NCBI GenBank assembly: GCA_964506075.1
Contig: CAZDKO010000005.1
Location: 1-62,527, forward strand
Length of the DNA: 62,527 nucleotides
DNA from: an uncultured bacterium
GTDB lineage: Bacteria > CAZDME01 > JAYEMH01
Direction: 5' to 3'
Shown: piece by piece, positions 1-62,527 of the stretch
How positions within the stretch are numbered: the stretch's first letter is position 1
Layout: each line of letters opens with the position of its first letter
Notes under the pieces: generated by a model
The model's database searches: none
Told to the model about the DNA's origin: nothing
Seen by the model: only the letters and a program-made list of their open reading frames with translations
Made by a program: the position numbers and the translations under genes

Positions 1-72
1 GCTCTTATCAAAAAAATTTGAAAATCAACCGCTTGTACCTTACGCATGTATCAGGGGCACCTATTATAGGTT

Positions 73-3000
73 TTAACTTTTTAATCTCATATATATCTGT
101 TCATTATGCATCAGATTATCACACATTTTCAGACAGCCGATTTCAGAAAAATATAAATCGGTCTTGAGTAAATATTTAGCCCTGGCCCGGAATTCGTTAT
201 ATGGCGGGCTCATCCATATATCTTTAAAAGTCTGTTCATTTATATTCCCCATTATTTTTTTAACGGCCCGGCAGCAGGGGGCTATAGCCCCGTCAGCTAA
301 AACCCGGGTAAAAATCCAGCCGGCATAACAGGGTATCTGATTTACCCTTTGCCGGTCATAGTTTCCCGTTAGTCCGCTTTTCTCTTTTAAACGGGCAATA
401 AAACCGTCAAAATAATCCAATTCTATTTTTTTATCTTGAGCCAGCTCATGGTGCCTGTTTCTGATTATCCGGGTCATCTTTAAAACTTCCCCGGTCTCTT
501 TCTCATTTAAAATTAAAGCGTCTGTCGCTCCATCAATCGTATCTATCAGCGTAAAATATACTGCGTCTACCTGCATATCCAGGGCAAATCTGAACATTTC
601 TTCGACTTCCTTATAATTTAAATTACAAATGACGTTACATAAGGTGACAAAAGGCTTAGATTTTTTCCGGCTGGTAAGATACCTTAAATTTTTGTTTATC
701 CTTTCAAACATATCTTCTTGAGAATTAGGATGGGTTTTTTTATACGTTTCCTCGCTGGCGGCCCAGAGACTCACGGCTAATTCATCTACCTCTAAATCTA
801 TAAGCTTTCTTATTTTATCTTCGTCGACTAAAGAAAAATTGGTGGTTAAGCAGCATTTCAGTCCTTTAGCTTTTGTATATTCTATCAGGTCCATAAGGTT
901 AGGATGCATAAACGGCTCTCCGCCGCCGGTAAAACGAATTATTTTTGTTCCCAAATCAGAGAGTTCGTCAATAAGACGTCGGGCCGTTAAGAAATCTATC
1001 TCTTTTTTAAGCCACTGGCCGTTGGAGTTGTTTTTCAATAAAGGTGAATAAAGCCAGCAGCCGATACATTTTTCGTTACAGCGATTAGTTATATCAATAA
1101 CAACCTGCTCCGGGCCGCTAAAAGCCGTCCGCCCGTTAATGATGCCTTCTAATATTTTATCCTTACTAACGTTTTCACCTGGTTTAACAAAATTCAGTCT
1201 GGGTTTTTTTCTAATTCTGGCCAGCAAACGCAATAGACCCCGCTCTAAAGGGGTTAGAGACATTATCCGGTTATGTAAATAGATATTGCGGCCGATATCA
1301 TCACAGCTTTTATAACAACCGGCTTCTTTTATTTCCGGGTCATTCCCGATTAAATAAAAAAAGGGGTCATTTTTTTCATAGACCAGCGTTTTCCGGCGAA
1401 AATATTGCTGTTTTTCCCCGTTCCAGATTTGACTGAAACTATTATGATAAAGATTACCGACCGGAATCCGGTGGGCTTTAAGACAGGAATTAACGTTGCC
1501 ATCAGGCATAATCCGGCTGAAACACCAGCCGATATAACAGGGCATTTTATCAATTATATTACGGTCATAAGTGGCTTTAGATAAATCATTGGACGAACAG
1601 ATACGGCGTAAAAACGAATCAAACCTGAACAGCAAAACCTCATCCAGACAACCCCGCTTGTCTAAATTATCATTAAGACTTTTAGCCTTATCCTGCAATA
1701 TTTTTATCTGTTGGGGATTTAAAAGTAATTTATCTGTCTTACCCGGAACCGTATCAATTAAAGCAAATTCGACTGATTCAGAACCGGTCTCTCTGGCAAA
1801 ATCAACTATTTCTTCAAGCTCGTGATAATTAAGATTAAAAATAACATTGTACAGTTTTATGTAAGGTGTTCGTCTTTTCGCACTGTTAAGCAAAGTAAGA
1901 TTTGCCTTAATCTGGTTAAAAGTCTCTTCACTTTTATTGGGATGGGTAGCTGCGTAAGTCTGGGGGGTACCGGCCCAGGTGCTCACGGTTAAATGGTCCA
2001 GCCCTATCTCTATTATTTTTTCTATTTTCTCTTTATCCAATAAAGTGAAATTAGTGTTAACGTAACAGGTGAAATTCTTTTTCTTGGCATAAACTAAAAT
2101 ATCCATAATTTCCGGATGCATAAACGGTTCTCCCCCTCCGGAAAAATATATTTCTTTAGTTCCCATCGGTGATAATTCATCAAGTAATTCTTTCAATAAA
2201 CTGAACGGCAAAAATTGTTTCTTTACCCGGGGAGGGATAGCTTTTTCTTCCAGGAGAGGCGAATTACACCAGCAACCGATACAATTGTTATTACAATCAT
2301 TGGTCAAATCAATCTGAACGTGAAGCGGCCCTTTAAAGGCATATTGACCGTTAAAAACCCCGAGAATATCAAGATAATTTTGGACCAATCTTCCGGAACC
2401 GATGTGGTTTATAAGCTTTACGCTTGAATCTATGAAACCGATAGTTTTGAATTTATCTCTTAACTGCTTGAAACTGGAAGGCTGTCTATAAATGTTTTCA
2501 GATAAATCTCTGTTACCTTTAAGTAAACCGCTATGTCCTTCCGGAACAAAAGCGAAACTATGGATGTGCGGTACATAACCTTTCGTATGAATTTTAAAGG
2601 TGTGTTCACCTTCACTGATATCCAATGAGGTTTCTTTAAACCAGCGTAAATTTTTACTCATCCACCCCGAAGTTACATCTTTTAATGCTTTTTCCTTGAT
2701 CACCTTTCCGTCAAAATAAAACCTGACCGGTCGAATTTCATCCGTAGCGTAATACGACCAGAATTCATATTTGCCCGGGCTTCTAAAATTCACTTTGTAT
2801 TCGGCGAAACCAAATTTTTCCCCTCCGTCTATCACTATACCTTCTCCGAATTTATGGTCTTTTAAATTGAGGTTGCCTGACTGGAAATTAGCGGCGGGAA
2901 TAATAATTTCCCCTTTTGTTTTCGGAGAATCTTCCACCAGATTTTCCTTAATCTGTAAATTCATACCGACATTATCACAGGATTTATAACAGTTGATACT

Positions 3001-4341
3001 TCTAAAATAAGAATCACTCTTGGGAAAATTTTTAGCTTTATGTCTGAAATTCCGGTACGGTTCAGAATTCCATATTTCCAAAAATCTATTTTCGTAAATA
3101 TTACCTAATTTTTTAGTCACGGCTTTACAGCACGGGATAACCTCTCCGGTAGAAAGAATCCTGGAATAAATCCACCCGACATAACAGGGAAGATTATCAA
3201 TAACTTCTTTTTCATAAATCTGTTCATATATATTCGCCGAGTTTAACCGGCGAAGAAAAGAACCAAAACCAAGCGTGGTTAAAAAATTATAGGTAATTTT
3301 ATTATCTTTATCTACAAAGCAGGATTCCTGAAACGCCGGACAATTCCGGCAACTTTCCTCCGGGAAATTGAAGGTCACCTTATTATCAATCTCATTAATA
3401 AAAGGATTGGTCTTGGTTGGTAAAGTGGCGGTGCCATTTGAACAGACTAATGAATGTAAGGCTTCTTCGCCTATTCCTTCGGTATACTGTATCCATTCTT
3501 TAAGGATAACGCCCGGCTGAACCTTTATAAAACGCCCGGCAAATTCTTTCAATTCCTTATCCCGCTGGGCCATAAACCCTTTTAATCCCAATTCCCTGAA
3601 ATATAGATCCTTTCGTCCCTTTAAATCTTTGAACTGTTTTTTAATCTCTTTTATCTGATGGGGAGACAAAGCCAGAAATGACGTTTCTCCTTCAATGATA
3701 TCCATTATTTGAAATTCAACAAACTCCACCTGTGTTTCCAGAGCAAAATCAATCATTTCCGAAATTTCTTCATAATTCAAATTACAGATTACGTTATAGA
3801 TTTTTATATGAGGGAGGTATTGACATTTTCTGTTTTTTAATTCGGAAATTGCCTTAAGACTGTTTTTTATCCTGTAGAAATCCTCTTTTTGCCGGCTGGG
3901 GTGTGTTTTTACGTAGGTTTCCGGTGTAGCCGCCCAGATACTGGCCGTAATCATATCCACGCCTAAATCTATCATTCTTTCGGATTTTTGTTCATCAAGC
4001 AGGGTACAGTTGGTAATGACGTTTAATTTGAACCCATTCTCTTTAATCAGGGTTATGACTTCTAAAATATGAGGATGTAAAAACGGCTCACCGGCTCCGG
4101 AAATAAAAATTTCTTTTGTCCCCAGTTTCTTTAAATCTTCAATTAATGTTTTGACCTTTTCATAGGGTAAACTGGAATCTTTATCTGCCGGACGATTTTT
4201 TACAAAGGGAGAGTGCACCCAGCAGCCGATACAATCGTTATTGCATTTACCGGTAAGGTCAATTTGAACAATACCCGGTCCGATAAAAGCCTGCCGGCCG
4301 TCTTTTATTCCTTTTATAACTAATTGATTAATCGTCTCCAT
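73..4341 (-). CDS. Triple radical SAM/twitch polyprotein (1422 aa) with an internal CBM6/35-like beta-sandwich
   Basis: Three CxxxCxxC motifs (KCNNDCIGC at 4222-4245, DCNNNCIGC at 2272-2295, RCNEKCIGC at 1057-1080). Each is followed by GxGEPF and a PCYxGW...C...C-x3-CD auxiliary-cluster tail. A ~125-aa aromatic-rich beta domain lies at ~2540-2910. Confidence 0.9.
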   Translation of the reverse strand: METINQLVIKGIKDGRQAFIGPGIVQIDLTGKCNNDCIGCWVHSPFVKNRPADKDSSLPYEKVKTLIEDLKKLGTKEIFISGAGEPFLHPHILEVITLIKENGFKLNVITNCTLLDEQKSERMIDLGVDMITASIWAATPETYVKTHPSRQKEDFYRIKNSLKAISELKNRKCQYLPHIKIYNVICNLNYEEISEMIDFALETQVEFVEFQIMDIIEGETSFLALSPHQIKEIKKQFKDLKGRKDLYFRELGLKGFMAQRDKELKEFAGRFIKVQPGVILKEWIQYTEGIGEEALHSLVCSNGTATLPTKTNPFINEIDNKVTFNFPEESCRNCPAFQESCFVDKDNKITYNFLTTLGFGSFLRRLNSANIYEQIYEKEVIDNLPCYVGWIYSRILSTGEVIPCCKAVTKKLGNIYENRFLEIWNSEPYRNFRHKAKNFPKSDSYFRSINCYKSCDNVGMNLQIKENLVEDSPKTKGEIIIPAANFQSGNLNLKDHKFGEGIVIDGGEKFGFAEYKVNFRSPGKYEFWSYYATDEIRPVRFYFDGKVIKEKALKDVTSGWMSKNLRWFKETSLDISEGEHTFKIHTKGYVPHIHSFAFVPEGHSGLLKGNRDLSENIYRQPSSFKQLRDKFKTIGFIDSSVKLINHIGSGRLVQNYLDILGVFNGQYAFKGPLHVQIDLTNDCNNNCIGCWCNSPLLEEKAIPPRVKKQFLPFSLLKELLDELSPMGTKEIYFSGGGEPFMHPEIMDILVYAKKKNFTCYVNTNFTLLDKEKIEKIIEIGLDHLTVSTWAGTPQTYAATHPNKSEETFNQIKANLTLLNSAKRRTPYIKLYNVIFNLNYHELEEIVDFARETGSESVEFALIDTVPGKTDKLLLNPQQIKILQDKAKSLNDNLDKRGCLDEVLLFRFDSFLRRICSSNDLSKATYDRNIIDKMPCYIGWCFSRIMPDGNVNSCLKAHRIPVGNLYHNSFSQIWNGEKQQYFRRKTLVYEKNDPFFYLIGNDPEIKEAGCYKSCDDIGRNIYLHNRIMSLTPLERGLLRLLARIRKKPRLNFVKPGENVSKDKILEGIINGRTAFSGPEQVVIDITNRCNEKCIGCWLYSPLLKNNSNGQWLKKEIDFLTARRLIDELSDLGTKIIRFTGGGEPFMHPNLMDLIEYTKAKGLKCCLTTNFSLVDEDKIRKLIDLEVDELAVSLWAASEETYKKTHPNSQEDMFERINKNLRYLTSRKKSKPFVTLCNVICNLNYKEVEEMFRFALDMQVDAVYFTLIDTIDGATDALILNEKETGEVLKMTRIIRNRHHELAQDKKIELDYFDGFIARLKEKSGLTGNYDRQRVNQIPCYAGWIFTRVLADGAIAPCCRAVKKIMGNINEQTFKDIWMSPPYNEFRARAKYLLKTDLYFSEIGCLKMCDNLMHNEQIYMRLKS

Positions 4342-6760
4342 TGGCGTATCGTTTTCTTTTTATCCAGATAAATCCTAAATAATCCAGGGTTTTTAAAACT
4401 GCTGAACGGAATCCGTGTCCTTTCAAATATTTTCTAAATCTTTCCAGATCCCCTCTAAGCCCTCTTTTCTTTCTAATATGCTCTCCCCATAGACGATAAG
4501 CAGACCTTTTCGCTCTCTCTAAATCTTGAGCCGTAAGATTATCGGGCTTAAAAACACAGTGATAATGCCCGTCATACTGGGAATAATCTTTAACTAAAAT
4601 TCGTCCCTGCTTATCCAGCTCCTCAAAAAGTTTTGTTCCCGGGAAAGGAGTAAGGATGGAAAACTGGACCGAATTAGGCTCTAAACCTATAGCGTAATCA
4701 ATAGTCCGGCGAATGCTTTCTTTGGTTTCCCCGGCTATTCCAAAAGTAAAAGTTAGGTGAGTTTTTATACCTAATTCTTTGGTCTTCTTTATCATTTTAT
4801 CCGTTTTCTGAAAATCCATATTTTTATGGCAGTTATTCAGCAACTCATTGGATATTGATTCTACCCCGTATTTAACCGCCCATAACCCCGCAGATTTCAT
4901 TTTTTTAAGTATTTCTTCATCCATTAGATCGGGTCTGGCCATTATTGCCCAGGGGGTATCCTGCAATTTTTTCTCCTTTACCAGCTGGCAAAACCGGAGC
5001 ATCCTTTCTTTCCCGACGTTAAACGTATCGTCGTCAAAATAAACGGATTTAAAGTTTCTCTCTTTAATTAAATATTCCATTTCCTCCACCACGTCTGTAA
5101 CCGAACGCGTCCGGTAATGACTCCCTTGATACATCACCTGAGGCCAGAGACAGAAATTACAGCCAAAAGGACAACCACGGGAAGCCAGCATCTGCACGGA
5201 AGGTAAAGGAATGTTACCGGGAAGATCCCAGTATTTGTTCATCGGCAGTTGTTTCCGGTCGGGCCAGGGAAGAAGGTTTATATCCGATAAAGCTCTTTTG
5301 GGGTTCTTAAATATTTTTCCGCCTTGGCGATATATTAACCCTTTCACCTTGGCTAAATCCTTTCCTGATTTAAGATGTTGTATTAATTCCAATAAAGTGA
5401 ATTCGTATTCGCCATAAAGAACAAAATCTACAAATAAATTTTTCTTCAAGAAATTTTCCGTATAAATTTCTGAATTAGGCCCGCAAAGAATTATACTGAT
5501 TCCCGCTTTGTGTATTCTTTCAAGCATCCGCAAATCATCGTAAAATGATGGAACCGAAGTTTCTGTTACCAGATAATCAAACGTCATATTCAATATCTTT
5601 TCCATAAGAACATCTTCAGGCATTTCTTCAGCTATGGCATCAATTATCGTCACCTCAATATTATGTTTCTGCAGTAAAGAGGCGGCATAGGCAAGAAAGA
5701 AAGGGAAAGGTAAATAGTCGCCTTCACTTTTATCTTTAATGTGCGGCCAGCGGGAACCAGCCCGTACCCCCCATTGACCATTCCTCTGCCAGGGGAGATT
5801 AACCAATAATAAACTTATTTTCTTACGTGCGGATTTTTTTCTACCCTTAACAATCTCTCCCTTCATGATAGAGCGTAATAGATTCTGTCTTAAAAATTCT
5901 ATCTTTTCATCCAGAGAATAATTATCCTCAAATAAATTTATTTTTGCTGAGAAAAAATCATATTTACCCGCGGTATAATCTTTTCCTTTTCCAGGATGAT
6001 TTCCACCGCCATTTTTTCTAAAGCCGATGAGATGGGCGTTAATTTCCAGGGGGGCATTTTGAATCACCGGGTAAACATCTTTTGATTTATTCGGTGACAG
6101 CTCTAAAGTAAAAGACGGCAGAGACACCGCTTCTTTCGGAAATCTTACTCCGACCAGGCAACTTGGCGTTTCATCCAGAGGGACGTTATACCAGACGGGC
6201 GTTAAACGAGGAAAATCCGCTTGTTTGTAATTATTTATCCAGCTTTTATAGTTGGGGGAGAGAAGACAAACCATACACATCTCGTCAATATAGATGTCAT
6301 CCTGAACGAACATCTCTATCTGCCAGCTGATTTCCTGAGACTTTTCTATCTTTAAATGCCAGACCTGGGTGATGGGTAAATCCTCAAATTTAACCTCTAA
6401 CTTAAAACAATCTACGCCTTTTTCTAAAACCTTCCACCTGGCTTTGGAAGAATCGGTCCAGAATCCCAAGCTATTTATCCCTGCATTTAAACCCACCCCC
6501 TGCGTCACTTCAGCTTCGTCCAGATAAACATTTAAACCGTATCCGGAACAGACAATTTTAATTTTCCCCTTACTAATCACACCGTCTGGAATTTGAACTA
6601 TCTCTTTAATGTTTTTTCCCTGTCCGGCTCTAATTCCTATTTTTTGTAACGTTTTTTTAACCTTAAAGATTAAATATTTCAGTCCTCTGAAGAAAGCATA
6701 AAGGATTCCCCCGCTCCTTAAATGTTCCTTCAATTTATAATAATTAGATTTTAAAGCCAC
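4328..6760 (-). CDS. B12-binding radical SAM protein (810 aa) with an N-terminal ~220-aa beta-rich domain
   Basis: GTG start. Contains LLVNLPW...RAGSRWP...PFFLAYAA (cobalamin-binding-domain-like), GEYE, SRGCPFGCNFC, YFDDDTF, GVES and TPFPGT. The N-terminal domain aligns with the Wzt tail repeats and with the N-terminus of 27341..29596. Confidence 0.88.
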   Translation of the reverse strand: MALKSNYYKLKEHLRSGGILYAFFRGLKYLIFKVKKTLQKIGIRAGQGKNIKEIVQIPDGVISKGKIKIVCSGYGLNVYLDEAEVTQGVGLNAGINSLGFWTDSSKARWKVLEKGVDCFKLEVKFEDLPITQVWHLKIEKSQEISWQIEMFVQDDIYIDEMCMVCLLSPNYKSWINNYKQADFPRLTPVWYNVPLDETPSCLVGVRFPKEAVSLPSFTLELSPNKSKDVYPVIQNAPLEINAHLIGFRKNGGGNHPGKGKDYTAGKYDFFSAKINLFEDNYSLDEKIEFLRQNLLRSIMKGEIVKGRKKSARKKISLLLVNLPWQRNGQWGVRAGSRWPHIKDKSEGDYLPFPFFLAYAASLLQKHNIEVTIIDAIAEEMPEDVLMEKILNMTFDYLVTETSVPSFYDDLRMLERIHKAGISIILCGPNSEIYTENFLKKNLFVDFVLYGEYEFTLLELIQHLKSGKDLAKVKGLIYRQGGKIFKNPKRALSDINLLPWPDRKQLPMNKYWDLPGNIPLPSVQMLASRGCPFGCNFCLWPQVMYQGSHYRTRSVTDVVEEMEYLIKERNFKSVYFDDDTFNVGKERMLRFCQLVKEKKLQDTPWAIMARPDLMDEEILKKMKSAGLWAVKYGVESISNELLNNCHKNMDFQKTDKMIKKTKELGIKTHLTFTFGIAGETKESIRRTIDYAIGLEPNSVQFSILTPFPGTKLFEELDKQGRILVKDYSQYDGHYHCVFKPDNLTAQDLERAKRSAYRLWGEHIRKKRGLRGDLERFRKYLKGHGFRSAVLKTLDYLGFIWIKRKRYANGDD

Positions 6761-6800
6761 TTTTTCCCTCTCCTTTTTATACTTTTATTACCTTAATTAG

Positions 6801-8588
6801 TTAGCTGCCTGCCAGATCATTTCCATTTATTATTTTCATCAAATAGATAAACACTTCTTCCTGAAGCTGATTCTCATAAAGGTTTTGAAATTTAATCTTC
6901 AAACTTGCATCTTTTCCCTGAGGAAACAAATAAGCTTCGGGATTTTCTATTTTCTCGCTGGTAATCAGAATCATAAAATCAGATTCGGATAACGTCGCAT
7001 AATAAGTATCCGAAAGATTCCAGAACCTTCTGGTCTGGGAGTCCCCCTTCAAAGAAATTTTAATTAAATGTTCCATTTTAACGGTTTTATCAGTAACCCA
7101 AAAAGCCTGGAATCTGGCTGAATCTTTATCTAAAAAGGCAATGCTAACCATATCTTCTCCCGGGATATAGCTATTGTTAATTTTCTCCGCAATTTGCTCC
7201 GCTATTTCTACCCGTTTTGAAGGTATTGGTTGATGAGAAATTATCCCTCCGGAATGCAATTTCTCAAGGAAATGTTTCTTGCCCGGCGCGGAGAAATACG
7301 AATAATAAATTACCGTTAAGATTCCCAGAATAAAGACAATAATTTTTGTAAAGTCTTTTTTTCTGGAATCAGCGCCGACAAAAAATCCGGAACATAAAGA
7401 TAATACCGGAAGAAGGGGAATGATGAATTTACCCCATTTAATATGGTAAAGGGTTAACAATATATAACCGCCAACTCCCCATACAGCCATAAAGGGTTTT
7501 ATCCCGGTATTTATCAGCCTGCTTTTCTTAAACAAAGAAACGCAAGAAACAACGGCTAACAGGAAAAATAAAGGAGAGGTGAAATAGATAATTTCAAAAA
7601 AATAAAACATAAAAGTTTTAACGTTAAACCCGACGTTGGTAGTCTGGGTACACGGGCAGAAAGAATCCTGTTTGGCCATAAGGAAAGATTCAATGACAGC
7701 GTTATCAGCACTGCCGATAAAGTCGGTGGATTGAAGCGTTAATTTCTGCCAGGCCTCATTGAAACTCTCCGTAAGACTGGTAAAAACCCTAAGATATTCA
7801 CCGCTACAATAGAAATGGAAAAACAGGAAAAATAAAAGAAGGAAAGAACCGGTTTCGAATAAACCGGTCAATTTTTTCCCGTTTTTACGAAAGGTCAGGA
7901 TACTAAAAAAATGAAATAAAATCAGCGGAATAAAGAAGACGAGGAAAAGTCCTCCTGATAAAGTTCCTAAAACACCGATAATCAGTAAGCCCGGAATCCT
8001 TATAGACTGCCTGAGTGTCTTCCAGCGGATAAAAATAATTACGGAAAGCACTATAAATAAAGTAATTATTAATTCTGAATTAATCATTCTGGAAATACCG
8101 CATACGCCCGGATAAAAAGAAAATATAACGGCGGACCAGGCCCCGGCTGAACGGTGGAAAACAATTTTACCTAAACAGTATATCGCTAAAAGAACCAATA
8201 CCCATTGACTGAACATTATCATATTAACCCAGAATAACTTCTGGGTAGTTTGCAGGTTTGCCGCCAGTGGAAAAGCGATAAAAAAAGTAGAGAGATTAAA
8301 ATTAACGGGCTTAAAAACGTAATCAGAATGGGCTAAAGTAAAGATCTCAAAGGTTTTAAAAATCTTTCTGGCCGGTGAATAATCGCCGTTTCGCAATACA
8401 CTAACATATTCCAAAGCCCTTTCTTCCAGCCAGACGGAATGAGCCCCTTCACTTACCAGACCGCTTTTCTGCCACCAGACTATGTTATTAAAAAGATGAA
8501 AGAGTATAATAATGGCCAAAAGGCCCCGGCTATCAAAGAATTGGTTTATTAAACGGTAATTCTTTTTTTCTTTCAAAATTTGCCTCAC
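6801..8588 (-). CDS. Polytopic membrane glycosyltransferase-like protein (GT-C/ArnT-PMT-like), paralogue of 25546..27327
   Basis: Multiple hydrophobic segments; IYCLGK...AGAWSAVIFSFYPG pattern typical of GT39/83-like proteins; FIIPLLPVL; soluble C-terminal tail. Confidence 0.7.
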   Translation of the reverse strand: MRQILKEKKNYRLINQFFDSRGLLAIIILFHLFNNIVWWQKSGLVSEGAHSVWLEERALEYVSVLRNGDYSPARKIFKTFEIFTLAHSDYVFKPVNFNLSTFFIAFPLAANLQTTQKLFWVNMIMFSQWVLVLLAIYCLGKIVFHRSAGAWSAVIFSFYPGVCGISRMINSELIITLFIVLSVIIFIRWKTLRQSIRIPGLLIIGVLGTLSGGLFLVFFIPLILFHFFSILTFRKNGKKLTGLFETGSFLLLFFLFFHFYCSGEYLRVFTSLTESFNEAWQKLTLQSTDFIGSADNAVIESFLMAKQDSFCPCTQTTNVGFNVKTFMFYFFEIIYFTSPLFFLLAVVSCVSLFKKSRLINTGIKPFMAVWGVGGYILLTLYHIKWGKFIIPLLPVLSLCSGFFVGADSRKKDFTKIIVFILGILTVIYYSYFSAPGKKHFLEKLHSGGIISHQPIPSKRVEIAEQIAEKINNSYIPGEDMVSIAFLDKDSARFQAFWVTDKTVKMEHLIKISLKGDSQTRRFWNLSDTYYATLSESDFMILITSEKIENPEAYLFPQGKDASLKIKFQNLYENQLQEEVFIYLMKIINGNDLAGS

Positions 8589-8600
8589 AGGGTCTACTAA

Positions 8601-9599
8601 TTAGTTTATTACCGGCTTGTTTTTTTCAAAAAAACAATTAATCATTTGTTTGCAATTCTTCCGGCAGGTTTTTATCTCATTCCTTACTTCCTCGGCCTTC
8701 TTCCCAAACCATATTTTATTTATATCTCCTTCTCTAATGTTACCGATGGGGTCCATTTCAAAGCAAAGATATATCCAGCCGTAGGAATCCACCGCAAAAG
8801 AATTATAGCCTAAATCACAACTATTTTTTAAAAACCGGTCAGGAAAAGAAAAATATGATTTAAAAATTTCAAATTGTCCGAACGGATTATCAATTTTATA
8901 CCCGTTTTTTTTCAATCTGGCCAAATCATCAATAACGGCCATGACTTGCTCAGGATTTCCGGGCCAGAGAAAGTTGAACTCGTCTTTTTTATACCAATTT
9001 TCATCCGGCGGACTAAAGAATGGCTGCATAAGCGCCTGGAAGTAAATTGAATGAATCCTCTTACGGCTATCAACCCATTTAACCAGGTCAACAAGGTCAT
9101 TTAAGTTTAAAGCCGATATGGTGGTGACGATGTGAATCCGGGGTAATTCGGAAGAAAGCTCGGTAAAATAATCAATAGCCTTTATTACTTTTTCATAGAC
9201 CCCTTCCACCCCTCTTAAATAATCATGGGTCTTTGAATTTAAACTATCCAGGGATAAAACTAAATTCTGAAGACCTGAGGTTACAAGTTCTCTCGCTTTT
9301 TCCCGGTTGATTAAAAATCCGCTCGTTGTCATCACCGGGAGAAAATTGTTTTCGGCCGTTACCCGGATAAGGTCTGTAATTCCTTTTTTCATCATCGGCT
9401 CTCCTCCAACCAAGAGAACTTCAGATTTTTCTCTGGCAAAATTCTTTAAAGAGTTAATAAAATCCATCCATCCCCGAGCCGGGATAGTGTCGGGGTCGTC
9501 ATTACACTTCCACATATGACACATTTTACATTTAAGCAGGCAATTTCTTAAGATTACTAAATGGCATTGAGACGGATATTTTTCTATTAGATTATCCAT
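8601..9599 (-). CDS. Radical SAM/twitch protein, array family member
   Basis: CLLKCKMCHMW, GGEP, SLDSL..HD.LRG, WY...LWP motif, and C-terminal C-x17-C...CRKNCKQMINC. Confidence 0.9.
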   Translation of the reverse strand: MDNLIEKYPSQCHLVILRNCLLKCKMCHMWKCNDDPDTIPARGWMDFINSLKNFAREKSEVLLVGGEPMMKKGITDLIRVTAENNFLPVMTTSGFLINREKARELVTSGLQNLVLSLDSLNSKTHDYLRGVEGVYEKVIKAIDYFTELSSELPRIHIVTTISALNLNDLVDLVKWVDSRKRIHSIYFQALMQPFFSPPDENWYKKDEFNFLWPGNPEQVMAVIDDLARLKKNGYKIDNPFGQFEIFKSYFSFPDRFLKNSCDLGYNSFAVDSYGWIYLCFEMDPIGNIREGDINKIWFGKKAEEVRNEIKTCRKNCKQMINCFFEKNKPVIN

Positions 9600-9643
9600 T
9601 ATTTCTTTTATTCAGGCGGACGTTTGTTCCCGAAAGTTTTAGA

Positions 9644-10693
9644 TTAGTTCATGATAAAAGGATAACTTTCCTCAAAAAAACAGTTAATCAGAAAATGACA
9701 ATTTTCTTTACAGCCCCTGATATTTTCCCGGATGGCACCGGCTTTCTCCGAAAGCCATAGAGTTCGGATGTCATCTTTTTGCTCTTTGATATTTCCCAGA
9801 CTTTTCCAGTTGTAACATAAAAAAATATCACCGACCGAACTGATGTGAATAGCCTGTTCAAGATTACAAGGGCCGCTTTTTACAAAACGGTCAGGAGCGC
9901 TTAAATATCTTTCAAAGGCCTCTAATTGAATGGGCTGATTCCCCACTAACTTTTGTTCAATCTGACTGTGCTTGATGATTTCATCAATAACGCTAACGGC
10001 TTTTTTCGTATCCTGCGGCCAGTATTGACTGAATTCTTTGGAGTTATACCAATGCTTATTTAATTCATCTTTACCGCAATAAGTATTATTCGGTTGCATC
10101 GGCACCTGAAAATTAATGGAACGGACCCGGGGGGAAATATTTTCTACCCATTCAAGCAGCTCAATGACTCCATCCAGGTTATCCTCCATAATTATGGTGG
10201 CAATGCCGATATGAAGACCGGGGTAATATTCGGCCAGATTATCTATCGCCTCCATTACCTTTTTATGGGCCCCTCTGACCCCGCGCCACCGGTCATGAAT
10301 CTCTTCATCCAGGCTGTCTAAAGAAAGAATGAGACTGAAAAGCCCTGAACGGGCTATTTCCTGAGCCGTTTTTTTATCGATTAAATAGCCGTTACTGGCG
10401 ACGGTTACTTTAAAACCGATATCAGCGCAATATCTGACAAAATCCCAGAGCCAATTCATAAGCAGAGGCTCGCCCCCGCCTATGTAAATCTCAAAATTTT
10501 CATCGACTAAATCCCTGATCTGAGAAGCGGCCCTCTTCCATTCTTCAAGCGTGGGTTTCGGTTTCCCGGAGGTGTGCTTGTCTTTCTTCCATTTGTCACA
10601 CATTTTGCAGCGTAAAATACAATCGTCTATTATCCCGAAACTGCAAAATTTTGGTTTAAGCGTCTGCCCTTTATCTGTTCCCTCTATTTTCAC
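9644..10693 (-). CDS. Radical SAM/twitch protein, array family member; close paralogue of 24459..25526
   Basis: CILRCKMCDKW, GGGEP and CKENCHFLINC. Confidence 0.9.
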   Translation of the reverse strand: MKIEGTDKGQTLKPKFCSFGIIDDCILRCKMCDKWKKDKHTSGKPKPTLEEWKRAASQIRDLVDENFEIYIGGGEPLLMNWLWDFVRYCADIGFKVTVASNGYLIDKKTAQEIARSGLFSLILSLDSLDEEIHDRWRGVRGAHKKVMEAIDNLAEYYPGLHIGIATIIMEDNLDGVIELLEWVENISPRVRSINFQVPMQPNNTYCGKDELNKHWYNSKEFSQYWPQDTKKAVSVIDEIIKHSQIEQKLVGNQPIQLEAFERYLSAPDRFVKSGPCNLEQAIHISSVGDIFLCYNWKSLGNIKEQKDDIRTLWLSEKAGAIRENIRGCKENCHFLINCFFEESYPFIMN

Positions 10694-11685
10694 TGATATT
10701 CTTCCTCATAAACACAATTAATTAAAAGCTCACAATTTTTCTTGCAATTATGCATTTTTTCTCTGACTGAATCGGCCCTGGCCGAATTCCATATTTCAGA
10801 AAAATTTTGATTCTTTATATTCGCTAAAGGCTCGTGTTTAAAACAAAGATATATTTGCCCTTTAACATCCAGAAAAATTGAAGAGTAACCTAAATTACAT
10901 TCTGTTTTTTTTATAAAATTCAAAGGGGTTTCAAAATAACTTTCAAAAACTTCCAGCTGGGAAGAAGAATTTATTATTTTATAGCCTTTCCTTTTTAAAG
11001 CCGCTATCTCTTTTAATACGCTTTTAAGCTGCGATATATCTTTAGGCCAGAGATAAGAAAAAGGGCTGTTTTTATACCAGAACTCGTCTGCCGGCGATTC
11101 ATAAGGCCGCATCAGGGCCAGAAGATTAATACCGTTAATTTTCTCATGATTGTTTACCCAATCTATCAAAGGGAAAAGACCATCCAAAGTCTGCTCTGAA
11201 ATAATAGCGTTGATACCTAAATAAACATCCGGATAAATTTTATTCAGAATCTCAATAGCCCTCATCACCCTGCTCCAGCTTCCAGTAACACCCCTTAAGA
11301 AATCATGCGTTTTCTCATCCAGACTATCCAGAGACAGGAAGATACTATTCAGACCGCTATCGTTCATTTGCCGAGACATATTTTCATCTAATAAATACGC
11401 ATTGGTATTTATTAAAGAAGAAAAACCGCAATGGCGAATAAATTTTACTATATCCAGGAAATCGCTTCTTAAAAGAGGTTCTCCGCCAATTAAATTAAAT
11501 AAAACCGGCTTATCACAGAAATCCTTCAACTGTAATATAAAATTTTTAATGGTGGCAGTGTCCATCGTTTCTTTAAAACGGCTTTGTGTTTCCCACATTC
11601 TGCACATTTTACATTTAAACGTACATTGCTGGGTAACGGTTAAAACACAAAAATTCGGTTTTTTAGATTGTCTTTCTATAATCAT
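10690..11685 (-). CDS. Radical SAM/twitch protein, array family member
   Basis: CTFKCKMCRMW, GGEP and CKKNCELLINC; ATGA-type overlaps with both neighbours. Confidence 0.9.
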   Translation of the reverse strand: MIIERQSKKPNFCVLTVTQQCTFKCKMCRMWETQSRFKETMDTATIKNFILQLKDFCDKPVLFNLIGGEPLLRSDFLDIVKFIRHCGFSSLINTNAYLLDENMSRQMNDSGLNSIFLSLDSLDEKTHDFLRGVTGSWSRVMRAIEILNKIYPDVYLGINAIISEQTLDGLFPLIDWVNNHEKINGINLLALMRPYESPADEFWYKNSPFSYLWPKDISQLKSVLKEIAALKRKGYKIINSSSQLEVFESYFETPLNFIKKTECNLGYSSIFLDVKGQIYLCFKHEPLANIKNQNFSEIWNSARADSVREKMHNCKKNCELLINCVYEEEYQ

Positions 11686-13247
11686 TTTATTTTTCCCGCT
11701 TGGAAAGCATCCTCTCCAAGAAATTTATATAAATTAATTTCTTTTAAATCCTGTATCATGGTCAACAAATTCTGATGATTATCGCAGTGGGTGCAATGTT
11801 CGTCATAAAGTTTCATCCCGTTTAAAAACTCAACGTCTTTATAATTTGACATAAATTTAGCTTCATATCGTCTTTGCCTGTAATAATCAGACTGCCAGAT
11901 TTCTTTAAATCGCTTTTCATCTAAATAACCTACCGTCCTGAGGTGGCAGCACATACTTATATCGCCTACCGCCGGAATTAAACAGAAACACCATCCAATA
12001 TGACAGCCTTCTTTTAAGAAAACGTCTTTAGACCACGAACCGGTGTCATTATCATAATTAGAAAGCTGGAATTTTATGTTGTCCACAAATTCTATCCCGG
12101 CTTTTTTAAAAATACCGGCTATAACCGGGAGGTCTCTCTGGATACTGGCAATTTGTTCATCGTTTAATTTTAAATGTCGGTTGTTTTTATCAAGCCTTAT
12201 AAGATAAAACCGGGCTGAATCTGTACCTATATAGACATCTAATTCGGCCATTTTTATAAGTTCGTCATAATTTAATTTGTGAATGACATGGGTCATCGTT
12301 AATATCGGCTGTCTCTTCGCTTTTTCCCTCTTTATGTCCATTAATCTTTTCATATTTTCAACGATAACGTTAAACCATTCCCCCTTCTTGGAATTCGGGC
12401 AGACTTCTTCATAAGTTTTTTCACTTCCGGCCGGTAAGGAACAATATATCTGACTGATGCCTAAGCCTATGACCTCCCGGGCAATTTTTTCATCAAGGAA
12501 ACATCCGTTGGTAAAAAAAAGAGATTTCATTTTTTTCTTTCTTACGTATCTTATCATCTCTAAAAAGTCAGGATGTAACAGGGGTTCTCCGTCTCCCTGA
12601 AGAATAATATCTTCGGCTTTAAGCTCGGCCGCATCATCCATAATTTCTTTAAATTTATCCAGCGTAATCTTTCTATCCAGGAATCCCGGGGCATGGTTAA
12701 TAACCGGATTATGAACAAAACAATGGACACAACCCACGTTGCATCGATGATAAGGGTCAAGCACGATTGTCTGGGGCCCGATAAAAGCCTCTTCACAAAC
12801 AACCCCTAATAACCGGGCAATTCGTTTTTCTTTGTGCGGATAATGGTAGGCCCGGTTACCGGCAATTTCCAGAATAAACCTTAAATCATCATCAATCAAT
12901 TTTAATTCCATATTTCCCAGACGGTTGCATAACCTCCTTAATTTTTCAATATACGTAAAGAAGTTACTGACAATATCACGCACCGGAAAAGCCTTAAATT
13001 CGTTATTTAATATCATTCTCTCTTCATCGCTGAGTTTCTTTTTTAAGAGAGCGGTAGCGAATTCAACGATTTTATTGAGTCTGAAAAAATTATATCTGGA
13101 AATACCGATAACCACTTTAACCCCTTTATTTTTAACCTGCGCTTCAATCAAGGTTATGGTATTACGGAAATCAGCTTGACTGGCAATACGATTATGTAAC
13201 TGGGCATAATCGCCGCATAATAAAATTTTTGAATCTAATCTACGCAT
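11682..13247 (-). CDS. Radical SAM/twitch protein with a ~150-aa N-terminal extension
   Basis: GPQTIVLD..HRCNVGCVHC, GDGEP, CHIGW...MCC...CTHCDN; same subfamily as the triple-rSAM domains. Confidence 0.85.
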   Translation of the reverse strand: MRRLDSKILLCGDYAQLHNRIASQADFRNTITLIEAQVKNKGVKVVIGISRYNFFRLNKIVEFATALLKKKLSDEERMILNNEFKAFPVRDIVSNFFTYIEKLRRLCNRLGNMELKLIDDDLRFILEIAGNRAYHYPHKEKRIARLLGVVCEEAFIGPQTIVLDPYHRCNVGCVHCFVHNPVINHAPGFLDRKITLDKFKEIMDDAAELKAEDIILQGDGEPLLHPDFLEMIRYVRKKKMKSLFFTNGCFLDEKIAREVIGLGISQIYCSLPAGSEKTYEEVCPNSKKGEWFNVIVENMKRLMDIKREKAKRQPILTMTHVIHKLNYDELIKMAELDVYIGTDSARFYLIRLDKNNRHLKLNDEQIASIQRDLPVIAGIFKKAGIEFVDNIKFQLSNYDNDTGSWSKDVFLKEGCHIGWCFCLIPAVGDISMCCHLRTVGYLDEKRFKEIWQSDYYRQRRYEAKFMSNYKDVEFLNGMKLYDEHCTHCDNHQNLLTMIQDLKEINLYKFLGEDAFQAGKIK

Positions 13248-13297
13248 TTTATAAAAAACCCTCTCTTTTTTTTATTTTATCTCAGTTTATCTGGCCG

Positions 13298-14323
13298 TCA
13301 CTGGCCATCTTCAAAATAACAGTTAACCAAGGGTCCGCAATATTTCTGACAGGACTCCATTTTCCTTCTTATCTCATTGGCTTCCCGGGAATACCAGAGG
13401 TCTCTCAGATTAACACCTTCTGCCCTGAGGTTACCCACCCTTCCGTAGATATGGCAAAGGTTAATATCGCCTAAAGGGCTGACGCTAAAAATATGTTTCC
13501 CTTTACGACATTTTACTTTTCGGTTAAATCCCTGAGGGTCCTGGAAATATAATTTAAAAGCTTCCAGTTGCCCAAGGGGGTTGGCAATTTTAAAACCCCT
13601 TTTTTTCAGCTCAATTAATCCGTCTATAACCGCATTCACTTCTTCGGTATTATCGGGCCAGAGACCCTTGAACTCATCCCGGAGATACCACTTGTTATCC
13701 GTAAACCAGCCATCGTCAGAACTGGAAAAATTAGGTTGAACGATAGCTTGAAAATACATATTTCCTATCCGGCGGTCACGCTCTCCCCACTCAGCCAATT
13801 CGATTATTTCGGCTAAATTATGTTTCATAATAATCGTCTGGAGACTTAAGCTGAAACCATCCACTCTAAATTTATCCAGGTAATCAATGGCTCTGAAGAC
13901 CTTTTTATACACACCCTCCACTCCTCTTATATAATCGTGAGTCTTCTCATCTAAACTATCCAGAGAAATACCCAGGCAATTCAAGCCCGAACCGGCTATT
14001 TCTCTGGCCAGGGTTTCATCTATTAAATAAGCGTTTGAAACCATTATGACCTTAAACCCCTGTCGGGCGGTAAACCGGATCAGGTCTAAAACCCCTTCTT
14101 TTAATAACGGCTCCCCGCCGGTAATATTTATCTCTATTTGCGTCCCCAGTTGTTCACGAAGGCGAACGATAAAATTTTTCCATTCATCAATGCTGAGTTC
14201 ATCGGGCGTACCTTTACATTTCCAATTCCCGCACATTTTACAGCGTAACATGCATTTTTCTAAAACCTCCAGGACACAAACCTGAGGATTTAAGAGGTCC
14301 TTGTTTTCCGATTTTCCTTTCAT
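13298..14323 (-). CDS. Radical SAM/twitch protein, array family member
   Basis: CMLRCKMCGNW, GGEP and CQKYCGPLVNC. Start moved to the ATG at 14323 (MKGKSEN), which has a GGAG RBS and follows the upstream stop at 14326. Confidence 0.9.
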   Translation of the reverse strand: MKGKSENKDLLNPQVCVLEVLEKCMLRCKMCGNWKCKGTPDELSIDEWKNFIVRLREQLGTQIEINITGGEPLLKEGVLDLIRFTARQGFKVIMVSNAYLIDETLAREIAGSGLNCLGISLDSLDEKTHDYIRGVEGVYKKVFRAIDYLDKFRVDGFSLSLQTIIMKHNLAEIIELAEWGERDRRIGNMYFQAIVQPNFSSSDDGWFTDNKWYLRDEFKGLWPDNTEEVNAVIDGLIELKKRGFKIANPLGQLEAFKLYFQDPQGFNRKVKCRKGKHIFSVSPLGDINLCHIYGRVGNLRAEGVNLRDLWYSREANEIRRKMESCQKYCGPLVNCYFEDGQ

Positions 14324-14325
14324 AC

Positions 14326-15297
14326 TCAGTCTCCATAGAAACAGTTTATCATCGGCTCGCAATTTCTCCGGCAGTGCTTTATTTCTTCTCTTACCTGTGC
14401 CGCTTTAGCACTACTCCAGATATTTTCAATAGTCTCGTTTTTAATGTTCCCAATTGGGTCCATGTTCCAGCAGAGATAAACATCGCCTCCGGAAGAAACA
14501 TTCAAAACAATCTCATCAAAATTACACCGGTCATCCCGGACGAACCTCCCGACGGGATTCTCAAAATACACCTTAAACATCTCCAGTTGAGAAACGGGGT
14601 TGGTAATTTTATACCCTTTCTTCTTGAGTAAAATCAACTGGTCAATTATTTCATGAACCCTTTCGGTCTCAGACGGCCATAAGAAACTGTATTCTTTCTG
14701 TCTATACCAGAATTTATCCGTCTCTGAACAGTGGGGCTGCATAATGGCCATAAAATTGATGGAGGCGATTTTTTCATTTTGATTGACCCAGTCGGCCAGC
14801 GGTAAAATATCACTCAAGTTTTCATTCATGATGATGGTTAAAATATCGGTTTTACACTCTGATTGGCATTGGTAAATATAGTCTACCGCCCCCATAACTT
14901 TTTTATAGACGCCTTTAACGCCGCGGATGGAATCGTGAGTCTCTTCTCTCAGACTATCTAAAGATATACCTAAAGTATTAAGGCCGGCTTTCGCGATCAT
15001 ACCGGCCACTTTCTGATTTATAAGAAAACCGCTACTAGGCATTGAGACCCGTAGCCCCTTCGTGCGAATAAAACTAATCAGTTCATAAATATAATCTTTC
15101 AATAATGGCTCTCCCCCTAGAATGTTAACCTCAATCGGGTAATCCAAAAATAAACTTAATTCTTCAATAAATTTCTTCCATTCCGGTAAACCGATTTCTT
15201 TTTCATTCCGGGGCACCTTCCACATAAAACACATCTTGCACCTTAAAGGACACTCAAAACCCAGAGAAATCATGCAATATTTTGGTTTTTTAAGCAT
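14326..15297 (-). CDS. Radical SAM/twitch protein, array family member
   Basis: CPLRCKMCFMW, GGEP and CRRNCEPMINC. Confidence 0.9.
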   Translation of the reverse strand: MLKKPKYCMISLGFECPLRCKMCFMWKVPRNEKEIGLPEWKKFIEELSLFLDYPIEVNILGGEPLLKDYIYELISFIRTKGLRVSMPSSGFLINQKVAGMIAKAGLNTLGISLDSLREETHDSIRGVKGVYKKVMGAVDYIYQCQSECKTDILTIIMNENLSDILPLADWVNQNEKIASINFMAIMQPHCSETDKFWYRQKEYSFLWPSETERVHEIIDQLILLKKKGYKITNPVSQLEMFKVYFENPVGRFVRDDRCNFDEIVLNVSSGGDVYLCWNMDPIGNIKNETIENIWSSAKAAQVREEIKHCRRNCEPMINCFYGD

Positions 15298-15312
15298 CGG
15301 CTTTATCCCTTT

Positions 15313-16401
15313 TTAAGATGAACTGAATAACTCATGGGTTTGTTTAAGTAAAGCCACAATATCCAGTTTCTGGGGACAGCGCGGTAAACATTGACCGCAC
15401 TCTATACAAGCATCGGCTCTCTTAAATTCATTCTGGTATTGTCTCCTGGCCCAGTCTTTAAGGCCATAAATTTTATAATAATTCAGATATTTTAAAACCC
15501 GCGGTATTTCAATGTTCTGGCTGCACGGACGGCAATAACCGCAATGATTGCAAAAACTATTGCCTAAAGATTTAAATTGTTTGACAATTTTATCGATTTC
15601 CTGCAGTTCCTGTTCTCTAAGTAAACCAATGTCCTCTCCGATAGAGGCATTCTCTTCAACTTCACTCACTCTCCCCATCCCGGAAAGAGCCGTGCATACA
15701 TATGGGTTTGAAATTACGAATCTAAGCCCAAGATGGGCTGTGGGAAAGGTAGCGTCTGCTAATCGCCTCTGTATTTCATCCGGCGGAGGTACTAACATTC
15801 CACCGGCCAAGGGATTCATAATGATCACCCCGATACCCATTTCACTGGCTTTTTGAATCAACTCTTCTTTTTCGCGGTTTAGCATATTATAGTGAACGGT
15901 TAAACATTCAAACACGCCCGGTTCCAGATACCGCCTAATGTTTTCGCTCGTATCGTGGCTGGTTATCCCGATATGGTCAATAAGACCTTCCTGCCGGGCC
16001 CTCTGGGCTCCTTCTAACGGTCCGCCTTTAGACATCATCACTTCAAATGTTCCCTGGTCATTTATCCCCCACATCTGATAGAAATCTATTTTTTCCACCC
16101 CCATTTTTTTTAATGCTTCATCTATAGCTCGTCTTACTCCGTCGGCGGTGCTGGTAAAATCGTGCTTGGGGTGAGATTTAGTGGAGATAAAAACTTTATC
16201 CCTGTTCCCTTTTATCCCTTTACCCAGAATCAGTTCACTCTGGTTATCGCAATATATATGAGAGGTCTCAAAAAAATTTATCCCTAATTCAATCGCCCGG
16301 CGGATATTTCCAACTGCATCTTCATTAAACCACTGCGTTCCGCCAAACCCGACTACCGAAAACATTTTTCCTGTCTTACCTAACGGCCGGTATTTCATCA
16401 A
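15313..16401 (-). CDS. Aldo/keto reductase with a C-terminal 2x[4Fe-4S] domain (COG1453-like)
   Basis: YRPLGKTG...GFGG, FFETSHIY, STK, GITSH and MNPLAGG (AKR barrel), then CNHCGYCRPC and CIECGQCLPRC. Confidence 0.88.
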   Translation of the reverse strand: MMKYRPLGKTGKMFSVVGFGGTQWFNEDAVGNIRRAIELGINFFETSHIYCDNQSELILGKGIKGNRDKVFISTKSHPKHDFTSTADGVRRAIDEALKKMGVEKIDFYQMWGINDQGTFEVMMSKGGPLEGAQRARQEGLIDHIGITSHDTSENIRRYLEPGVFECLTVHYNMLNREKEELIQKASEMGIGVIIMNPLAGGMLVPPPDEIQRRLADATFPTAHLGLRFVISNPYVCTALSGMGRVSEVEENASIGEDIGLLREQELQEIDKIVKQFKSLGNSFCNHCGYCRPCSQNIEIPRVLKYLNYYKIYGLKDWARRQYQNEFKRADACIECGQCLPRCPQKLDIVALLKQTHELFSSS

Positions 16402-17447
16402 ACTTCTCCTTTTTCTTTGTTTTCGTCCTCATAGCTATAATTAAACATCAGGTCGCGACAGATATTCTTACAGGTTAATACCCGGTTACGGATAAATTCG
16501 GCTTCTTTTGAAACCCACAACTCCCCCAGGGGTTTATTGCGGATATTACCGACTTCCCCGGTCCGCGAGCAAAAAGAGAGATTTCCCACCGGGTCTATAA
16601 TAGCCACCTGATTAAAAATATTACAGCGTATATCCCCGGTGACGGCTTCTGGGTTCCGGTAATAACTTTTATAAAGCTCCAGTTGTGATATTTCATTGGA
16701 TATCTTGGGACTACCCTGACGTTTGAGAGCGATTATCTCCTCTATTGACTCGTTAAGGACGCTATTATCCTTTGGCCAGAGAAAACTAAATTCGTCTGAT
16801 TTATACCACCTTTCATCCTCGGGAGAATTAAGGGGCTGTTTGAGCGCCTGGAGAGAAATAAATTGAATTCGCTTATCTTCTTCGGCAAATTTTACCAATT
16901 GAACCAGTTCGGTAACGTTATGCTCTAAAATTACCGATTGTATCCCGATATCTATGGGTTTTTTCAATTCAGAGCGGTATCTCTCCAGTAAATCGAGCGC
17001 CTCCATCACTTTTAAGTAACAGCCTTTTTTACCCCTTAGATAATCGTGGATTTCCGGTTTAAGGCTATCCAGCGATAAGATAATGGTTGATAATCCGGAG
17101 TCAACCACTCTTTTAGCTATCTCATCCGTTATCAAAACCGCATTGGTGACTATATCAGCCATAAATTTATCTTTATAAGCACCTATATATTCTACCAGGT
17201 CTAAAATGCCCTCCTTCATTAAAGGTTCGCCACCGACTAAATGTATTTTACTCGGACGCTCAATAAAATATTTCAAAGAATCAATAAAACTTTTCCACTC
17301 TTCAATCGTCAATTCATTTTCTCTCTGGAAACTTTTCCATTGATGACAAATTTTGCATTTCAACATGCAAATATCCAGCATCACCAACACGTAATTTCTG
17401 GGCTTAAACACGGTTACGTCCTTAGCGGCGTTCATTTCTGTTTTCAA
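16398..17447 (-). CDS. Radical SAM/twitch protein, array family member (lacks the last auxiliary Cys)
   Basis: CMLKCKICHQW, GGEP; ends CKNICRDLMFNY. Confidence 0.88.
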   Translation of the reverse strand: MKTEMNAAKDVTVFKPRNYVLVMLDICMLKCKICHQWKSFQRENELTIEEWKSFIDSLKYFIERPSKIHLVGGEPLMKEGILDLVEYIGAYKDKFMADIVTNAVLITDEIAKRVVDSGLSTIILSLDSLKPEIHDYLRGKKGCYLKVMEALDLLERYRSELKKPIDIGIQSVILEHNVTELVQLVKFAEEDKRIQFISLQALKQPLNSPEDERWYKSDEFSFLWPKDNSVLNESIEEIIALKRQGSPKISNEISQLELYKSYYRNPEAVTGDIRCNIFNQVAIIDPVGNLSFCSRTGEVGNIRNKPLGELWVSKEAEFIRNRVLTCKNICRDLMFNYSYEDENKEKGEV

Positions 17448-17462
17448 TCTCCGTAATAATAA

Positions 17463-18500
17463 TTACTTTTCTTCTTCGTAATAGCAGTTTATAACCAGTT
17501 CACAATTCTTTTTACAGACCAACATTTGCTTTCTAATCCGGCCGGCTTCTTTGGAAAACCACCTCTCGGAAATATCATCTGTCCTGATATTTCCCAGTTT
17601 ATCCATAAAAAAACATATATACATATCTCCGATAGCGTTAACATTAACGGCGCGGTCGGAAAGGTTACACCGCTGTGACTTTACAAAAGCTTCAGGATTT
17701 TCAAAATATCTCTTGAAAATTTTAAACTGAGTGGTGGAATTCTCAATTTTATAGCCGGATTTTTTAAGATAAATTAATTTATCAATAACAAGATTGAGCC
17801 TCTCCAGATTCTCCGGCCATAAAAACTTATAGTCCTCTCTTTTATACCAGTCCCAGCTCAGGCTTGAACCAAAAGGCCTCATCACTGCCATAAAATATAT
17901 TGAATCAAGATATCTTTCCTGTTCCACCCATTCCGTAAGTTTAACGATATCCTCTAAATTAACCCCGGAAATAATGGTATTAATGCCTAACTTCATCCCT
18001 TTCTTCCCGATTTTATTAAAATACCCCAGTGCATCCATAACCCGCTGGAAACAGTCGTTTTTCCCCCTTAAAAAATCGTGGGTGGAAGGATTAAGACTTT
18101 CCAGAGATAAATTTAAATGACTGAGCCCGGAATCCACAATCGAGCGTGCCATTGATTCATCAATAGTATATCCGGAGCTGGTGATAACCGTTCTGGACCC
18201 TTTTTCTTTTATAAACTTCACCAGGTCTAATATGCCGTTTTTAATCAAGGTTTCTCCGCCGATAAGATGCACCTCTACGGGTTCAGAAGTAAATTTATTT
18301 AATGAATCTATAAATCTTTTACACTCTTCAATACTGATTTCATTTTCCAGTGTATCGAGTTTCCATAAATTACACATCTTGCAGCGCAGGATACAGCGGT
18401 TAGTGACGGTTAAAAGACAGGTTTTAGGCCTTCCCGGACCGGGTAAATTGTTGCTTTCCTTGGTATTTTGTTTAATAATCTCTTTTTGTTTTTTAAACAT
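17463..18500 (-). CDS. Radical SAM/twitch protein, array family member
   Basis: CILRCKMCNLW, GGET and CKKNCELVINC. The ATG at 18500 is preferred over the TTG at 18545, which overlaps the upstream gene; start uncertain. Confidence 0.88.
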   Translation of the reverse strand: MFKKQKEIIKQNTKESNNLPGPGRPKTCLLTVTNRCILRCKMCNLWKLDTLENEISIEECKRFIDSLNKFTSEPVEVHLIGGETLIKNGILDLVKFIKEKGSRTVITSSGYTIDESMARSIVDSGLSHLNLSLESLNPSTHDFLRGKNDCFQRVMDALGYFNKIGKKGMKLGINTIISGVNLEDIVKLTEWVEQERYLDSIYFMAVMRPFGSSLSWDWYKREDYKFLWPENLERLNLVIDKLIYLKKSGYKIENSTTQFKIFKRYFENPEAFVKSQRCNLSDRAVNVNAIGDMYICFFMDKLGNIRTDDISERWFSKEAGRIRKQMLVCKKNCELVINCYYEEEK

Positions 18501-18513
18501 ATCGTAAGGCGAT

Positions 18514-19548
18514 TTATCTGGCGATATAATCGGTAATATTTTCAATTTTATAAAAACAGTTAACCACGATATCGCAATCTTTATTACAACTGTTAATAGC
18601 CTCCTGGGCTTTCTGCATATCTTTAGAAAACCAGACTTCTGAAAATTTCCTTTCTCTTATATTAGCTATCGGCGGCATATAAAAACACATATTGATATCC
18701 CCATAGGCATTAATTTCCGGGGCTAAATCTCCGCGGGGGCACTTTACTTTACTGTCGTGAACAAACCGATACGGATTTCTGAAATACTCCTTTACCAATC
18801 TTAACTGTTCGGGAGGATTGCAAATTTTATATCCTTTTTCTTTAAGTAAAGCCAATTTCTCCAATATCTCACTTACCCTTTTGGTATTTTGCGGCCAGAC
18901 TTCATTATTATCCTTATTTTTATACCACTCTCTTTCGTAATTATCACAATCAAAAGGCTGTAAACAAGCGTTAAAAAATAAATCGTTTATTTTTTCATTG
19001 TTATTAACCCACTCGGTCAAAGAAAGAACTTCGTCCAGATTCTTTTCCATCAGAGTCATCGTTATTCCGATGCTGAGACGTTTTTCTTTATTATCTCCTC
19101 TATATTTATCCAGCCAATCAATCGCCTTCATAACCTGCCGATAACTGCCCTTGACTCCGCGGAGATAATCATGGGTTTCTTCCTTAAAACCATCCAGAGA
19201 AAGAAATATCCCGGTAAGACCCGACTCAACAATTTTTTGGGCCATCTCTTCGTCAATATAAAATCCGTTGGTGGTGATTGAACTGTTGAAGCCGCTTTGT
19301 TTAATATAAGAAACTATTTCCATTGAATCCTGCCTTAAAAAAACCTCCCCGCCAATTAAATGGATAAAAAGCGGCTCGGTAGTAACCTTCCTGAAATCGT
19401 CTATAAAATCTTTTATCTCCTCTATACTGAGCTCTTTTCTTTCCTGCGGTCTTTCAACATTTTTCCACATATTGCACATTTTACATCTAAAATTACATTG
19501 CTTTGAAATAACTAAAAGGCAGAAGGCCGGTTTCTTTACAGTTTCCAT
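18514..19548 (-). CDS. Radical SAM/twitch protein, array family member
   Basis: CNFRCKMCNMW, GGEV and CNKDCDIVVNC. The ATG at 19548 has a GGAG RBS (alternative ATG at 19563). Confidence 0.88.
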   Translation of the reverse strand: METVKKPAFCLLVISKQCNFRCKMCNMWKNVERPQERKELSIEEIKDFIDDFRKVTTEPLFIHLIGGEVFLRQDSMEIVSYIKQSGFNSSITTNGFYIDEEMAQKIVESGLTGIFLSLDGFKEETHDYLRGVKGSYRQVMKAIDWLDKYRGDNKEKRLSIGITMTLMEKNLDEVLSLTEWVNNNEKINDLFFNACLQPFDCDNYEREWYKNKDNNEVWPQNTKRVSEILEKLALLKEKGYKICNPPEQLRLVKEYFRNPYRFVHDSKVKCPRGDLAPEINAYGDINMCFYMPPIANIRERKFSEVWFSKDMQKAQEAINSCNKDCDIVVNCFYKIENITDYIAR

Positions 19549-19569
19549 TTTTACTCCAAGCATTATTCG

Positions 19570-21255
19570 TTATTTTAAATAAGGCGATATTAATTGGTCA
19601 CGATAAGCGCTTTTCTGGGTGGCAATATCACTAAAGATGGCTTTAATTTCATCTTTATGGTCATATCTGGAATACAAAAAAAATAGCAGATGTTCTTCCT
19701 CAAAATGAGGAAAGGTATTTTCTCCTGCATCCTTGATAACTTTATCGTAAGAATACAACATCTGCTTTTCTTTATCTTGCCAGCTAAGGCCGCCGTGTTC
19801 GTCAAAACCGTAATGGGTGTAAACTCTATTGTATGTAAATTCCTGTTTCAGGGGATACTGAGACAAATCAAAAATTTTTTCTATCCCGTAAAGGTTCGGG
19901 TTAGCAAAGAGTTTGCTCCCGAGTCTTAAATCAAAGACGTTATAGTAGATACGGTTAATATATTTCTTATTCCGGTTTAAAAAAGAAATGGTGCAATCAA
20001 TATCTTCTTCCTTTTCATGGGGGAACCCGCAAATTATTTCCAACCCGGTCCAGATACCGGCTTCATCCGTCCATTTTAAAATTTCTTCCAGTCTTTTCAC
20101 ATCCACCTTTTTATTTATGTATCTTAACAGCCGGGGACTGGCCGTTTCCATCCCGTAGATTAATCTGATACATCCGGCCCGGCGCATTTTAAAAAGTGTG
20201 TCTTGGTCAAAATAATCTATCCGGGCACAGTCACTCCAGAGTATGTCTAATTTATTCTTAATGATTTCGTCACATAGCTCGTTTATATACCTTTCCGAAA
20301 TGTTAAGAGTATCACTTAAAAAGAAGAAACCGGTAGGGTGATACTTCTCCTGGAGTTCTCTTAAACAAGAAACAACTTTTTGAGGCGACATAACATAGGT
20401 TAATTTATTTCCGGACTCACAACAAAATATACATTCAAAAGGGCAACCCCGGATAAATTTAAAAGGTAAAATTAAAGTCCCTGATTCATTAAAATCTTTT
20501 ATTATCTCTTTTACCTTTTCTTTACAATTAAAATTTATACCCCGGTATTTATATTTTTCTAAAGGCAGACCGGCAAAATCGGGCTTGACCAGTTCTTTAA
20601 CTTCTGCCTGTAATATTTTCCCGTCTTCCGAAAAATGCAATCTGGATATTTTCGATAAACTTTGCCCTGCCATTAAAATACTCAACAGTTCAAAAAGGAC
20701 AACTTCACCGGCTCCCTTAACCAGAAAGTCAATATTATCGCTTTTATACTTTGTACTTAATAAATCAATGGCCACACCAAAAGAACCGCCTATAATAATT
20801 ACCGGATGATATTTTTTCTTGAGGAATTTTACGAAACTTAAAGTAAACATTATATTGCTTTTATTCATAGTATTGCAATCAATAGAAAGCAGAATTATTT
20901 TATATCCGTCAAATCTGGATTTCTTAATTACTTTTTCCATATTCATATCTAAATATTTATCTTCGTCACCTTGGTAATATTTAACGATTCTTTCCTCATC
21001 AAAAAAAAGCGATTCGTCTATCTTCTCCTCGGGGTTATCCGAGTATTTGTTATCGTAGTGAACCTTAATATACAAATCATCCTGCTCAATATCGATACCT
21101 TTCTTTTTAAGATAAGAAACAATCTGTCCCAGCGCTAAAGGCGGCAGCAGCACACAGTTTAATTCCGTCGAATAAAGCTGGTGTTTCTCATAAAAAGAGG
21201 GAAGTTTAACAATCTTAATTTTGTCATTATTTATAGATGTAGTCAAACTATCCAC
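19570..21255 (-). CDS. B12-binding-type radical SAM protein (561 aa)
   Basis: PPLALGQIVSYLK, IIIGG, GAGE, RGCPFECIFC, FFLSDT, GMETAS and ICGFPHE. Confidence 0.8.
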   Translation of the reverse strand: MDSLTTSINNDKIKIVKLPSFYEKHQLYSTELNCVLLPPLALGQIVSYLKKKGIDIEQDDLYIKVHYDNKYSDNPEEKIDESLFFDEERIVKYYQGDEDKYLDMNMEKVIKKSRFDGYKIILLSIDCNTMNKSNIMFTLSFVKFLKKKYHPVIIIGGSFGVAIDLLSTKYKSDNIDFLVKGAGEVVLFELLSILMAGQSLSKISRLHFSEDGKILQAEVKELVKPDFAGLPLEKYKYRGINFNCKEKVKEIIKDFNESGTLILPFKFIRGCPFECIFCCESGNKLTYVMSPQKVVSCLRELQEKYHPTGFFFLSDTLNISERYINELCDEIIKNKLDILWSDCARIDYFDQDTLFKMRRAGCIRLIYGMETASPRLLRYINKKVDVKRLEEILKWTDEAGIWTGLEIICGFPHEKEEDIDCTISFLNRNKKYINRIYYNVFDLRLGSKLFANPNLYGIEKIFDLSQYPLKQEFTYNRVYTHYGFDEHGGLSWQDKEKQMLYSYDKVIKDAGENTFPHFEEEHLLFFLYSRYDHKDEIKAIFSDIATQKSAYRDQLISPYLK

Positions 21256-21283
21256 CGTGCTTTAAGAATAATCGATTATTTTA

Positions 21284-22318
21284 TTATTCGCCGTCTGATT
21301 TTGCTCTATCTAAAACCGAGTCTTCTACATTATAAGGATCGTTAACGCAGGTATCGCATTCTCTCTGGCAGTTGTTTATTTTACGTCTTATTTCAATTAC
21401 CCGGGGAGAATACCATAAATCTCTGATATTATCTTTCTTGACGTTCCCGAAAGGGTCCATATGCGGGCATAAAGAGATTTCCCCCGCCGGAGATACTTCA
21501 AAAGAAGCATCTCCCCTCGGACAATTCCCTTTAATGGCCGCTTTCTTTTTTATAAACCCGTAAGGATCCCGGAAATATCCTTTAAAGAGTTTAAGCTGAG
21601 CAACCGGATTATCTATCTTATACCCTTTCTGGGCCAAGCCAATCAATTCGTCAATAACTCCGTATAGTTTCGGCAAGTCTTCCGGCCAGATATCCCGGTG
21701 TTCTGACTTTTTATACCATTGACGGTCGGGTTCGGGCACGAAAGGCCTGACCACCGCGCAAAAGTATATTTTCCACAGTCTTTCGTCCCCGTTTACCCAT
21801 TCAGCCATCTTTACCAGTTCATCAAGGTTCACGTTTAAAATAATAGTATTGAGCCCGATACTCATCTTACTACGATACTTATGGAGCAAATCAATGGCCC
21901 TGATTAAGCGCTCAAAACTACCTTTGACCCCGGTCACGAAATCATGTGTTTCCTCCTTTAAACCGTGAAGCGATAAGATAATAGTGGTTAAACCGGAATC
22001 GCCTATTTTCCTGGCCATATCTTCATCGATGAGATAGGCATTAGTAATCAGCACCGTATTATATCCTTTTTGAGAGGCGAATTTGATTAACTCGCAGATT
22101 CCCTCTTTAATTAAAGGCTCCCCGCCCATAAAAACCAGCGGGATAGACTTCCCGACGAAATCTGCCAGCTCTCCTAAATATTTTTTCCATTCAGCAATAG
22201 TCATTTCATCCGGCTCTCTTTTAATCTGCCACATATTGCAGGTTTTACATTTAAACATGCAGCTTCTTAAAAGTGAAATCTCGCAGTGCTTTGGCCTATC
22301 GTTAACTTCAAGGTTCAA
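21284..22318 (-). CDS. Radical SAM/twitch protein, array family member (variant Cx3Cx2C tail)
   Basis: CMFKCKTCNMW, GGEP; ends CQRECDTCVND. Confidence 0.88.
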   Translation of the reverse strand: MNLEVNDRPKHCEISLLRSCMFKCKTCNMWQIKREPDEMTIAEWKKYLGELADFVGKSIPLVFMGGEPLIKEGICELIKFASQKGYNTVLITNAYLIDEDMARKIGDSGLTTIILSLHGLKEETHDFVTGVKGSFERLIRAIDLLHKYRSKMSIGLNTIILNVNLDELVKMAEWVNGDERLWKIYFCAVVRPFVPEPDRQWYKKSEHRDIWPEDLPKLYGVIDELIGLAQKGYKIDNPVAQLKLFKGYFRDPYGFIKKKAAIKGNCPRGDASFEVSPAGEISLCPHMDPFGNVKKDNIRDLWYSPRVIEIRRKINNCQRECDTCVNDPYNVEDSVLDRAKSDGE

Positions 22319-22375
22319 TATCCAAATCCTCCGATTAAGATTATGTTTCCTTTATTTTCAGGGAAAATAAAAATT

Positions 22376-23380
22376 TCAAATTTTAATTTTTTCATCTTCA
22401 TAAAAACAATTAATCATAATATGACAGTTCTTGCGGCAGTTATATACATCCTGCCTGATTTTTTGAGCCCTCGGGGAATTCCAGATTTCGGCTATATTAT
22501 CATTTTTTATGTTCCCGAGCGGCTCAATTAAAGTGCAGAAAAATATTTTACCGTAAGGGTCAATATGAAACTCATAATCCCCAAGATTACATTTAAGTTT
22601 TTTCAAAAAAGTGTTCGGGTCTTTAAAATATTCCTTAAAATGCAGAAAATGGTTGGGATGGTTTCCAATTTTATATCCGTTGAGTCTTAATTCTTTTATT
22701 TTATCCATAAGAGAGTTGACCTTCTGTATATCCTCGGGCCAGAGAAAACGGCTTTTTTCTTTATTAAACCACCAATCATCCCTGGCTTCACAGAGAGGCT
22801 GAGTGATGGCCTGGAAACTGATCATTTCGATTCTTTTATCGTGCTGGGCCCATTCAATTAATTCCAATATTTCATCAAGGTTAGGGCCCATTATAACGGT
22901 CAGAAGAGCAATTTTTAATTTTGCGCCTTGACGGGCTTTATCCAGATAATCAATAGCTTTCATTACTTTCTGATAACATCCGTTTAATCCCCGGATAAAA
23001 TCATGCGTTCCGGCTTTTATTCCGTCCAGCGAAATTGTTACGGTATCTAATCCGGAACGGACAATATCCCCGGCCGTTTTTTCATCAATCATAACCCCGT
23101 TAGTTACTAAATCGGTTTTATACCCTTCTTGAACAATAAAACTAACCAAATCTAAAACGTCTCCGGATAATAAAGGTTCCCCACCGGACAGGTGAAATTC
23201 AAAATCCGGTTTTACTAAATTTTTTAAAGATTTTACCAGCTGTTTTTTTTGCTCCAGCGTCGGTTCTAAAGATGAATCATAGCTCGTGTTCCAGATATAG
23301 CACATCTTACACCGTAACATACAACGGTAATTAATCACCCAGCAGCAATACCGAGGTTGAGAAGTATCTTTATCCATCAT
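22376..23380 (-). CDS. Radical SAM/twitch protein, array family member
   Basis: CMLRCKMCYIW, GGEP and CRKNCHIMINC. Confidence 0.9.
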   Translation of the reverse strand: MMDKDTSQPRYCCWVINYRCMLRCKMCYIWNTSYDSSLEPTLEQKKQLVKSLKNLVKPDFEFHLSGGEPLLSGDVLDLVSFIVQEGYKTDLVTNGVMIDEKTAGDIVRSGLDTVTISLDGIKAGTHDFIRGLNGCYQKVMKAIDYLDKARQGAKLKIALLTVIMGPNLDEILELIEWAQHDKRIEMISFQAITQPLCEARDDWWFNKEKSRFLWPEDIQKVNSLMDKIKELRLNGYKIGNHPNHFLHFKEYFKDPNTFLKKLKCNLGDYEFHIDPYGKIFFCTLIEPLGNIKNDNIAEIWNSPRAQKIRQDVYNCRKNCHIMINCFYEDEKIKI

Positions 23381-23389
23381 ATTTTAAAA

Positions 23390-24436
23390 TTATCTGTCTG
23401 CGGCGTATAAAGAGGGGTCATCTTCGATGTAACAGCAATTAAGCAGTAAATGACAATTGGTTTTACATTCGTTAATTTTTTTTCTTATTAAATCCGCATC
23501 CTGAGAACGCCATAACTCCCTGATATCATTTTCCCTGATATTGCCGATAAAGTCCTTAAAAAGACACAGCTGAATGAATCCGTAAGTATTCACACTTATG
23601 GCTCTGCCGCCGATAATACATTTAGCCTTATTAACAAATTTCTGGGGATTATTAAAATAGGCTTTATACGCCCGGAGATGTTCTTCCCTGTTACTGACCT
23701 TGGAACCGTTTTTCCGTAAAGAAATAAGCTCATCAATAACAGAAAGGAGCTTTTTAGTATCTTTCGGCCAAAGGTATTTATATTCGTCCAGCCAGTTATC
23801 GGTCAAAGGCCCGCTGTAATTGGGCTGAACCACCGACATAAAATAAAGCCAGTCGACTTTATCGTTTTTATCCGCCCAGTGCACCAGATTAACCAAATCG
23901 TTCATATTCTCATTCATAATGATACAGCAAAGGCCTTTTCTTGTCGCCGGTGAATATTTAGTGAGATTATCTAAAGCCGTCATCACTCTTTGATAAACAC
24001 CTTTGACCCCTCTCATTTTATCGTGAAGTTCAGGGTTAACACTGTCCAGAGATATACTGATAGCGTCTAACCCTGAATCAGCGATTCTTCTGGCCATATC
24101 GGCGTCAATAAGGTAACCGTTTGAAGCCATAATGGTCTTGAACCCCTGGTCTTTGGCAAATTTCACTATATCTAAAATCCCCGGGAGAGACAATACTTCC
24201 CCGCCGCCGAAATCAATTTCAAAATCTTTTTCTACCAGCTCTCTTAAGCCGGATATAAATTTTTTCCATTCGTCCAGCGTCGGCACTTCATCAGGGGAGG
24301 GAATTTTTTCCTGCCATTTATTGCACATTTTACAGCGCAGCATGCAATAATCTGTCGGAGCTATACAGCAGAATCTTGGTTTTAAACTTTCCCCCTCATC
24401 CTTATTAATTCTACTAACTTCACATAAATCGGCCAT
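23390..24436 (-). CDS. Radical SAM/twitch protein, array family member
   Basis: CMLRCKMCNKW, GGGE and CKTNCHLLLNCC. Confidence 0.9.
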   Translation of the reverse strand: MADLCEVSRINKDEGESLKPRFCCIAPTDYCMLRCKMCNKWQEKIPSPDEVPTLDEWKKFISGLRELVEKDFEIDFGGGEVLSLPGILDIVKFAKDQGFKTIMASNGYLIDADMARRIADSGLDAISISLDSVNPELHDKMRGVKGVYQRVMTALDNLTKYSPATRKGLCCIIMNENMNDLVNLVHWADKNDKVDWLYFMSVVQPNYSGPLTDNWLDEYKYLWPKDTKKLLSVIDELISLRKNGSKVSNREEHLRAYKAYFNNPQKFVNKAKCIIGGRAISVNTYGFIQLCLFKDFIGNIRENDIRELWRSQDADLIRKKINECKTNCHLLLNCCYIEDDPSLYAADR

Positions 24437-24458
24437 CTTTACACCTTTAAGTTTTCAT

Positions 24459-25526
24459 TCATGTTTTAAATATAAAAGGATAATCTCCTTCGAAAAAACA
24501 ATTGAGAAGAAAATGACAATTTTCCTTACACGTCCTGACTTTTTTTCTAACCGCCTCGGCTTTATCAGAAGTCCAGATTTTACGGATATCATCTTCTTTA
24601 TTTCTGATGTTGCCCAGACGGTCCCAGCTATAACAAAAGAAAATATCCCCTACGGAACTGATATGGAGCGCCCGGTCAAGATTACAGAGCCCGGTTTTGA
24701 CGAAACGGTCCGGTGCCTCCAGATAATTCTTGTACGCTTCCAGTTGAACAACGGTGTTCCCGATATTCTCCCCTCTTTTTCGCCGCCTGATGAGGCAGTC
24801 AATAATAGCATGGACTTTCTTTGTATCCTGAGGCCAGTAGAAACTAAATTGCCTGGATTTATACCAGTGTTTATTAAATCCATCTTTTCCCCAGTAAGTA
24901 TTATTCGGCTGCATCGGCACCATATAATAGGTGGATTTGAGGCGGGAATCCTGATTGACCCACTCCACCATATCAATGAGCCCGTCCAAAGTGCTGGCCA
25001 TAATAATCGTACAGATGCCGATATGAATATCCGGAGCGTATTTTGATACGTTGTCTATAGCCCGCATCACCCCTTTATATACACCTTTAACTCCCCGCCA
25101 GGAATCGTGGATATTCTCATCCAGACTATCTAAAGAGAAGACGATACTGGAAAGACCCGATTCGGCTATTCTTTTAGCCATCTTTTCATCAACCAGATAT
25201 CCGTTGCTGGCTATGGTCATTTTAAACCCGATATCCGTACAGTACCTGACAAAATCCCAGAGCCAATCGACTAAAAGGGCTTCCCCGCCGCCGATATCGA
25301 TTTCAAACCCTTCGTCGACTAAATCTCTAAGCTGAGATGCCGCCAGTTTCCATTCTTCAAGGGTGGGTTTTACTTTTCCGTAGGTATCCCTGTCCTTTTT
25401 CCACTTATCACACATCTGACAACGTAACATACAATCATCCGTTATTCCCAGACAACAGAATCCCGGCCTAATAATTCCATTTCCATTCTGGCTTGTTTTG
25501 TTACTTCTAAGTAAATATTCACTCAT
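24459..25526 (-). CDS. Radical SAM/twitch protein, array family member; close paralogue of 9644..10693
   Basis: CMLRCQMCDKW, GGGE and CKENCHFLLNC. The ATG at 25526 has a GAGG RBS (alternative ATG at 25538). Confidence 0.9.
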   Translation of the reverse strand: MSEYLLRSNKTSQNGNGIIRPGFCCLGITDDCMLRCQMCDKWKKDRDTYGKVKPTLEEWKLAASQLRDLVDEGFEIDIGGGEALLVDWLWDFVRYCTDIGFKMTIASNGYLVDEKMAKRIAESGLSSIVFSLDSLDENIHDSWRGVKGVYKGVMRAIDNVSKYAPDIHIGICTIIMASTLDGLIDMVEWVNQDSRLKSTYYMVPMQPNNTYWGKDGFNKHWYKSRQFSFYWPQDTKKVHAIIDCLIRRRKRGENIGNTVVQLEAYKNYLEAPDRFVKTGLCNLDRALHISSVGDIFFCYSWDRLGNIRNKEDDIRKIWTSDKAEAVRKKVRTCKENCHFLLNCFFEGDYPFIFKT

Positions 25527-25545
25527 AAATAACCTCATCCTTAAT

Positions 25546-27327
25546 TTATTTCACAAGACTTAGTGACGTCACTCTTATTAAATATATAGAAGTATCAAGC
25601 GCTAAGGCCTGTTTATAAATTAGTTCCACCTTTAATGGTTTTAATCCTTTCGGGCGATACGCCAAATAATCATCTAGGTTCTGGGGATTAAGGCTGGTTA
25701 CTAAAACGATATAATCCAGTTCAGCCAACCATTCATAAAAATCATCTGACAACTTCCAGAAAATCTCGGCCTGATAATTACCTTTCAGGAAAAGTCTAAT
25801 TAATAAAATTTCTCTCATCGTCATATCACTAACCCAGAATTTCTCTTCAAATCGGCTGGAGTCTTTATCGAGAAAAGCGATATTAATCATCTTATCATCT
25901 ATGTTTTCAGAGTTAATGATTTTACCGATGTCTTCCGCCGTTTTTATAAAATTAGAAACCATGGGCCGGTGAGAAATAACCCCTTCATTTAATTTTTCTA
26001 GAAAACGTTTCCGGGGGAAAGGGACATAAGAGTAGTAAATTACCGTTAATATCCCGAGTGCCAAAACAACAATCTTTTTGAATTTTATATTTTTAAACCC
26101 CTCACAAATAAAAATACTTGAAGTAACGGCTAAAACCGGAAGAAGGGGGGTGATAAACTTACCCCATTTAATATGAAATAAGCTCAGGAGTAAATATCCT
26201 GAAACAATCCACGTCGCCATAAACGTTTTATTTAAAAAATTTATATTCTTCTTTTTAAAAAAGAAAAATAAAGATAAAAAAGCTAGCCCAAAAAACAACG
26301 GCGACAGATAATAAATTAACTCCATAATATAAAAGCTGAATGTTTTGATGTTCGCCCCGACATTAGTTGTCTGCGTACACGGGCAGAAAGAATCCTGCGG
26401 CGCCAGAAGAAACGATTCAATAACGGCATTATCGGCACTGCCGATAAAGTCGACGGATTGAAACGTTATCTTTTGATAAGCCTCATCAAAACCCGCTTTA
26501 AGGGTGGTAAAAACTTTATGATATTCCCCGTTAAAATAAAAATTAAAAAAGAAAAAACACAGGAAAAGAAAAATCAACATTTCAAAACAATTTCCAATCC
26601 TTTTTTCACGGTTGAAAATAATAGTTAAGATATGCAATAAAAACAGCGGGATAAAAAAAACCAGAAAAAGTCCCCCTGATAAAACGCCCATACAAAAAAC
26701 CAAAAATAACAACCCTGTCCTTAAAATGCGGGGGATGATTTTCCAGTGCATAAAAATAATAACCGAAAGAATTACAAAAAACATTACCAGAAGTTCAATA
26801 TTAACTTTTCTGGAAAGTCCGATTATGCCCGGATAAAAAGAAAAAATTACCGCGGCCCAGGCGCCGATTTCCTCATTAACGAGATTTTTGCCTAGATAAT
26901 AAACGGCCATTATAACCAATAAAAACTGCAAAAACAGAATAACATTGATGAGCCATAATTTTATATGTCCATTCAAATCTGCGGCTATCGGAAAAGAGAG
27001 AAATAAAGTTGATAGATTAAAATTCGCCGCGGCAAAATGATATCCAGAATGACTTAATTTAAAAAAATCCAAGGTCTCCAGGATTTTCCGGCCGGTTGGA
27101 ATTTCCTTATCGCGCCAAATATCAGTCTCTTTAAAGGCTTTATTTTCCAGCCAGACTGAATGGCATCCGTGCTGAAAATAACCGTCATTTATAAACCACC
27201 ATAAACTATTGAAACAGTGGAAAACGATAACAATAATTAAAATATCCTTAGCCCGCAGCCGGATTTTCCCGGATTTATTTTTATCCGATTTTTGAAGAAT
27301 GTTATTATTCTCCCGCAAACCTTTCAC
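25546..27327 (-). CDS. Polytopic membrane glycosyltransferase-like protein (GT-C/ArnT-PMT-like), paralogue of 6801..8588
   Basis: YYLGK...IGAWAAVIFSFYPG, many TM segments, and the FIGSADNAVIESFL..QDSFCPCTQTTN segment shared with its paralogue. Confidence 0.7.
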   Translation of the reverse strand: MKGLRENNNILQKSDKNKSGKIRLRAKDILIIVIVFHCFNSLWWFINDGYFQHGCHSVWLENKAFKETDIWRDKEIPTGRKILETLDFFKLSHSGYHFAAANFNLSTLFLSFPIAADLNGHIKLWLINVILFLQFLLVIMAVYYLGKNLVNEEIGAWAAVIFSFYPGIIGLSRKVNIELLVMFFVILSVIIFMHWKIIPRILRTGLLFLVFCMGVLSGGLFLVFFIPLFLLHILTIIFNREKRIGNCFEMLIFLFLCFFFFNFYFNGEYHKVFTTLKAGFDEAYQKITFQSVDFIGSADNAVIESFLLAPQDSFCPCTQTTNVGANIKTFSFYIMELIYYLSPLFFGLAFLSLFFFFKKKNINFLNKTFMATWIVSGYLLLSLFHIKWGKFITPLLPVLAVTSSIFICEGFKNIKFKKIVVLALGILTVIYYSYVPFPRKRFLEKLNEGVISHRPMVSNFIKTAEDIGKIINSENIDDKMINIAFLDKDSSRFEEKFWVSDMTMREILLIRLFLKGNYQAEIFWKLSDDFYEWLAELDYIVLVTSLNPQNLDDYLAYRPKGLKPLKVELIYKQALALDTSIYLIRVTSLSLVK

Positions 27328-27340
27328 CTCTAATCCCAGC

Positions 27341-29596
27341 TTATTTTGCCAAACTCAAAAGCCTGGTGGTCCAATCACATAGCTTTTCTTCTAAAAACGT
27401 GAGTGAATCAATGTTTTGAGCGATCTTTAAATTTCTTTCAAAATCATCACAACTTCTATAACAGCCGGCTTCATCTGTATCCGGGTCATTACCTATATTT
27501 ATAAAGAAAGGGTCGTCTTTACCCGGGGCACAGGTTTTCCTTCTAAATTCCTGCTGGTTTTTAGAATTCCAGATTTTAGCAAAGGGTTCATTATTAATAT
27601 TACCAATGGGGATACGATGGGCTTTAAGGCAGGCATTAACGTCGCCATTAGCTAAAATCCTGGCAAACTGCCAGCCGGTATAACACGGTATTTTATCTAT
27701 CAGCCCCTTATCATAACTCCCGTTTTCCGAATAAGGATTTGATAATCTTTTAACAAACTTTTTAATCCCCCAGAATTTAAGCCTTTCGGTGACGCCTCTT
27801 TTATTCATGATTCTTTGTAAGTTTCTGATAACCATCTGACGGCTGTTTTTATCCAGAAGGAGTCTATCCGTTACACCGGGGATAACATCCAACACGGCAA
27901 AATTAACCGCATCAGCCTTAACGTCTAAAGCAAAGCATATCATATTTTTTATGTCTCGCCAGTTAAGGTTCGAAATGACGTTATTAATACAAACGAAAGG
28001 ATGATTTTTCTCCTTAATCTGAGCTAAAAATTTTAACAGTTGTTCCATTCTGTAAAAAGTTAATCCATCCCGGTTAGGATGGGTAATCTTATAAACAAAC
28101 GGGGTTCCCGACCATAAACTGATAATAAGATAATCAAGTTTCAACCGAACCAACTCCGAAATTATTTCTTCATCGACTAAAGTAAAATTTGTATTTAAAT
28201 AACAGACAAGATTATTTTCTTTAATGTAACGGACAACATCTAGAATTTGCGGGTACATAAACGGTTCTCCGCCGCCGGCCAGATAAATTTCCCTGGTTCC
28301 CATTTTTTTAAGTTTATTTATAAGCCCCACTGTCTTTTCGTAAGAGAGACTTTTCCCGTCGTTTCTTTTTTTATCCATCAACGGTGAATTACACCAGCAG
28401 GCGATACAATTATTATTGCATTTATTGGTTAGGTCAATCTGGACAAATTCAGGTCCTCTCAGAGCAACTCTTTTCAAAAAAATTCCTTTATTTACTATAT
28501 CTAAATATCTGTTGAATTTTTGTTTTAAAATATAGAACAACCCGTCTTTTTTCATTTTTCGATTGAACAGTATAAATAACGCTCTTAGCCGGGATTTAAG
28601 AAATGACACCGGCTCGCCGGATAATTTTGACGATATCTTGCTTTTCGAATAGTCTTTTTTCCTTACAAAGAAAAAACCTAATAATCCTTCCAACGCATAA
28701 CATATGCCTTTTTCGGGGATTAAAAACAGAGATTTTTTGATAACCCCTCTATATCTCATCTGCTTCTCCAGATAACAATCATCGTCAGATAAAATTATTT
28801 TACCGGAGAAAAAATTATGTTGAGCCCAGAGATAACTCTTTTTTCTATCTTTATCCAACATTCGCGTTCCCACTATATAGGCATTCACTTCCCGGGGCGT
28901 ATTCTGGATAAGCGGTGAAGTTTCAGTATAAAGAGAGTCATAAAATATTAAACCCAGAGCCGGCATATAAGATTTATTATCTTTAGAAAATCTTAACCCG
29001 ACGAAACGGCTGGAAGAGTCATCTAAGAGGATATCCCGCCACATGTAGGCGTCGGGTAATGTCCCCTGGCTATGTCCATTAATCCAGCTTTTATACTGGC
29101 GAGAGGCCAGACAGACTACCCGGCGCTCGTTAATATTCAAAATTTCCTCCATATTCATCTCTATCCGCCAGAAAATTTCGTGCTCATTTTTTATCTTCAA
29201 GTGCCAGATTTGAGTTATAGGGGATTTTTTGAAATTTACCTGCAGTCTAAAATAATCTCCCCGGTTTTCCAGAATTTTCCATTCACCTTTTGAAGAATCT
29301 ACCCATTCTCCTCCTATATTGATTGCTGAGTTTAAACCTATACCGTGCGTAAGTTCAAAATCACCGTTGTATATTTTGACACCGAAGTCAGAAGACATAA
29401 ATTTAACCCGGCCTTTTTTTATTACGTTAGCCGGCGTATCCGGTATCAATCGGGTTTTATTTCGGAAGATAGGTTGTGGAGGCCGAATTTTTCTGCCAAT
29501 AAAAACAAAATATTTTATCCCTCTCCATAAAGCATAATAAAAACCACCGTAACTCAAGTATTCTTTGAACTTCTGGTAATTATTCATCAGGTGCAA
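27341..29596 (-). CDS. Radical SAM/twitch protein (751 aa) with an N-terminal ~220-aa beta-rich domain
   Basis: GPEFVQIDLTNKCNNNCIACWCNSP, GGGEPF, PCYTGW...CLKAH...GCYRSCDD. Most similar to domain 2 of 73..4341. Confidence 0.88.
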   Translation of the reverse strand: MHLMNNYQKFKEYLSYGGFYYALWRGIKYFVFIGRKIRPPQPIFRNKTRLIPDTPANVIKKGRVKFMSSDFGVKIYNGDFELTHGIGLNSAINIGGEWVDSSKGEWKILENRGDYFRLQVNFKKSPITQIWHLKIKNEHEIFWRIEMNMEEILNINERRVVCLASRQYKSWINGHSQGTLPDAYMWRDILLDDSSSRFVGLRFSKDNKSYMPALGLIFYDSLYTETSPLIQNTPREVNAYIVGTRMLDKDRKKSYLWAQHNFFSGKIILSDDDCYLEKQMRYRGVIKKSLFLIPEKGICYALEGLLGFFFVRKKDYSKSKISSKLSGEPVSFLKSRLRALFILFNRKMKKDGLFYILKQKFNRYLDIVNKGIFLKRVALRGPEFVQIDLTNKCNNNCIACWCNSPLMDKKRNDGKSLSYEKTVGLINKLKKMGTREIYLAGGGEPFMYPQILDVVRYIKENNLVCYLNTNFTLVDEEIISELVRLKLDYLIISLWSGTPFVYKITHPNRDGLTFYRMEQLLKFLAQIKEKNHPFVCINNVISNLNWRDIKNMICFALDVKADAVNFAVLDVIPGVTDRLLLDKNSRQMVIRNLQRIMNKRGVTERLKFWGIKKFVKRLSNPYSENGSYDKGLIDKIPCYTGWQFARILANGDVNACLKAHRIPIGNINNEPFAKIWNSKNQQEFRRKTCAPGKDDPFFINIGNDPDTDEAGCYRSCDDFERNLKIAQNIDSLTFLEEKLCDWTTRLLSLAK

Positions 29597-32500
29597 TTTT
29601 TATCTCTCCTTCAAAATAGGTGAATTTCCCCGGCAATACCATCTCGGGATTATTTTTTTGATATTGCAGTAATCTGCCCTGGTAAAAAATGTCGCTATTT
29701 TCCACAATCGCCTGTAGATGTTTATCTTTTAAATTACATTTAAAAAATAAAGACGGGCACTTATCTCCTGAAACACCAATCCCCGCATTTGAAGCCGGAC
29801 CATTCCAAAAGCGGTAGGGAAGAATATCGTAATCACTGGTATACTGGTCAATAAAGTCACCCTGCATCATCCCTGGAATTATCCACTTTTTATAATTCGG
29901 CGAAACCATAATATTAGTTTGCTCTATCTCTAAATTTATAACCTCATATACTTCCATCTCTACTTTCCAATAAATCAAATCCGCTTTTCTTACCTCCACC
30001 TTCCATATCTGGGAAATAGGTAGATACGGCCAATTCCCGACCGCGGTTATTTTATCTCTACCGTTATTTTTTACCTGCCAGACCGGCTGATAAGAGTCAT
30101 GCCAGATACCTGAAGAGCGAATGGAAGTATAAATCCCCAGGCCGGTAGTTAATTCTTTATCCCTATATAATATTTTCCTGCTCATATTCTTTTCAAAGGC
30201 AAAATTTAAATGGCCTTTACTGATGTTTATAATATGGGCTGACGCCGCTTCTTTTTTAAATTGAACTTTCTCGCCTAAAGCAATTTTAGCTTTACCATAA
30301 GTGTACCGGCCCGGTTCAACCTTTGTCTCTTTTTTAGGAATAATCGGTGAAAAATCAAAACAGGCATATTCACCGTTTCTATCCTTTCTTTTATATGGGC
30401 TGAAAAGTTGTACGTGTGTTTTAGAGGAAACTTCAAAGAAAATATCCGGTAATGAACCGGGGTCAGATTTTAAAAGAACACTGGAAATTTTGTAATTGAG
30501 GAGCCGGCCGGGGGCAATATCTCCGGTGAACTGACAGGCGGAAAAATTACTTTTCTCATAAGGGGTTTCCCATTTTTTATATGTTCCTTTAAGTTCTAAT
30601 CCAATTTCCCTGTTGGCTAAAGAAATGGGCTTGCTGATCTCAATTATTATTTCGTTTTCCAGTGTGTTATGCTCACCCCATTTAAACTTCCAGATTTTGT
30701 TAACATCTACATTCTTATTTTTATAACTCAAGGTGACTCTTAATTCCTTTTCAGAGATTTTTTCCACCTGCCATTCGGCATCGAAAGAATGAAGATGCCA
30801 CCTTTGTTCTTCAACATATATTTTGCTGTATAATCCCCTGCCCGCGGTTAATTCTTTTTTCTTATAAAAAAGACTGAAACGTTTTTTATCGGAATCAATA
30901 AATAGCCGGTAATCACCTGAAGAGATCGTTTGTAATTTTTCTTTTTCAATGCGTTTCTGAATCTCTAAACGCTGTTCCTCAATCTTTCTGCGTTTTTCCA
31001 AGCGCTCTGCCTCAAGCCGCCTCTGCTTTTCCAGACGCTCTGCCTCAAGCCGCCTCTGCTTTTCCAGGCGTTCTGCCTCAAGCCGTCTCTTTCTTTCTAA
31101 ACGTTGTCTCTGGATTCGTTTCTGGATACGCAGTTCTTTTACTTTTAACAGACGCTCCTGCCTTTCTTTATTTATATAGTTAATAAGTTCGGTTTCATCA
31201 TTATTAATCTCTATGGTAATTAAAAAGGGAATTTGTTTCTTCCCTTTTAGATTCTCCCCGGACAGACTGAGCTCCAGATTACGAAATTTATTTTCCCTGT
31301 CGCTGTTTTGTATAATATCAGAGAATCCCTGGTTATTTTCGAAAATCACGGCCGGATAATCCATTACTTTTCTCACTCCGAATAGTTTGGCACCTTTATC
31401 TTTCAAAGGCATATCTTCCCAGAGATTAAAATTCTCAGGGAATCTGCCTTTTTGATAAGAGGAAAACCATTCTTTATAAGCCGGCACTAAGTTTATACCG
31501 GCTTTAAAAATATCGAGTTTGGCCGATTGCCTTGCTTCAAAAGTAATTTCCCAAAGGAGTTTGTTATTACCGCCTAGAGAAAGCTTCCATTTCTCAGATA
31601 AAAAAAGAGCGTCCCATGAAAAAGAAAAAAGAAGTTCTTCATTTTTCTTTTCCACAACCATATTATCAGCGGAAGAAAGACCGAACCAGCGGTTATTAAT
31701 GAAAAACGAATTGTTTAGACCATTGCCCTTAGTTATTTCTTTATCTCCATAATAAATTTTCACTTTTTTTTCTTTCACATCCGCATAAACCTTCAACCCA
31801 TTTTTAGAAATAGTATGCGAAGCAATAAAAAGCTGTTTTTGCTGCTTGATTACGCTTCCATCATTTAAAAAACTGATTTCCCCCGAAAAACAATTATATC
31901 TGCCGGCAGAAAATTCTTTGTCACTGAAATAGAACTGCAAAATTCTACATTTTAATTTATCGTCACTATTCTGTATAAGCGGGAAAATGCCGTTATCTCC
32001 ACCCAGTTTTGATAATATTACCGACGGCATATTCTCTTCTTTTTTCACGCCGAGTATTTTCGCCTTTTTATCTTCTAAGGGCATATCTTCCCAGAAATTG
32101 AAATCGGCTGGGAATTTTCCTTCCTGATAGGAACAGAACCATTTTTTATAATCCGGCACTACATTTAATCCTGCCTTAAAAAGTTCAAATTTCAGTGGCT
32201 GCGCAAATTCACAATTTATTTCCCATAAAAGCTCCATATTTACGAAAAGCAGCTTCCATTTTTCAATCAAAGGAAGGGAAACCCACGAAAAGGAAAGAAA
32301 AAGCTGGTTATCCTTCTTTTCTATCATCCAGTTATCAGAAGAACAAATGTCGTACCAACGATTATTAACCATAAAGATACTGTTCAGTCCGCTTCTTTTG
32401 GTAATTTCTTTATCCTTATAATAAATTTTCACTCTTTTTTCCCTGATATCCGCATAAACTTTAAAATCGCCTTCGCCAATAAAGTTTGAAGCGGCAAAAT

Positions 32501-34571
32501 CTTTTTTAAATACATCAATAACAGTTCCATCTTCCAAAACCTTTACTTTCCCCTTACAAAAAATTTGCCTCCCTCCGGCAAGACTTTTATTTTCTTCATA
32601 AATCTGTAAAAGGCGGCATCTTACTTCCCGGTCACTATTCTGGATAAGCGGATAAATATTTTCTGCATTCTTCCGGTAATCCATAATTACAGCCGGTAAG
32701 TTTCCTTCTTTTCTTAAACCGAACAGTTTATTTCTATTGTCTATCAAAAGCATATCCTGCCAGGAACCAAACTGTTGCGGGAAACTTTCTTCCTGATAGG
32801 AACAGAACCAATTTTTGTAATCCCCCTGAAAGCTGATACCGGCCTTTAAAATATTGAACTTTATATCCCCCTTTGATTCTAAAATAATCTCCCAGGAAAA
32901 TTCATCCTCTTTATTAAAGGAAAGATCCCATTTTTGGATAAAAGAAAGTTCTTCCCAGGATAGAGTGATAAAAAGATGATTGTCTTTCTTCTCCATTTTC
33001 CATTCGCATAAGCTGGTATCGTATAAACGTTCATTAACTATAAAACAACTATGGAGTCCGTTCCTTTTAGTGATTTCTTTCCCGGAATAAAAAATCCTTA
33101 AAGCTTTAGTTTCTATATCAGCATATATGATTAAAGAACCCCTGGATATGCTTCTTAAAGAGATTAATTCTTTTTCCAATTCTTCCTGTCGCTTTTTAAA
33201 ATCACCCTCAGCCTTTTCTATATAAAGACTAAATTCTTTTTCTTCCGGTAGTATTCTGACTGTTCCGGAAAAGGGGTTTTCTCCTGTAAAATCTCCTTCT
33301 ATCACCCTGCCTTCTACATCATAACCCGTATTTAAAACCTTAAGATGGCAATCCTTCTCGGGAAATTCAATACCCAGATAAGGAAGATCATTTCCCTGAT
33401 TAAAATCAGCGTTGCCGAGAACCACTATATGACCTTGATAGGCCCCCAGATTCATCTCCTGCCATTTATTTTTAAAAGAAAAAGGGAGAAAGTTCTGCCG
33501 GCTCTCTAAAGTAATCCATTCTTTATATTCAGAAGGACACATAAAGAAAATCTGCTTATCCGTAAAAGAGGCCTCTTCGGATTCTATAGAAACCGTCCAT
33601 TTAAACCGGCGATCATCTTTAATTTCAATTTCCCATATTACCGTCGCCGGCAAATAATGATAAATACCTTTAGCTATAATTTTATCTTTATCTTTGCCAG
33701 CTATCTTCCAGTCAAGGTCTATAGAGAAAATGCGGGTGTTGGTATCTGAATGGAAAAAGGAACAATATAATCCGGAATATTTGGTCAGAGGGGAATCCTT
33801 CCAGTTAATAAATATTTTGCCATTATTAAACAAAATTCCCAAATCGCCTCTTTTAAGCTCTTCAATACCTTTGTCTTCGCCTACTGTTTCTAAATATCTG
33901 GATATTATCTTTTGCGGAGGCCCTTCCTGCACCAACCTTCCTTTATCTAAAAAAACCGCCCGGTCACAGAGTTTTTTAATCATGTTCATGTCGTGGCTAA
34001 CCAGAATAACCGTTTTATCGCTGTCCCTTAATTCAAATATTTTTTTTAAACACTTTATCTGCGCTTCTTCATCTCCCACCGCCAAAATGTCATCAATTAA
34101 AAAGATATCCGGCTCGACATGAATAGCTAAACCAAAAGCCAGTCTTAAATACATCCCTGAGGAGTAGTATTTAATGGGTGCATCGATAAAATTACCGATG
34201 CCGACGAATTCTACTATTTCCTCTATTTTTTCTTCAATTTCTTCGGCCGAAATTCCGTAAAGATTAGCATTGAAATAAATGTTTTCCCTGCCGGTTAACT
34301 CAGGATGAAATCCCGCTCCCAATTCCATAAGAGAAGAAATCCGGCCTTTGGTTTCAACCGTCCCTTTATCCGGGATTAACATCCCGGCTATCAACTTCAG
34401 AAGGGTTGTTTTGCCGGCTCCATTCTCACCAATAATCCCGACAATCTCTCCTTTGGTAACCGTAAAATTTATGTTTTGCAGAGCCCAAAATTCATCCCAG
34501 GTGACAATTTTATTACGAATAAATTTGATACGGTATTTTTCCCAGACATCCTTGAATTCAATTACCTTCAT
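29580..34571 (-). CDS. wzt: Giant polysaccharide ABC exporter ATPase (Wzt/TagH-like, 1663 aa) with a six-repeat C-terminal extension
   Basis: Walker A GENGAGKT, signature YSSGM, Walker B LIDD, LAVGD and SHD in the first ~235 aa; ELGAGFHPELTGREN is typical of Wzt. Adjacent to wzm. Confidence 0.9.
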   Translation of the reverse strand: MKVIEFKDVWEKYRIKFIRNKIVTWDEFWALQNINFTVTKGEIVGIIGENGAGKTTLLKLIAGMLIPDKGTVETKGRISSLMELGAGFHPELTGRENIYFNANLYGISAEEIEEKIEEIVEFVGIGNFIDAPIKYYSSGMYLRLAFGLAIHVEPDIFLIDDILAVGDEEAQIKCLKKIFELRDSDKTVILVSHDMNMIKKLCDRAVFLDKGRLVQEGPPQKIISRYLETVGEDKGIEELKRGDLGILFNNGKIFINWKDSPLTKYSGLYCSFFHSDTNTRIFSIDLDWKIAGKDKDKIIAKGIYHYLPATVIWEIEIKDDRRFKWTVSIESEEASFTDKQIFFMCPSEYKEWITLESRQNFLPFSFKNKWQEMNLGAYQGHIVVLGNADFNQGNDLPYLGIEFPEKDCHLKVLNTGYDVEGRVIEGDFTGENPFSGTVRILPEEKEFSLYIEKAEGDFKKRQEELEKELISLRSISRGSLIIYADIETKALRIFYSGKEITKRNGLHSCFIVNERLYDTSLCEWKMEKKDNHLFITLSWEELSFIQKWDLSFNKEDEFSWEIILESKGDIKFNILKAGISFQGDYKNWFCSYQEESFPQQFGSWQDMLLIDNRNKLFGLRKEGNLPAVIMDYRKNAENIYPLIQNSDREVRCRLLQIYEENKSLAGGRQIFCKGKVKVLEDGTVIDVFKKDFAASNFIGEGDFKVYADIREKRVKIYYKDKEITKRSGLNSIFMVNNRWYDICSSDNWMIEKKDNQLFLSFSWVSLPLIEKWKLLFVNMELLWEINCEFAQPLKFELFKAGLNVVPDYKKWFCSYQEGKFPADFNFWEDMPLEDKKAKILGVKKEENMPSVILSKLGGDNGIFPLIQNSDDKLKCRILQFYFSDKEFSAGRYNCFSGEISFLNDGSVIKQQKQLFIASHTISKNGLKVYADVKEKKVKIYYGDKEITKGNGLNNSFFINNRWFGLSSADNMVVEKKNEELLFSFSWDALFLSEKWKLSLGGNNKLLWEITFEARQSAKLDIFKAGINLVPAYKEWFSSYQKGRFPENFNLWEDMPLKDKGAKLFGVRKVMDYPAVIFENNQGFSDIIQNSDRENKFRNLELSLSGENLKGKKQIPFLITIEINNDETELINYINKERQERLLKVKELRIQKRIQRQRLERKRRLEAERLEKQRRLEAERLEKQRRLEAERLEKRRKIEEQRLEIQKRIEKEKLQTISSGDYRLFIDSDKKRFSLFYKKKELTAGRGLYSKIYVEEQRWHLHSFDAEWQVEKISEKELRVTLSYKNKNVDVNKIWKFKWGEHNTLENEIIIEISKPISLANREIGLELKGTYKKWETPYEKSNFSACQFTGDIAPGRLLNYKISSVLLKSDPGSLPDIFFEVSSKTHVQLFSPYKRKDRNGEYACFDFSPIIPKKETKVEPGRYTYGKAKIALGEKVQFKKEAASAHIINISKGHLNFAFEKNMSRKILYRDKELTTGLGIYTSIRSSGIWHDSYQPVWQVKNNGRDKITAVGNWPYLPISQIWKVEVRKADLIYWKVEMEVYEVINLEIEQTNIMVSPNYKKWIIPGMMQGDFIDQYTSDYDILPYRFWNGPASNAGIGVSGDKCPSLFFKCNLKDKHLQAIVENSDIFYQGRLLQYQKNNPEMVLPGKFTYFEGEIKIAPDE
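30994..31092 (-). repeat. 33-bp tandem repeat x3 in wzt encoding (RLEAERLEKQR)n, a charged coiled coil
   Basis: Units start at 30994, 31027 and 31060 (plus strand: ttttccaagcgctctgcctcaagccgcctctgc and variants). Confidence 0.9.
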
Positions 34572-34572
34572 T

Positions 34573-35349
34573 CTAAATCCTTTTCAGAATAAACGATTCT
34601 TTTTTAACAAAAAATATATACCCGATAGAAAAACTGGCCAGAGCAATTAAAAAACCACCCAGACACATAAGCAAATTCGGTAATTCGGCCTGATATAAAA
34701 TCTGCCTGTATAAAGTTACATAATAAGTCATGGGGTTTAAAAGGCAAATCCAACGGTAAGGCCAGGGAATCATATCCAGGCTGTAGAATATGGGTGTAAT
34801 CCAGAAAGCTATCATTAACGTAACCGGTATTAAATGATTTAAATCCCTGAAAGATACGGTTAAAGCAGATAATAATAAACCCAGACCCAAAACAAAAATC
34901 AACTGCAATATCAGAGGAATGACCAAAAACGGTAAAACCACCAGAACCTTAACCTGAGCAAAAATAAAAAGAGGCAATAAAACAATAAACCCGAAAAGAA
35001 AATTCAAAAAATTAGCCAGAATATTAGAAAGCGGCAGAATCTCCCTGGGAAAAGTAGCCTGTTTTAAAAGCTGAAGGTTCCCCACTATAGAAATTACCGA
35101 TTCCCCCAACGCATTGCTAAAAAACAAAAACGGGATTATAGCGGAAAGAGCAAACAGAGGGAAATTTTCAATCCTGACTTTAAAAATTACCGTAAATATA
35201 AAGTTAATGGCTAAAGCTAATATCAATGGGACTATTACCGCTAAAGAAAGGCCCAGAGTCGTACCGGAATATTTTGCCTTTAGCTGTTTTACGGTTAAAT
35301 CTTTAAGCACCCTTCTATTAACAAACAGTATTTTGAGTTTGGTTATCAT
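34573..35349 (-). CDS. wzm: Polysaccharide ABC exporter permease (Wzm)
   Basis: LKAKYSGTTLG, FPREILPLS, FRDL, FWITPIFY and LNPMTYYV; six TM segments. Confidence 0.92.
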   Translation of the reverse strand: MITKLKILFVNRRVLKDLTVKQLKAKYSGTTLGLSLAVIVPLILALAINFIFTVIFKVRIENFPLFALSAIIPFLFFSNALGESVISIVGNLQLLKQATFPREILPLSNILANFLNFLFGFIVLLPLFIFAQVKVLVVLPFLVIPLILQLIFVLGLGLLLSALTVSFRDLNHLIPVTLMIAFWITPIFYSLDMIPWPYRWICLLNPMTYYVTLYRQILYQAELPNLLMCLGGFLIALASFSIGYIFFVKKESFILKRI

Positions 35350-36635
35350 AGCGTATACGCTTTAGCCAGTTGAGATGCCTTTTCCCCGTCTAAGATTGAT
35401 TCTTCCATTGACATATAACTCCACCGCCCATATCTACCGACGGGAAAAATCTGGACGGAATTCAGAAAATCCAGAATTTTCTTCTGGGAATTTTGGTAAT
35501 TATGGTCAGAAAGAATGTAAGCATATTTAAAATCGTTCTCATCGGTAACCAGTATTTTATCTTTGGGTTTTAATATTTGAGTTTTATATAAGTCTTCAAT
35601 GATTCTCGTTTTTAATTTTTCTTTATCTACCGGGCGGTTAGAAGAATAGGACACTTCGGCATACAAAGAACTTTTACCCTTAGGGACAACATCCTTGGAA
35701 AAATTCATCGGGAAACCGAGCCGGAAAAAAATAAACTCATCTTCAGGGAAATAAATCCAGTGTTTATCGGTTATCCTATCCCTGTCAATGCCAAGATTCA
35801 AGTTGTAGACTGAAATATAGTTCAGTAATTTAGCGGCTTCAACCATATCTTCCGGTTTTTCATCCAAGTTTTTCATCAGCTCTATCAGCGGTATGGTTGA
35901 AAATAAACATTCGTACCCTACTTTACTTTCATCGGTAAAAATAACGGTCTTTTCTTTCCAGTTGACCGATTTAACTTCTTTACCCAGGTAGACGTGATTG
36001 ATATTTTTATTTAAGCTGTCAATAAGATTTTTAATCCCGCCTTTCTGGGGATACCAGAAATTTACATTATAGCCAAAAGACTTCTTACTGCGCCTCCAGG
36101 CCCCTTCCAAAACTTCTGAAATAGTGGGAACAGGCACCAGATTTTCCACCCAGGAACAGTCTATTTCTTCCAGCGGAACCGTCCAGAATTTAACGTTATA
36201 TGGTTTCAAAAAATGCTCAACTATTCCTTTGCCAAATTTATTAAGACACCATTCTAAAAAATTAGCCGGCTCCTCTTCCGAAAAATTTTTCCTTTTTAAA
36301 ACACCCTGGATACACTCGTGGGTTAATTCCTGAGGCAGATAATAAAGGTTGGCCTGAAAGGGATAGGGCACATAGGTTTTCTGGAAGTAAATCCACGCCC
36401 GTCGTTTATGTTTTACGAGATTATCAGGTAAAAGTTCTTTAATGAAGTTAAACCCTTTTTGGGTTTGAAAATGCAGAAGATGCCCGCTGTAATCAAAAAT
36501 AAAACCATCTATATATTTTGAACGACAGAGGCCGCCTATCTCCGCATTTTTCTCATAAACTTCATACTCTCCTTTTAGGTGATAAGCAAGGCTTAATCCG
36601 GTTAACCCGGCTCCTAATATTACAATCTTGGCCAT
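35346..36635 (-). CDS. FAD-dependent oxidoreductase, UDP-galactopyranose-mutase/protoporphyrinogen-oxidase-like
   Basis: GAGLTG dinucleotide fold, EK...GGLCRS, FDYSGH, VPYPFQ and GRYGRW; lies in a glycan locus. Confidence 0.7.
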   Translation of the reverse strand: MAKIVILGAGLTGLSLAYHLKGEYEVYEKNAEIGGLCRSKYIDGFIFDYSGHLLHFQTQKGFNFIKELLPDNLVKHKRRAWIYFQKTYVPYPFQANLYYLPQELTHECIQGVLKRKNFSEEEPANFLEWCLNKFGKGIVEHFLKPYNVKFWTVPLEEIDCSWVENLVPVPTISEVLEGAWRRSKKSFGYNVNFWYPQKGGIKNLIDSLNKNINHVYLGKEVKSVNWKEKTVIFTDESKVGYECLFSTIPLIELMKNLDEKPEDMVEAAKLLNYISVYNLNLGIDRDRITDKHWIYFPEDEFIFFRLGFPMNFSKDVVPKGKSSLYAEVSYSSNRPVDKEKLKTRIIEDLYKTQILKPKDKILVTDENDFKYAYILSDHNYQNSQKKILDFLNSVQIFPVGRYGRWSYMSMEESILDGEKASQLAKAYTL

Positions 36636-36640
36636 TTTTT

Positions 36641-37642
36641 CTACTCTACTCTAACCATTCCCATCTTTTTGGTTAAAATTACTAAAAAGATTATCACTAT
36701 CACCAAAATACACAACCCGAATAAGTCAGAAGTTAAACTGATTAGCAAAGCGGCGATACTCAGCCCGATACTTAAAATAAACATTCTTATAAGCGCGCCT
36801 TTTTCGGAATATCCTTTAGCTAAAAATCGCATTACCAGGTGGTCTTTGGTCTTTAGAAAAATTGACTTCCTTCTGATAATCCGCATTAACATAACAAAGA
36901 AGGTGTCGTATATAGGGAGAGTCAAAATAACCAGCGGCGTTAAAAGGGTGACGCGCTGCCCCATAGGGGCATATCTTAAAATAATCGCCAAAGCACTAAA
37001 AATAAACCCTAAAAACAGACTACCGGAATTTCCCAAAAAAATCTTGGCTGGAGGGAAATTATATCTTAAAAAAGCCAATAAACTTCCGGCCAGGGTAATT
37101 GATATAACCGCCACAAGAAAATTCCCTCCGATTAAAGCAAATGTAAAAAAAGTTAAAGCAATAATTAAAGATATTCCGCCGCATAAACTATCCATTATAT
37201 CAAGAAGGTTTAAAGCATTGGTAATACCCACTATCCAGAGAATGGTTATAACTAAATTTAGGGAGGGAGACAAATAAATAATTTCCGTCTTTACCCCGAA
37301 ACAAATCAAGATGAGAGCTACTAAAAACTGGGAAACAATCTTAATTAAAGGAGAGAGTTCTATCCTGTCGTCAACAAACCCGACTAAAAGCATTAAAGTT
37401 CCCCCGATCAAGATGCCCTGGGTAATTTTTAAAAAGAGAATCTTGGGATTAAGTAAAACAATTATCAGAAAAGTTATATAAATTCCGATGCCGCCTAAAC
37501 TGGGGACGGTAACTTTATTTTCCAGAAAATTTTCGTGAGTTTCAACAAGATTGATTTTCCAGGCAAAGCGGATTAAAAAACGAATCAATAAAAAATTTAT
37601 CAGGATGGATAAGAAGCAAAATAATATCGATTTAATTAACAT
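36641..37642 (-). CDS. Polyprenyl-phosphate HexNAc-1-P transferase (WecA/TagO, MraY-like family)
   Basis: PSLGG, GFVDD, NALNLLDIMDSL, YNFPPAKIFLGNSGS, PIYDT and KDHL. Confidence 0.9.
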   Translation of the reverse strand: MLIKSILFCFLSILINFLLIRFLIRFAWKINLVETHENFLENKVTVPSLGGIGIYITFLIIVLLNPKILFLKITQGILIGGTLMLLVGFVDDRIELSPLIKIVSQFLVALILICFGVKTEIIYLSPSLNLVITILWIVGITNALNLLDIMDSLCGGISLIIALTFFTFALIGGNFLVAVISITLAGSLLAFLRYNFPPAKIFLGNSGSLFLGFIFSALAIILRYAPMGQRVTLLTPLVILTLPIYDTFFVMLMRIIRRKSIFLKTKDHLVMRFLAKGYSEKGALIRMFILSIGLSIAALLISLTSDLFGLCILVIVIIFLVILTKKMGMVRVE

Positions 37643-37668
37643 GGTTATTGTGAGTGCCTGACGGCCGG

Positions 37669-38799
37669 TTAAAAGGCTTTATAAAGATTAATTGTATCTT
37701 TTACCATCTTCCCGGGATCGAATGGCCCTTTTAGAAAAACTTCCTGCCCTTTTCTACCCATTTTTTGGCTTAGCGTTTTATCTCGCAATAAATTTAAAAT
37801 CGCCCGGGCTAAAGATTGATAATCCCCCGGTGCGATTAAAAAACCCGTCTCTTTATCTAAAACTATCTCTCTTACTCCGTCTACCGCTGTAGCTACCACC
37901 GGAAGACCGGCAGCCATAGCCTCCAGAATGGATATGGGCATTCCCTCCCATAATGAAGATAGAACAAAAATTTCCATGGTCGCTAATAAATCCGGGATAT
38001 CCTTCCGCCACCCAGAGAAAACTACCTTTTCCTTCAAGTTCAATCTGTCCACCAAGCTCTCCAGAGAAGGGCGAAGGTAACCATCACCAATAATAAGGAA
38101 AGTAGATCCCGGTAAATTTTCCTGGACTATAGCCGCTGCTTTTAAAAAATCATTCAGGGCTTTTTGAGGCTTAAAACAAGAAATGGTTCCGACTATCTCC
38201 CCGGAAAACCCTAAATTTTTCTTTATTACATTTTTGTTTCTCTCTGACAAGAAACTTTCTTTCTCTACCCCATAATAGATGCACTGGTATTGATCTTTCT
38301 TCCCTATTCCGGCTTTTAATCCTTTACGGATAATCTCTTTACTCACAGCGATTAAACGAGTGGTAATTTTAGCCGTCCACCGTTCAAGAGAAACATATAA
38401 CTTCCTCTTCAGCCAATTCTGTCTATCATAGAACGCAAAACCGTGAATCGTATGTATAATTACCGGTGTCCCCGCCAATTTAGCGGCCCAACGTCCCAGA
38501 ATTCCCGCTTTGGAACTATGAGTATGAACAATATCAAACCTTTCATTTTTTATTAATTTATATAAAATAAAAAAGGCTTTTATATCATTAAATAGGCTGA
38601 TGGGACGAATTAAATAAGGAATCAGTTTAACCTTAAGGCCAGGAATAGCTAAAGCGTCTCGAAGTAAAATACCTTTATCTTGGGTGGCCAACCAGATTTC
38701 AAAGTCTCCATCCAGATGAGATATCGTGTATAAAAGTTGCTTCTGTGCTCCTCCTAGTTCAAGCTTAGTAATGGCATATAATAATCTTATTTTTCTCAC
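37669..38799 (-). CDS. GT4 family glycosyltransferase
   Basis: LGGAQ, DIVHTHSSKAG, HTIHG, FVLSSLWEGMPISILEAMAAG. GTG start; first gene of the operon. Confidence 0.92.
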   Translation of the reverse strand: MRKIRLLYAITKLELGGAQKQLLYTISHLDGDFEIWLATQDKGILLRDALAIPGLKVKLIPYLIRPISLFNDIKAFFILYKLIKNERFDIVHTHSSKAGILGRWAAKLAGTPVIIHTIHGFAFYDRQNWLKRKLYVSLERWTAKITTRLIAVSKEIIRKGLKAGIGKKDQYQCIYYGVEKESFLSERNKNVIKKNLGFSGEIVGTISCFKPQKALNDFLKAAAIVQENLPGSTFLIIGDGYLRPSLESLVDRLNLKEKVVFSGWRKDIPDLLATMEIFVLSSLWEGMPISILEAMAAGLPVVATAVDGVREIVLDKETGFLIAPGDYQSLARAILNLLRDKTLSQKMGRKGQEVFLKGPFDPGKMVKDTINLYKAF

Positions 38800-38839
38800 A
38801 ATATAAAGATATTTTAAACTGTTTATAAATTACATATAG

Positions 38840-38868
38840 ATTATAGAAAGATTTCCTGTCTTTGTCAA
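38840..38868 (-). promoter_or_regulatory. Consensus sigma70 promoter for the glycan/rSAM operon
   Basis: Minus-strand TTGACA (38868-38863), 17-bp spacer, TATAAT (38845-38840); ~40 bp upstream of the GT4 start. Confidence 0.8.
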
Positions 38869-39027
38869 TGAGGAAAATTCCGGGGTCCTATTTATCCAGG
38901 TTACGCACAGGTTAGATATTATCAGATTTTATATGTTTTACATAAAAACCGGTTTTTTTCCCTTTTATAAATTTTACCTTTATGCTAATATGGTTTCCAC
39001 TAAAAATTCAAGATAAAGGGCGGGGCT

Positions 39028-39807
39028 ATGGAAATTTTTAGAAAAGTAGCGCTTAAAGCCGTTAAAAAAGCCGGCTTAATTCTTCTTAGAAACTTTAAAA
39101 AAAGTAAAGATATTACTTATAAAGGTGAATTTAATCTGGTAACTAATGTTGACCGGCAATCGCAGACTATAATTATGGATATTATCCACCGTTATTTTCC
39201 TCTCCATGGAATTTTAGCTGAAGAAACCGGGGGAGTGGAAGAAAAAAATTCTCCTTACAAATGGATTATTGACCCCCTGGACGGAACCACTAATTATGCC
39301 CATGGGTATCCTTGTTTTTGTATTTCCATCGCCCTGGAAGAAAAAGGAGAAATTATCATGGGGGTTGTATACAATCCAATGCTCGATGAAATTTTCTTCT
39401 CGGGAAAAAATAAAGGGGCATTTTTAAACGGCCGAAGAATCTCTGTTTCCAAAACAGGAAAAATAGACCGGGGGCTTTTAGCGACCGGATTTCCCTATAA
39501 TCGCGGTGAACAACTGGATTACCATATTAACCAATTTAAGAACTTCATGAGATATTGCCACGGTATAAGACGGGACGGCTCAGCGGCTCTGAACCTATGT
39601 TATTTAGCCATGGGACGTTTTGACGGCTTCTGGGAAGTCAACCTTTGCCCCTGGGATACCGCCGCCGGCAGCTTAATGGTTAAAGAAGCCGGTGGGAAAA
39701 TAACTGATTTTACCGGTAATCCTTTTAATCATTACGAGGGGGAAACTTTAGCCACCAATGGGTTAATCCACCAGGAAATGCTGACTATTATCAATCGTCC
39801 AAAATAA
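39028..39807 (+). CDS. suhB: Inositol monophosphatase family protein (SuhB)
   Basis: LVTNVD, AEE, WIIDPLDGTTNYAHG, GSAALNL and WDTAAG. Confidence 0.9.
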   Translation: MEIFRKVALKAVKKAGLILLRNFKKSKDITYKGEFNLVTNVDRQSQTIIMDIIHRYFPLHGILAEETGGVEEKNSPYKWIIDPLDGTTNYAHGYPCFCISIALEEKGEIIMGVVYNPMLDEIFFSGKNKGAFLNGRRISVSKTGKIDRGLLATGFPYNRGEQLDYHINQFKNFMRYCHGIRRDGSAALNLCYLAMGRFDGFWEVNLCPWDTAAGSLMVKEAGGKITDFTGNPFNHYEGETLATNGLIHQEMLTIINRPK

Positions 39808-39826
39808 TATTTAAAAATTATTGAAT

Positions 39827-40055
39827 AAAAAAAAGCGGAGTCGATAAAGTAGGCCCACCTTTGTTGCTCCTTTCTCTGCTTTTTCTGAACAATTCACCGT
39901 CAATTACCGATTTCTCGATACCATCCTCTTTAATTTCATTTACCCTAGCATACTGCTTTAGGGTCAAATCAGCGGTGGTGGTCCTTCCATCAGTAATTGA
40001 ACCGCAGCTTCTCTATCCCCTGTTTACCACAGGCCAGGGGACCTTTATCGGCTCC
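39827..40055 (-). ncRNA. Putative stand-alone structured ncRNA (~220 nt); 6S RNA-like candidate, identity unresolved
   Basis: Its own promoter ends 6 nt before a 13-bp terminal stem (40055-40043 with 39849-39837, one mismatch). Internal stems: 40042-40035/40022-40015, 40000-39989/39911-39900, and a hairpin at 39942-39964. A U8 tract follows at 39834-39827. No credible ORF. Confidence 0.6.
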
Positions 40056-40061
40056 ATTTTA

Positions 40062-40090
40062 ATTATATCATATTTCAACCATATAATCAA
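40062..40090 (-). promoter_or_regulatory. Sigma70 promoter of the putative ncRNA
   Basis: TTGATT (40090-40085), 17-bp spacer, extended -10 TGaTATAAT (TATAAT at 40067-40062). Confidence 0.75.
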
Positions 40091-40094
40091 AAAT

Positions 40095-40328
40095 TTAATT
40101 TAAAAAATCTGCCTCAACAGGGGGTGAGCTTTTATGTATTATTTTCCTTATTCCCCAACCCAGACTTAAGAAAAATAAACCGGCTAAAATAAAAAAAGAA
40201 GCAATTAAAACTACCAGGAGAGCCGGAAACATAATAATTAATAACCCGAAAATTATCAGGGATATCCCCAGAGTGATAAAGGGCCAGCGGAAATTATTAT
40301 TTCCGGCTATAAAGATTTTCTTATACAT
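40095..40328 (-). CDS. Small two-TM membrane protein (77 aa)
   Basis: GGAGGG RBS; two hydrophobic helices around IIMFPALL. Confidence 0.65.
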   Translation of the reverse strand: MYKKIFIAGNNNFRWPFITLGISLIIFGLLIIMFPALLVVLIASFFILAGLFFLSLGWGIRKIIHKSSPPVEADFLN

Positions 40329-40417
40329 TGTTATCCCTCCTTCCTTTTTTAAACAGGTGGAATTTCACCCTTCTGAATGTATTACCGTCACTATAATTAT
40401 CAATATAAAAATAAAAA

Positions 40418-40446
40418 TTGACAATCACGTTTCCGAAAGATATTAT
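40418..40446 (+). promoter_or_regulatory. Sigma70 promoter of the DUF72 gene
   Basis: TTGACA (40418-40423), 17 bp, TATTAT (40441-40446); ATG at 40456. Confidence 0.65.
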
Positions 40447-40455
40447 CTTAAGGTC

Positions 40456-41166
40456 ATGAATAAAATAATCAAGACAGGTTGTTGCGGTTTCCCGGTTAAC
40501 AAGGTAGAATATTTCTCTAAATTCAGACTAATAGAAATTCAGAATACCTTTTATCAGCCGCCTGGAATAGAGACTTTAAAAAAGTGGCGTCAAATCGCAC
40601 CGGTAACCTTTGAATTTTCTTTGAAAGCCTGGCAGCTCATCACCCATCCTCCCGCCAGCCCGACTTACCGGAAATTGAAAGAACCAATTCCCGAAAAAAT
40701 TAAACCCAATTTTGGTTTTTTTAAAATAACCGGCGAAGTCTTTTCGGCGTGGGAAACTACCAGGAAAGCCGCTCTGGCTTTAAAAGCCAGCTGTATAGTT
40801 TTTCAGTGCCCGGCCAGTTTTAAACCGATGGCTGAAAATATTAAAAACCTGACCGTGTTTTTTAAAAAAATTAAGCGCGATAATTTTGTTTTTATCTGGG
40901 AGCCCCGCGGTAACTGGCCGGAAGAAAAAATTAAAAGCCTGTGCCGGGAATTAAATTTAATCCACGCTGTCAATCCTTTTAAAGCCAAGTCTCAATATGG
41001 AAAAATTAATTATTTCCGCCTGCACGGTAATACGGGGTACCGGTATCAATATAAGAAAGAAGAACTTTTGTTTTTAAAAAAACTCTGTCAGAAAGATATC
41101 AACTATGTTTTATTCAATAATACCTCAAGATGGAAAGACGCCCAATCCTTTAAAAATCTTATCTAA
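40456..41166 (+). CDS. DUF72 (YecE-like) protein
   Basis: IKTGCCGF, IEIQNTFY, FSLKAWQLITH, FQCPASF, WEPRG, YFRLHG and VLFNN. Start set at the ATG at 40456; the upstream extension overlaps the divergent gene and the promoter. Confidence 0.85.
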   Translation: MNKIIKTGCCGFPVNKVEYFSKFRLIEIQNTFYQPPGIETLKKWRQIAPVTFEFSLKAWQLITHPPASPTYRKLKEPIPEKIKPNFGFFKITGEVFSAWETTRKAALALKASCIVFQCPASFKPMAENIKNLTVFFKKIKRDNFVFIWEPRGNWPEEKIKSLCRELNLIHAVNPFKAKSQYGKINYFRLHGNTGYRYQYKKEELLFLKKLCQKDINYVLFNNTSRWKDAQSFKNLI

Positions 41167-41186
41167 CTTTTAAAATCCAGACAAAG

Positions 41187-43196
<2,010 letters not shown>

Positions 43197-43222
43197 TTAA
43201 ATATTTATGTGATTTTAAAATT

Positions 43223-44314
43223 TCAGTCTCCCAAAGAGATGCCCAGGGATTTAGCTAACCTGATCAGGGGTGAATTTAAAGGAACCGTCCGTAATTTCCC
43301 CACAGCTTCCTCCAGAGAAACAGAACTGACATTATCCCCTCTTAGACTAACCATTCGGTTAAATTTCCGGCTCATCGCTAAATGAACAGCCTCAGAACCA
43401 AAACGAGAAGCTAAAATACGGTCAAAAGCAGTCGGGGTTCCTCCTCTAACTAAATGGCCAAGAACAGTTACCCGGGATTCCAAACCAGTACAATGTTCAG
43501 TTTCACGGGCAATTTTATTTCCTATTCCTCCCAATCTAATTTTATCCGGGCTGGTCTTAACTATTCTTTTTACAACCATTTTTCCGCTTTTAGGATAGGC
43601 CCCCTCCGCAACGACTACAATGCTAAAACGTTTGCCTTCTTTCTCCCTTTTAAGAACATACTGGCAAATCTTATCAATTTTATACGGTATCTCCGGAATA
43701 AGGATAATATCCCCCCCACCGGCTAAACCCGAAGCTAAAGCCAACCAGCCGGCATAGCGCCCCATCACTTCAATCACCATAACCCGGTGATGAGAAATAG
43801 CCGTGCTGTGAATTTTATCAATCGCCTCAGTAGCAGTAGAGACAGCGGAATCAAAACCAAAAGTAATATCCGTCCCGGAAAGATCGTTATCAATAGTTTT
43901 AGGGACACCTATAATCTTAACCCCTATTTTAGAAAAATCACGAGCAGTAGTTAATGTTCCATCCCCGCCGACACAGATCAAAACTTCTACGCCTAAATCA
44001 GTTAAATTATTCAGGCTTTCTTTAGAACGGTTCTGAAAATATATTTTCCCCCCTTTTTTTACCGGGTAAGCAAACGGATTAGCTTTGTTGGAGGTGCCAA
44101 GAATTGTCCCTCCGAGGGTCAGAATACCCGAAGCATCCGTTAACTTAAGTTCCTTATACCTTTTCTCAATCAATCCTTCATAACCATCATAAAAACCGAT
44201 GACGCTTAATCCGTAATCATTAATAGCCGTTTTAACCGCAGCCCGAATAACGGCATTAATCCCCGGACAATCTCCGCCACCAGTAAGAATTCCTATGGTT
44301 TTTATTCTTTTCAT
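43223..44314 (-). CDS. pfkA: 6-phosphofructokinase (GGDG/PKTID type, likely ATP-dependent group III)
   Basis: TGGGDCPG, GGTIL, GGDGT, PKTIDND, EVMGR and LGHLVRGG; GGAGG RBS. Confidence 0.92.
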   Translation of the reverse strand: MKRIKTIGILTGGGDCPGINAVIRAAVKTAINDYGLSVIGFYDGYEGLIEKRYKELKLTDASGILTLGGTILGTSNKANPFAYPVKKGGKIYFQNRSKESLNNLTDLGVEVLICVGGDGTLTTARDFSKIGVKIIGVPKTIDNDLSGTDITFGFDSAVSTATEAIDKIHSTAISHHRVMVIEVMGRYAGWLALASGLAGGGDIILIPEIPYKIDKICQYVLKREKEGKRFSIVVVAEGAYPKSGKMVVKRIVKTSPDKIRLGGIGNKIARETEHCTGLESRVTVLGHLVRGGTPTAFDRILASRFGSEAVHLAMSRKFNRMVSLRGDNVSSVSLEEAVGKLRTVPLNSPLIRLAKSLGISLGD

Positions 44315-44363
44315 TTTATGAACCTCCAGATTAATTCATCCCTTCATACGTTCAACTGAATAA

Positions 44364-44392
44364 ATTTTATCACGGTTATAGCGATTTATCAA
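44364..44392 (-). promoter_or_regulatory. Sigma70 promoter of pfkA(-ligA)
   Basis: TTGATA (44392-44387), 17 bp, TGaTAAAAT (TAAAAT at 44369-44364). Confidence 0.6.
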
Positions 44393-44524
44393 TGTAGTTT
44401 TGAATAAAGTAAAACCTTAAACGCCGATATTTATCTTTTGGCGATATAAATAAAGAAACAATCTAATTAAACTAAGCCAGCGAAATTTATAGACATACCT
44501 ATCAGTTTATTTTATAATTTAGAT

Positions 44525-46105
44525 ATGTTTAAGAAATCACACCATTTACAGAAATCCCGGGAAAACTGGGGGTCAAAGTTAGGAATTATACTGGCTGTAG
44601 CCGGGAGTGCTATCGGTTTAGGAAACTTCTTACGCTTCCCCGTTCAGGCGGCTCAGAACGGCGGGGGGGCATTTATGATTCCTTACTTTATCTCCCTTAT
44701 ATTTTTAGGAATTCCTTTAATGTGGATTGAATGGACGGTGGGACGTTTCGGAGGAATGTATGGACACGGTACGGCACCGGGTATCTTTCATTCTATCTGG
44801 AATAACCGGTATATTAAATATTTTGGCATTATTGGTATTTTTGGCCCGCTGGTTATTTTTATCTATTATACTTACATCGAATCCTGGATTCTCGGATATA
44901 GTATCTTTTCCATATTAGGAAAATTTTCCGAAGCGAAAAACCAGGCAGACATCCACTCTTTCCTTCGTGGATATCAAGGTCTGGAACGCAATCAATTTTT
45001 TAATACCCTGGGCTGGGCTTACCTGTTTTTTTGTATCACCTTTTTAATCAATATGGCCATTGTCTATCGAGGGGTTTCCGGAGGTATCGAACGTCTCTCC
45101 AAAATTGCTATGCCTGTCTTATTGATTTTTGCCGTTATTATCGCCGTCAGGGTTTTAACTTTAGGAATCCCCGATCCCGCTAAACCCGCCTGGAATATTA
45201 AAAACGGTCTGGGTTTTCTCTGGAATCCTGATTTTTCTGTTTTAAGTAAACCCAGAGTCTGGTTAGCCGCGGCGGGACAAATATTTTTTACTTTGAGCGT
45301 CGGAATCGGCGTTATTTTAACTTATGCCAGTTATCTTTCCCGCGGGGACGACGTCGCTCTTTCCGGACTGACGGCGGTCAGCATTAATGAATTTGCCGAG
45401 GTAATTCTTGGCGCCAGTATTGTCATTCCCGCCGCTTTTGTTTTCTTTGGACCGATAGGTATTAAAGAAGTTGCCGGCAGCGGTTCTTTTAATCTCGGCT
45501 TTATAACCATGCCCATCATCTTTAAACAAATACCCTTAAGCGCGGTGTGGTCTTCACTTTGGTTTATGCTGCTTTTTTTAGCCGGGCTTACCTCTTCGGT
45601 TTCTCTGGCTCAGCCGGCCATAGCTTTCCTTGAGGATGAATTTAATATTAACCGGAAACAAGCGGTCTGGATTTTGGGTGGGGTAGCTTTTATTCTTTGT
45701 CAACCGGCTATATTTTTCCTTGGGCAGGGGGTGGTGGATGAGCTCGACTTCTGGGGAGGAACATTTTGTCTGGTTTTATTTGCCACGATTGAAACTATAC
45801 TTTTTACCTGGATTTTCGGAATAGATAAAGCCTGGGAAGAAATTCACTCCGGAGCCGATATCCGGATACCCCGGGTTTATAAATTTATCATTAAATATAT
45901 TACGCCTCTTTTTTTATTCTTCATTCTTGGTTTCTGGCTAATCAAAGATGGTTTACCGGTAATCTTAATGAAAAACATCCCCTCTGCCAACCAGCCGTAT
46001 ATTTTCGGGACGAGGATAATGCTTATTATTTTATTTATAGGCCTGGCGATTTTGTTAAAAATCGCCTGGCGGAGGCGTAAACTTATGGTTGAAGGAGAAA
46101 AATAA
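44525..46105 (+). CDS. Sodium-dependent amino-acid transporter (NSS/SNF family)
   Basis: RENWGS...GSAIGLGNFLRFP, GGGAF, AAGQIFFTLSVG and YASY; about 12 TM segments. Confidence 0.93.
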   Translation: MFKKSHHLQKSRENWGSKLGIILAVAGSAIGLGNFLRFPVQAAQNGGGAFMIPYFISLIFLGIPLMWIEWTVGRFGGMYGHGTAPGIFHSIWNNRYIKYFGIIGIFGPLVIFIYYTYIESWILGYSIFSILGKFSEAKNQADIHSFLRGYQGLERNQFFNTLGWAYLFFCITFLINMAIVYRGVSGGIERLSKIAMPVLLIFAVIIAVRVLTLGIPDPAKPAWNIKNGLGFLWNPDFSVLSKPRVWLAAAGQIFFTLSVGIGVILTYASYLSRGDDVALSGLTAVSINEFAEVILGASIVIPAAFVFFGPIGIKEVAGSGSFNLGFITMPIIFKQIPLSAVWSSLWFMLLFLAGLTSSVSLAQPAIAFLEDEFNINRKQAVWILGGVAFILCQPAIFFLGQGVVDELDFWGGTFCLVLFATIETILFTWIFGIDKAWEEIHSGADIRIPRVYKFIIKYITPLFLFFILGFWLIKDGLPVILMKNIPSANQPYIFGTRIMLIILFIGLAILLKIAWRRRKLMVEGEK

Positions 46106-46231
46106 ATGCTTATCAGTGGCTGGATTTTTCTGATTGCTTCCTGGGGGGTCATTCTGTCTTTGATTATTTTTTGTTTCTGGAAAACCTTTACCCTCAATCT
46201 TCGCGAGGAAAAGCGAACTAAACCTCAATGA
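46106..46231 (+). CDS. 41-aa single-TM protein, probable small partner of the NSS transporter (MetS-like); not in the ORF track
   Basis: The ATG directly follows the transporter TAA, with GGAG upstream. Sequence MLISGWIFLIASWGVILSLIIFCFWKTFTLNLREEKRTKPQ. Its TGA overlaps the next ATG (ATGA). Confidence 0.65.
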   Translation: MLISGWIFLIASWGVILSLIIFCFWKTFTLNLREEKRTKPQ

Positions 46232-48027
46232 GCCGCCGTCTTGCCGTATTCTTTTTAATTTTTATTACGTCCGTTACCTATGTCAACACCCTTAAGAATG
46301 ACTTTGTCTGGGATGACGTTTTTTTTATCGTTAATAACAATTATATAAAAGATTTAGATTTTATCCCTCAATATTTCTACGAAGCTAAAACCTATGCCAG
46401 CATCCCTGATTACTATATCTTTAGACCCTTACGCACATTTGTTTTTGCCCTGGAATATAAATTATGGGGTCTTAACCCCCGGGGGTTTCATCTTATCAGT
46501 ATAATCCTTCATCTTTTAAACGTCATTATTATCTATTTTCTAATCTCTAAGCTCACCTCTAACCGTCGTCTCGGTTTCATTACCGCCTTAATCTTTAGCG
46601 TGCACCCGGTCCAGACAGAAGCGGTCGCCTGGGTTAAAGGACAGGATGACCTCCTGGCGTCTATATTTTTTTCCCTGGGGTTTTTAATCTTTTTAAAAAA
46701 AGAAGAACAGGAAAAGTATAACCAGTGGGATTCAGTTTTGATTTACTTTTTTTTCTTTTTGGCCCTTCTTTCAAAAATTATGGCGATAACTTTCCCTTTT
46801 ATCCTTATCCTTTATAAGATTAGTTTAAAAAGAGATACTAAAGTTAATAAAGATTCATTCTTTTTCCTCAGTCTATTTCTCATCGCCTTGGCGTATCTTT
46901 TTACCAGACACGTCGTCATTGGCCGCACCACCCAGACTTCATATCTGGGCGGAAAAGCCTATTATACTTTCCTTACCATGCTCAGGGTTTTCCCTTCGTA
47001 CCTTAAGCTCATTATTTACCCTTCAAATTTTATCGCCGATTACTCGGGCATGAAAATCTCTCATTCAATTTTTGAGATACCGGTTTTATTGTCTTTACTC
47101 TTTTGCCTGATAACTCTTCTTACCCTCATTATCTCCTGGAAGAAAAACCGTCTAATCTTTTTCAGCATCAGTTTTTTCTTTTTAACGTTACTGCCTGTTT
47201 CTAATATCGTTCCCACGATGCAGTTTATGGCGGAGAGATTTCTTTATCTTCCGGACTTGGGTGTTTTTTTATTACTTTCTATTCTTATAGTAAAAGCCGT
47301 TTCAATTCTAAGCCCCAGGGAAAGCACTCTATGGTTAATAATAGCTTTATTAACCACGACTCTAATGCCAATAACCATAAATAGAAATGCCGTCTGGCAG
47401 AATGAACTGACTCTCTGGGAAGAAACCTTCAAGACAGCTCCACCGTCTTACCGGGTAATGGAAAATTTAGCCTTTGCTTACACAAATCATAATTTACCTG
47501 ATAAAGCTATACCGCTCCTGGAAAAACTTATGTCCAGAAGTAAAAACAAAGCCAAGATATTTGACTATCTGGGTATAGCTTATTATCGTAAAAAGGAAAT
47601 GGAAAAAGCCCGGGAGTGTTTTGACAAAGCTATTGAATTAAAGCCGGACTTTGCTGTTGCCTACGGACATCTGGGGATTATTCTGGGTGAAGAAAAAAAA
47701 TATAAGTTATCCCGGTATTATCTGGAAAAAGCTATCAATCTGGACTCAAATTCAGCCGAAGCTACTTATTATTACAATAATCTCGGTCTAACCCTGCAAA
47801 ATTCAGGCCAGGAAGAACAAGCTAAAGAAATGTTCAAAACCGCTCTTATTAAAAATCCAGATAACGCTGAAGCCTTAAAAAATCTGGGGGCGATTCTCTG
47901 GAAAGAAAAAAACTGGAAAGAAACCGTAGCCGTATATAAAAGATTAAATATCCTGCTCCCGGAAAATCAAGAATTTAAACATTGGTATAAACAGGCAAAA
48001 AGTCATTTAAGACAACTTGACAAATAA
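46228..48027 (+). CDS. TMTC-like membrane protein (GT-C/DUF1736-like) with C-terminal TPRs
   Basis: NDFVWDD, FRPL, HPVQTEAVAW, AERFLYLP and RNAVW, followed by several TPR motifs. Confidence 0.85.
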   Translation: MSRRLAVFFLIFITSVTYVNTLKNDFVWDDVFFIVNNNYIKDLDFIPQYFYEAKTYASIPDYYIFRPLRTFVFALEYKLWGLNPRGFHLISIILHLLNVIIIYFLISKLTSNRRLGFITALIFSVHPVQTEAVAWVKGQDDLLASIFFSLGFLIFLKKEEQEKYNQWDSVLIYFFFFLALLSKIMAITFPFILILYKISLKRDTKVNKDSFFFLSLFLIALAYLFTRHVVIGRTTQTSYLGGKAYYTFLTMLRVFPSYLKLIIYPSNFIADYSGMKISHSIFEIPVLLSLLFCLITLLTLIISWKKNRLIFFSISFFFLTLLPVSNIVPTMQFMAERFLYLPDLGVFLLLSILIVKAVSILSPRESTLWLIIALLTTTLMPITINRNAVWQNELTLWEETFKTAPPSYRVMENLAFAYTNHNLPDKAIPLLEKLMSRSKNKAKIFDYLGIAYYRKKEMEKARECFDKAIELKPDFAVAYGHLGIILGEEKKYKLSRYYLEKAINLDSNSAEATYYYNNLGLTLQNSGQEEQAKEMFKTALIKNPDNAEALKNLGAILWKEKNWKETVAVYKRLNILLPENQEFKHWYKQAKSHLRQLDK

Positions 48028-48045
48028 CCGTATTTCTGATAGAAT
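48017..48045 (+). promoter_or_regulatory. Sigma70 promoter for GNAT-lipoprotein
   Basis: TTGACA (48017-48022), 17 bp, TGaTAGAAT (TAGAAT at 48040-48045). Confidence 0.65.
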
Positions 48046-48068
48046 TTCTTCAAACTATTAGAGGACAG

Positions 48069-48536
48069 ATGAAGATACGTCCCTTTGAACCTAAAGATAC
48101 CGAACCAGTCAAAACTTTAATTTCGTCAATCATTACCAATGAATTTCCGGAACTAATCAAGGCTTATTCTATAGATGACCTTGATAACATCCCTAAATGT
48201 TACGGTAAAAAAAGGGAAACATTTTTAGTCCTCGAAAATGGAGATAAACTCGTCGGGACGGCCGCCATTAAAGAAGAAGATAAAGATACCGCTTTTCTCC
48301 GTCGGCTCTTCGTTGCCCCCAGTTTCCGTAAAAGAGGATACGGTAAATCCCTCATTGAAAATGCGGTTAAATTTTGCAAACAACAACATTACAAACAAAT
48401 TATTTTTCAAGGAAACGAAAAAATGATAGCCGCTCTGCGTCTTTGTGCCAAATATGGCTTTAAAGAACAAGAAGCGGCCGTAATAGATAACCTGGCTATC
48501 CTCAGGTATGTTTTATTTCTGGAAAAACCAAAATGA
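48069..48536 (+). CDS. GNAT family N-acetyltransferase
   Basis: LRRLFVAPSFRKRGYGKSL (acetyl-CoA-binding motif A); GAGG RBS. Confidence 0.88.
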   Translation: MKIRPFEPKDTEPVKTLISSIITNEFPELIKAYSIDDLDNIPKCYGKKRETFLVLENGDKLVGTAAIKEEDKDTAFLRRLFVAPSFRKRGYGKSLIENAVKFCKQQHYKQIIFQGNEKMIAALRLCAKYGFKEQEAAVIDNLAILRYVLFLEKPK

Positions 48537-48886
48537 AAAAAATTATTTATCTAATTTTAATGGTAACGATATCAACTGGTTTTACCGGTTGCAGTGATTT
48601 TAAAGGGCCGAATATCCGTGATACGGTTACTTCCCCCTGGGATGTCAAACCTCCTTTATCTATCGGTATGACTAAACAAAAAACCATTGCTCAGTGGGGA
48701 GAACCTGATATTATTAACAGATTACCATCTAAAAAGTGGGGTATCGAAAAGGAAGAATGGATTTACTGGGGGAGATATCCTAATATGCCCATCGACTATA
48801 TGTATCTTTCCCGAACCAAACATTTAATTTTTGAAGGTAACGTTCTGGTAGATTTCTTCGACGCTGAAGAAGTAAGAAAAAAATAA
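48533..48886 (+). CDS. Small lipoprotein (SmpA/BamE-like fold possible)
   Basis: Signal peptide with lipobox FTGC; IGMTK...WGEPD...EEWIY. Confidence 0.65.
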   Translation: MKKIIYLILMVTISTGFTGCSDFKGPNIRDTVTSPWDVKPPLSIGMTKQKTIAQWGEPDIINRLPSKKWGIEKEEWIYWGRYPNMPIDYMYLSRTKHLIFEGNVLVDFFDAEEVRKK

Positions 48887-48895
48887 ACTCTCCGT

Positions 48896-49237
48896 CTATT
48901 TTACCGTGATACTCTCAAGTTCCAATTCTTTCCCGGAAACTATTTTCACCTCTGGTGAACCGCAATGAGGACAGACCATTGAAAATTTATTTAAAAATAT
49001 TTCTTCTCCGCAGGCTTTACAATGAGCTTTAGGTGGGACCATCTGTATCTCCATTTTAGTTTTTTCAAGTCCGGTCCCTTTAATTAACATCTTCCAATCT
49101 TCTAAAAAATGTTCCCGGGAAAGCCCCCGAAGTTCTCCTATTCTTATTTTTACTGACAGAACCTTTCGGGCTTTTTTATCTTTAATTTCTCTATTGACTC
49201 TTTCTAAAATATCCTGCATCGCCGACAACTCATGCAT
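48896..49237 (-). CDS. hypA: Hydrogenase nickel-insertion protein HypA
   Basis: MHELS start, CKAC and CPHC zinc motifs, SGKEL. Confidence 0.95.
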   Translation of the reverse strand: MHELSAMQDILERVNREIKDKKARKVLSVKIRIGELRGLSREHFLEDWKMLIKGTGLEKTKMEIQMVPPKAHCKACGEEIFLNKFSMVCPHCGSPEVKIVSGKELELESITVK

Positions 49238-49242
49238 CTTTT

Positions 49243-49740
49243 TCAGCTCCTTTCTAAGGCTAATTTTTGAAGGAACAATTTTTCTATTTTCTTAACACTC
49301 TTTTTTACTTCTTCACTCACTTTCTCTCCAAATTCCAGAGATTTCGGCTGCACAGCTAAAACAAAAACATTAAATTCCCCCGCTTTCCCAAGATAATCAA
49401 TAAAAAGTTTAAGAGAAGAATTGTGGGTTGACATCCCGGATTGCCCTATTTCATTAACCTTTAAAATCTTAATTGTCCCCGGCGTCTGATTCATCACGGC
49501 ACTATCTATAATAATTAATGTATCCGGTTTATCAGCGATAATTTTCCCGAGATAATTTTCCGGAGCCGCTCCACAGTCGTAAACTTTAGCCCGTATTTTA
49601 CCCTTTAGCCGGTGAATTATCATTGGCCCAATTCCGTCATCGGCACGCCAGGGGTTTCCTATTCCTATAACGCCTATCTCTCCTTTAAGACGGGGTAATA
49701 AATCCTTATCTAATTGTCTGGATAGAGTATCATTTTCCAT
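49243..49740 (-). CDS. hycI: Hydrogenase maturation endopeptidase (HycI type)
   Basis: GIGNPWRADDGIG, CGAAPEN, IIDSA and STHNSSL. Confidence 0.9.
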   Translation of the reverse strand: MENDTLSRQLDKDLLPRLKGEIGVIGIGNPWRADDGIGPMIIHRLKGKIRAKVYDCGAAPENYLGKIIADKPDTLIIIDSAVMNQTPGTIKILKVNEIGQSGMSTHNSSLKLFIDYLGKAGEFNVFVLAVQPKSLEFGEKVSEEVKKSVKKIEKLFLQKLALERS

Positions 49741-49772
49741 TTGATAATTAATATATAAGCAGAAAATTTATT

Positions 49773-50375
49773 TTAAAGTTCTCTGATTGTCGTTTGCCGG
49801 CGGCATTTAGGACACAGGATACGGAAAGAATCAGCCCGCTGCTGGGGAGATTCAATCGGAGGAATTTCTTTAACCTCGCATAAATCTTTCTGGGAGGTAA
49901 ACATTAAAAGAGGGTTATTATAGGCATACGGACCTAATTTTTTTACTAACCAGCGAAGATGGTCTCTGGCGGTAATCGGTTCGCCGCAACAATCACAATA
50001 AATAAGTTCTTTCTCAATTTTAACCCGCGCCTCTTTCCGATTAAAAGTAGCCAGGTCATACTTTCCGGTTAACCTGACTCCTTTTTCAGTGATACAATTT
50101 ACCTGACATTGTCCACAAAAGATACAACGGTCAAGGTGTATTTCTATCCTTCTCTTACCACCCTTATTTTTAATTTCATCAATTACTTCAATAGCCCGGG
50201 CCGGGCAAACCTGACTGCAGGCCTGACAACCGACACATTCTTTTTCATCAAATTCAGGTTTACCTCTAAACCTTTCCGGAGGAACTGAAGGTTCAAAAGG
50301 AAATTTAACCGTATAAGGACCTTTAAAAATTGCCTTTAAGGCCTCTTTTAATTCCTTGACTTTAGGTAGTTTCAA
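49773..50375 (-). CDS. 2x[4Fe-4S] subunit of group 4 hydrogenase (MbhN/HycF/NuoI-like)
   Basis: YTVKFP, RGKP, CVGCQACSQVCP and CIFCGQCQVNC, plus extra CDCC and CPKC. Confidence 0.85.
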   Translation of the reverse strand: MKLPKVKELKEALKAIFKGPYTVKFPFEPSVPPERFRGKPEFDEKECVGCQACSQVCPARAIEVIDEIKNKGGKRRIEIHLDRCIFCGQCQVNCITEKGVRLTGKYDLATFNRKEARVKIEKELIYCDCCGEPITARDHLRWLVKKLGPYAYNNPLLMFTSQKDLCEVKEIPPIESPQQRADSFRILCPKCRRQTTIREL

Positions 50376-50698
50376 GATTTTTCTCCTTCATAATCATCAC
50401 AGACACTCTTTTCCCACAACTTAATTCCCGAAATATGAGCCGCTCTGGATAAAGCGTGAGCGGCCGTAGGAGAAGTCAATAAAATAAAAGCGATACACAA
50501 TAAAGCTTTAATTCCGGCAGCCGATAACCCATTTATAATAAAAACACCAAACATTATTCCACAGGTCCCCAGAGTTACAGATTTAGTCGCCGCTTGAAGA
50601 CGGTTATAAACGTCGGGAAGCCTGATTAAACCGATACAACCAAATAAATCAAAAATGACTCCCACAATTATGAATATCATTCCGACAATCTCTTGCAT
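50372..50698 (-). CDS. mnhG: Mrp antiporter subunit G-like (MnhG/MbhC)
   Basis: GLIRLPDVYNRLQAATK and PTAAHALSRAA. Confidence 0.88.
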   Translation of the reverse strand: MQEIVGMIFIIVGVIFDLFGCIGLIRLPDVYNRLQAATKSVTLGTCGIMFGVFIINGLSAAGIKALLCIAFILLTSPTAAHALSRAAHISGIKLWEKSVCDDYEGEKS

Positions 50699-50701
50699 TT
50701 T

Positions 50702-51037
50702 CTATTCCTCAAATCCTTTCTTTTCCAAATATTTCGATAAAGCCAAAGTAGCAATAAAACTCTGTAAAGCCCAGGCAATTCCAATATCTATATACCAGGC
50801 TCTCCCGGTGGAAACGCTTAATATAGCGCAAAATCCAACTACAACAATACCAAGGATGTCAACAGCAACAACCCTATCCGGAGCGGTCGGACCGGCTATA
50901 ATCCGGAAAAGACATAAAAAGCAAGCCACCATTAATATGAAGAAGCACCGGGTTAAAAAAGACACCGGGCTAACAAAAATCAAAACCATAATACTAATCA
51001 GCGTAATTAAACCTATTAACCAGCGCAGATATCTCAT
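50702..51037 (-). CDS. mnhF: Mrp antiporter subunit F-like (MnhF/MbhB)
   Basis: RIIAGPTAPDRVVAVD and FIATLALSKYL. Confidence 0.88.
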   Translation of the reverse strand: MRYLRWLIGLITLISIMVLIFVSPVSFLTRCFFILMVACFLCLFRIIAGPTAPDRVVAVDILGIVVVGFCAILSVSTGRAWYIDIGIAWALQSFIATLALSKYLEKKGFEE

Positions 51038-51528
51038 TCAAATATCCTCCTGAGGACCCGTTCAAATTTCTCGATGATTAGCTTGGTCGTTGTCTCTATA
51101 TTCCTATCCTTAACGTCAATCCAGTGAACGTAAATATAGCCGTTTACCCTATCCACGTCAACACTCATAGTGCCTGGGGTAAGAGTGATGGAATTAGCCA
51201 GGAAGGTTAAACCGGTATCAGATTTTAAATTGGTTTTAACTTTTACAATTCCGGGATTAATCGGCATTCTGGGATGAGATACTCTGAAAGCCACATCAAT
51301 ATTAGCTTTAAGGCACTCCCAGGTAAAAAGTAAAAGGTAATACACTGACCATAAATAACGTCCCGGATGTGTAAATAAATGCGGCCTTTTTACAAATAAG
51401 TCCCCCGTTAAAGAGGTAACAAACGCGGCAACTATTATTCCGACTAAAAGATTCTGCCAGTTAGGAGGCCAGGATAAACCCATCCAGACCAAAAGCCCCA
51501 AGAAAAATAATACTATTCTACTTCCCAT
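51034..51528 (-). CDS. mnhE: Mrp antiporter subunit E-like (MnhE/MbhA)
   Basis: ANIDVA, INPGIV and LANSITLTPGT. Confidence 0.9.
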   Translation of the reverse strand: MGSRIVLFFLGLLVWMGLSWPPNWQNLLVGIIVAAFVTSLTGDLFVKRPHLFTHPGRYLWSVYYLLLFTWECLKANIDVAFRVSHPRMPINPGIVKVKTNLKSDTGLTFLANSITLTPGTMSVDVDRVNGYIYVHWIDVKDRNIETTTKLIIEKFERVLRRIFE

Positions 51529-53018
51529 TATTGCACCGCCTTAAAAACAACCGTCGCGTAGCTAGAAGCTCTTAATAAAACATCGGCCGCCGGCTTTAAA
51601 AACCAATCGGCTACACCCGGCACAAGAATTATTCCACCCAGTAAACACACCAGCGCTAAAGAGAGCATAGGCAATCTCATTATCCAAGGAACTTCTTTTA
51701 TTCCTTCTACCTCTTCTTTAATCTTACTGAAAAAAGCAAATTTTTGAACCTTCATAAAAGAAGAAAGGGTCAAAATACTCCCGGCCACCGCGCAAAAAGC
51801 ATAACCCAAACGATTAGCCTGAATACAAGCGAGAATAATGATAAGCTTACTCCAGAACCCGTTAAAAGGGGGAACCCCGGAGATAGAAAAAGAAGCAATC
51901 AAATTTGTATTTGAAGTAACCGGCATTTTCTCCCTTAAATTATTCATTTCTTTTAGGTCTCTCGTCCCGGTTGAATAAACGATTGCTCCGGAGTTTAAAA
52001 ATAACAGCGATTTAAAAACCGAGTGATTGAATAGATGAAATAACCCTCCCAGAATTCCTAAAGGTGTCCCCAAACTTATCCCTAATATTATATAACCAAT
52101 CTGACTGATAGAATGATAGGCTAATAACCTTTTTAAATCCCATTGTCCGATGGCTAAAAACACCCCGGCCAATATTGAAACCGCACCTAAAAACATCAGA
52201 ATTGATAATATTTGAGGGGTAGTTCCCAAAACGTTAAAAAAGATTCTTACCAGCGCGTAAACACCCAGTGCTTTTATGAGCACCCCTGAAAGCATGGCCG
52301 ATATTGGAGCCGGCGCTGAGGGATGAGCATCCGGAAGCCAGCTGTGAAAAGGTACTATCGCCGCCTTTAAACCAAAACCAACCATAAAAAGCACCGTCAC
52401 AAAAGCCGTTATTTCCCCTCGACTTTTTTCTAAAAGACGCTGGGCCATATCAGCCATATTTAAAGTAGAAGTGTAACTGTAAAGAATAGCAATCCCCAGA
52501 AGAATAAAAATTGAAGCCAGGTTCCCCATCACCATATATTTAAAAGAAGCCTCCAGCTCTTCCTGCTCAGTGCCAAAGGCAACCAAGGCGTAGCTGGCGA
52601 TTGAAGCAATTTCTATAAAAACAAAAAGGTTAAAAAAATCTCCGGTTACCACCACGCCGTTTATGCCGGCTATCATAAGAAGCAGCAGGCAATAAAATTT
52701 CGGTTTAGCTGTATAATGCTCCATATAACCAATGGAATAAAGAGTAACGAAAAAGGCAATGAGATTAACGGTCACCAGCATTAAAACAGTCAGACTATCC
52801 ATAACTAAACAAATACCGAAAGGCGGCCCCCACTTACCAAGTGTATAAACAAGGACGCCGGAAGATTTGACCATAAATATCGCGTAAAGAGAAAAAACAA
52901 GTAATACGGCCGAAGTTAAAGCAGCCAGGACATCCGTTATCTGTTTCATCTTTTGCTTAAAAAGAGAAATTATAAAAGCGCCGGCTAAAGGCACAGCCAC
53001 GAACAACGGTAAAATCAT
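51528..53018 (-). CDS. mnhD: Mrp subunit D-like cation-translocating subunit (MnhD/MbhH)
   Basis: DFFNLFVFIEI, EASFKY, KAAIVPFHSWLPDAHPSAPAPISAMLSG and SSISQ-type AYHSISQIGY. Confidence 0.88.
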   Translation of the reverse strand: MILPLFVAVPLAGAFIISLFKQKMKQITDVLAALTSAVLLVFSLYAIFMVKSSGVLVYTLGKWGPPFGICLVMDSLTVLMLVTVNLIAFFVTLYSIGYMEHYTAKPKFYCLLLLMIAGINGVVVTGDFFNLFVFIEIASIASYALVAFGTEQEELEASFKYMVMGNLASIFILLGIAILYSYTSTLNMADMAQRLLEKSRGEITAFVTVLFMVGFGLKAAIVPFHSWLPDAHPSAPAPISAMLSGVLIKALGVYALVRIFFNVLGTTPQILSILMFLGAVSILAGVFLAIGQWDLKRLLAYHSISQIGYIILGISLGTPLGILGGLFHLFNHSVFKSLLFLNSGAIVYSTGTRDLKEMNNLREKMPVTSNTNLIASFSISGVPPFNGFWSKLIIILACIQANRLGYAFCAVAGSILTLSSFMKVQKFAFFSKIKEEVEGIKEVPWIMRLPMLSLALVCLLGGIILVPGVADWFLKPAADVLLRASSYATVVFKAVQ

Positions 53019-53021
53019 CTA

Positions 53022-53357
53022 TTATCCTTTCAACTTATTTATCTTGGTTACGTCAAAAGTGCCGTATTTATCGTAAAGCCTTATGGCAATAGCTACCATT
53101 AAGGCCGTAACTGCCAGACCGATTACAATGGAAGTTAGAACTATTGCTTGAGGCAGAGGGTCAACCATGTTTTCAATAAGCTGGACAGGATCGTGCAAGG
53201 GTGCCCGGCCTCTGGCGCGATAACCGGCTATCACGAAAAATAAATTCACGGCATATTCCATAATAAGAAACCCGATTATAATCTTAATCAGTTTCTTTTT
53301 AACGACTACACAATAAATTCCAATTGAGAATAGAACAAAACACATCAAATAGATCAT
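53022..53357 (-). CDS. mnhC: Mrp subunit C-like (MnhC/MbhG)
   Basis: KLIKIIIG and DPLPQAIVLTSIVIG. Confidence 0.9.
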   Translation of the reverse strand: MIYLMCFVLFSIGIYCVVVKKKLIKIIIGFLIMEYAVNLFFVIAGYRARGRAPLHDPVQLIENMVDPLPQAIVLTSIVIGLAVTALMVAIAIRLYDKYGTFDVTKINKLKG

Positions 53358-53803
53358 TTTCGGTCGCCTCCGATTTTAAGAAGTATCAAAACTATAAAGA
53401 TGGCGAATAATCCGGCTCCCACTTTACAGCTAATGGCGATATTACATAAAGGAATAATTCCGGCGCTAAAAATGTGAAAAGGCTCTCCCTTATTCTTAAA
53501 GAAATTGAAAAAGAAATATCCCCCGACAAATCCCAAAAGAGCAATTCCCAAAAACATAATCGCTCCGATACTCTCTAAAAAAGAAGCCCGGGTCTCATTT
53601 AACTTTTTAAAAGTGGGACCTGAACCAAAAGCCAGCAGCACATTGATAAAAGCCAGAGCAATCATTACCCCTCCGGCAAATCCTCCGCCGGGACTGATAT
53701 GTCCATGAAGAATAATGTAAAAACCAAAAATAAGGATTAAACCGACCGTAAGTCTGCTAACAGTCTTGACAATAAAGGTCATTCCAATCTTCTTACTCTT
53801 CAT
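53354..53803 (-). CDS. mnhB: Mrp subunit B-like (MnhB/MbhF)
   Basis: GHISPGGGFAGG. The ATG at 53803 is preferred over the TTG at 53821. Confidence 0.88.
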   Translation of the reverse strand: MKSKKIGMTFIVKTVSRLTVGLILIFGFYIILHGHISPGGGFAGGVMIALAFINVLLAFGSGPTFKKLNETRASFLESIGAIMFLGIALLGFVGGYFFFNFFKNKGEPFHIFSAGIIPLCNIAISCKVGAGLFAIFIVLILLKIGGDRK

Positions 53804-54356
53804 TCTTGTTTTTCCTTCCAACCTTTCTTAAAACCACAAAAACGCCAATTACCGCCGTAAAAAGAACGGTCGCTTCCCCCAGGGTATCAAAAGCGCGGAA
53901 ATCTAAAATGACCGAAGATACCAAATTAGTTGCGCCGGTCTCTTTTAATCCTTCTTTGATATATTCACTTGAAACTTTCATCAAAGGTTCGCCAAAGGGG
54001 GGTAATTCCCTGAGTGCCTTCCAGGAAAAAAACAGAAACAACACAATAAAAATACAAATTAAAACCAGCTTCAAGATTTCTCTTTTCTTCTCAAGCTTGG
54101 TCGTATCTCTTCTTATGGTTGCCCCGACCAGTATAATCAGACAAAGAATTTCTACCACTATCTGGACAATAGCTAAATCCGGCGCCTTAAGAAGAAGAAA
54201 AGCCAAAGATAAGCCTAAGCCTACCGCCCCAACCGCAATTACCGAAGAAAAAAGATCCTTCATTCTTACGGCCGCTAAAGCTCCTATAATCATAAATAAC
54301 AGAAGCGGATAAAGCTCAAATCCGGTATCTAAAGTAACAAAATTAAAAGTATGCAT
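53793..54356 (-). CDS. DUF4040 + MbhE-like subunit (MrpA C-terminal part; MbhD/E fusion)
   Basis: APDLAIVQIVVE and NLVSSVILDFRAFDTLGEATVLF. Confidence 0.82.
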   Translation of the reverse strand: MHTFNFVTLDTGFELYPLLLFMIIGALAAVRMKDLFSSVIAVGAVGLGLSLAFLLLKAPDLAIVQIVVEILCLIILVGATIRRDTTKLEKKREILKLVLICIFIVLFLFFSWKALRELPPFGEPLMKVSSEYIKEGLKETGATNLVSSVILDFRAFDTLGEATVLFTAVIGVFVVLRKVGRKNKNEE

Positions 54357-54363
54357 CCTGTTT

Positions 54364-56190
54364 TCACCTTAATAAAATCAAAAATATAGCCGCCATGCCT
54401 AAAAAACACCAGATCAGATAAGTGGATAATATCCCGGAATGGATTTTCCTTAAACCGGCGCTTATCCAGAAAACCAGATTTTTCCCCTGTTCGTAAACAT
54501 CAAAATATTTTGCTTCTGCGGCCCGGTAAATTTTTTTAAATATCTTAAAATCTTTTATAGTTTCATAAAAATCTACACCCGTTACTCTATTTTCAACATC
54601 AAGCGTTTCTCCTCCGGTATAAGCTTCATCTTCCCGGGTGAGGCTGAATTTTCCTAACACATAAATTATAAAACCCAGAGCTAACCCCATAATAATTAAA
54701 CCCGTGGCTAACGGCGCATCCCAGAATCCCATAAGAACAGTTTCTTTGCCAACGACGGGATTGATAAAATATCTCAAAGGAAGCCTGAGAGCAAAAATCC
54801 CGAATAACAAGCATAGACCGGCAAGAATCATCATCGGTACAAACATCGTCCCGTTAACCTCTTTAACATTCGATTTATAACCGGGATCAGACTGGCCTAA
54901 AAATACCGCGTGAATGATTTTCATAAATGAGGCCAGGGTTAAAGCACTGCCGAATACCGCCGCCGATAACCAGATAACCCAGAACTTATCTCCCTGCGTC
55001 CCTAATTCGATTATGCCCTGATATATTAACCATTTGGAAACAAAACCATTAAAAGGGGGCACCCCGGAAATAGCCAAGGCGGCAATAAAGGTAGAAATAA
55101 AAGTTATCGGCATAAACCGCGAAAGACCCCCCAATCTGTCCAATGAAGTCGTCTTGGTTTCTATTTCAACTCCCCCGGCCGTAAAAAATAAACATGATTT
55201 ATAGATGGCGTGATTCAGCATATGGAAAAGTCCGCCGATAATACCGATGGGAAGACCACTGCCCACGCCTAAAATCATATAACCGACCTGGCTGACGGCA
55301 TGATAAGCCAGTAGTTTTTTTAAGTCGTGCTGAATTAAAGCCATCATCACCGCCGCAATGATAGTCCCCGCTCCAATAATCATCAACACGTAAAACATAG
55401 AAGAAGCAATATCAATCTTAAAAATATCCAGGCAGATGCGGGTTAAGAAATAAATTCCCAGAAGCTTATCCAGAGAAGCCGGCAGGAAAGCCATTACCGG
55501 TGTAGGTGCAACCTGACTTGAATCAGGAATCCAGGAATGTAAAGGAATTGCTCCGGCCTTGGCTAAAGCCGCCGCCAGTAAACTTAAAAAAGCCACTATC
55601 AACACCGGTTCATTTAAGGGTAAATTTAAATCCATTAGAGATAAACTTCGACTTTTAACCCAAATAATACCTAAACCAAAAATCAATAAACAGTCTGCCC
55701 CACCGACAATAATAAAAGATTTTTTAGCGGCCGTAGATGCCTTTGAACCGCCTAAACCGATTAAAACGTATAGAGTCAACCCGGATAATCCCCAAAAAAT
55801 TAAAAAAAGCAGACTGTTTTTCGCCAGAAGAACCCCCATGGCCGCACCCACGGTTAAAAGAATGTAAGCATAATATTCATTAAGCCTGGGTATATTTTTC
55901 ATATAGCCCAACGAATAAAAAACGGTCAGTACCCCAAAAAGACCGATAAAAGGTAAAATAAATCCGTTTAAATTATCCAGATGTAAATTAACTAAAGGGA
56001 AAACCTCCCAGATAAAATCAAGAGGCCTTTTCAAGAATAAAACACCGGCTAACACAAAAGTAATCAGAGTCCCTAAGAGCGCGATGATTTCACCGGTAAC
56101 CCTGGCTTTCTGCGGAATCAGAAACAAAGAGATTAACCCGCTAACTAACGGCAATATAAAAGATGCAATTAATAATGTGGAATTATCCAT
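54364..56190 (-). CDS. Second antiporter-like subunit (MrpA/NuoL/MbsH'-like, 608 aa)
   Basis: KAGAIPLHSWIPD, AYHAVSQVGY and GVPPFNGFVSK. Confidence 0.85.
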   Translation of the reverse strand: MDNSTLLIASFILPLVSGLISLFLIPQKARVTGEIIALLGTLITFVLAGVLFLKRPLDFIWEVFPLVNLHLDNLNGFILPFIGLFGVLTVFYSLGYMKNIPRLNEYYAYILLTVGAAMGVLLAKNSLLFLIFWGLSGLTLYVLIGLGGSKASTAAKKSFIIVGGADCLLIFGLGIIWVKSRSLSLMDLNLPLNEPVLIVAFLSLLAAALAKAGAIPLHSWIPDSSQVAPTPVMAFLPASLDKLLGIYFLTRICLDIFKIDIASSMFYVLMIIGAGTIIAAVMMALIQHDLKKLLAYHAVSQVGYMILGVGSGLPIGIIGGLFHMLNHAIYKSCLFFTAGGVEIETKTTSLDRLGGLSRFMPITFISTFIAALAISGVPPFNGFVSKWLIYQGIIELGTQGDKFWVIWLSAAVFGSALTLASFMKIIHAVFLGQSDPGYKSNVKEVNGTMFVPMMILAGLCLLFGIFALRLPLRYFINPVVGKETVLMGFWDAPLATGLIIMGLALGFIIYVLGKFSLTREDEAYTGGETLDVENRVTGVDFYETIKDFKIFKKIYRAAEAKYFDVYEQGKNLVFWISAGLRKIHSGILSTYLIWCFLGMAAIFLILLR

Positions 56191-57380
56191 TATTTTCTTT
56201 TACTCTTTTGTAAACTATAGGTTTTTTCCTGCGATAAACGGATTAAATCTTCTCCGTTTAACGTTGTCTTACCGGTATTTACGTCAATCACTACCGCTCT
56301 TTCCGTACAACAATAACAGGGGTCTACCGCCGCTAATATTATAGCGGCATCGGAAATAGTCCCTCCTACGGCCGTTATTTTATTGGTCGCTACATTCATG
56401 TAACTGGGCGCCCTGACTTTATAACGCATCGGCCGATTGGTACCGTCGCTGCGAATATAATGAAAAACCTCACCCCGGGGCGCCTCGGCGCGCCCGATCC
56501 CTTCTCCCGCCGGCAATTCTTTTATCTTGGCGTCAATTTCTCCGGCCGGCATTTTATGAAGACATTGCTGAATAATTTTAACCGATTCCGTCATTTCCCA
56601 GATTCTTACCATCAACTTGGCAAAAATATCTCCATCCGGATGGGTTATTAATTTCCAGTCAACTTTATCATAGGCGGCATAGGGGTCATCCTTACGAACA
56701 TCAATAGCGACGCCTGAAGCTCTGGCTATCGGCCCCAAGGCCCCGAACCGAAAACAATCTTCTTTGCTTAAAATGCCTATCCCCTTTGTCCTGGCACCAA
56801 TCACCGGGTCATCGCTAACCGCTTTTTCAAACATATTGATTATCGGTATTAATTCTACCATCTGTTTATTTATCCAGGGGATGTCATCTTTATCAATATC
56901 CTGTCTGACCCCCCCAACTTTCATCATGGCATAACTCTGTCTATTACCGGTAATTTTCTCAAAAATATCCAGGACCGGCTCCCGATATTTCCAGGCCCAC
57001 ATCCAGACGGTGTTGTATCCCAGAAAATGCCCGGCCAGTCCCAACCAGAGCAGATGACTATGAATCCTTTCCAGTTCGGCAATAATTGTCCGGATATATT
57101 TTGCTCTTTCCGGGATTTCAATCTGACCCAAATCCTCCATAGCATTAACTGCCGCAACCGGATGGCTGGTGGAACAAATCCCGCAGATCCTCTCCACCAG
57201 AAAAACCACCTGGTCGTAAGATTTTGATTCAGCTATTTTTTCTATCCCTCTATGGTTATATCCAATGTGAATATCCAGGTCAACCACCTTTTCACCTTCT
57301 ACATAGAGTTTAAAAAATTCTGGTTCCTCCTGTAGGGGGTGATAAGGACCAATGGGAATAACCGTCCTCTTTGCCATCAA
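56190..57380 (-). CDS. Group 4 [NiFe]-hydrogenase large subunit (MbhL/EchE-like)
   Basis: L1 motif ERICGIC and L2 motif DPCYCCTER give all four Ni-ligating Cys positions; ~35-aa cleavable C-terminal extension; EAPRGE. Confidence 0.9.
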   Translation of the reverse strand: MMAKRTVIPIGPYHPLQEEPEFFKLYVEGEKVVDLDIHIGYNHRGIEKIAESKSYDQVVFLVERICGICSTSHPVAAVNAMEDLGQIEIPERAKYIRTIIAELERIHSHLLWLGLAGHFLGYNTVWMWAWKYREPVLDIFEKITGNRQSYAMMKVGGVRQDIDKDDIPWINKQMVELIPIINMFEKAVSDDPVIGARTKGIGILSKEDCFRFGALGPIARASGVAIDVRKDDPYAAYDKVDWKLITHPDGDIFAKLMVRIWEMTESVKIIQQCLHKMPAGEIDAKIKELPAGEGIGRAEAPRGEVFHYIRSDGTNRPMRYKVRAPSYMNVATNKITAVGGTISDAAIILAAVDPCYCCTERAVVIDVNTGKTTLNGEDLIRLSQEKTYSLQKSKRK

Positions 57381-57823
57381 TCTTTCTCCTTATAGTCTCT
57401 CCGCAAGGGAAACTTTCCTTCCGGCCAATCCTCACTCATCAAAAGTCTCCCCGAATTCGGGTGATTACGAAACTTAACCCCCAAGAGTTCCCGAATCTCC
57501 ATTTCAATCCATTCCGCCCCTTTAATAATCGGGGTGATTGATTCAATTTCAGGGGTAGGCTTGGGTAAAATTACCCTTAGAGAAATTATCAATCCATACC
57601 GGTCAAAACTAAAATGGTAAAGTATCTCTATTGCTTTAGGAGTGTCCACCCCGGAAGCAATTACAAATCTGGCCGTTAAATCAGTAAACAGAAATTTAAC
57701 CAGGTTTATCAAATCTTTTTTATCAATATCAATATAAATGCGTTTATCTGATTTATCGTCCCAGTGTAATATAACCAAATTAAATCTATGCTTTATCTTA
57801 TCGAGGATTTCTTTTTTTTCCAT
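57377..57823 (-). CDS. Group 4 hydrogenase NuoC/MbhK-like subunit
   Basis: EILYHF, AEWIEMEIRELLGVKFRNHP and WPEGKFPLRRD. Confidence 0.88.
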   Translation of the reverse strand: MEKKEILDKIKHRFNLVILHWDDKSDKRIYIDIDKKDLINLVKFLFTDLTARFVIASGVDTPKAIEILYHFSFDRYGLIISLRVILPKPTPEIESITPIIKGAEWIEMEIRELLGVKFRNHPNSGRLLMSEDWPEGKFPLRRDYKEKD

Positions 57824-57827
57824 TGAT

Positions 57828-58247
57828 TTATTTTCCTATCTTCCCCAGGGCTTTTACTACCCCGGCAATAATAGCTTCTGGTTTCGGCGGACAACCGGGA
57901 ACATATACGTCAACAGGAATTACTTCATCCACCGGTATGGGGGTGTTGTAACCATCTTTAAATATACCCTGGTCGCAGGAGCAGGCTCCAAAAGCCACCA
58001 CCACCCGGGGTTTAGGCATCTGTTCATAAATTTTTTTTATCCGGGCCGTAGCCTTTCTGGTAACCGCACCGGTAACCAATAAAACATCGGCATGGCGGAT
58101 GCTTCCGACCAGCATTATGCCAAATCTTTCTATATCAAACCGCGGGGTAAGGCAATCAAGAATTTCAATATCACAGTTATTACAGGAACCGGTAGCCAGA
58201 TGAAAAACCCAGGGGGATTTCTGAAGTGCCTTTAACCTGAAATTCAT
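57828..58247 (-). CDS. Group 4 hydrogenase small subunit (MbhJ/NuoB-like)
   Basis: GSCNNCDIE, RHADVLLVTG, FGACS and VPGCPPKP. Confidence 0.9.
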   Translation of the reverse strand: MNFRLKALQKSPWVFHLATGSCNNCDIEILDCLTPRFDIERFGIMLVGSIRHADVLLVTGAVTRKATARIKKIYEQMPKPRVVVAFGACSCDQGIFKDGYNTPIPVDEVIPVDVYVPGCPPKPEAIIAGVVKALGKIGK

Positions 58248-58273
58248 AAAGCAGTATTCCTCTTCTGTTTAAA

Positions 58274-59209
58274 TTAATAACCTAACGTAGCCAGGATAAC
58301 TCCGATAACCGCTAAAACAGTCATCGGTCCCCAGAAAAATTTAAGCGCCTGGTCAATTCTAACGCGGGGGTTGGTATTTTTAATAAGAATGATAATTATC
58401 AATATAGTAATATATTTACCGATGCCTTTAAGTAAAGCTAAAAATATACCTCGGGAAAAATCAAGCCCCCCCCAAAAAACAATTATCAGAAAAAGGGGCA
58501 GAATATAAAGTAGAATGGATTTAGTTAGTTTAAACACCGCCAACGGTGCCCCGGAATAATCTATTAAAGCTCCACCCATAATTTCGGTTTCGGCTTCCGG
58601 TAAATCAAAAGGCACTAAAGCAAGCTTGGCCTGGACACACATCAGCGCCACTATAAAAGCCAGAATCCCGGAAGGATTTTTTAAAAACATTCCGTGGCTT
58701 AATTGAAAGTTTATCAGGTCACCCAACCTGATACTTCCCCCTTTAATAATAGCCACCAACATTACCAGAATAAACGGAAGTTCATAAGCCATAATTAACT
58801 TCATTTCTCTGGAAGCTCCCAGGGAAGCCAAGGGATTGCCCGAAGAGGCCCCCCCGATAATAATAGCCAGAGACGGTATAATCAAAAGATAAATCACGAC
58901 AATTAAATCACCGATAAAACCTTTCTGGGGGGAAAAAGTTGTTACTCCCAGAAGAGTCGCAATCAATATCACCGCGGCTAACCCGAATAAAGGGGCCATT
59001 AAAAAAGTAATCTTCCCGGAACCTCGCGGCACAATTACTTCCTTGCCCAGAAGCTTGATTATATCATAAACCGGCTGGAGCAACGGCGGTCCGACCCGCC
59101 ACTGAATTCGGGCGGTAATCTTCCGGTCAAGCCAGCTGGCTAAAAGTCCTACCGCTGAAGCAAAGAGAAAACCGGGAAAAATAAAAAAGTTAAAAATTAA
59201 AGTGCTCAT
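58274..59209 (-). CDS. NuoH/MbhM-like membrane subunit
   Basis: RKITARIQWRVGPPLLQP, GASRE, PFDLPEAETE and PRVRIDQ. Confidence 0.9.
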   Translation of the reverse strand: MSTLIFNFFIFPGFLFASAVGLLASWLDRKITARIQWRVGPPLLQPVYDIIKLLGKEVIVPRGSGKITFLMAPLFGLAAVILIATLLGVTTFSPQKGFIGDLIVVIYLLIIPSLAIIIGGASSGNPLASLGASREMKLIMAYELPFILVMLVAIIKGGSIRLGDLINFQLSHGMFLKNPSGILAFIVALMCVQAKLALVPFDLPEAETEIMGGALIDYSGAPLAVFKLTKSILLYILPLFLIIVFWGGLDFSRGIFLALLKGIGKYITILIIIILIKNTNPRVRIDQALKFFWGPMTVLAVIGVILATLGY

Positions 59210-59709
59210 TTTTTCTTACTCGCTTTCGGTTCCCTGCCCCATAAACGACAATGAACGACTAAATTATCCCCAATCAGATATTCATCCTTTTCCTCATCAG
59301 CTCCAAACTCCCCGTATTTTAACGCCCCGTAAGGACAGGAAGTAACACACAGGGGTTTCCTGCCTCCATCACACCGGTCAAGACAATAGTCACATTGTGA
59401 AACCGCATAAGGAATAAACTCTGGCAGAATCGTCCCAAAAGGACAAGCAAAAGCGCAGGAATTACATTTAACGCAGCGCAAATTATATCTCTTTAAAATT
59501 TTATTTTCCTGTTTTTCCAATGCTTCCCGGGGACAAGCTTTGACACAACTTCCTTCTTTACATTGACGACAAATAGTGGCATAAGAAGCCAATTCCCTTA
59601 AAGAAGTAACGCCGTTATTGCCCGGGTGATAGAAATAGCTACATTCTATAACACATTTCGGACATTCGCTACAGATATCTAAATCTATATATAATCTTTT
59701 TTTAGACAT
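59206..59709 (-). CDS. Polyferredoxin (HycB/DmsB-like)
   Basis: Four Cys clusters, including CRQCKEGSCVKACP, CVKCNSCAFACP and CDYC...CVTSCP. Confidence 0.82.
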   Translation of the reverse strand: MSKKRLYIDLDICSECPKCVIECSYFYHPGNNGVTSLRELASYATICRQCKEGSCVKACPREALEKQENKILKRYNLRCVKCNSCAFACPFGTILPEFIPYAVSQCDYCLDRCDGGRKPLCVTSCPYGALKYGEFGADEEKDEYLIGDNLVVHCRLWGREPKASKKK

Positions 59710-59748
59710 GTGTTTTTAACCTGAAAAATAATCCTGCCCGGACTGGCT

Positions 59749-60567
59749 TCATTTCCAAACGTCGGGAATATCCTTTAATTGTTCCCAGGTAAATACCGGG
59801 CCATCTTTACAAACATAATACTTACCCAGCATACAATGGCCGCATTTTCCTACCCCACAGGACATATTTTTTTCCATGGAAAGATAAATATTTCCGGGAC
59901 TATATCCCATTTGAAGCACTTTTAAAGTGACAAAACGCATCATTATCGGCGGACCGCAAATCACAGCAACACTGTTTTTTAAATCAACTTTAACCTTGTC
60001 AAGCAGCACCGTGACCACGCCTTCTTCTTCCCGCCAAGAGGAATCTTTCCGGTCAACCGTAAGATGCATCTCTATTTTTTTCTTCCATTCGGGAAGTAAC
60101 TTTTTATAAAGAATATCTTCAGGCGTTCTGGCTCCATAACAAAGGATGACCCTTTTATACCGGTCCAGTTCGGCAAATAGAGTATAAAGAAGAGAACGTA
60201 AAGGTGCCAGTCCCACCCCTCCACCCACAATGAGAATTTCTTTACCATGAAAATCACCCAGAGGATATCCTTTTCCATAAGGACCTCTTAAACCAATTCG
60301 GTCGCCGGCTTTTAACTGATGGATAATATTGGTTACCCGCCCGGCATTCATTATCGTCACATCCATCTTTTTTTCTTCCAGTGGTGATGAAGAGGGGGTA
60401 AAGGGGGCTTCTCCAATCCCCGGGACGGTTAATTCTATAAACTGCCCGGTGCTGAAAGGAAGAGGTTGCTCCGGACGTAAAACCAGCGTTTTTATCGTCG
60501 GGGTCTCGACAATAACCTCTTCAATCCCTGCCGGAATAAGGTGATAAAGATTTTCTGTTTTATTCAT
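59749..60567 (-). CDS. FAD/NAD(P)-binding FNR-like subunit with [2Fe-2S] (AsrB / sulfhydrogenase gamma-like)
   Basis: GQF...GEAPF, RGPYG, GGGVGLAPLRS, CGPPIM and MSCGVGKCGHC...VCKDGPVF. Confidence 0.88.
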   Translation of the reverse strand: MNKTENLYHLIPAGIEEVIVETPTIKTLVLRPEQPLPFSTGQFIELTVPGIGEAPFTPSSSPLEEKKMDVTIMNAGRVTNIIHQLKAGDRIGLRGPYGKGYPLGDFHGKEILIVGGGVGLAPLRSLLYTLFAELDRYKRVILCYGARTPEDILYKKLLPEWKKKIEMHLTVDRKDSSWREEEGVVTVLLDKVKVDLKNSVAVICGPPIMMRFVTLKVLQMGYSPGNIYLSMEKNMSCGVGKCGHCMLGKYYVCKDGPVFTWEQLKDIPDVWK

Positions 60568-61630
60568 TTTTAGGTTCGCCTTTACACTCGTCTATCTTCT
60601 TGAAAACTTCCCGCATATCAATTCTTCCCATACAGGCATCAATACAACGCCCGCATCCGGTACAGGCAATTAAATTATAGCCGTCGGGAAAATAAGCGAA
60701 TTTATGGGCTAAACGGTGCCGGACTCTTTCCGACAATTTCTTGCGCGGATTTTCTCCGCCGGCTACCCGGGCAAAATTTAAAAACTGACAAGAGTCCCAA
60801 ATTTTCATTTTAAGAAACTCATCCACCTCTTTTTTCTTACCTTCATAAAGCAGGAAACAATAACAGGTCGGACAAATATTGGTACAGGCCCCGCACTCAA
60901 TACAATCCTGGGCTGTCTCTTTCCATTGAGGGGATTCATAGTTCTCTTTCATTATTTGAGTAAGAGGTTTTTTGAATCCGAATTTTTCGTTAACTTCTTC
61001 CAGTTTCTTGAGGCATTTGGTTCTATTTTCTTCCCGTAATTTTATCTCCTCCGCCTCTGCATACCGAAAAAATTCCTTACCCTGATTGACTAAACGCTCT
61101 CCTTTTTCTGAACCTATTTCAATAATAAAACCGTCTTTAGAGGGAGAAAGATTTAAATCAAAACCATCTTTAGGGTAAGGTCCACCCTCAACCAAGTGAC
61201 AGAAACAGGTCTCACAGACACTAAAACAATCAGCGCTGATTAAAATCGTGGACTCCCGTCTTTTTTTATACTCCGGATCCGCCAGATCACCCTGACCAAA
61301 AATAACATCCCAGACCTTAAGAGAAGCCAGGTCACAGGCTTTTACCCCCCATAGAATTTGTTTCGGAAGAGGTTTTTGGGGAACATCTGAAGTCTTGCCA
61401 AAATAACCGGCGGCTATCTCCTTGGGAGGAAAGAAAAATGTCTTTAAGGGTTCAAGCGGTCTTTTCTCCAGGTTATAATGATAAGAATCAAGCTCATTTT
61501 TTACTTCGCGCCAATGACATCTTTCCCCTTCCTCAACCGGAGCAAAAAACAAATCGACGTTTTGAGCGATGTTTCTCATAAAATCAGATAATTTATCTTG
61601 AGGAATGTATAACAATGTTTCTTTTTTCAT
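60560..61630 (-). CDS. Fe-S subunit (AsrA / sulfhydrogenase beta-like)
   Basis: GVKACD, CETCFC, CIECGACTNICPTCYC, WDSC and CTGCGRCIDAC. Confidence 0.88.
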   Translation of the reverse strand: MKKETLLYIPQDKLSDFMRNIAQNVDLFFAPVEEGERCHWREVKNELDSYHYNLEKRPLEPLKTFFFPPKEIAAGYFGKTSDVPQKPLPKQILWGVKACDLASLKVWDVIFGQGDLADPEYKKRRESTILISADCFSVCETCFCHLVEGGPYPKDGFDLNLSPSKDGFIIEIGSEKGERLVNQGKEFFRYAEAEEIKLREENRTKCLKKLEEVNEKFGFKKPLTQIMKENYESPQWKETAQDCIECGACTNICPTCYCFLLYEGKKKEVDEFLKMKIWDSCQFLNFARVAGGENPRKKLSERVRHRLAHKFAYFPDGYNLIACTGCGRCIDACMGRIDMREVFKKIDECKGEPKNE

Positions 61631-62263
61631 TTAGATTCCCGGTGAAGACAGAAAATATGTTAAGCCTTCAAGTTCTGTTGACAGATCAACGTTACGGCAC
61701 TTTGTCCCTTTTACCATAGATACTTTAAGCGGGGCAAAGTTAAGAATCGCTTTTATCCCTGATGAAGTCAGACAATTTATAACCTCTATAGCGCTTTCCT
61801 CCGGCACAGCGACAATACCAATGTCTATCTTTACTGTTTCCGCTATCTTTTTAAAATCCCTGAAATCTTTAATGGTAAGCGTTCCTTTTTGCCGTCCGAC
61901 TTTTCTCTTGTCAATATCGAATGCCGCTACAATTCTAAAACCTCTTTTAGCAAATCCTTTATAGGCCATTAAGGCTGACCCCAGGTTTCCGGTTCCGATT
62001 ACCGCTACCCGCCAGAGTCTGTTTAATCCCAGGATTTTCTTTAAATTTTCTTCTAGATTATCAACCGCATAACCCTGGCCACGAATGCCAAATTGTCCAA
62101 AATAAGCCAGGTCTTTACGCACCTGGTCGGAATTAAGACCCACCCTTTCCCCTAAAATAAGAGAAGAGGTATATCTTGTCCCTTCTTCTTTTATTTTTTC
62201 AATGATTCTAAGATAAGAGGAAAGTCGGGTGATGGTAGTCTCGGGAATTTTCACCTTATTCAT
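61631..62263 (-). CDS. rex: Redox-sensing transcriptional repressor Rex
   Basis: IPETTITRLSSY, RKDLAYFGQFGIRGQGY, IGTGNLG and ILNFAP. Confidence 0.96.
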   Translation of the reverse strand: MNKVKIPETTITRLSSYLRIIEKIKEEGTRYTSSLILGERVGLNSDQVRKDLAYFGQFGIRGQGYAVDNLEENLKKILGLNRLWRVAVIGTGNLGSALMAYKGFAKRGFRIVAAFDIDKRKVGRQKGTLTIKDFRDFKKIAETVKIDIGIVAVPEESAIEVINCLTSSGIKAILNFAPLKVSMVKGTKCRNVDLSTELEGLTYFLSSPGI

Positions 62264-62272
62264 CTTATGGCT

Positions 62273-62290
62273 TTGTGAATTTTTTCACAA
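62273..62290. promoter_or_regulatory. Rex operator (ROP)
   Basis: Perfect TTGTGAA-TTTT-TTCACAA palindrome, matching the established Rex box, about 10 bp upstream of the rex start. Confidence 0.92.
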
Positions 62291-62298
62291 GTGATATA

Positions 62299-62327
62299 AA
62301 TTTAACATACCATTCATTGTTTGTCAA
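62299..62327 (-). promoter_or_regulatory. Sigma70 promoter of the rex-hydrogenase operon
   Basis: TTGACA (62327-62322), 17 bp, TGtTAAATT (TAAATT at 62304-62299). The operator sits just downstream of the predicted start site. Confidence 0.7.
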
Positions 62328-62366
62328 GGGGATTTTAAACCTATTGGAAACTACCTAATAAATAAT

Positions 62367-62527
62367 CTATCGGTAACTCATAGAAAATAAACCTTCTATT
62401 ACCAGTTTGGCCGCGGTAATAGAGGTAATCTGGGCCGGGTCAAAAGGAGGGCTAACCTCTACTAAATCCATCCCGACAATGGAAAAATCTTTTAAAAAAT
62501 GGATAAAATCCCATATTTCAGCAAATT
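62367..62527 (-). CDS. 3' end of an agmatinase/arginase-family ureohydrolase (partial, runs off the window)
   Basis: Translates as ...IVGMDLVEVSPPFDPAQITSITAAKLVIEGLFSMSYR*, the typical ureohydrolase C-terminus. Confidence 0.8.
   Translation of the reverse strand, partial: FAEIWDFIHFLKDFSIVGMDLVEVSPPFDPAQITSITAAKLVIEGLFSMSYR

What the first reader, a model, noticed from the sequence alone, without database searches (positions are those of the whole stretch)
5920..6575. The same unknown domain is fused to two rSAM enzymes and to the exporter
Seen: the N-terminal domain of the B12-rSAM (~5920-6575) and that of the 751-aa rSAM (~28785-29420) align with each other (E.T.G.GLN..IN..G.W.DSSK..WK.LE...PITQ.WHLKI...EI.W.IEM...YKSWIN...P.IQN.P.E.NA). 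They also align with the Wzt repeats, best with unit 6 (ELTTGLGIYTSIRSSGIWHDS...LPISQIWKVEV...YWKVEM...SPNYKKWI). That makes eight copies in one operon. Inference: the domain either recognises a common glycan or cap, targeting the enzymes to the exported substrate, or self-associates to tether enzymes on Wzt. This is the strongest internal evidence that the rSAM array and the exporter are one system.
Basis: partly seen in the sequence, partly recalled or inferred. Interest (0 to 1): 0.85.

Follow-up and report, generated by a model that had tools for sequence, protein, structure and literature searches.

The report
Shared sugar-binding-like domain links exporter and enzymes
A previously uncatalogued ~220-residue beta-sandwich domain occurs six times in the tail of a polysaccharide-export ATPase and once at the front of two radical-SAM enzymes in the same operon, and this pairing is conserved across the phylum Omnitrophota, so exporter and enzymes very probably work on one lipid-linked glycan.

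Summary
Eight copies of one ~220-aa domain ("D") lie in one minus-strand operon. Six follow the ABC domain of a 1663-aa Wzt. One follows a basic amphipathic leader in the 810-aa B12-rSAM, and one in the 751-aa rSAM/SPASM enzyme.

Homology is beyond doubt. A profile-profile comparison built only from non-window sequences gives E 8.6e-46.

D matches no Pfam, NCBIfam or PDB sequence. A confident AlphaFold model (pLDDT 90) has the galactose-mutarotase-like beta-supersandwich fold found in many carbohydrate-active enzymes.

An exhaustive search of 1.84 billion proteins finds only 628 cluster representatives. Every one of the best 150 that could be classified is one of four kinds:
- a Wzt tail with 2-7 assigned copies (up to 9 matched stretches);
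- an rSAM fusion;
- a leader+D stand-alone protein;
- a GT-C glycosyltransferase tail.

Every hit that carries an organism name is from Omnitrophota.

In 21 of 22 assessable genomes the enzyme-type D gene directly follows a D-tailed wzt. Two proteins fuse Wzt, D repeats and an rSAM/SPASM enzyme in one chain.

Each position in the array is an old paralogue type of its own. The "one system" inference is supported.

Glycan binding is the most likely function but rests on fold and context only. It is a new variant of the Wzt substrate-recognition tail.

The parts
5897..6592 (-). D domain (enzyme type) of the 810-aa B12-binding radical-SAM protein, aa 57-288
   Evidence: HMM hit i-E 1.2e-75 with a profile that holds no window sequence. 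AlphaFold model pLDDT 90.1, all-beta. Foldseek places it with galactose-mutarotase-like supersandwich domains.
6626..6760 (-). Conserved basic amphipathic leader of the 810-aa protein (aa 1-45), followed by a flexible linker
   Evidence: Alignment A3 has invariant Y21 A22 G26 K28 Y29 F32. It is predicted as a helix at aa 7-41 at low confidence and does not pack on D. Maximum KD hydropathy is at most 1.2, muH is 0.47-0.63 and net charge is +7 to +12.
4328..5896 (-). Catalytic part of the 810-aa protein: B12-binding-like domain plus radical-SAM core (CPFGCNFC)
   Evidence: Pfam Radical_SAM E 1.3e-22; B12-binding E 0.0015, below cut-off. The best NCBIfam match is HpnJ, E 5.8e-73, below cut-off.
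28751..29437 (-). D domain (enzyme type) of the 751-aa rSAM/SPASM protein, aa 54-282
   Evidence: HMM i-E 9.1e-62 with the non-window profile. 41% identical to the D of the 810-aa protein.
29477..29596 (-). Leader of the 751-aa protein (aa 1-40); the gene start overlaps the end of wzt
   Evidence: Alignment A3. ORF coordinates show a 17-nt overlap with wzt.
27341..28750 (-). Linker plus radical-SAM/SPASM catalytic part of the 751-aa protein
   Evidence: Pfam Radical_SAM E 1.3e-17 and SPASM E 9.5e-12. 46% identical to module 2 of the 1422-aa protein.
33870..34571 (-). Wzt ABC nucleotide-binding domain (aa 1-234)
   Evidence: Pfam ABC_tran E 5.5e-22. The best NCBIfam matches are TagH and the galactan Wzt.
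33228..33869 (-). Wzt D unit 1 (aa 235-448), 'first' type
   Evidence: i-E 8e-18 with an HMM that excludes it. Closest to the first units of other genomes, 31-35%.
32502..33164 (-). Wzt D unit 2 (aa 470-690), 'middle' type
   Evidence: 39-44% identical to units 3 and 4, and 35-41% to the second-of-four units elsewhere.
31833..32495 (-). Wzt D unit 3 (aa 693-913), 'middle' type
31182..31829 (-). Wzt D unit 4 (aa 915-1130), 'middle' type
30945..31181 (-). Charged helical linker between units 4 and 5 (aa 1131-1209), with RRLEAERLEKQ x3
   Evidence: Translation. A 33-bp tandem repeat x2.9 lies at 30994-31090.
30246..30944 (-). Wzt D unit 5 (aa 1210-1442), 'penultimate' type
   Evidence: i-E 4e-23 with an HMM that excludes it. 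36-43% identical to penultimate units elsewhere.
29583..30239 (-). Wzt D unit 6 (aa 1445-1663), 'last' type; the best-conserved unit
   Evidence: 47-52% identical to the last units of other genomes. Shares the W-x-D-S motif with the enzyme type. The terminal D of GT-C tails is of this type.
34573..35349 (-). Wzm ABC-2 permease
   Evidence: Pfam ABC2_membrane E 2.9e-16.
35346..38799 (-). Upstream conserved genes: FAD amine-oxidase-fold protein (Glf/HemY-like), WecA-like polyprenyl-phosphate sugar-1-P transferase, GT4 glycosyltransferase
   Evidence: Pfam and NCBIfam. Same order in related loci.
73..4341 (-). 1422-aa protein with three rSAM/SPASM modules and a weak CBM6/35-like insert; conserved partner downstream of the D-B12-rSAM
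   Evidence: Pfam Radical_SAM x3 and SPASM x3. CBM_6 E 0.025. Fused or split equivalents sit in the same position in related loci.
6801..27327 (-). Window-specific expansion between the two D-carrying enzymes: 14 rSAM genes (mostly ~340-aa rSAM/SPASM), an aldo-keto-reductase/ferredoxin fusion, and two paralogous GT-C-like membrane proteins (6801-8588, 25546-27327)
   Evidence: Pfam. The membrane proteins are weakly homologous to the GT-C part of D-tailed PMT_2 proteins, E 1e-8 to 6e-13. Locus L034 has a similar array.

Best explanation
D is a non-catalytic ligand-recognition module of a phylum-specific glycan assembly line, most likely for the lipid-linked glycan or its modified end.

Proposed sequence of events:
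1. [quoted passage not shown]
2. The radical-SAM enzymes tailor it there. The two D-carrying enzymes are held at the membrane by their basic amphipathic leader and find the substrate through D.
3. The Wzm/Wzt exporter reads the finished glycan with its array of three to six differentiated D units. This is the role that the unrelated jelly-roll carbohydrate-binding domain plays in classical Wzt.
4. In relatives, GT-C glycosyltransferases carry D tails of the 'last-unit' type. They probably bind the same glycan after export.

Shown: homology of all copies, the fold, rarity, the range of architectures, synteny, fusions, and positional orthology.

Inferred: that the ligand is a carbohydrate, the membrane role of the leader, the order of events, and the periplasmic location of the GT-C tails.
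For: - All eight copies are homologous.
- The model is confident (pLDDT 90.1, pTM 0.89). Its best PDB neighbours are supersandwich domains of carbohydrate-active proteins: GH36 galactosaminidase at E 3e-7 and TM 0.65, GH94, GH129, OpgG, LacZ domain 5, heparinase III, GH38, hyaluronate lyase and YidC P1.
- The positions conserved across 125 units are T, G, Q, P and five aromatics (W53, W78, Y115, W118, F127). There is no conserved acid or His pair, which fits a binding module rather than an enzyme.
- D sits exactly where classical Wzt carries its cap-binding domain. No Wzt_C match is present (background from PMC9445017).
- The domain is confined to proteins that handle one pathway: Wzt tails, rSAM enzymes, leader+D proteins and GT-C tails. 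GT-C-D proteins also sit next to rSAM/SPASM arrays.
- The terminal D of GT-C tails is closest to the last Wzt unit, 31-42% identity.
- A D-tailed wzt lies directly upstream of the enzyme-type D gene in 21 of 22 assessable genomes.
- Wzt-D-rSAM single-chain fusions exist: P0012, and P0135 with three cluster members.
- The triple rSAM protein has a weak CBM6/35-like insert.
Against: - No ligand binding was tested, and no ligand is known for any member.
- The supersandwich fold also serves purely structural or protein-contact roles (YidC P1, PBCV-1 minor capsid proteins). Fold alone therefore does not prove sugar binding.
- TM-scores are moderate (0.5-0.65) and sequence identity to the PDB neighbours is 7-12%.
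- The periplasmic location of the GT-C tails rests on general knowledge of GT-C topology. My crude hydropathy count was not decisive.
- The strict positional orthology of the units would also fit a fixed protein scaffold.
- The leader has invariant residues. That suggests a specific partner rather than generic lipid binding.
Confidence: 0.55

Rival explanations
1. D is a protein-protein docking module. The enzyme-type D, possibly with its conserved leader, binds one of the differentiated D units of the Wzt tail. The tail would then be a scaffold that holds the rSAM enzymes at the exporter, and no glycan contact by D would be needed.
For: - Each Wzt position is an old, separately conserved type (within type 30-45% identity, between types 17-23%). 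This is what a scaffold with distinct docking sites would look like.
- The enzyme-type gene always follows wzt, and their reading frames overlap.
- Natural Wzt-D-rSAM fusions show that proximity is selected.
- The leader has invariant residues.
- The same fold makes protein contacts in YidC P1 and in virus capsids.
Against: - D tails on GT-C glycosyltransferases are expected to be on the other side of the membrane from Wzt, yet their terminal unit is of the Wzt-last type.
- No enzyme-type D is consistently closest to any one Wzt unit.
- Most rSAM enzymes of the operon carry no D at all.
- Not tested directly: no multimer modelling was available.
Confidence: 0.22
2. The D array is mainly a spacer or ruler. 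It is a rigid string of beta-sandwiches, plus a charged helix in this window, that sets a distance between membrane and enzymes or measures glycan length, as the coiled coil of WbdD does in E. coli O9a.
For: - Copy number in the Wzt tail varies from 2 assigned copies to 9 matched stretches.
- The middle unit was recently triplicated here, at 39-49% identity.
- A charged helical insert carries a 33-bp tandem repeat.
Against: - A spacer does not explain a single D at the N-terminus of enzymes, stand-alone leader+D proteins, or the strong conservation of the last unit (45% mean between genomes).
- A spacer need not keep surface aromatics conserved.
Confidence: 0.1
3. D is itself an enzyme, for instance an epimerase, a mutarotase-like activity or a glycan-cleaving activity. 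Some supersandwich proteins are catalytic (aldose 1-epimerase, OpgG/OpgD).
For: Structural neighbours include OpgG and domains that contribute to glycosidase active sites.
Against: - No acidic or histidine residue is conserved across the family. Only T, G, Q, P and aromatics are.
- Six divergent tandem copies on a transporter ATPase are not expected for a catalyst.
- There is no sequence match to any enzyme family.
Confidence: 0.05

Closest known systems
Wzt C-terminal carbohydrate-binding domain of O-antigen ABC exporters (E. coli O9a, Aquifex aeolicus; Pfam Wzt_C)
   Same: Both are appended directly after the Wzt nucleotide-binding domain, in an operon with Wzm and a polyprenyl-phosphate sugar transferase. 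The classical domain recognises the chemically modified end of the finished glycan before export (PMC9445017). D is proposed to do the equivalent job.
   Different: - There is no sequence relation: no Pfam Wzt_C hit and no PDB sequence hit at E up to 10.
- The fold class and size differ: a ~220-aa supersandwich against a ~150-aa jelly roll (the latter from my own knowledge). No Wzt chain is among the 50 best Foldseek matches.
- D occurs in 2 to 9 tandem, differentiated copies rather than as one domain.
- D is shared with the tailoring enzymes.
WbdD-type chain terminator encoded next to wzt in E. coli O8/O9a (from established knowledge)
   Same: An enzyme gene directly downstream of wzt acts on the glycan that Wzt then recognises. 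The D-B12-rSAM occupies this position in 21 of 22 genomes, and class B rSAM enzymes are typically methylases.
   Different: WbdD is a kinase/SAM-methyltransferase with a coiled-coil ruler and shares no domain with Wzt. Here the enzyme is a B12-type radical-SAM protein whose closest family, HpnJ, is matched below its cut-off. Capping activity is speculation.
Galactose-mutarotase-like beta-supersandwich domains of glycoside hydrolases, polysaccharide lyases, OpgG and YidC P1
   Same: The overall fold, by Foldseek (E 3e-7 to 1e-3, TM 0.5-0.65).
   Different: Sequence identity is 7-12%. D has no catalytic residues. It is used as a free-standing repeat on a transporter and on rSAM enzymes.
Carbohydrate-binding modules on the C-terminus of GT-C enzymes (EmbA/B/C, AftD of mycobacteria; from established knowledge)
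   Same: GT-C membrane glycosyltransferases with C-terminal glycan-binding beta-domains. The D-tailed PMT_2 proteins have the same layout.
   Different: The module family is different, and the GT-C proteins here sit in rSAM-rich loci.

Membership tests
Wzt/TagH-type polysaccharide ABC exporter ATPase | N-terminal ABC nucleotide-binding domain of the Wzt/TagH type | tested here: met
   Pfam ABC_tran E 5.5e-22. The best NCBIfam matches are TagH (E 1.8e-58) and the galactan Wzt (E 1.3e-46), all below equivalog cut-offs.
Wzt/TagH-type polysaccharide ABC exporter ATPase | Adjacent ABC-2 (Wzm) permease gene and glycan-initiation genes | tested here: met
   ABC2_membrane E 2.9e-16 directly upstream. 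A WecA-like Glycos_transf_4 and a GT4 enzyme lie further upstream.
Classical Wzt carbohydrate-binding domain (Pfam Wzt_C) | Sequence match to the Wzt_C family or to solved Wzt CBD structures | tested here: not met
   No Pfam hit on the whole protein or on single units at E up to 10. No PDB sequence hit at E up to 10.
Classical Wzt carbohydrate-binding domain (Pfam Wzt_C) | Binds the capped non-reducing end of the glycan | not testable with these tools
   This needs binding assays with the native glycan.
Galactose-mutarotase-like supersandwich fold | Fold similarity to solved members | tested here: met
   Foldseek gives 38 PDB matches at E<=1e-3. The best are GH36, GH94, GH129, OpgG, LacZ domain 5, PL and GH38 domains and YidC P1, with TM 0.5-0.65, on a model with pLDDT 90.
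Aldose 1-epimerase and other catalytic supersandwich enzymes | Conserved catalytic acid/base residues | tested here: not met
   No Asp, Glu or His is conserved at 80% or more across 125 units.
CAZy carbohydrate-binding modules | Membership of a described CBM sequence family | tested here: not met
   No Pfam CBM hit on any D unit at E up to 10.
Class B (cobalamin-dependent) radical-SAM enzymes (810-aa protein) | CxxxCxxC radical-SAM core preceded by a B12-binding domain | tested here: inconclusive
   Radical_SAM E 1.3e-22 and the motif CPFGCNFC are present. B12-binding scores only E 0.0015, 18.8 bits against a cut-off of 32.1. Full-length similarity to HpnJ, BchE and PhpK-type class B families is E 6e-73 to 9e-36, all below their cut-offs.
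HpnJ (hopanoid-associated B12 rSAM) | Score above the NCBIfam equivalog cut-off | tested here: not met
   246 bits against a cut-off of 578.
Radical-SAM/SPASM enzymes (751-aa protein) | Radical-SAM core plus C-terminal SPASM auxiliary-cluster domain | tested here: met
   Radical_SAM E 1.3e-17, SPASM E 9.5e-12, motif CNNNCIAC.

The most novel reading that the evidence does not exclude
Omnitrophota make a lipid-linked surface glycan that is heavily rewritten by radical chemistry (C-methylation, epimerisation, ring or cross-link chemistry). Up to 19 rSAM modules would do this before export. D would be the address label of that pathway: a new carbohydrate-recognition family whose differentiated units read successive features of the radical-modified glycan. 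It would couple tailoring enzymes, the exporter and the post-export GT-C enzymes into one physical assembly line.
Probability: 0.3. Interest if true: 0.85.

Novelty: new variant of a known kind. Interest (0 to 1): 0.68.

Why it matters
Substrate selection by ABC-type glycan exporters is understood from a single kind of carbohydrate-binding domain. This locus offers a second, unrelated solution, with several differentiated modules. It is also the first case I can find in which the recognition module of the exporter is shared with the enzymes that tailor the substrate.

It ties large arrays of radical-SAM enzymes of unknown function to a defined pathway and a defined cellular place: polyprenyl-linked glycan at the cytoplasmic face of the membrane, followed by Wzm/Wzt export. 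That makes their chemistry approachable.

It also gives a compact marker for a conserved cell-surface pathway in Omnitrophota, a phylum of very small and mostly uncultured bacteria. The marker is a D-tailed wzt followed by a leader-D-B12-rSAM gene.

Tried and rejected
- **The search for homologous proteins.** The 8-copy profile and a 40-sequence diverse profile both returned only the same three stand-alone leader+D proteins. The word prefilter seems to follow the first sequence, so the second search added nothing. The architecture census therefore rests on the best 150 of the 628 hits from the exhaustive search. The lower 478 hits were not seen.
It worked with the enzyme-type alignment only, so the 30 genome loci are biased towards loci that hold an enzyme-type D.
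- **Membrane topology of GT-C-D fusions.** My own hydropathy scan gave unstable helix counts. I rely on general GT-C knowledge instead and mark this as inferred.
- **A particular Wzt unit as the partner of the enzyme D.** I looked for one by identity within each genome and found no consistent one.
- **The leader as a transmembrane helix.** Rejected: hydropathy is too low and the segment is strongly amphipathic and basic.
- **Repeats as low-complexity or chance matches.** Rejected by E-values calculated for a database of 1.84e9 sequences.
- **Literature.** Searches for Wzt with radical SAM, and for Omnitrophota with radical SAM or LPS, found no description of this cluster or domain.
- **The 'Glf' label.** It is only weakly supported: UDP-galactopyranose mutase E 9e-13, with better matches to unnamed PRK07208 families. 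I call the protein Glf/HemY-like.
Full report
**Setting**

Bases 73-38799 of the window form one long minus-strand operon. In order of transcription it holds:
- a GT4 glycosyltransferase;
- a WecA-like polyprenyl-phosphate sugar-1-phosphate transferase;
- an FAD amine-oxidase-fold protein (Glf/HemY-like);
- the ABC-2 permease Wzm;
- a 1663-aa Wzt;
- a 751-aa rSAM/SPASM enzyme;
- a GT-C-like membrane protein;
- 14 rSAM genes, mostly ~340-aa rSAM/SPASM paralogues, together with an aldo-keto-reductase/ferredoxin fusion;
- a second GT-C-like membrane protein;
- an 810-aa B12-type rSAM enzyme;
- a 1422-aa protein with three rSAM/SPASM modules.

In all there are 17 rSAM genes and 19 rSAM modules.

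**The observation**

It is correct in every particular. The first ~290 residues of the 810-aa and 751-aa proteins are 39% identical. Both align with segments of the Wzt tail.

A profile made from six copies recovers the two copies that were left out, at i-E 8e-18 and 4e-23. It finds nothing else in the six-frame translation of the window.

The strictest test uses profiles built only from other genomes. The enzyme-type profile finds all six window Wzt units at i-E 1e-16 to 4e-38 for a database of 1.84e9 sequences. hhalign of the enzyme-type profile against the Wzt-unit profile gives E 8.6e-46 over 223 columns.

I refined the boundaries. D is aa 57-288 of the 810-aa protein and aa 54-282 of the 751-aa protein. 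The Wzt units are aa 235-448, 470-690, 693-913, 915-1130, 1210-1442 and 1445-1663. A charged helical linker (RRLEAERLEKQ x3) lies between units 4 and 5.

**What the domain is**

D matches nothing in three libraries:
- Pfam-A, even at E up to 10;
- NCBIfam;
- the sequences of solved structures, at E up to 10.

An AlphaFold model built on the 11-sequence alignment is confident (pLDDT 90.1, pTM 0.89) and all-beta. Its best PDB neighbours are beta-supersandwich domains. They come from GH36, GH94, GH129, GH38 and GH2 (LacZ domain 5) enzymes, heparinase III, hyaluronate lyase, OpgG and the YidC P1 domain, at E 3e-7 to 1e-3 and TM 0.5-0.65. That these all belong to the galactose-mutarotase-like fold is my own knowledge of those structures.

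The classical Wzt carbohydrate-binding domain is not among the 50 best matches.

Across 125 units from 30 genomes the positions kept at 88% or more are T, G, Q, P and five aromatics. No acid or histidine is conserved. This looks like a binding or structural module, not a catalyst.

**How common it is, and where**

An exhaustive HMMER search of 1.84 billion cluster representatives finds 628 proteins at E<=1e-3 and 292 at E<=1e-30. I classified the best 150, together with the three stand-alone proteins P0001-P0003 found earlier, using profiles taken from the window's own domains and Pfam:

| Class | Number |
|---|---|
| ABC domain followed by 2-7 D copies | about 80 |
| D fused to B12-rSAM or rSAM/SPASM enzymes, at either end | about 20 |
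| Stand-alone leader+D proteins of 270-300 aa | about 10 |
| PMT_2-type GT-C glycosyltransferases with 2-4 D copies at the C-terminus | 9 |
| D-only fragments | the remainder |

Two proteins are single chains of ABC domain, D repeats and an rSAM/SPASM enzyme. They are P0012 (GenBank RKY36779.1) and P0135, which has three members on separate contigs.

Every hit that carries an organism name is from Omnitrophota. The second refutation criterion, a promiscuous domain with no link to wzt loci, is therefore also not met. One reservation applies: the lower-scoring 478 hits were not inspected.

**Conserved gene order**

A scan of one genome per species returned 30 loci. All are Omnitrophota bins, some labelled Planctomycetia. 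My annotation of them shows this recurring order: GT4, WecA-like, Glf-like, Wzm, Wzt with D repeats, leader-D-B12-rSAM, three rSAM/SPASM modules (separate or fused), a second B12-type rSAM, GT4.

- In 21 of 22 loci where it can be judged, the gene directly upstream of the enzyme-type D is the D-tailed wzt. In the remaining locus one rSAM gene intervenes.
- Leader+D is fused to the B12-rSAM in 21 loci. In 4 loci it is a separate gene directly in front of it.

The window is an expanded form of this core. About 20 kb of extra rSAM genes and two GT-C-like genes lie between wzt and the D-B12-rSAM. The 751-aa enzyme looks like a chimera. Its leader+D resembles that of the B12-rSAM (39%). Its catalytic part resembles module 2 of the triple rSAM protein (46%). 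Locus L034 shows a similar expansion.

**The copies are not equivalent**

- Window unit 1 is closest to the first Wzt unit of other genomes (31-35%).
- Unit 5 is closest to the penultimate unit (36-43%).
- Unit 6 is closest to the last unit (47-52%).
- Units 2-4 are closest to a middle type. They are a recent local triplication, 39-49% identical to each other.
- The enzyme D is closest to other enzyme Ds (37-50%).

Between types, identity is only 16-26%. Over all loci, mean identity between genomes is 0.30-0.45 within a type and 0.17-0.23 between types. So there are at least five old paralogue types, each tied to a position.

The enzyme type and the last Wzt unit share a W-x-D-S motif. No Wzt unit is consistently the closest to the enzyme D. 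The terminal D of GT-C tails is of the last-unit type, at 31-42% identity.

**The leader**

Enzyme-type proteins start with a conserved segment, NYQKFKKHLKxGGLFYAxWRGIKYFVF, with six invariant residues. It is predicted as a long helix at low confidence, joined to D by a disordered linker.

It is too polar for a transmembrane helix. It is strongly amphipathic and carries a net charge of +7 to +12. I read it as an in-plane membrane anchor or a partner-docking helix. This is inference.

**Mechanism**

The best-supported reading is that D recognises the pathway's lipid-linked glycan. In classical systems the Wzt tail binds the chemically capped end of the finished glycan and so gates export (PMC9445017). 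Here the tail is replaced by an array of differentiated supersandwich modules.

The same module brings two rSAM enzymes to the substrate, and in relatives further rSAM enzymes and GT-C transferases. From general knowledge of GT-C enzymes, the C-terminal domains of GT-C proteins lie outside the cytoplasm. A last-unit-type D on both Wzt and GT-C therefore argues for a ligand that is present on both sides of the membrane, that is, the transported glycan.

The D-B12-rSAM gene sits where E. coli O8/O9a encodes the chain terminator WbdD (my knowledge). It may therefore install the feature that Wzt reads. That is speculation.

The main rival is docking of the enzymes onto a Wzt scaffold. It is not excluded and may hold as well. 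Positional orthology, the invariant leader residues and the natural fusions all fit it.

**Comparison and novelty**

The locus works like a Wzt with a substrate-recognition tail, but it fails the membership test for the classical Wzt_C domain. It has the galactose-mutarotase-like fold but belongs to no described sequence family.

I found no paper that describes the domain or the wzt-rSAM cluster. I rate it a new variant of a known kind. It is real, conserved and phylum-specific, and its function has not yet been tested.

Noticed in passing
window 30994-31090 (within wzt, aa ~1160-1192): A 33-bp tandem repeat of 2.9 copies at 92% match. It encodes RRLEAERLEKQ x3 inside an ~80-aa highly charged helical linker inserted between D units 4 and 5. 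It could be a length-variable spacer or a coiled coil.
   Followed up: partly
window ~2480-2930 (aa ~470-620 of the 1422-aa protein at 73-4341): A beta-rich insert lies between rSAM/SPASM modules 1 and 2. It gives weak, sub-threshold hits to CBM_6 (E 0.025) and CBM_35_2 (E 0.1). This may be a second kind of carbohydrate-binding module on an rSAM enzyme.
   Followed up: partly
window 27341-29596: The 751-aa enzyme looks like a chimera. Its leader+D is 39% identical to that of the B12-rSAM. Its rSAM/SPASM core is 46% identical to module 2 of the 1422-aa protein.
   Followed up: partly
window 6801-8588 and 25546-27327: Two paralogous ~595-aa polytopic membrane proteins have no Pfam or NCBIfam hit. 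They are weakly homologous (E 1e-8 to 6e-13) to the PMT_2/GT-C part of proteins that carry D tails in other genomes. They are probably divergent GT-C glycosyltransferases without a D tail.
   Followed up: partly
window 8601-25538: An array of 14 radical-SAM genes: twelve ~320-360-aa rSAM enzymes (SPASM detected in eleven of them), one 521-aa rSAM/SPASM and one 561-aa B12-type rSAM. It is interrupted by an aldo-keto-reductase fused to a 4Fe-4S dicluster domain (15313-16401), a possible dedicated reductase. A similar array occurs in locus L034.
   Followed up: partly
window 29580-29596 and 4328-4341: Reading frames overlap at wzt/751-aa rSAM (17 nt; 8 nt if the internal ATG is the start) and at 810-aa rSAM/1422-aa rSAM (14 nt). 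This suggests translational coupling.
   Followed up: no
L037 1-13321 (contig CAZDNS010000014.1): A relative's locus holds two PMT_2 GT-C proteins, one with two C-terminal D copies. They bracket a GT2 (possibly a polyprenyl-phosphate sugar synthase), an acetyltransferase-like gene and six rSAM genes.
   Followed up: partly
window 39028-39807 (+ strand): An inositol-monophosphatase-family gene borders the cluster here and also in the distant relative L001/L002. The chromosomal neighbourhood is therefore conserved, which speaks against a mobile island.
   Followed up: no
window 46228-48027 (+ strand): A separate PMT_2 GT-C glycosyltransferase with a C-terminal TPR array lies outside the operon.
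   Followed up: no
window ~51000-61700 (- strand): Genes for a membrane-bound, energy-converting [NiFe]-hydrogenase or Mrp-like complex: Complex1_49kDa/NiFeSe_Hases large subunit, two Proton_antipo_M subunits and a 4Fe-4S protein.
   Followed up: no
PDB 8h2i chains cG, cA, cs: Minor capsid proteins of the chlorovirus PBCV-1 are among the closest full-length structural neighbours of D (TM about 0.5-0.6 on both query and target). This is probably a shared supersandwich fold with no functional link.
   Followed up: no

Follow-up and report, generated by a model that had tools for sequence, protein, structure and literature searches.

Twelve intact radical SAM (rSAM) genes of 323–360 aa lie on the minus strand between positions 8601 and 25538 of the 62,527-nt stretch of DNA analysed here (in the following, the window). 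They form one uncharacterised family of predicted cytoplasmic enzymes. The paralogues come from old duplications, and each was kept as its own orthogroup, in a fixed order, in distantly related uncultivated anaerobes. Our preferred explanation, to which we assign a probability of roughly 0.55, is that these non-redundant rSAM enzymes with a single auxiliary cluster tailor a lipid-linked glycan before its export by an ABC transporter. Three other genes interrupt the array, coding for a 521-aa rSAM enzyme, an aldo-keto reductase with an Fe-S domain and a 561-aa B12-type rSAM enzyme, and altogether 19 rSAM domains belonging to three families are found within about 29.5 kb (Table 1). The searched literature contains no description of this twelve-gene array.

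Table 1. The rSAM array and its neighbouring genes, listed from the candidate promoter onwards. OG, orthogroup.
Feature	Position	Strand	Description	Remarks
Candidate operon promoter	38840..38868	(-)	TTGACA-17-TATAAT, perfect sigma-70 consensus (12/12)	pattern match only
GT1	37669..38799	(-)	GT1-family (GT-B) glycosyltransferase	first gene of the operon
WecA-like	36641..37642	(-)	WecA/MraY-family polyprenyl-phosphate sugar-1-phosphate transferase	
FAD protein	35346..36635	(-)	FAD-dependent amine-oxidase / UDP-galactopyranose-mutase-like	
Wzm-like	34573..35349	(-)	ABC-2 type permease	
Wzt-like	29580..34571	(-)	1663-aa ABC ATPase, six tandem beta-supersandwich domains and coiled-coil repeat	
751-aa rSAM	27341..29596	(-)	N-terminal beta-supersandwich domain and second-family rSAM/SPASM	
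593-aa membrane protein	25546..27327	(-)	polytopic, weakly PMT_2/GT-C-like (below Pfam cutoff)	paralogue of 6801-8588
Paralogue 1	24459..25538	(-)	359 aa, rSAM and twitch-like tail	OG1, bootstrap 100
Paralogue 2	23390..24436	(-)	348 aa	OG2; 69–77% identity to orthologues elsewhere
Paralogue 3	22376..23380	(-)	334 aa	OG3
Paralogue 4	21284..22318	(-)	344 aa	tail C-x3-C-x2-C; no clear orthologue in sampled arrays
561-aa rSAM	19570..21255	(-)	B12-type (class B-like) radical SAM enzyme	interrupts array; homologues recur within related arrays
Paralogue 5	18514..19563	(-)	349 aa	OG5; 71–77% identity to orthologues
Paralogue 6	17463..18545	(-)	360 aa	OG6
Paralogue 7	16398..17447	(-)	349 aa	last (fifth) Cys missing; reciprocal best hit in L001, 63%
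Aldo-keto reductase	15313..16401	(-)	fused to 2x[4Fe-4S] ferredoxin domain	within array; also within L001/L002 array
Paralogue 8	14326..15297	(-)	323 aa	AlphaFold2 model, pLDDT 96; orthologues 65–69% identity
Paralogue 9	13298..14362	(-)	354 aa	orthologue in L001/L002, bootstrap 100
521-aa rSAM	11682..13247	(-)	rSAM/SPASM enzyme of second family	interrupts array
Paralogue 10	10690..11685	(-)	331 aa	no clear orthologue in sampled arrays
Paralogue 11	9644..10693	(-)	349 aa	OG1; younger duplicate of paralogue 1, 63% identity
Paralogue 12	8601..9599	(-)	332 aa	OG12, bootstrap 95
595-aa membrane protein	6801..8588	(-)	polytopic, weakly PMT_2/GT-C-like	
810-aa rSAM	4328..6760	(-)	N-terminal beta-supersandwich domain and HpnJ-like B12-domain rSAM	
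1422-aa fusion	73..4341	(-)	three rSAM/SPASM domains of second family	

The twelve proteins can be aligned end to end at pairwise identities of 32–63%. Even the most divergent pair yields a BLASTP E value of 1e-61, therefore chance similarity is excluded. A profile built from the twelve scores its members at 230–490 bits and every other rSAM protein at 133 bits or less; the five rSAM domains of other families in the window reach 75–88 bits each. Neighbor-joining against local rSAM outgroups supports monophyly of the twelve with 100/100, in agreement with the original prediction of one family and one clade. Pfam Radical_SAM matches all twelve and SPASM 11 of them, but all NCBIfam models stay below their cutoffs, and close matches among solved structures are lacking.

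All sequence signatures on which that prediction was based could be recovered. The motif C-x-[LF]-[RK]-C-[KQ]-[MIT]-C-x2-W, the segment S-L-x-[SG]-x…HD..[RT]G and a W-x(8-10)-WP loop were found in 12/12 paralogues by pattern check, and KI.N…QL…YF..P is seen in their alignment. The S-L-x…HD segment is common to the family but not specific for it, as it also occurs in SkfB and BlsE. The alignment contains 32 invariant columns. The CxxxCxxC and GGE motifs, the S112/H121/G126 positions and C258, C276, C309 and C313 are kept throughout; judged by this retention, all twelve enzymes appear catalytically intact. A twitch-like tail, C-x12-G-x4-C…C-x3-C(-x5-C), is present in every paralogue and complete in ten of the twelve, as predicted, the exceptions being paralogues 4 and 7. 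The spacing of the first Cys pair had to be corrected from x16/18 to x16–x17. The assignment as "twitch" fits the five conserved C-terminal Cys, the C-x12-G-x4-C element and a profile match between the BtrN twitch region and residues 253–327 of the family. CxxxCxxC begins already at residue 16–50, and since it sits at the extreme N-terminus a peptide-recognition (RRE) domain is absent.

Among full-length PDB structures, the best match to the AlphaFold2 model is BlsE (TM 0.74/0.73, rmsd 4.0 Å), followed in Foldseek by SkfB, SuiB, anSME, MoaA, DesII, viperin and BtrN. All these matches are at 13–18% identity and peptide-modifying enzymes rank equally. On the sequence level, the profile finds SkfB first (87 bits), then CteB, SuiB and PqqE.

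Arrays of 9–13 copies recur in the loci L001, L005, L006, L010, L011, L015, L016, L018, L020 and L060, the hosts of which are Omnitrophota-type genomes. The orthogroups of copies 1+11, 2, 3, 5, 6 and 12 are each represented in 8–15 other arrays and are collinear across them, with bootstrap values of 95–100. Identity amounts to 51–71% within orthogroups versus 36% between them; thus orthologues in other genomes are closer than the paralogues inside the window. For each of the ten copies which could be compared between two close genomes, dN/dS was 0.04–0.19 (dS 0.3–0.96), which shows purifying selection. These findings bear out the view that the copies do not serve to amplify gene dosage. A recent tandem amplification of that kind, or a decaying redundancy, might be suggested by the tandem, single-strand arrangement and by the 63% identity of copies 1 and 11. 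However, the remaining pairs are only 32–45% identical and all copies are intact with their catalytic motifs. We therefore leave hardly any probability to these explanations, and recent dosage amplification is refuted by the orthogroup structure. Still, not all twelve need have distinct roles, because copies 4 and 10 are without detected orthologues in the sampled arrays and copy 11 is the younger duplicate.

The core-strand segment singled out previously (YFQALMQP and its counterparts) is indeed different in every copy; in the AlphaFold model it maps to strand beta-6 (E179–184). Altogether, 33 orthogroup-specific positions lie on beta-1, beta-2 (56–60, beside GGE), beta-3, beta-4, beta-5 and beta-6 (183, 186), and further ones at 254–281 and 306–320, where the C-terminal hairpin and the cluster are located. 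The substrate pocket of solved rSAM/twitch enzymes is formed by the barrel strands and this C-terminal region. The orthogroup-specific residues are thus candidate pocket residues, as far as they can be placed from secondary structure. Because the orthogroups are conserved and differ from each other at barrel-strand and C-terminal-hairpin residues, each paralogue most likely has a target of its own, be it a position, a residue or an intermediate. For the old, non-redundant copies this agrees with the earlier idea of divergence towards different positions or substrates; for copies 1 and 11 functional divergence is less certain, since the pair is a younger duplicate. The term "combinatorial" tailoring does not fit equally well: with its conserved order and content, the array rather resembles a set pathway of several steps, to which some extras have been added in particular lineages.

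The genes for GT1, the WecA-like transferase, the ABC-2 permease, the ABC ATPase and the PMT_2-like proteins form one same-strand string, with gaps below 60 nt from 73 to 38799, and the sigma-70 match is located upstream of the first gene, GT1. This organisation resembles the Wzm/Wzt export systems, in which a C-terminal carbohydrate-binding module of Wzt recognises the finished chain (E. coli O9a): a permease is combined with an ATPase carrying a C-terminal non-catalytic extension, a WecA-like initiator and glycosyltransferases. Here, however, the extension consists of six galactose-mutarotase-like supersandwiches of roughly 220 aa instead of Pfam Wzt_C (no Pfam match). The same domain is also fused to two rSAM enzymes, once in each (E=6e-62 and 7e-63). 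The searched literature describes no Wzt-type system that is accompanied by rSAM enzymes on a similar scale. The domain was modelled at pLDDT 88 and shows moderate fold matches (TM 0.45–0.61) to the galactose-mutarotase-like supersandwich of GH36/GH2/GH63/GH38 enzymes, polysaccharide lyases and OpgG, but YidC P1 is also among them. Such a domain of carbohydrate-binding type would give the rSAM enzymes and the exporter a common means of recognising one and the same polymer.

Across 19 related loci, SGNH/GDSL proteins (16/70) are the most frequent non-rSAM neighbours, followed by GT1 (14), PMT_2 (6) and GT2 (5); carbamoyltransferase and GH5 occur as well. The rSAM type of the 751-aa protein stands before the arrays in related loci, and an orthologue of the 521-aa rSAM/SPASM enzyme (500–547 bits), usually followed by a GT1 gene, ends most of them. 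In L061, the nearest relative according to LigA, the GT1-WecA-FAD head is likewise present but Wzm/Wzt are missing from this position, and they were not clearly found in the 10-kb flanks of most other arrays. A lipid or glycolipid as substrate would also be compatible with the SGNH "lipase" neighbours, with the FAD desaturase-like protein and with the HpnJ-like enzyme. Adjoining the locus are a group-4 NiFe hydrogenase and Rex, which argue for an anaerobic host.

On this basis the following mechanism can be proposed. Each protein consists of a single (beta/alpha)6 AdoMet-radical core and a short C-terminal twitch-like domain, the five conserved cysteines of which could hold one auxiliary Fe-S cluster; the cysteine count fits a single cluster but is no proof of it. 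The N-terminal cluster would cleave SAM, and the resulting 5'-deoxyadenosyl radical would take an H atom from a substrate C-H bond. The auxiliary cluster may then accept or return an electron and so resolve the radical on the substrate, in the manner of BtrN or anSME; oxidation, epimerisation or a similar conversion would result. Judged from the operon context, the substrate would be a polyprenyl-phosphate-linked glycan, an assignment for which we draw on the gene neighbourhood and on one moderate fold match, that of the supersandwich. Such a glycan might be assembled on the cytoplasmic face by the WecA-like initiator and GT1, tailored there by the 19 rSAM domains of three families and exported by Wzm and the giant Wzt, to be handled outside by the GT-C-like membrane proteins.

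Among characterised enzymes, BtrN, the butirosin 2-deoxy-scyllo-inosamine dehydrogenase and founding "twitch" radical SAM enzyme, offers a close parallel. Like the family, it is a small single-domain rSAM enzyme without RRE, and a C-terminal beta-hairpin flanked by two Cys, together with downstream Cys, belongs to one auxiliary [4Fe-4S] cluster. It also takes a carbohydrate-type substrate, as we suppose for the paralogues. However, identity is about 14% (Foldseek TMq 0.51), the downstream Cys are arranged as C-x3-C-x5-C in the family and as C-x2-C in BtrN, the W…WP loop and the N233-Y244-P248 helix are specific to the family, and BtrN is encoded by a single gene in an aminoglycoside cluster. 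BlsE, the cytosylglucuronate decarboxylase, and DesII, a TDP-sugar deaminase/dehydrogenase, are rSAM enzymes which take an H atom from the sugar ring of a nucleoside or nucleotide sugar. They are 15–16% identical to the family, their NCBIfam models give about 52–54 bits against cutoffs of 400–450, and neither is found in paralogous arrays. The SPASM enzymes (anSME, SkfB, CteB, SuiB, PqqE, AhbD/NirJ) share GGEP, SxD..HD..RG and C-x(9-15)-G-x4-C with the family but have seven C-terminal Cys for two auxiliary clusters instead of five. Their C-x2-C-x5-C-x3-C block is missing here, as is an RRE, and all equivalog models remain far below cutoff.

Cyclitols and nucleotide or nucleoside sugars are the substrates of the nearest full-length folds (BlsE, DesII, viperin, MoaA, BtrN), which leads to a different possibility: the paralogues may modify soluble precursors or a single small scaffold (nucleotide sugars, a cyclitol, an aminoglycoside-like secondary metabolite) instead of the finished lipid-linked polymer. 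The array would then catalyse a linear series of steps, from which one or a few unusual sugars emerge that are transferred afterwards. The fixed orthogroup order suggests a fixed pathway, too, and the two or three cytoplasmic glycosyltransferases beside so many rSAM domains are odd for a complex glycan. We nevertheless regard this possibility as rather unlikely, given the low identity of those folds, the equal rank of peptide-modifying enzymes and the supersandwich on two rSAM enzymes and the exporter ATPase, which fits a common large ligand more easily. A little less probable still is that the enzymes modify a lipid of the polyprenol, hopanoid-like or membrane-spanning kind, either as such or within a glycolipid. 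At different carbons of it the paralogues would make C-C bonds, rings or methyl-branch rearrangements, like GDGT-MAS/Tes, HpnH and HpnJ. The 810-aa enzyme is most similar to HpnJ of hopanoid side-chain biosynthesis (246 bits, below the cutoff of 578). Another B12-type rSAM matches a "lipid biosynthesis B12-binding/rSAM" model, GDGT-MAS appears in both sequence and fold matches, the operon carries the FAD amine-oxidase/desaturase-like gene and GDSL/SGNH proteins are the commonest neighbours. In the hopanoid pathway, too, glycosyl transfer on a lipid-anchored substrate goes together with rSAM enzymes. However, SGNH proteins are common polysaccharide O-acyl enzymes as well, the Tes/GDGT-MAS similarity is generic (43–77 bits), and the rSAM core is all that the twelve paralogues have in common with HpnH/HpnJ. 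The window contains neither a squalene-hopene cyclase gene nor any other hpn gene, and genes for fatty-acid, isoprenoid or glycerol-lipid synthesis are absent from the operon and the sampled flanks. GT1, GT2, PMT_2, WecA and Wzm/Wzt indicate sugar.

Finally, the paralogues might be maturases of peptides (RiPP-type) or of enzymes or surface proteins, with one target each. This would be in line with the RiPP maturase SkfB and then CteB, SuiB and PqqE as best PDB sequence matches, with generic NCBIfam matches to peptide maturases and with TPR domains fused to some homologues. We consider it very improbable: all NCBIfam maturase models stay 4–10 fold under their cutoffs, an N-terminal recognition domain, RRE or other, is lacking, and the 38.7-kb operon contains neither a free precursor-peptide ORF nor genes for a protease or leader-peptide export.

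We therefore favour the tailoring of a lipid-linked glycan. The location of the array in a locus for sugar-polymer synthesis and export points to radical tailoring in many steps, a type of pathway for which there is as yet no description.

The twelve copies of the array (323–360 aa) can be aligned from end to end and share 32 invariant columns. Pairwise identities lie between 32 and 45%, with one pair at 63% as the single exception, and the least similar pair is matched by BLASTP with E=1e-61 across 331 columns. The element C-x-[LF]-[RK]-C-[KQ]-[MIT]-C is found in all copies. Within it, C16, C20 and C23 of the SAM-binding [4Fe-4S] motif CxxxCxxC are invariant, as is the GGE motif further downstream, and the Pfam model Radical_SAM (PF04055) is matched by every copy with 65–88 bits at a gathering cutoff of 29.5. 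With the CxxxCxxC motif, a score above the Pfam threshold and a beta/alpha barrel with GGE, the copies belong to the radical SAM (rSAM) superfamily. Most of the shared signature read from the sequence in the original prediction was found again: the element extended by x2-W and a W-x(8-10)-WP insert in 12 out of 12 copies, and a KI.N…QL…YF..P helix recognisable in the alignment. The S-L-D…HD..RG segment, too, is present in all twelve, but it cannot serve as a family signature since SkfB and BlsE have it as well. A full five-Cys tail, C…C…C-x3-C-x5-C, occurs in ten copies as proposed, but its first pair is separated by 16–17 residues and not by 16 or 18; copy 7 lacks the last Cys and copy 4 has C-x3-C-x2-C instead. 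The octapeptides of the presumed core strand differ in each of the twelve copies.

Features of the window in the order of transcription of the operon, followed by its candidate promoter and by neighbouring features
Feature	Position	Strand
GT1 glycosyltransferase		-
WecA/MraY-family transferase		-
FAD amine-oxidase/UDP-galactopyranose-mutase-like protein		-
ABC-2 permease		-
1663-aa ABC ATPase, Wzt-like	29580-34571	-
751-aa rSAM	27341-29596	-
593-aa PMT_2-like membrane protein	25546-27327	-
Copy 1 rSAM	24459-25538	-
Copy 2 rSAM	23390-24436	-
Copy 3 rSAM	22376-23380	-
Copy 4 rSAM	21284-22318	-
B12-type rSAM		-
Copy 5 rSAM	18514-19563	-
Copy 6 rSAM	17463-18545	-
Copy 7 rSAM	16398-17447	-
Aldo-keto reductase with ferredoxin domain		-
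Copy 8 rSAM	14326-15297	-
Copy 9 rSAM	13298-14362	-
521-aa rSAM		-
Copy 10 rSAM	10690-11685	-
Copy 11 rSAM	9644-10693	-
Copy 12 rSAM	8601-9599	-
595-aa PMT_2-like membrane protein	6801-8588	-
810-aa HpnJ-like B12-domain rSAM	4328-6760	-
1422-aa triple rSAM	73-4341	-
Candidate sigma-70 promoter	38840-38868	-
LigA	41187-43190	-
PMT_2+TPR protein	46228-48027	+
Hydrogenase/Mrp-antiporter-like module	48896-62263	-

A profile built from the twelve copies was scored on the window and on 23 fetched loci. Family domains reached approximately 230–490 bits each and all other rSAM proteins at most 133 bits; the five rSAM domains of the window's second family (in the 521-aa, 751-aa and 1422-aa proteins) scored 75–88 bits each, adding up to 202 for the 1422-aa triple fusion. 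In a neighbor-joining tree which combined 161 family members with five local outgroups, monophyly of the family was recovered in 100 out of 100 bootstraps. Together with the gap in the profile scores, this places the copies in one clade, as had been predicted, and not in separate known families. None of the NCBIfam equivalogs AhbD, NirJ1/2, GeoRSP rSAM, TIGR04053, anSME, MoaA, BlsE, DesII and Tes was reached by the ten copies scanned, their best scores being 78–105 bits against curated cutoffs of 284–650 (AhbD, NirJ, GeoRSP, TIGR04053 and similar). The best sequence match in the PDB was SkfB, with E=1e-8 for a single sequence and 87 bits for a 130-sequence profile. Among 8,000 scored database candidates, 399 proteins matched at E≤1e-10; where these carry a name at all it is just "radical SAM protein", and MAGs of Candidatus Omnitrophica/Omnitrophota predominate. 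When 1.84 billion cluster representatives were searched exhaustively with HMMER, at most 1,882 were matched at E≤1e-30. The best 150 of these, two- and three-domain fusions among them, all score at least 276 bits, which gives the family a minimum of 150 clusters (50% identity) at this score. In the literature searched, neither the array nor the family was found to be described; what matched were generic surveys of biosynthetic gene clusters, lipids and giant proteins in Omnitrophota and two Xanthomonas papers. The enzyme class is already known. What is new is the family itself, together with the arrangement of its many copies in a set order and its association with a Wzt that bears supersandwich domains.

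Comparable arrays exist in other genomes. The search for related loci was seeded by one copy and its orthologues, and of the 57 loci obtained, approximately 36 were dropped as unrelated rSAM genes (79–99 bits or less with the profile). Full-length family domains number 9 in L001, 10 in L005 and L006, 13 in L010, L011 and L015, 12 in L016 and L018 and 11 in L020, and a 21-kb stretch (L060) of an Omnitrophota contig of 1.26 Mb has 11. The arrays are typically headed by an rSAM of the 751/3x type, genes for B12-type rSAM proteins are interspersed, and an orthologue of the 521-aa rSAM of the window closes them, usually followed by a GT1 gene. For copies 1 (with 11), 2, 3, 5, 6 and 12, reciprocal best hits were obtained in 7–9 of 11 comparison arrays, at 44–77% identity and with their relative order kept, and the clades of these copies are supported by bootstrap values of 95–100. 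Orthologues of copies 8 and 9 are found in L001/L002 (bootstrap 100) and for copy 7, L001 contains the reciprocal best hit (63%); for copies 4 and 10 there was no orthologue in the sampled arrays. Copy 11 arose from copy 1 by a more recent duplication. Because the window and its nearest relatives share at most 77% amino acid identity and synonymous sites are saturated at this distance, dN/dS was computed for the close genome pair L005/L006, where it was 0.04–0.19 for ten out of ten copies at dS values of 0.30–0.96. Both the orthogroups and the low dN/dS indicate ancient duplicates, each of which is maintained for its own sake. The prediction that the array is no amplification of gene dosage is borne out by the collinear orthogroups, by the higher mean identity inside orthogroups (51–71%) than between them (36%) and by purifying selection on each of the ten copies of the genome pair; dosage or redundancy as an explanation of the array is thereby practically eliminated.

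In other genomes, two or three family domains are fused in one protein (L003, 8012-10963; L010, 12052-14220 and 17738-19849; L011, 15032-17134; L020, 9013-11217; and P0123, 1034 aa). Such fusions hint that adjoining paralogues may act in physical contact. The two-domain fusions were considered as counterparts of the neighbouring copies 8 and 9, but the pattern of best hits gave no specific correspondence.

An AlphaFold2 model of copy 8, calculated from an alignment of 130 sequences (mean pLDDT 96, pTM 0.93), shows six beta/alpha units, a C-terminal hairpin and helices, and a long loop after beta-6 (residues 185–210) which carries the invariant W197 and W207-P208. A full-length Foldseek fit ranked BlsE first (TM 0.74/0.73, rmsd 4.0 Å), followed by SkfB, SuiB, anSME, MoaA, DesII, viperin, PqqE and BtrN, all at 13–18% identity; neither Foldseek nor the sequence profile found a close solved relative in the PDB. 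Positions conserved within each of the six orthogroups and differing between them were placed by the secondary structure of this model. Five were found under strict conditions (14, 25, 60, 153 and 314) and 28 under relaxed ones. In the barrel they are located on beta-1 (9, 11, 14), at 25 behind the cluster loop, at the end of beta-2 beside GGE (56–60), on beta-3 (85, 87), beta-4 (108), beta-5 (153) and beta-6 (183, 186); others are in the hairpin/cluster region (254–281 and 306–320). The beta-6 octapeptide itself is orthogroup-specific, for instance N-A-C-L-Q-P-F-D-C in OG5 and F-M-v-V-V-Q-P-N-Y-S-P in OG2. In solved rSAM/twitch enzymes, these strand and hairpin elements form the pocket for SAM and substrate. 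The location of the orthogroup-specific positions on presumably pocket-forming elements supports a divergent specificity. The interpretation given in the original prediction is supported in part. That the copies diverged for different roles is well supported by orthogroups, selection and variable positions. Their supposed combinatorial use is not, as the conserved order points to a fixed pathway that was extended in individual lineages.

Five Cys residues of the C-terminal region are conserved over the 161 members (C258, C276, C309, C313 and C319). Together with G271, C258 and C276 form C-x12-G-x4-C, conserved at 90% or more, and C309 and C313 are invariant. This hairpin signature is common to SPASM and twitch domains; in the model of copy 8 the hairpin strands are E264-267/E272-274. 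Residues 253–327 of the family profile align with the twitch region of BtrN, and with a hairpin flanked by C-x(9-15)-G-x4-C plus at least one or two Cys further downstream the sequences conform to the twitch type, an abridged SPASM domain with one auxiliary cluster. The seven-Cys motif of SPASM domains with two auxiliary [4Fe-4S] clusters, C-x(9-15)-G-x4-C…C-x2-C-x5-C-x3-C…C, is not present: the C-x2-C-x5-C-x3-C block and the seventh Cys are missing, the second Cys block in the family being C-x3-C-x5-C, the last Cys of which is missing in two copies. The Pfam SPASM model matched 11 of the 12 copies weakly (22–41 bits). From the hairpin signature, the missing SPASM block and the alignment with BtrN, a single auxiliary Fe-S cluster per enzyme is predicted as the most economical reading.

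Leftwards from approximately 38.8 kb, all non-nested genes of the window with at least 100 aa are on the minus strand, with gaps below 60 nt or overlaps, and 19 rSAM domains lie within about 29.5 kb. This 38.7-kb string of genes is headed by a candidate promoter, TTGACA-17-TATAAT, which precedes the first gene by 40 nt and was found by pattern match. It fits the sigma-70 consensus in 12 of 12 positions, which is unusual for an uncultivated lineage of low GC content and may be useful for heterologous expression. An Rfam search of the entire window had no match, and hence no SAM or cobalamin riboswitch was found ahead of the operon. The 1422-aa protein carries three complete rSAM/SPASM domains of the family of the 521-aa and 751-aa proteins in a single polypeptide; its single-domain homologues (429–521 bits) stand at the head of the arrays in L005, L006, L010 and L015. 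The two polytopic membrane proteins of about 595 aa which flank the array are paralogous to each other, with PMT_2 (GT-C) matches below threshold and no match in NCBIfam; a third such protein, PMT_2+TPR on the plus strand, is matched more clearly.

The association of an ABC-2 permease (ABC2_membrane), ABC_tran, Glycos_transf_4 and GT1 in one locus is that of an ABC-transporter-dependent (Wzm/Wzt) glycan pathway, the WecA-like Glycos_transf_4 match having 84 bits, below the equivalog cutoff. Among 70 non-rSAM ORFs scanned in 19 related loci, SGNH/GDSL (16) and GT1 (14) were most frequent, followed by TPR (about 11), PMT_2 (6) and GT2 (5), and L001 additionally has a carbamoyltransferase and a GH5. 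The copies might also be maturases of proteins or peptides. However, no non-overlapping small ORF was found in 73-38799 and no RRE domain in the copies, whose rSAM motif already starts at residue 16–50. Lacking both the N-terminal RRE and the nearby precursor gene of RiPP maturases, and scoring far under the cutoffs of the maturase models, the locus does not resemble a RiPP system, and we regard this role as very improbable.

The Wzt-like ATPase has no Pfam match past its ATPase domain, so no C-terminal module of the known type (Wzt_C). Instead, its C-terminal extension consists of six copies of a domain of approximately 220 aa, which also occurs once each at the N-terminus of the 810-aa and 751-aa rSAM proteins (phmmer, E=6e-62 and 7e-63). 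The domain has no Pfam match, and a word-based search gave only two database homologues. Modelled by AlphaFold2 from the eight window copies and these two (pLDDT 88), it is an all-beta supersandwich similar to galactose mutarotase. In the PDB it resembles the galactose-mutarotase-like domains of GH36, GH2, GH63, GH38 and GH116, polysaccharide lyases, OpgG, galactose mutarotase and YidC P1 (TMq 0.40–0.61). In O-antigen export, Wzt carries a carbohydrate-binding module. By analogy we infer that the exporter and the two tailoring enzymes may bind the same glycan. Between supersandwich copies 4 and 5 of the ATPase, residues ~1120–1200 form a charged, heptad-like repeat (…RLEAERLEKQRRLEAERLEKQRRLEAERLEKRRK…), which is probably a coiled-coil spacer.

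The reading that we favour, with a probability of about 0.55, is that the twelve genes code for rSAM enzymes of the twitch type which belong to a single undescribed family, are catalytically competent and not redundant, and tailor a polyprenyl-linked glycan prior to its export. Each copy would remove a hydrogen atom at its own position of the common substrate, or from its own intermediate, and cytoplasmic tailoring would be followed by export through Wzm/Wzt. It is likely that the copies have distinct functions; for a glycan as the substrate we consider the chances to be about even, and our confidence in any particular chemistry of the copies is low. Two other kinds of substrate have to be weighed. 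The copies could act on soluble sugar precursors or on one small scaffold, which appears rather unlikely, or on a lipid or glycolipid, which we consider improbable.

An assignment of the window to Omnitrophota on the strength of the family matches alone was considered and rejected as unproven. LigA of the window is closest (72%) to that of a Candidatus Ratteibacteria MAG, whereas the named relatives of the rSAM family are mostly from Omnitrophota MAGs and the family is annotated almost only there, which constitutes a taxonomic mismatch. A few family copies come from MAGs that bear the label Planctomycetia, Margulisiibacteriota or Patescibacteria. Possibly these lineages have the family in common; alternatively, bins may be mislabelled. 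In L061, the closest syntenic relative, PFK-LigA-DUF72-IMPase-GT1-WecA-FAD is kept and followed by two GDSL genes and an rSAM of the 751-aa type. At 17030-22016 of L061, two GDSL/SGNH genes thus stand in place of Wzm and the giant Wzt (window 29580-38799), and therefore the export part of the locus is variable. On its other side, the window contains a group-4 membrane-bound [NiFe] hydrogenase/Mrp-antiporter-like (Mbh/Mrp-type) module with large, small and 30-kDa subunits, a NuoH-like protein and Mrp subunits, then homologues of HycI and HypA; FAD/NAD and Fe-S subunits and a Rex-type redox regulator are located upstream. L061 conserves the stretch from the 608-aa Mrp/antiporter-like gene through HypA. 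Hydrogenase and Rex fit a strict anaerobe, which would suit the oxygen-sensitive rSAM chemistry.

Twitch/SPASM radical SAM enzymes rank among the main sources of new enzyme chemistry; to our knowledge, nearly all that have been characterised work alone, their substrate being a peptide, a cofactor or a small sugar. Here, a large family without a studied member occurs in ordered arrays of approximately 10–13 distinct, selectively maintained enzymes, in phyla from which, as far as we know, hardly any members have been cultured. The six conserved orthogroups offer a defined and testable entry point irrespective of the substrate, and the shared supersandwich domain is a handle on the ligand. Should the substrate be a glycan, the arrays would represent a novel way in which anaerobes diversify their polysaccharides, and a set of position-specific C-H-functionalising enzymes. 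More tentatively, the locus may stand for an undescribed kind of pathway, the radical-SAM editing of a lipid-linked glycan before export, in which at least six ordered, dedicated enzymes (here twelve) together with B12-type and multi-domain rSAM proteins each address one C-H position and the supersandwich domain couples tailoring to recognition for export. Epimerisation, oxidation, deoxygenation, C-methylation and C-C or ether cross-links are possible outcomes of such editing. If this is true, such editing would parallel, in carbohydrates, the heavy rSAM modification of peptides such as the polytheonamides, and it would be a hallmark of cell envelopes in anaerobes of the Omnitrophota/Ratteibacteria type.
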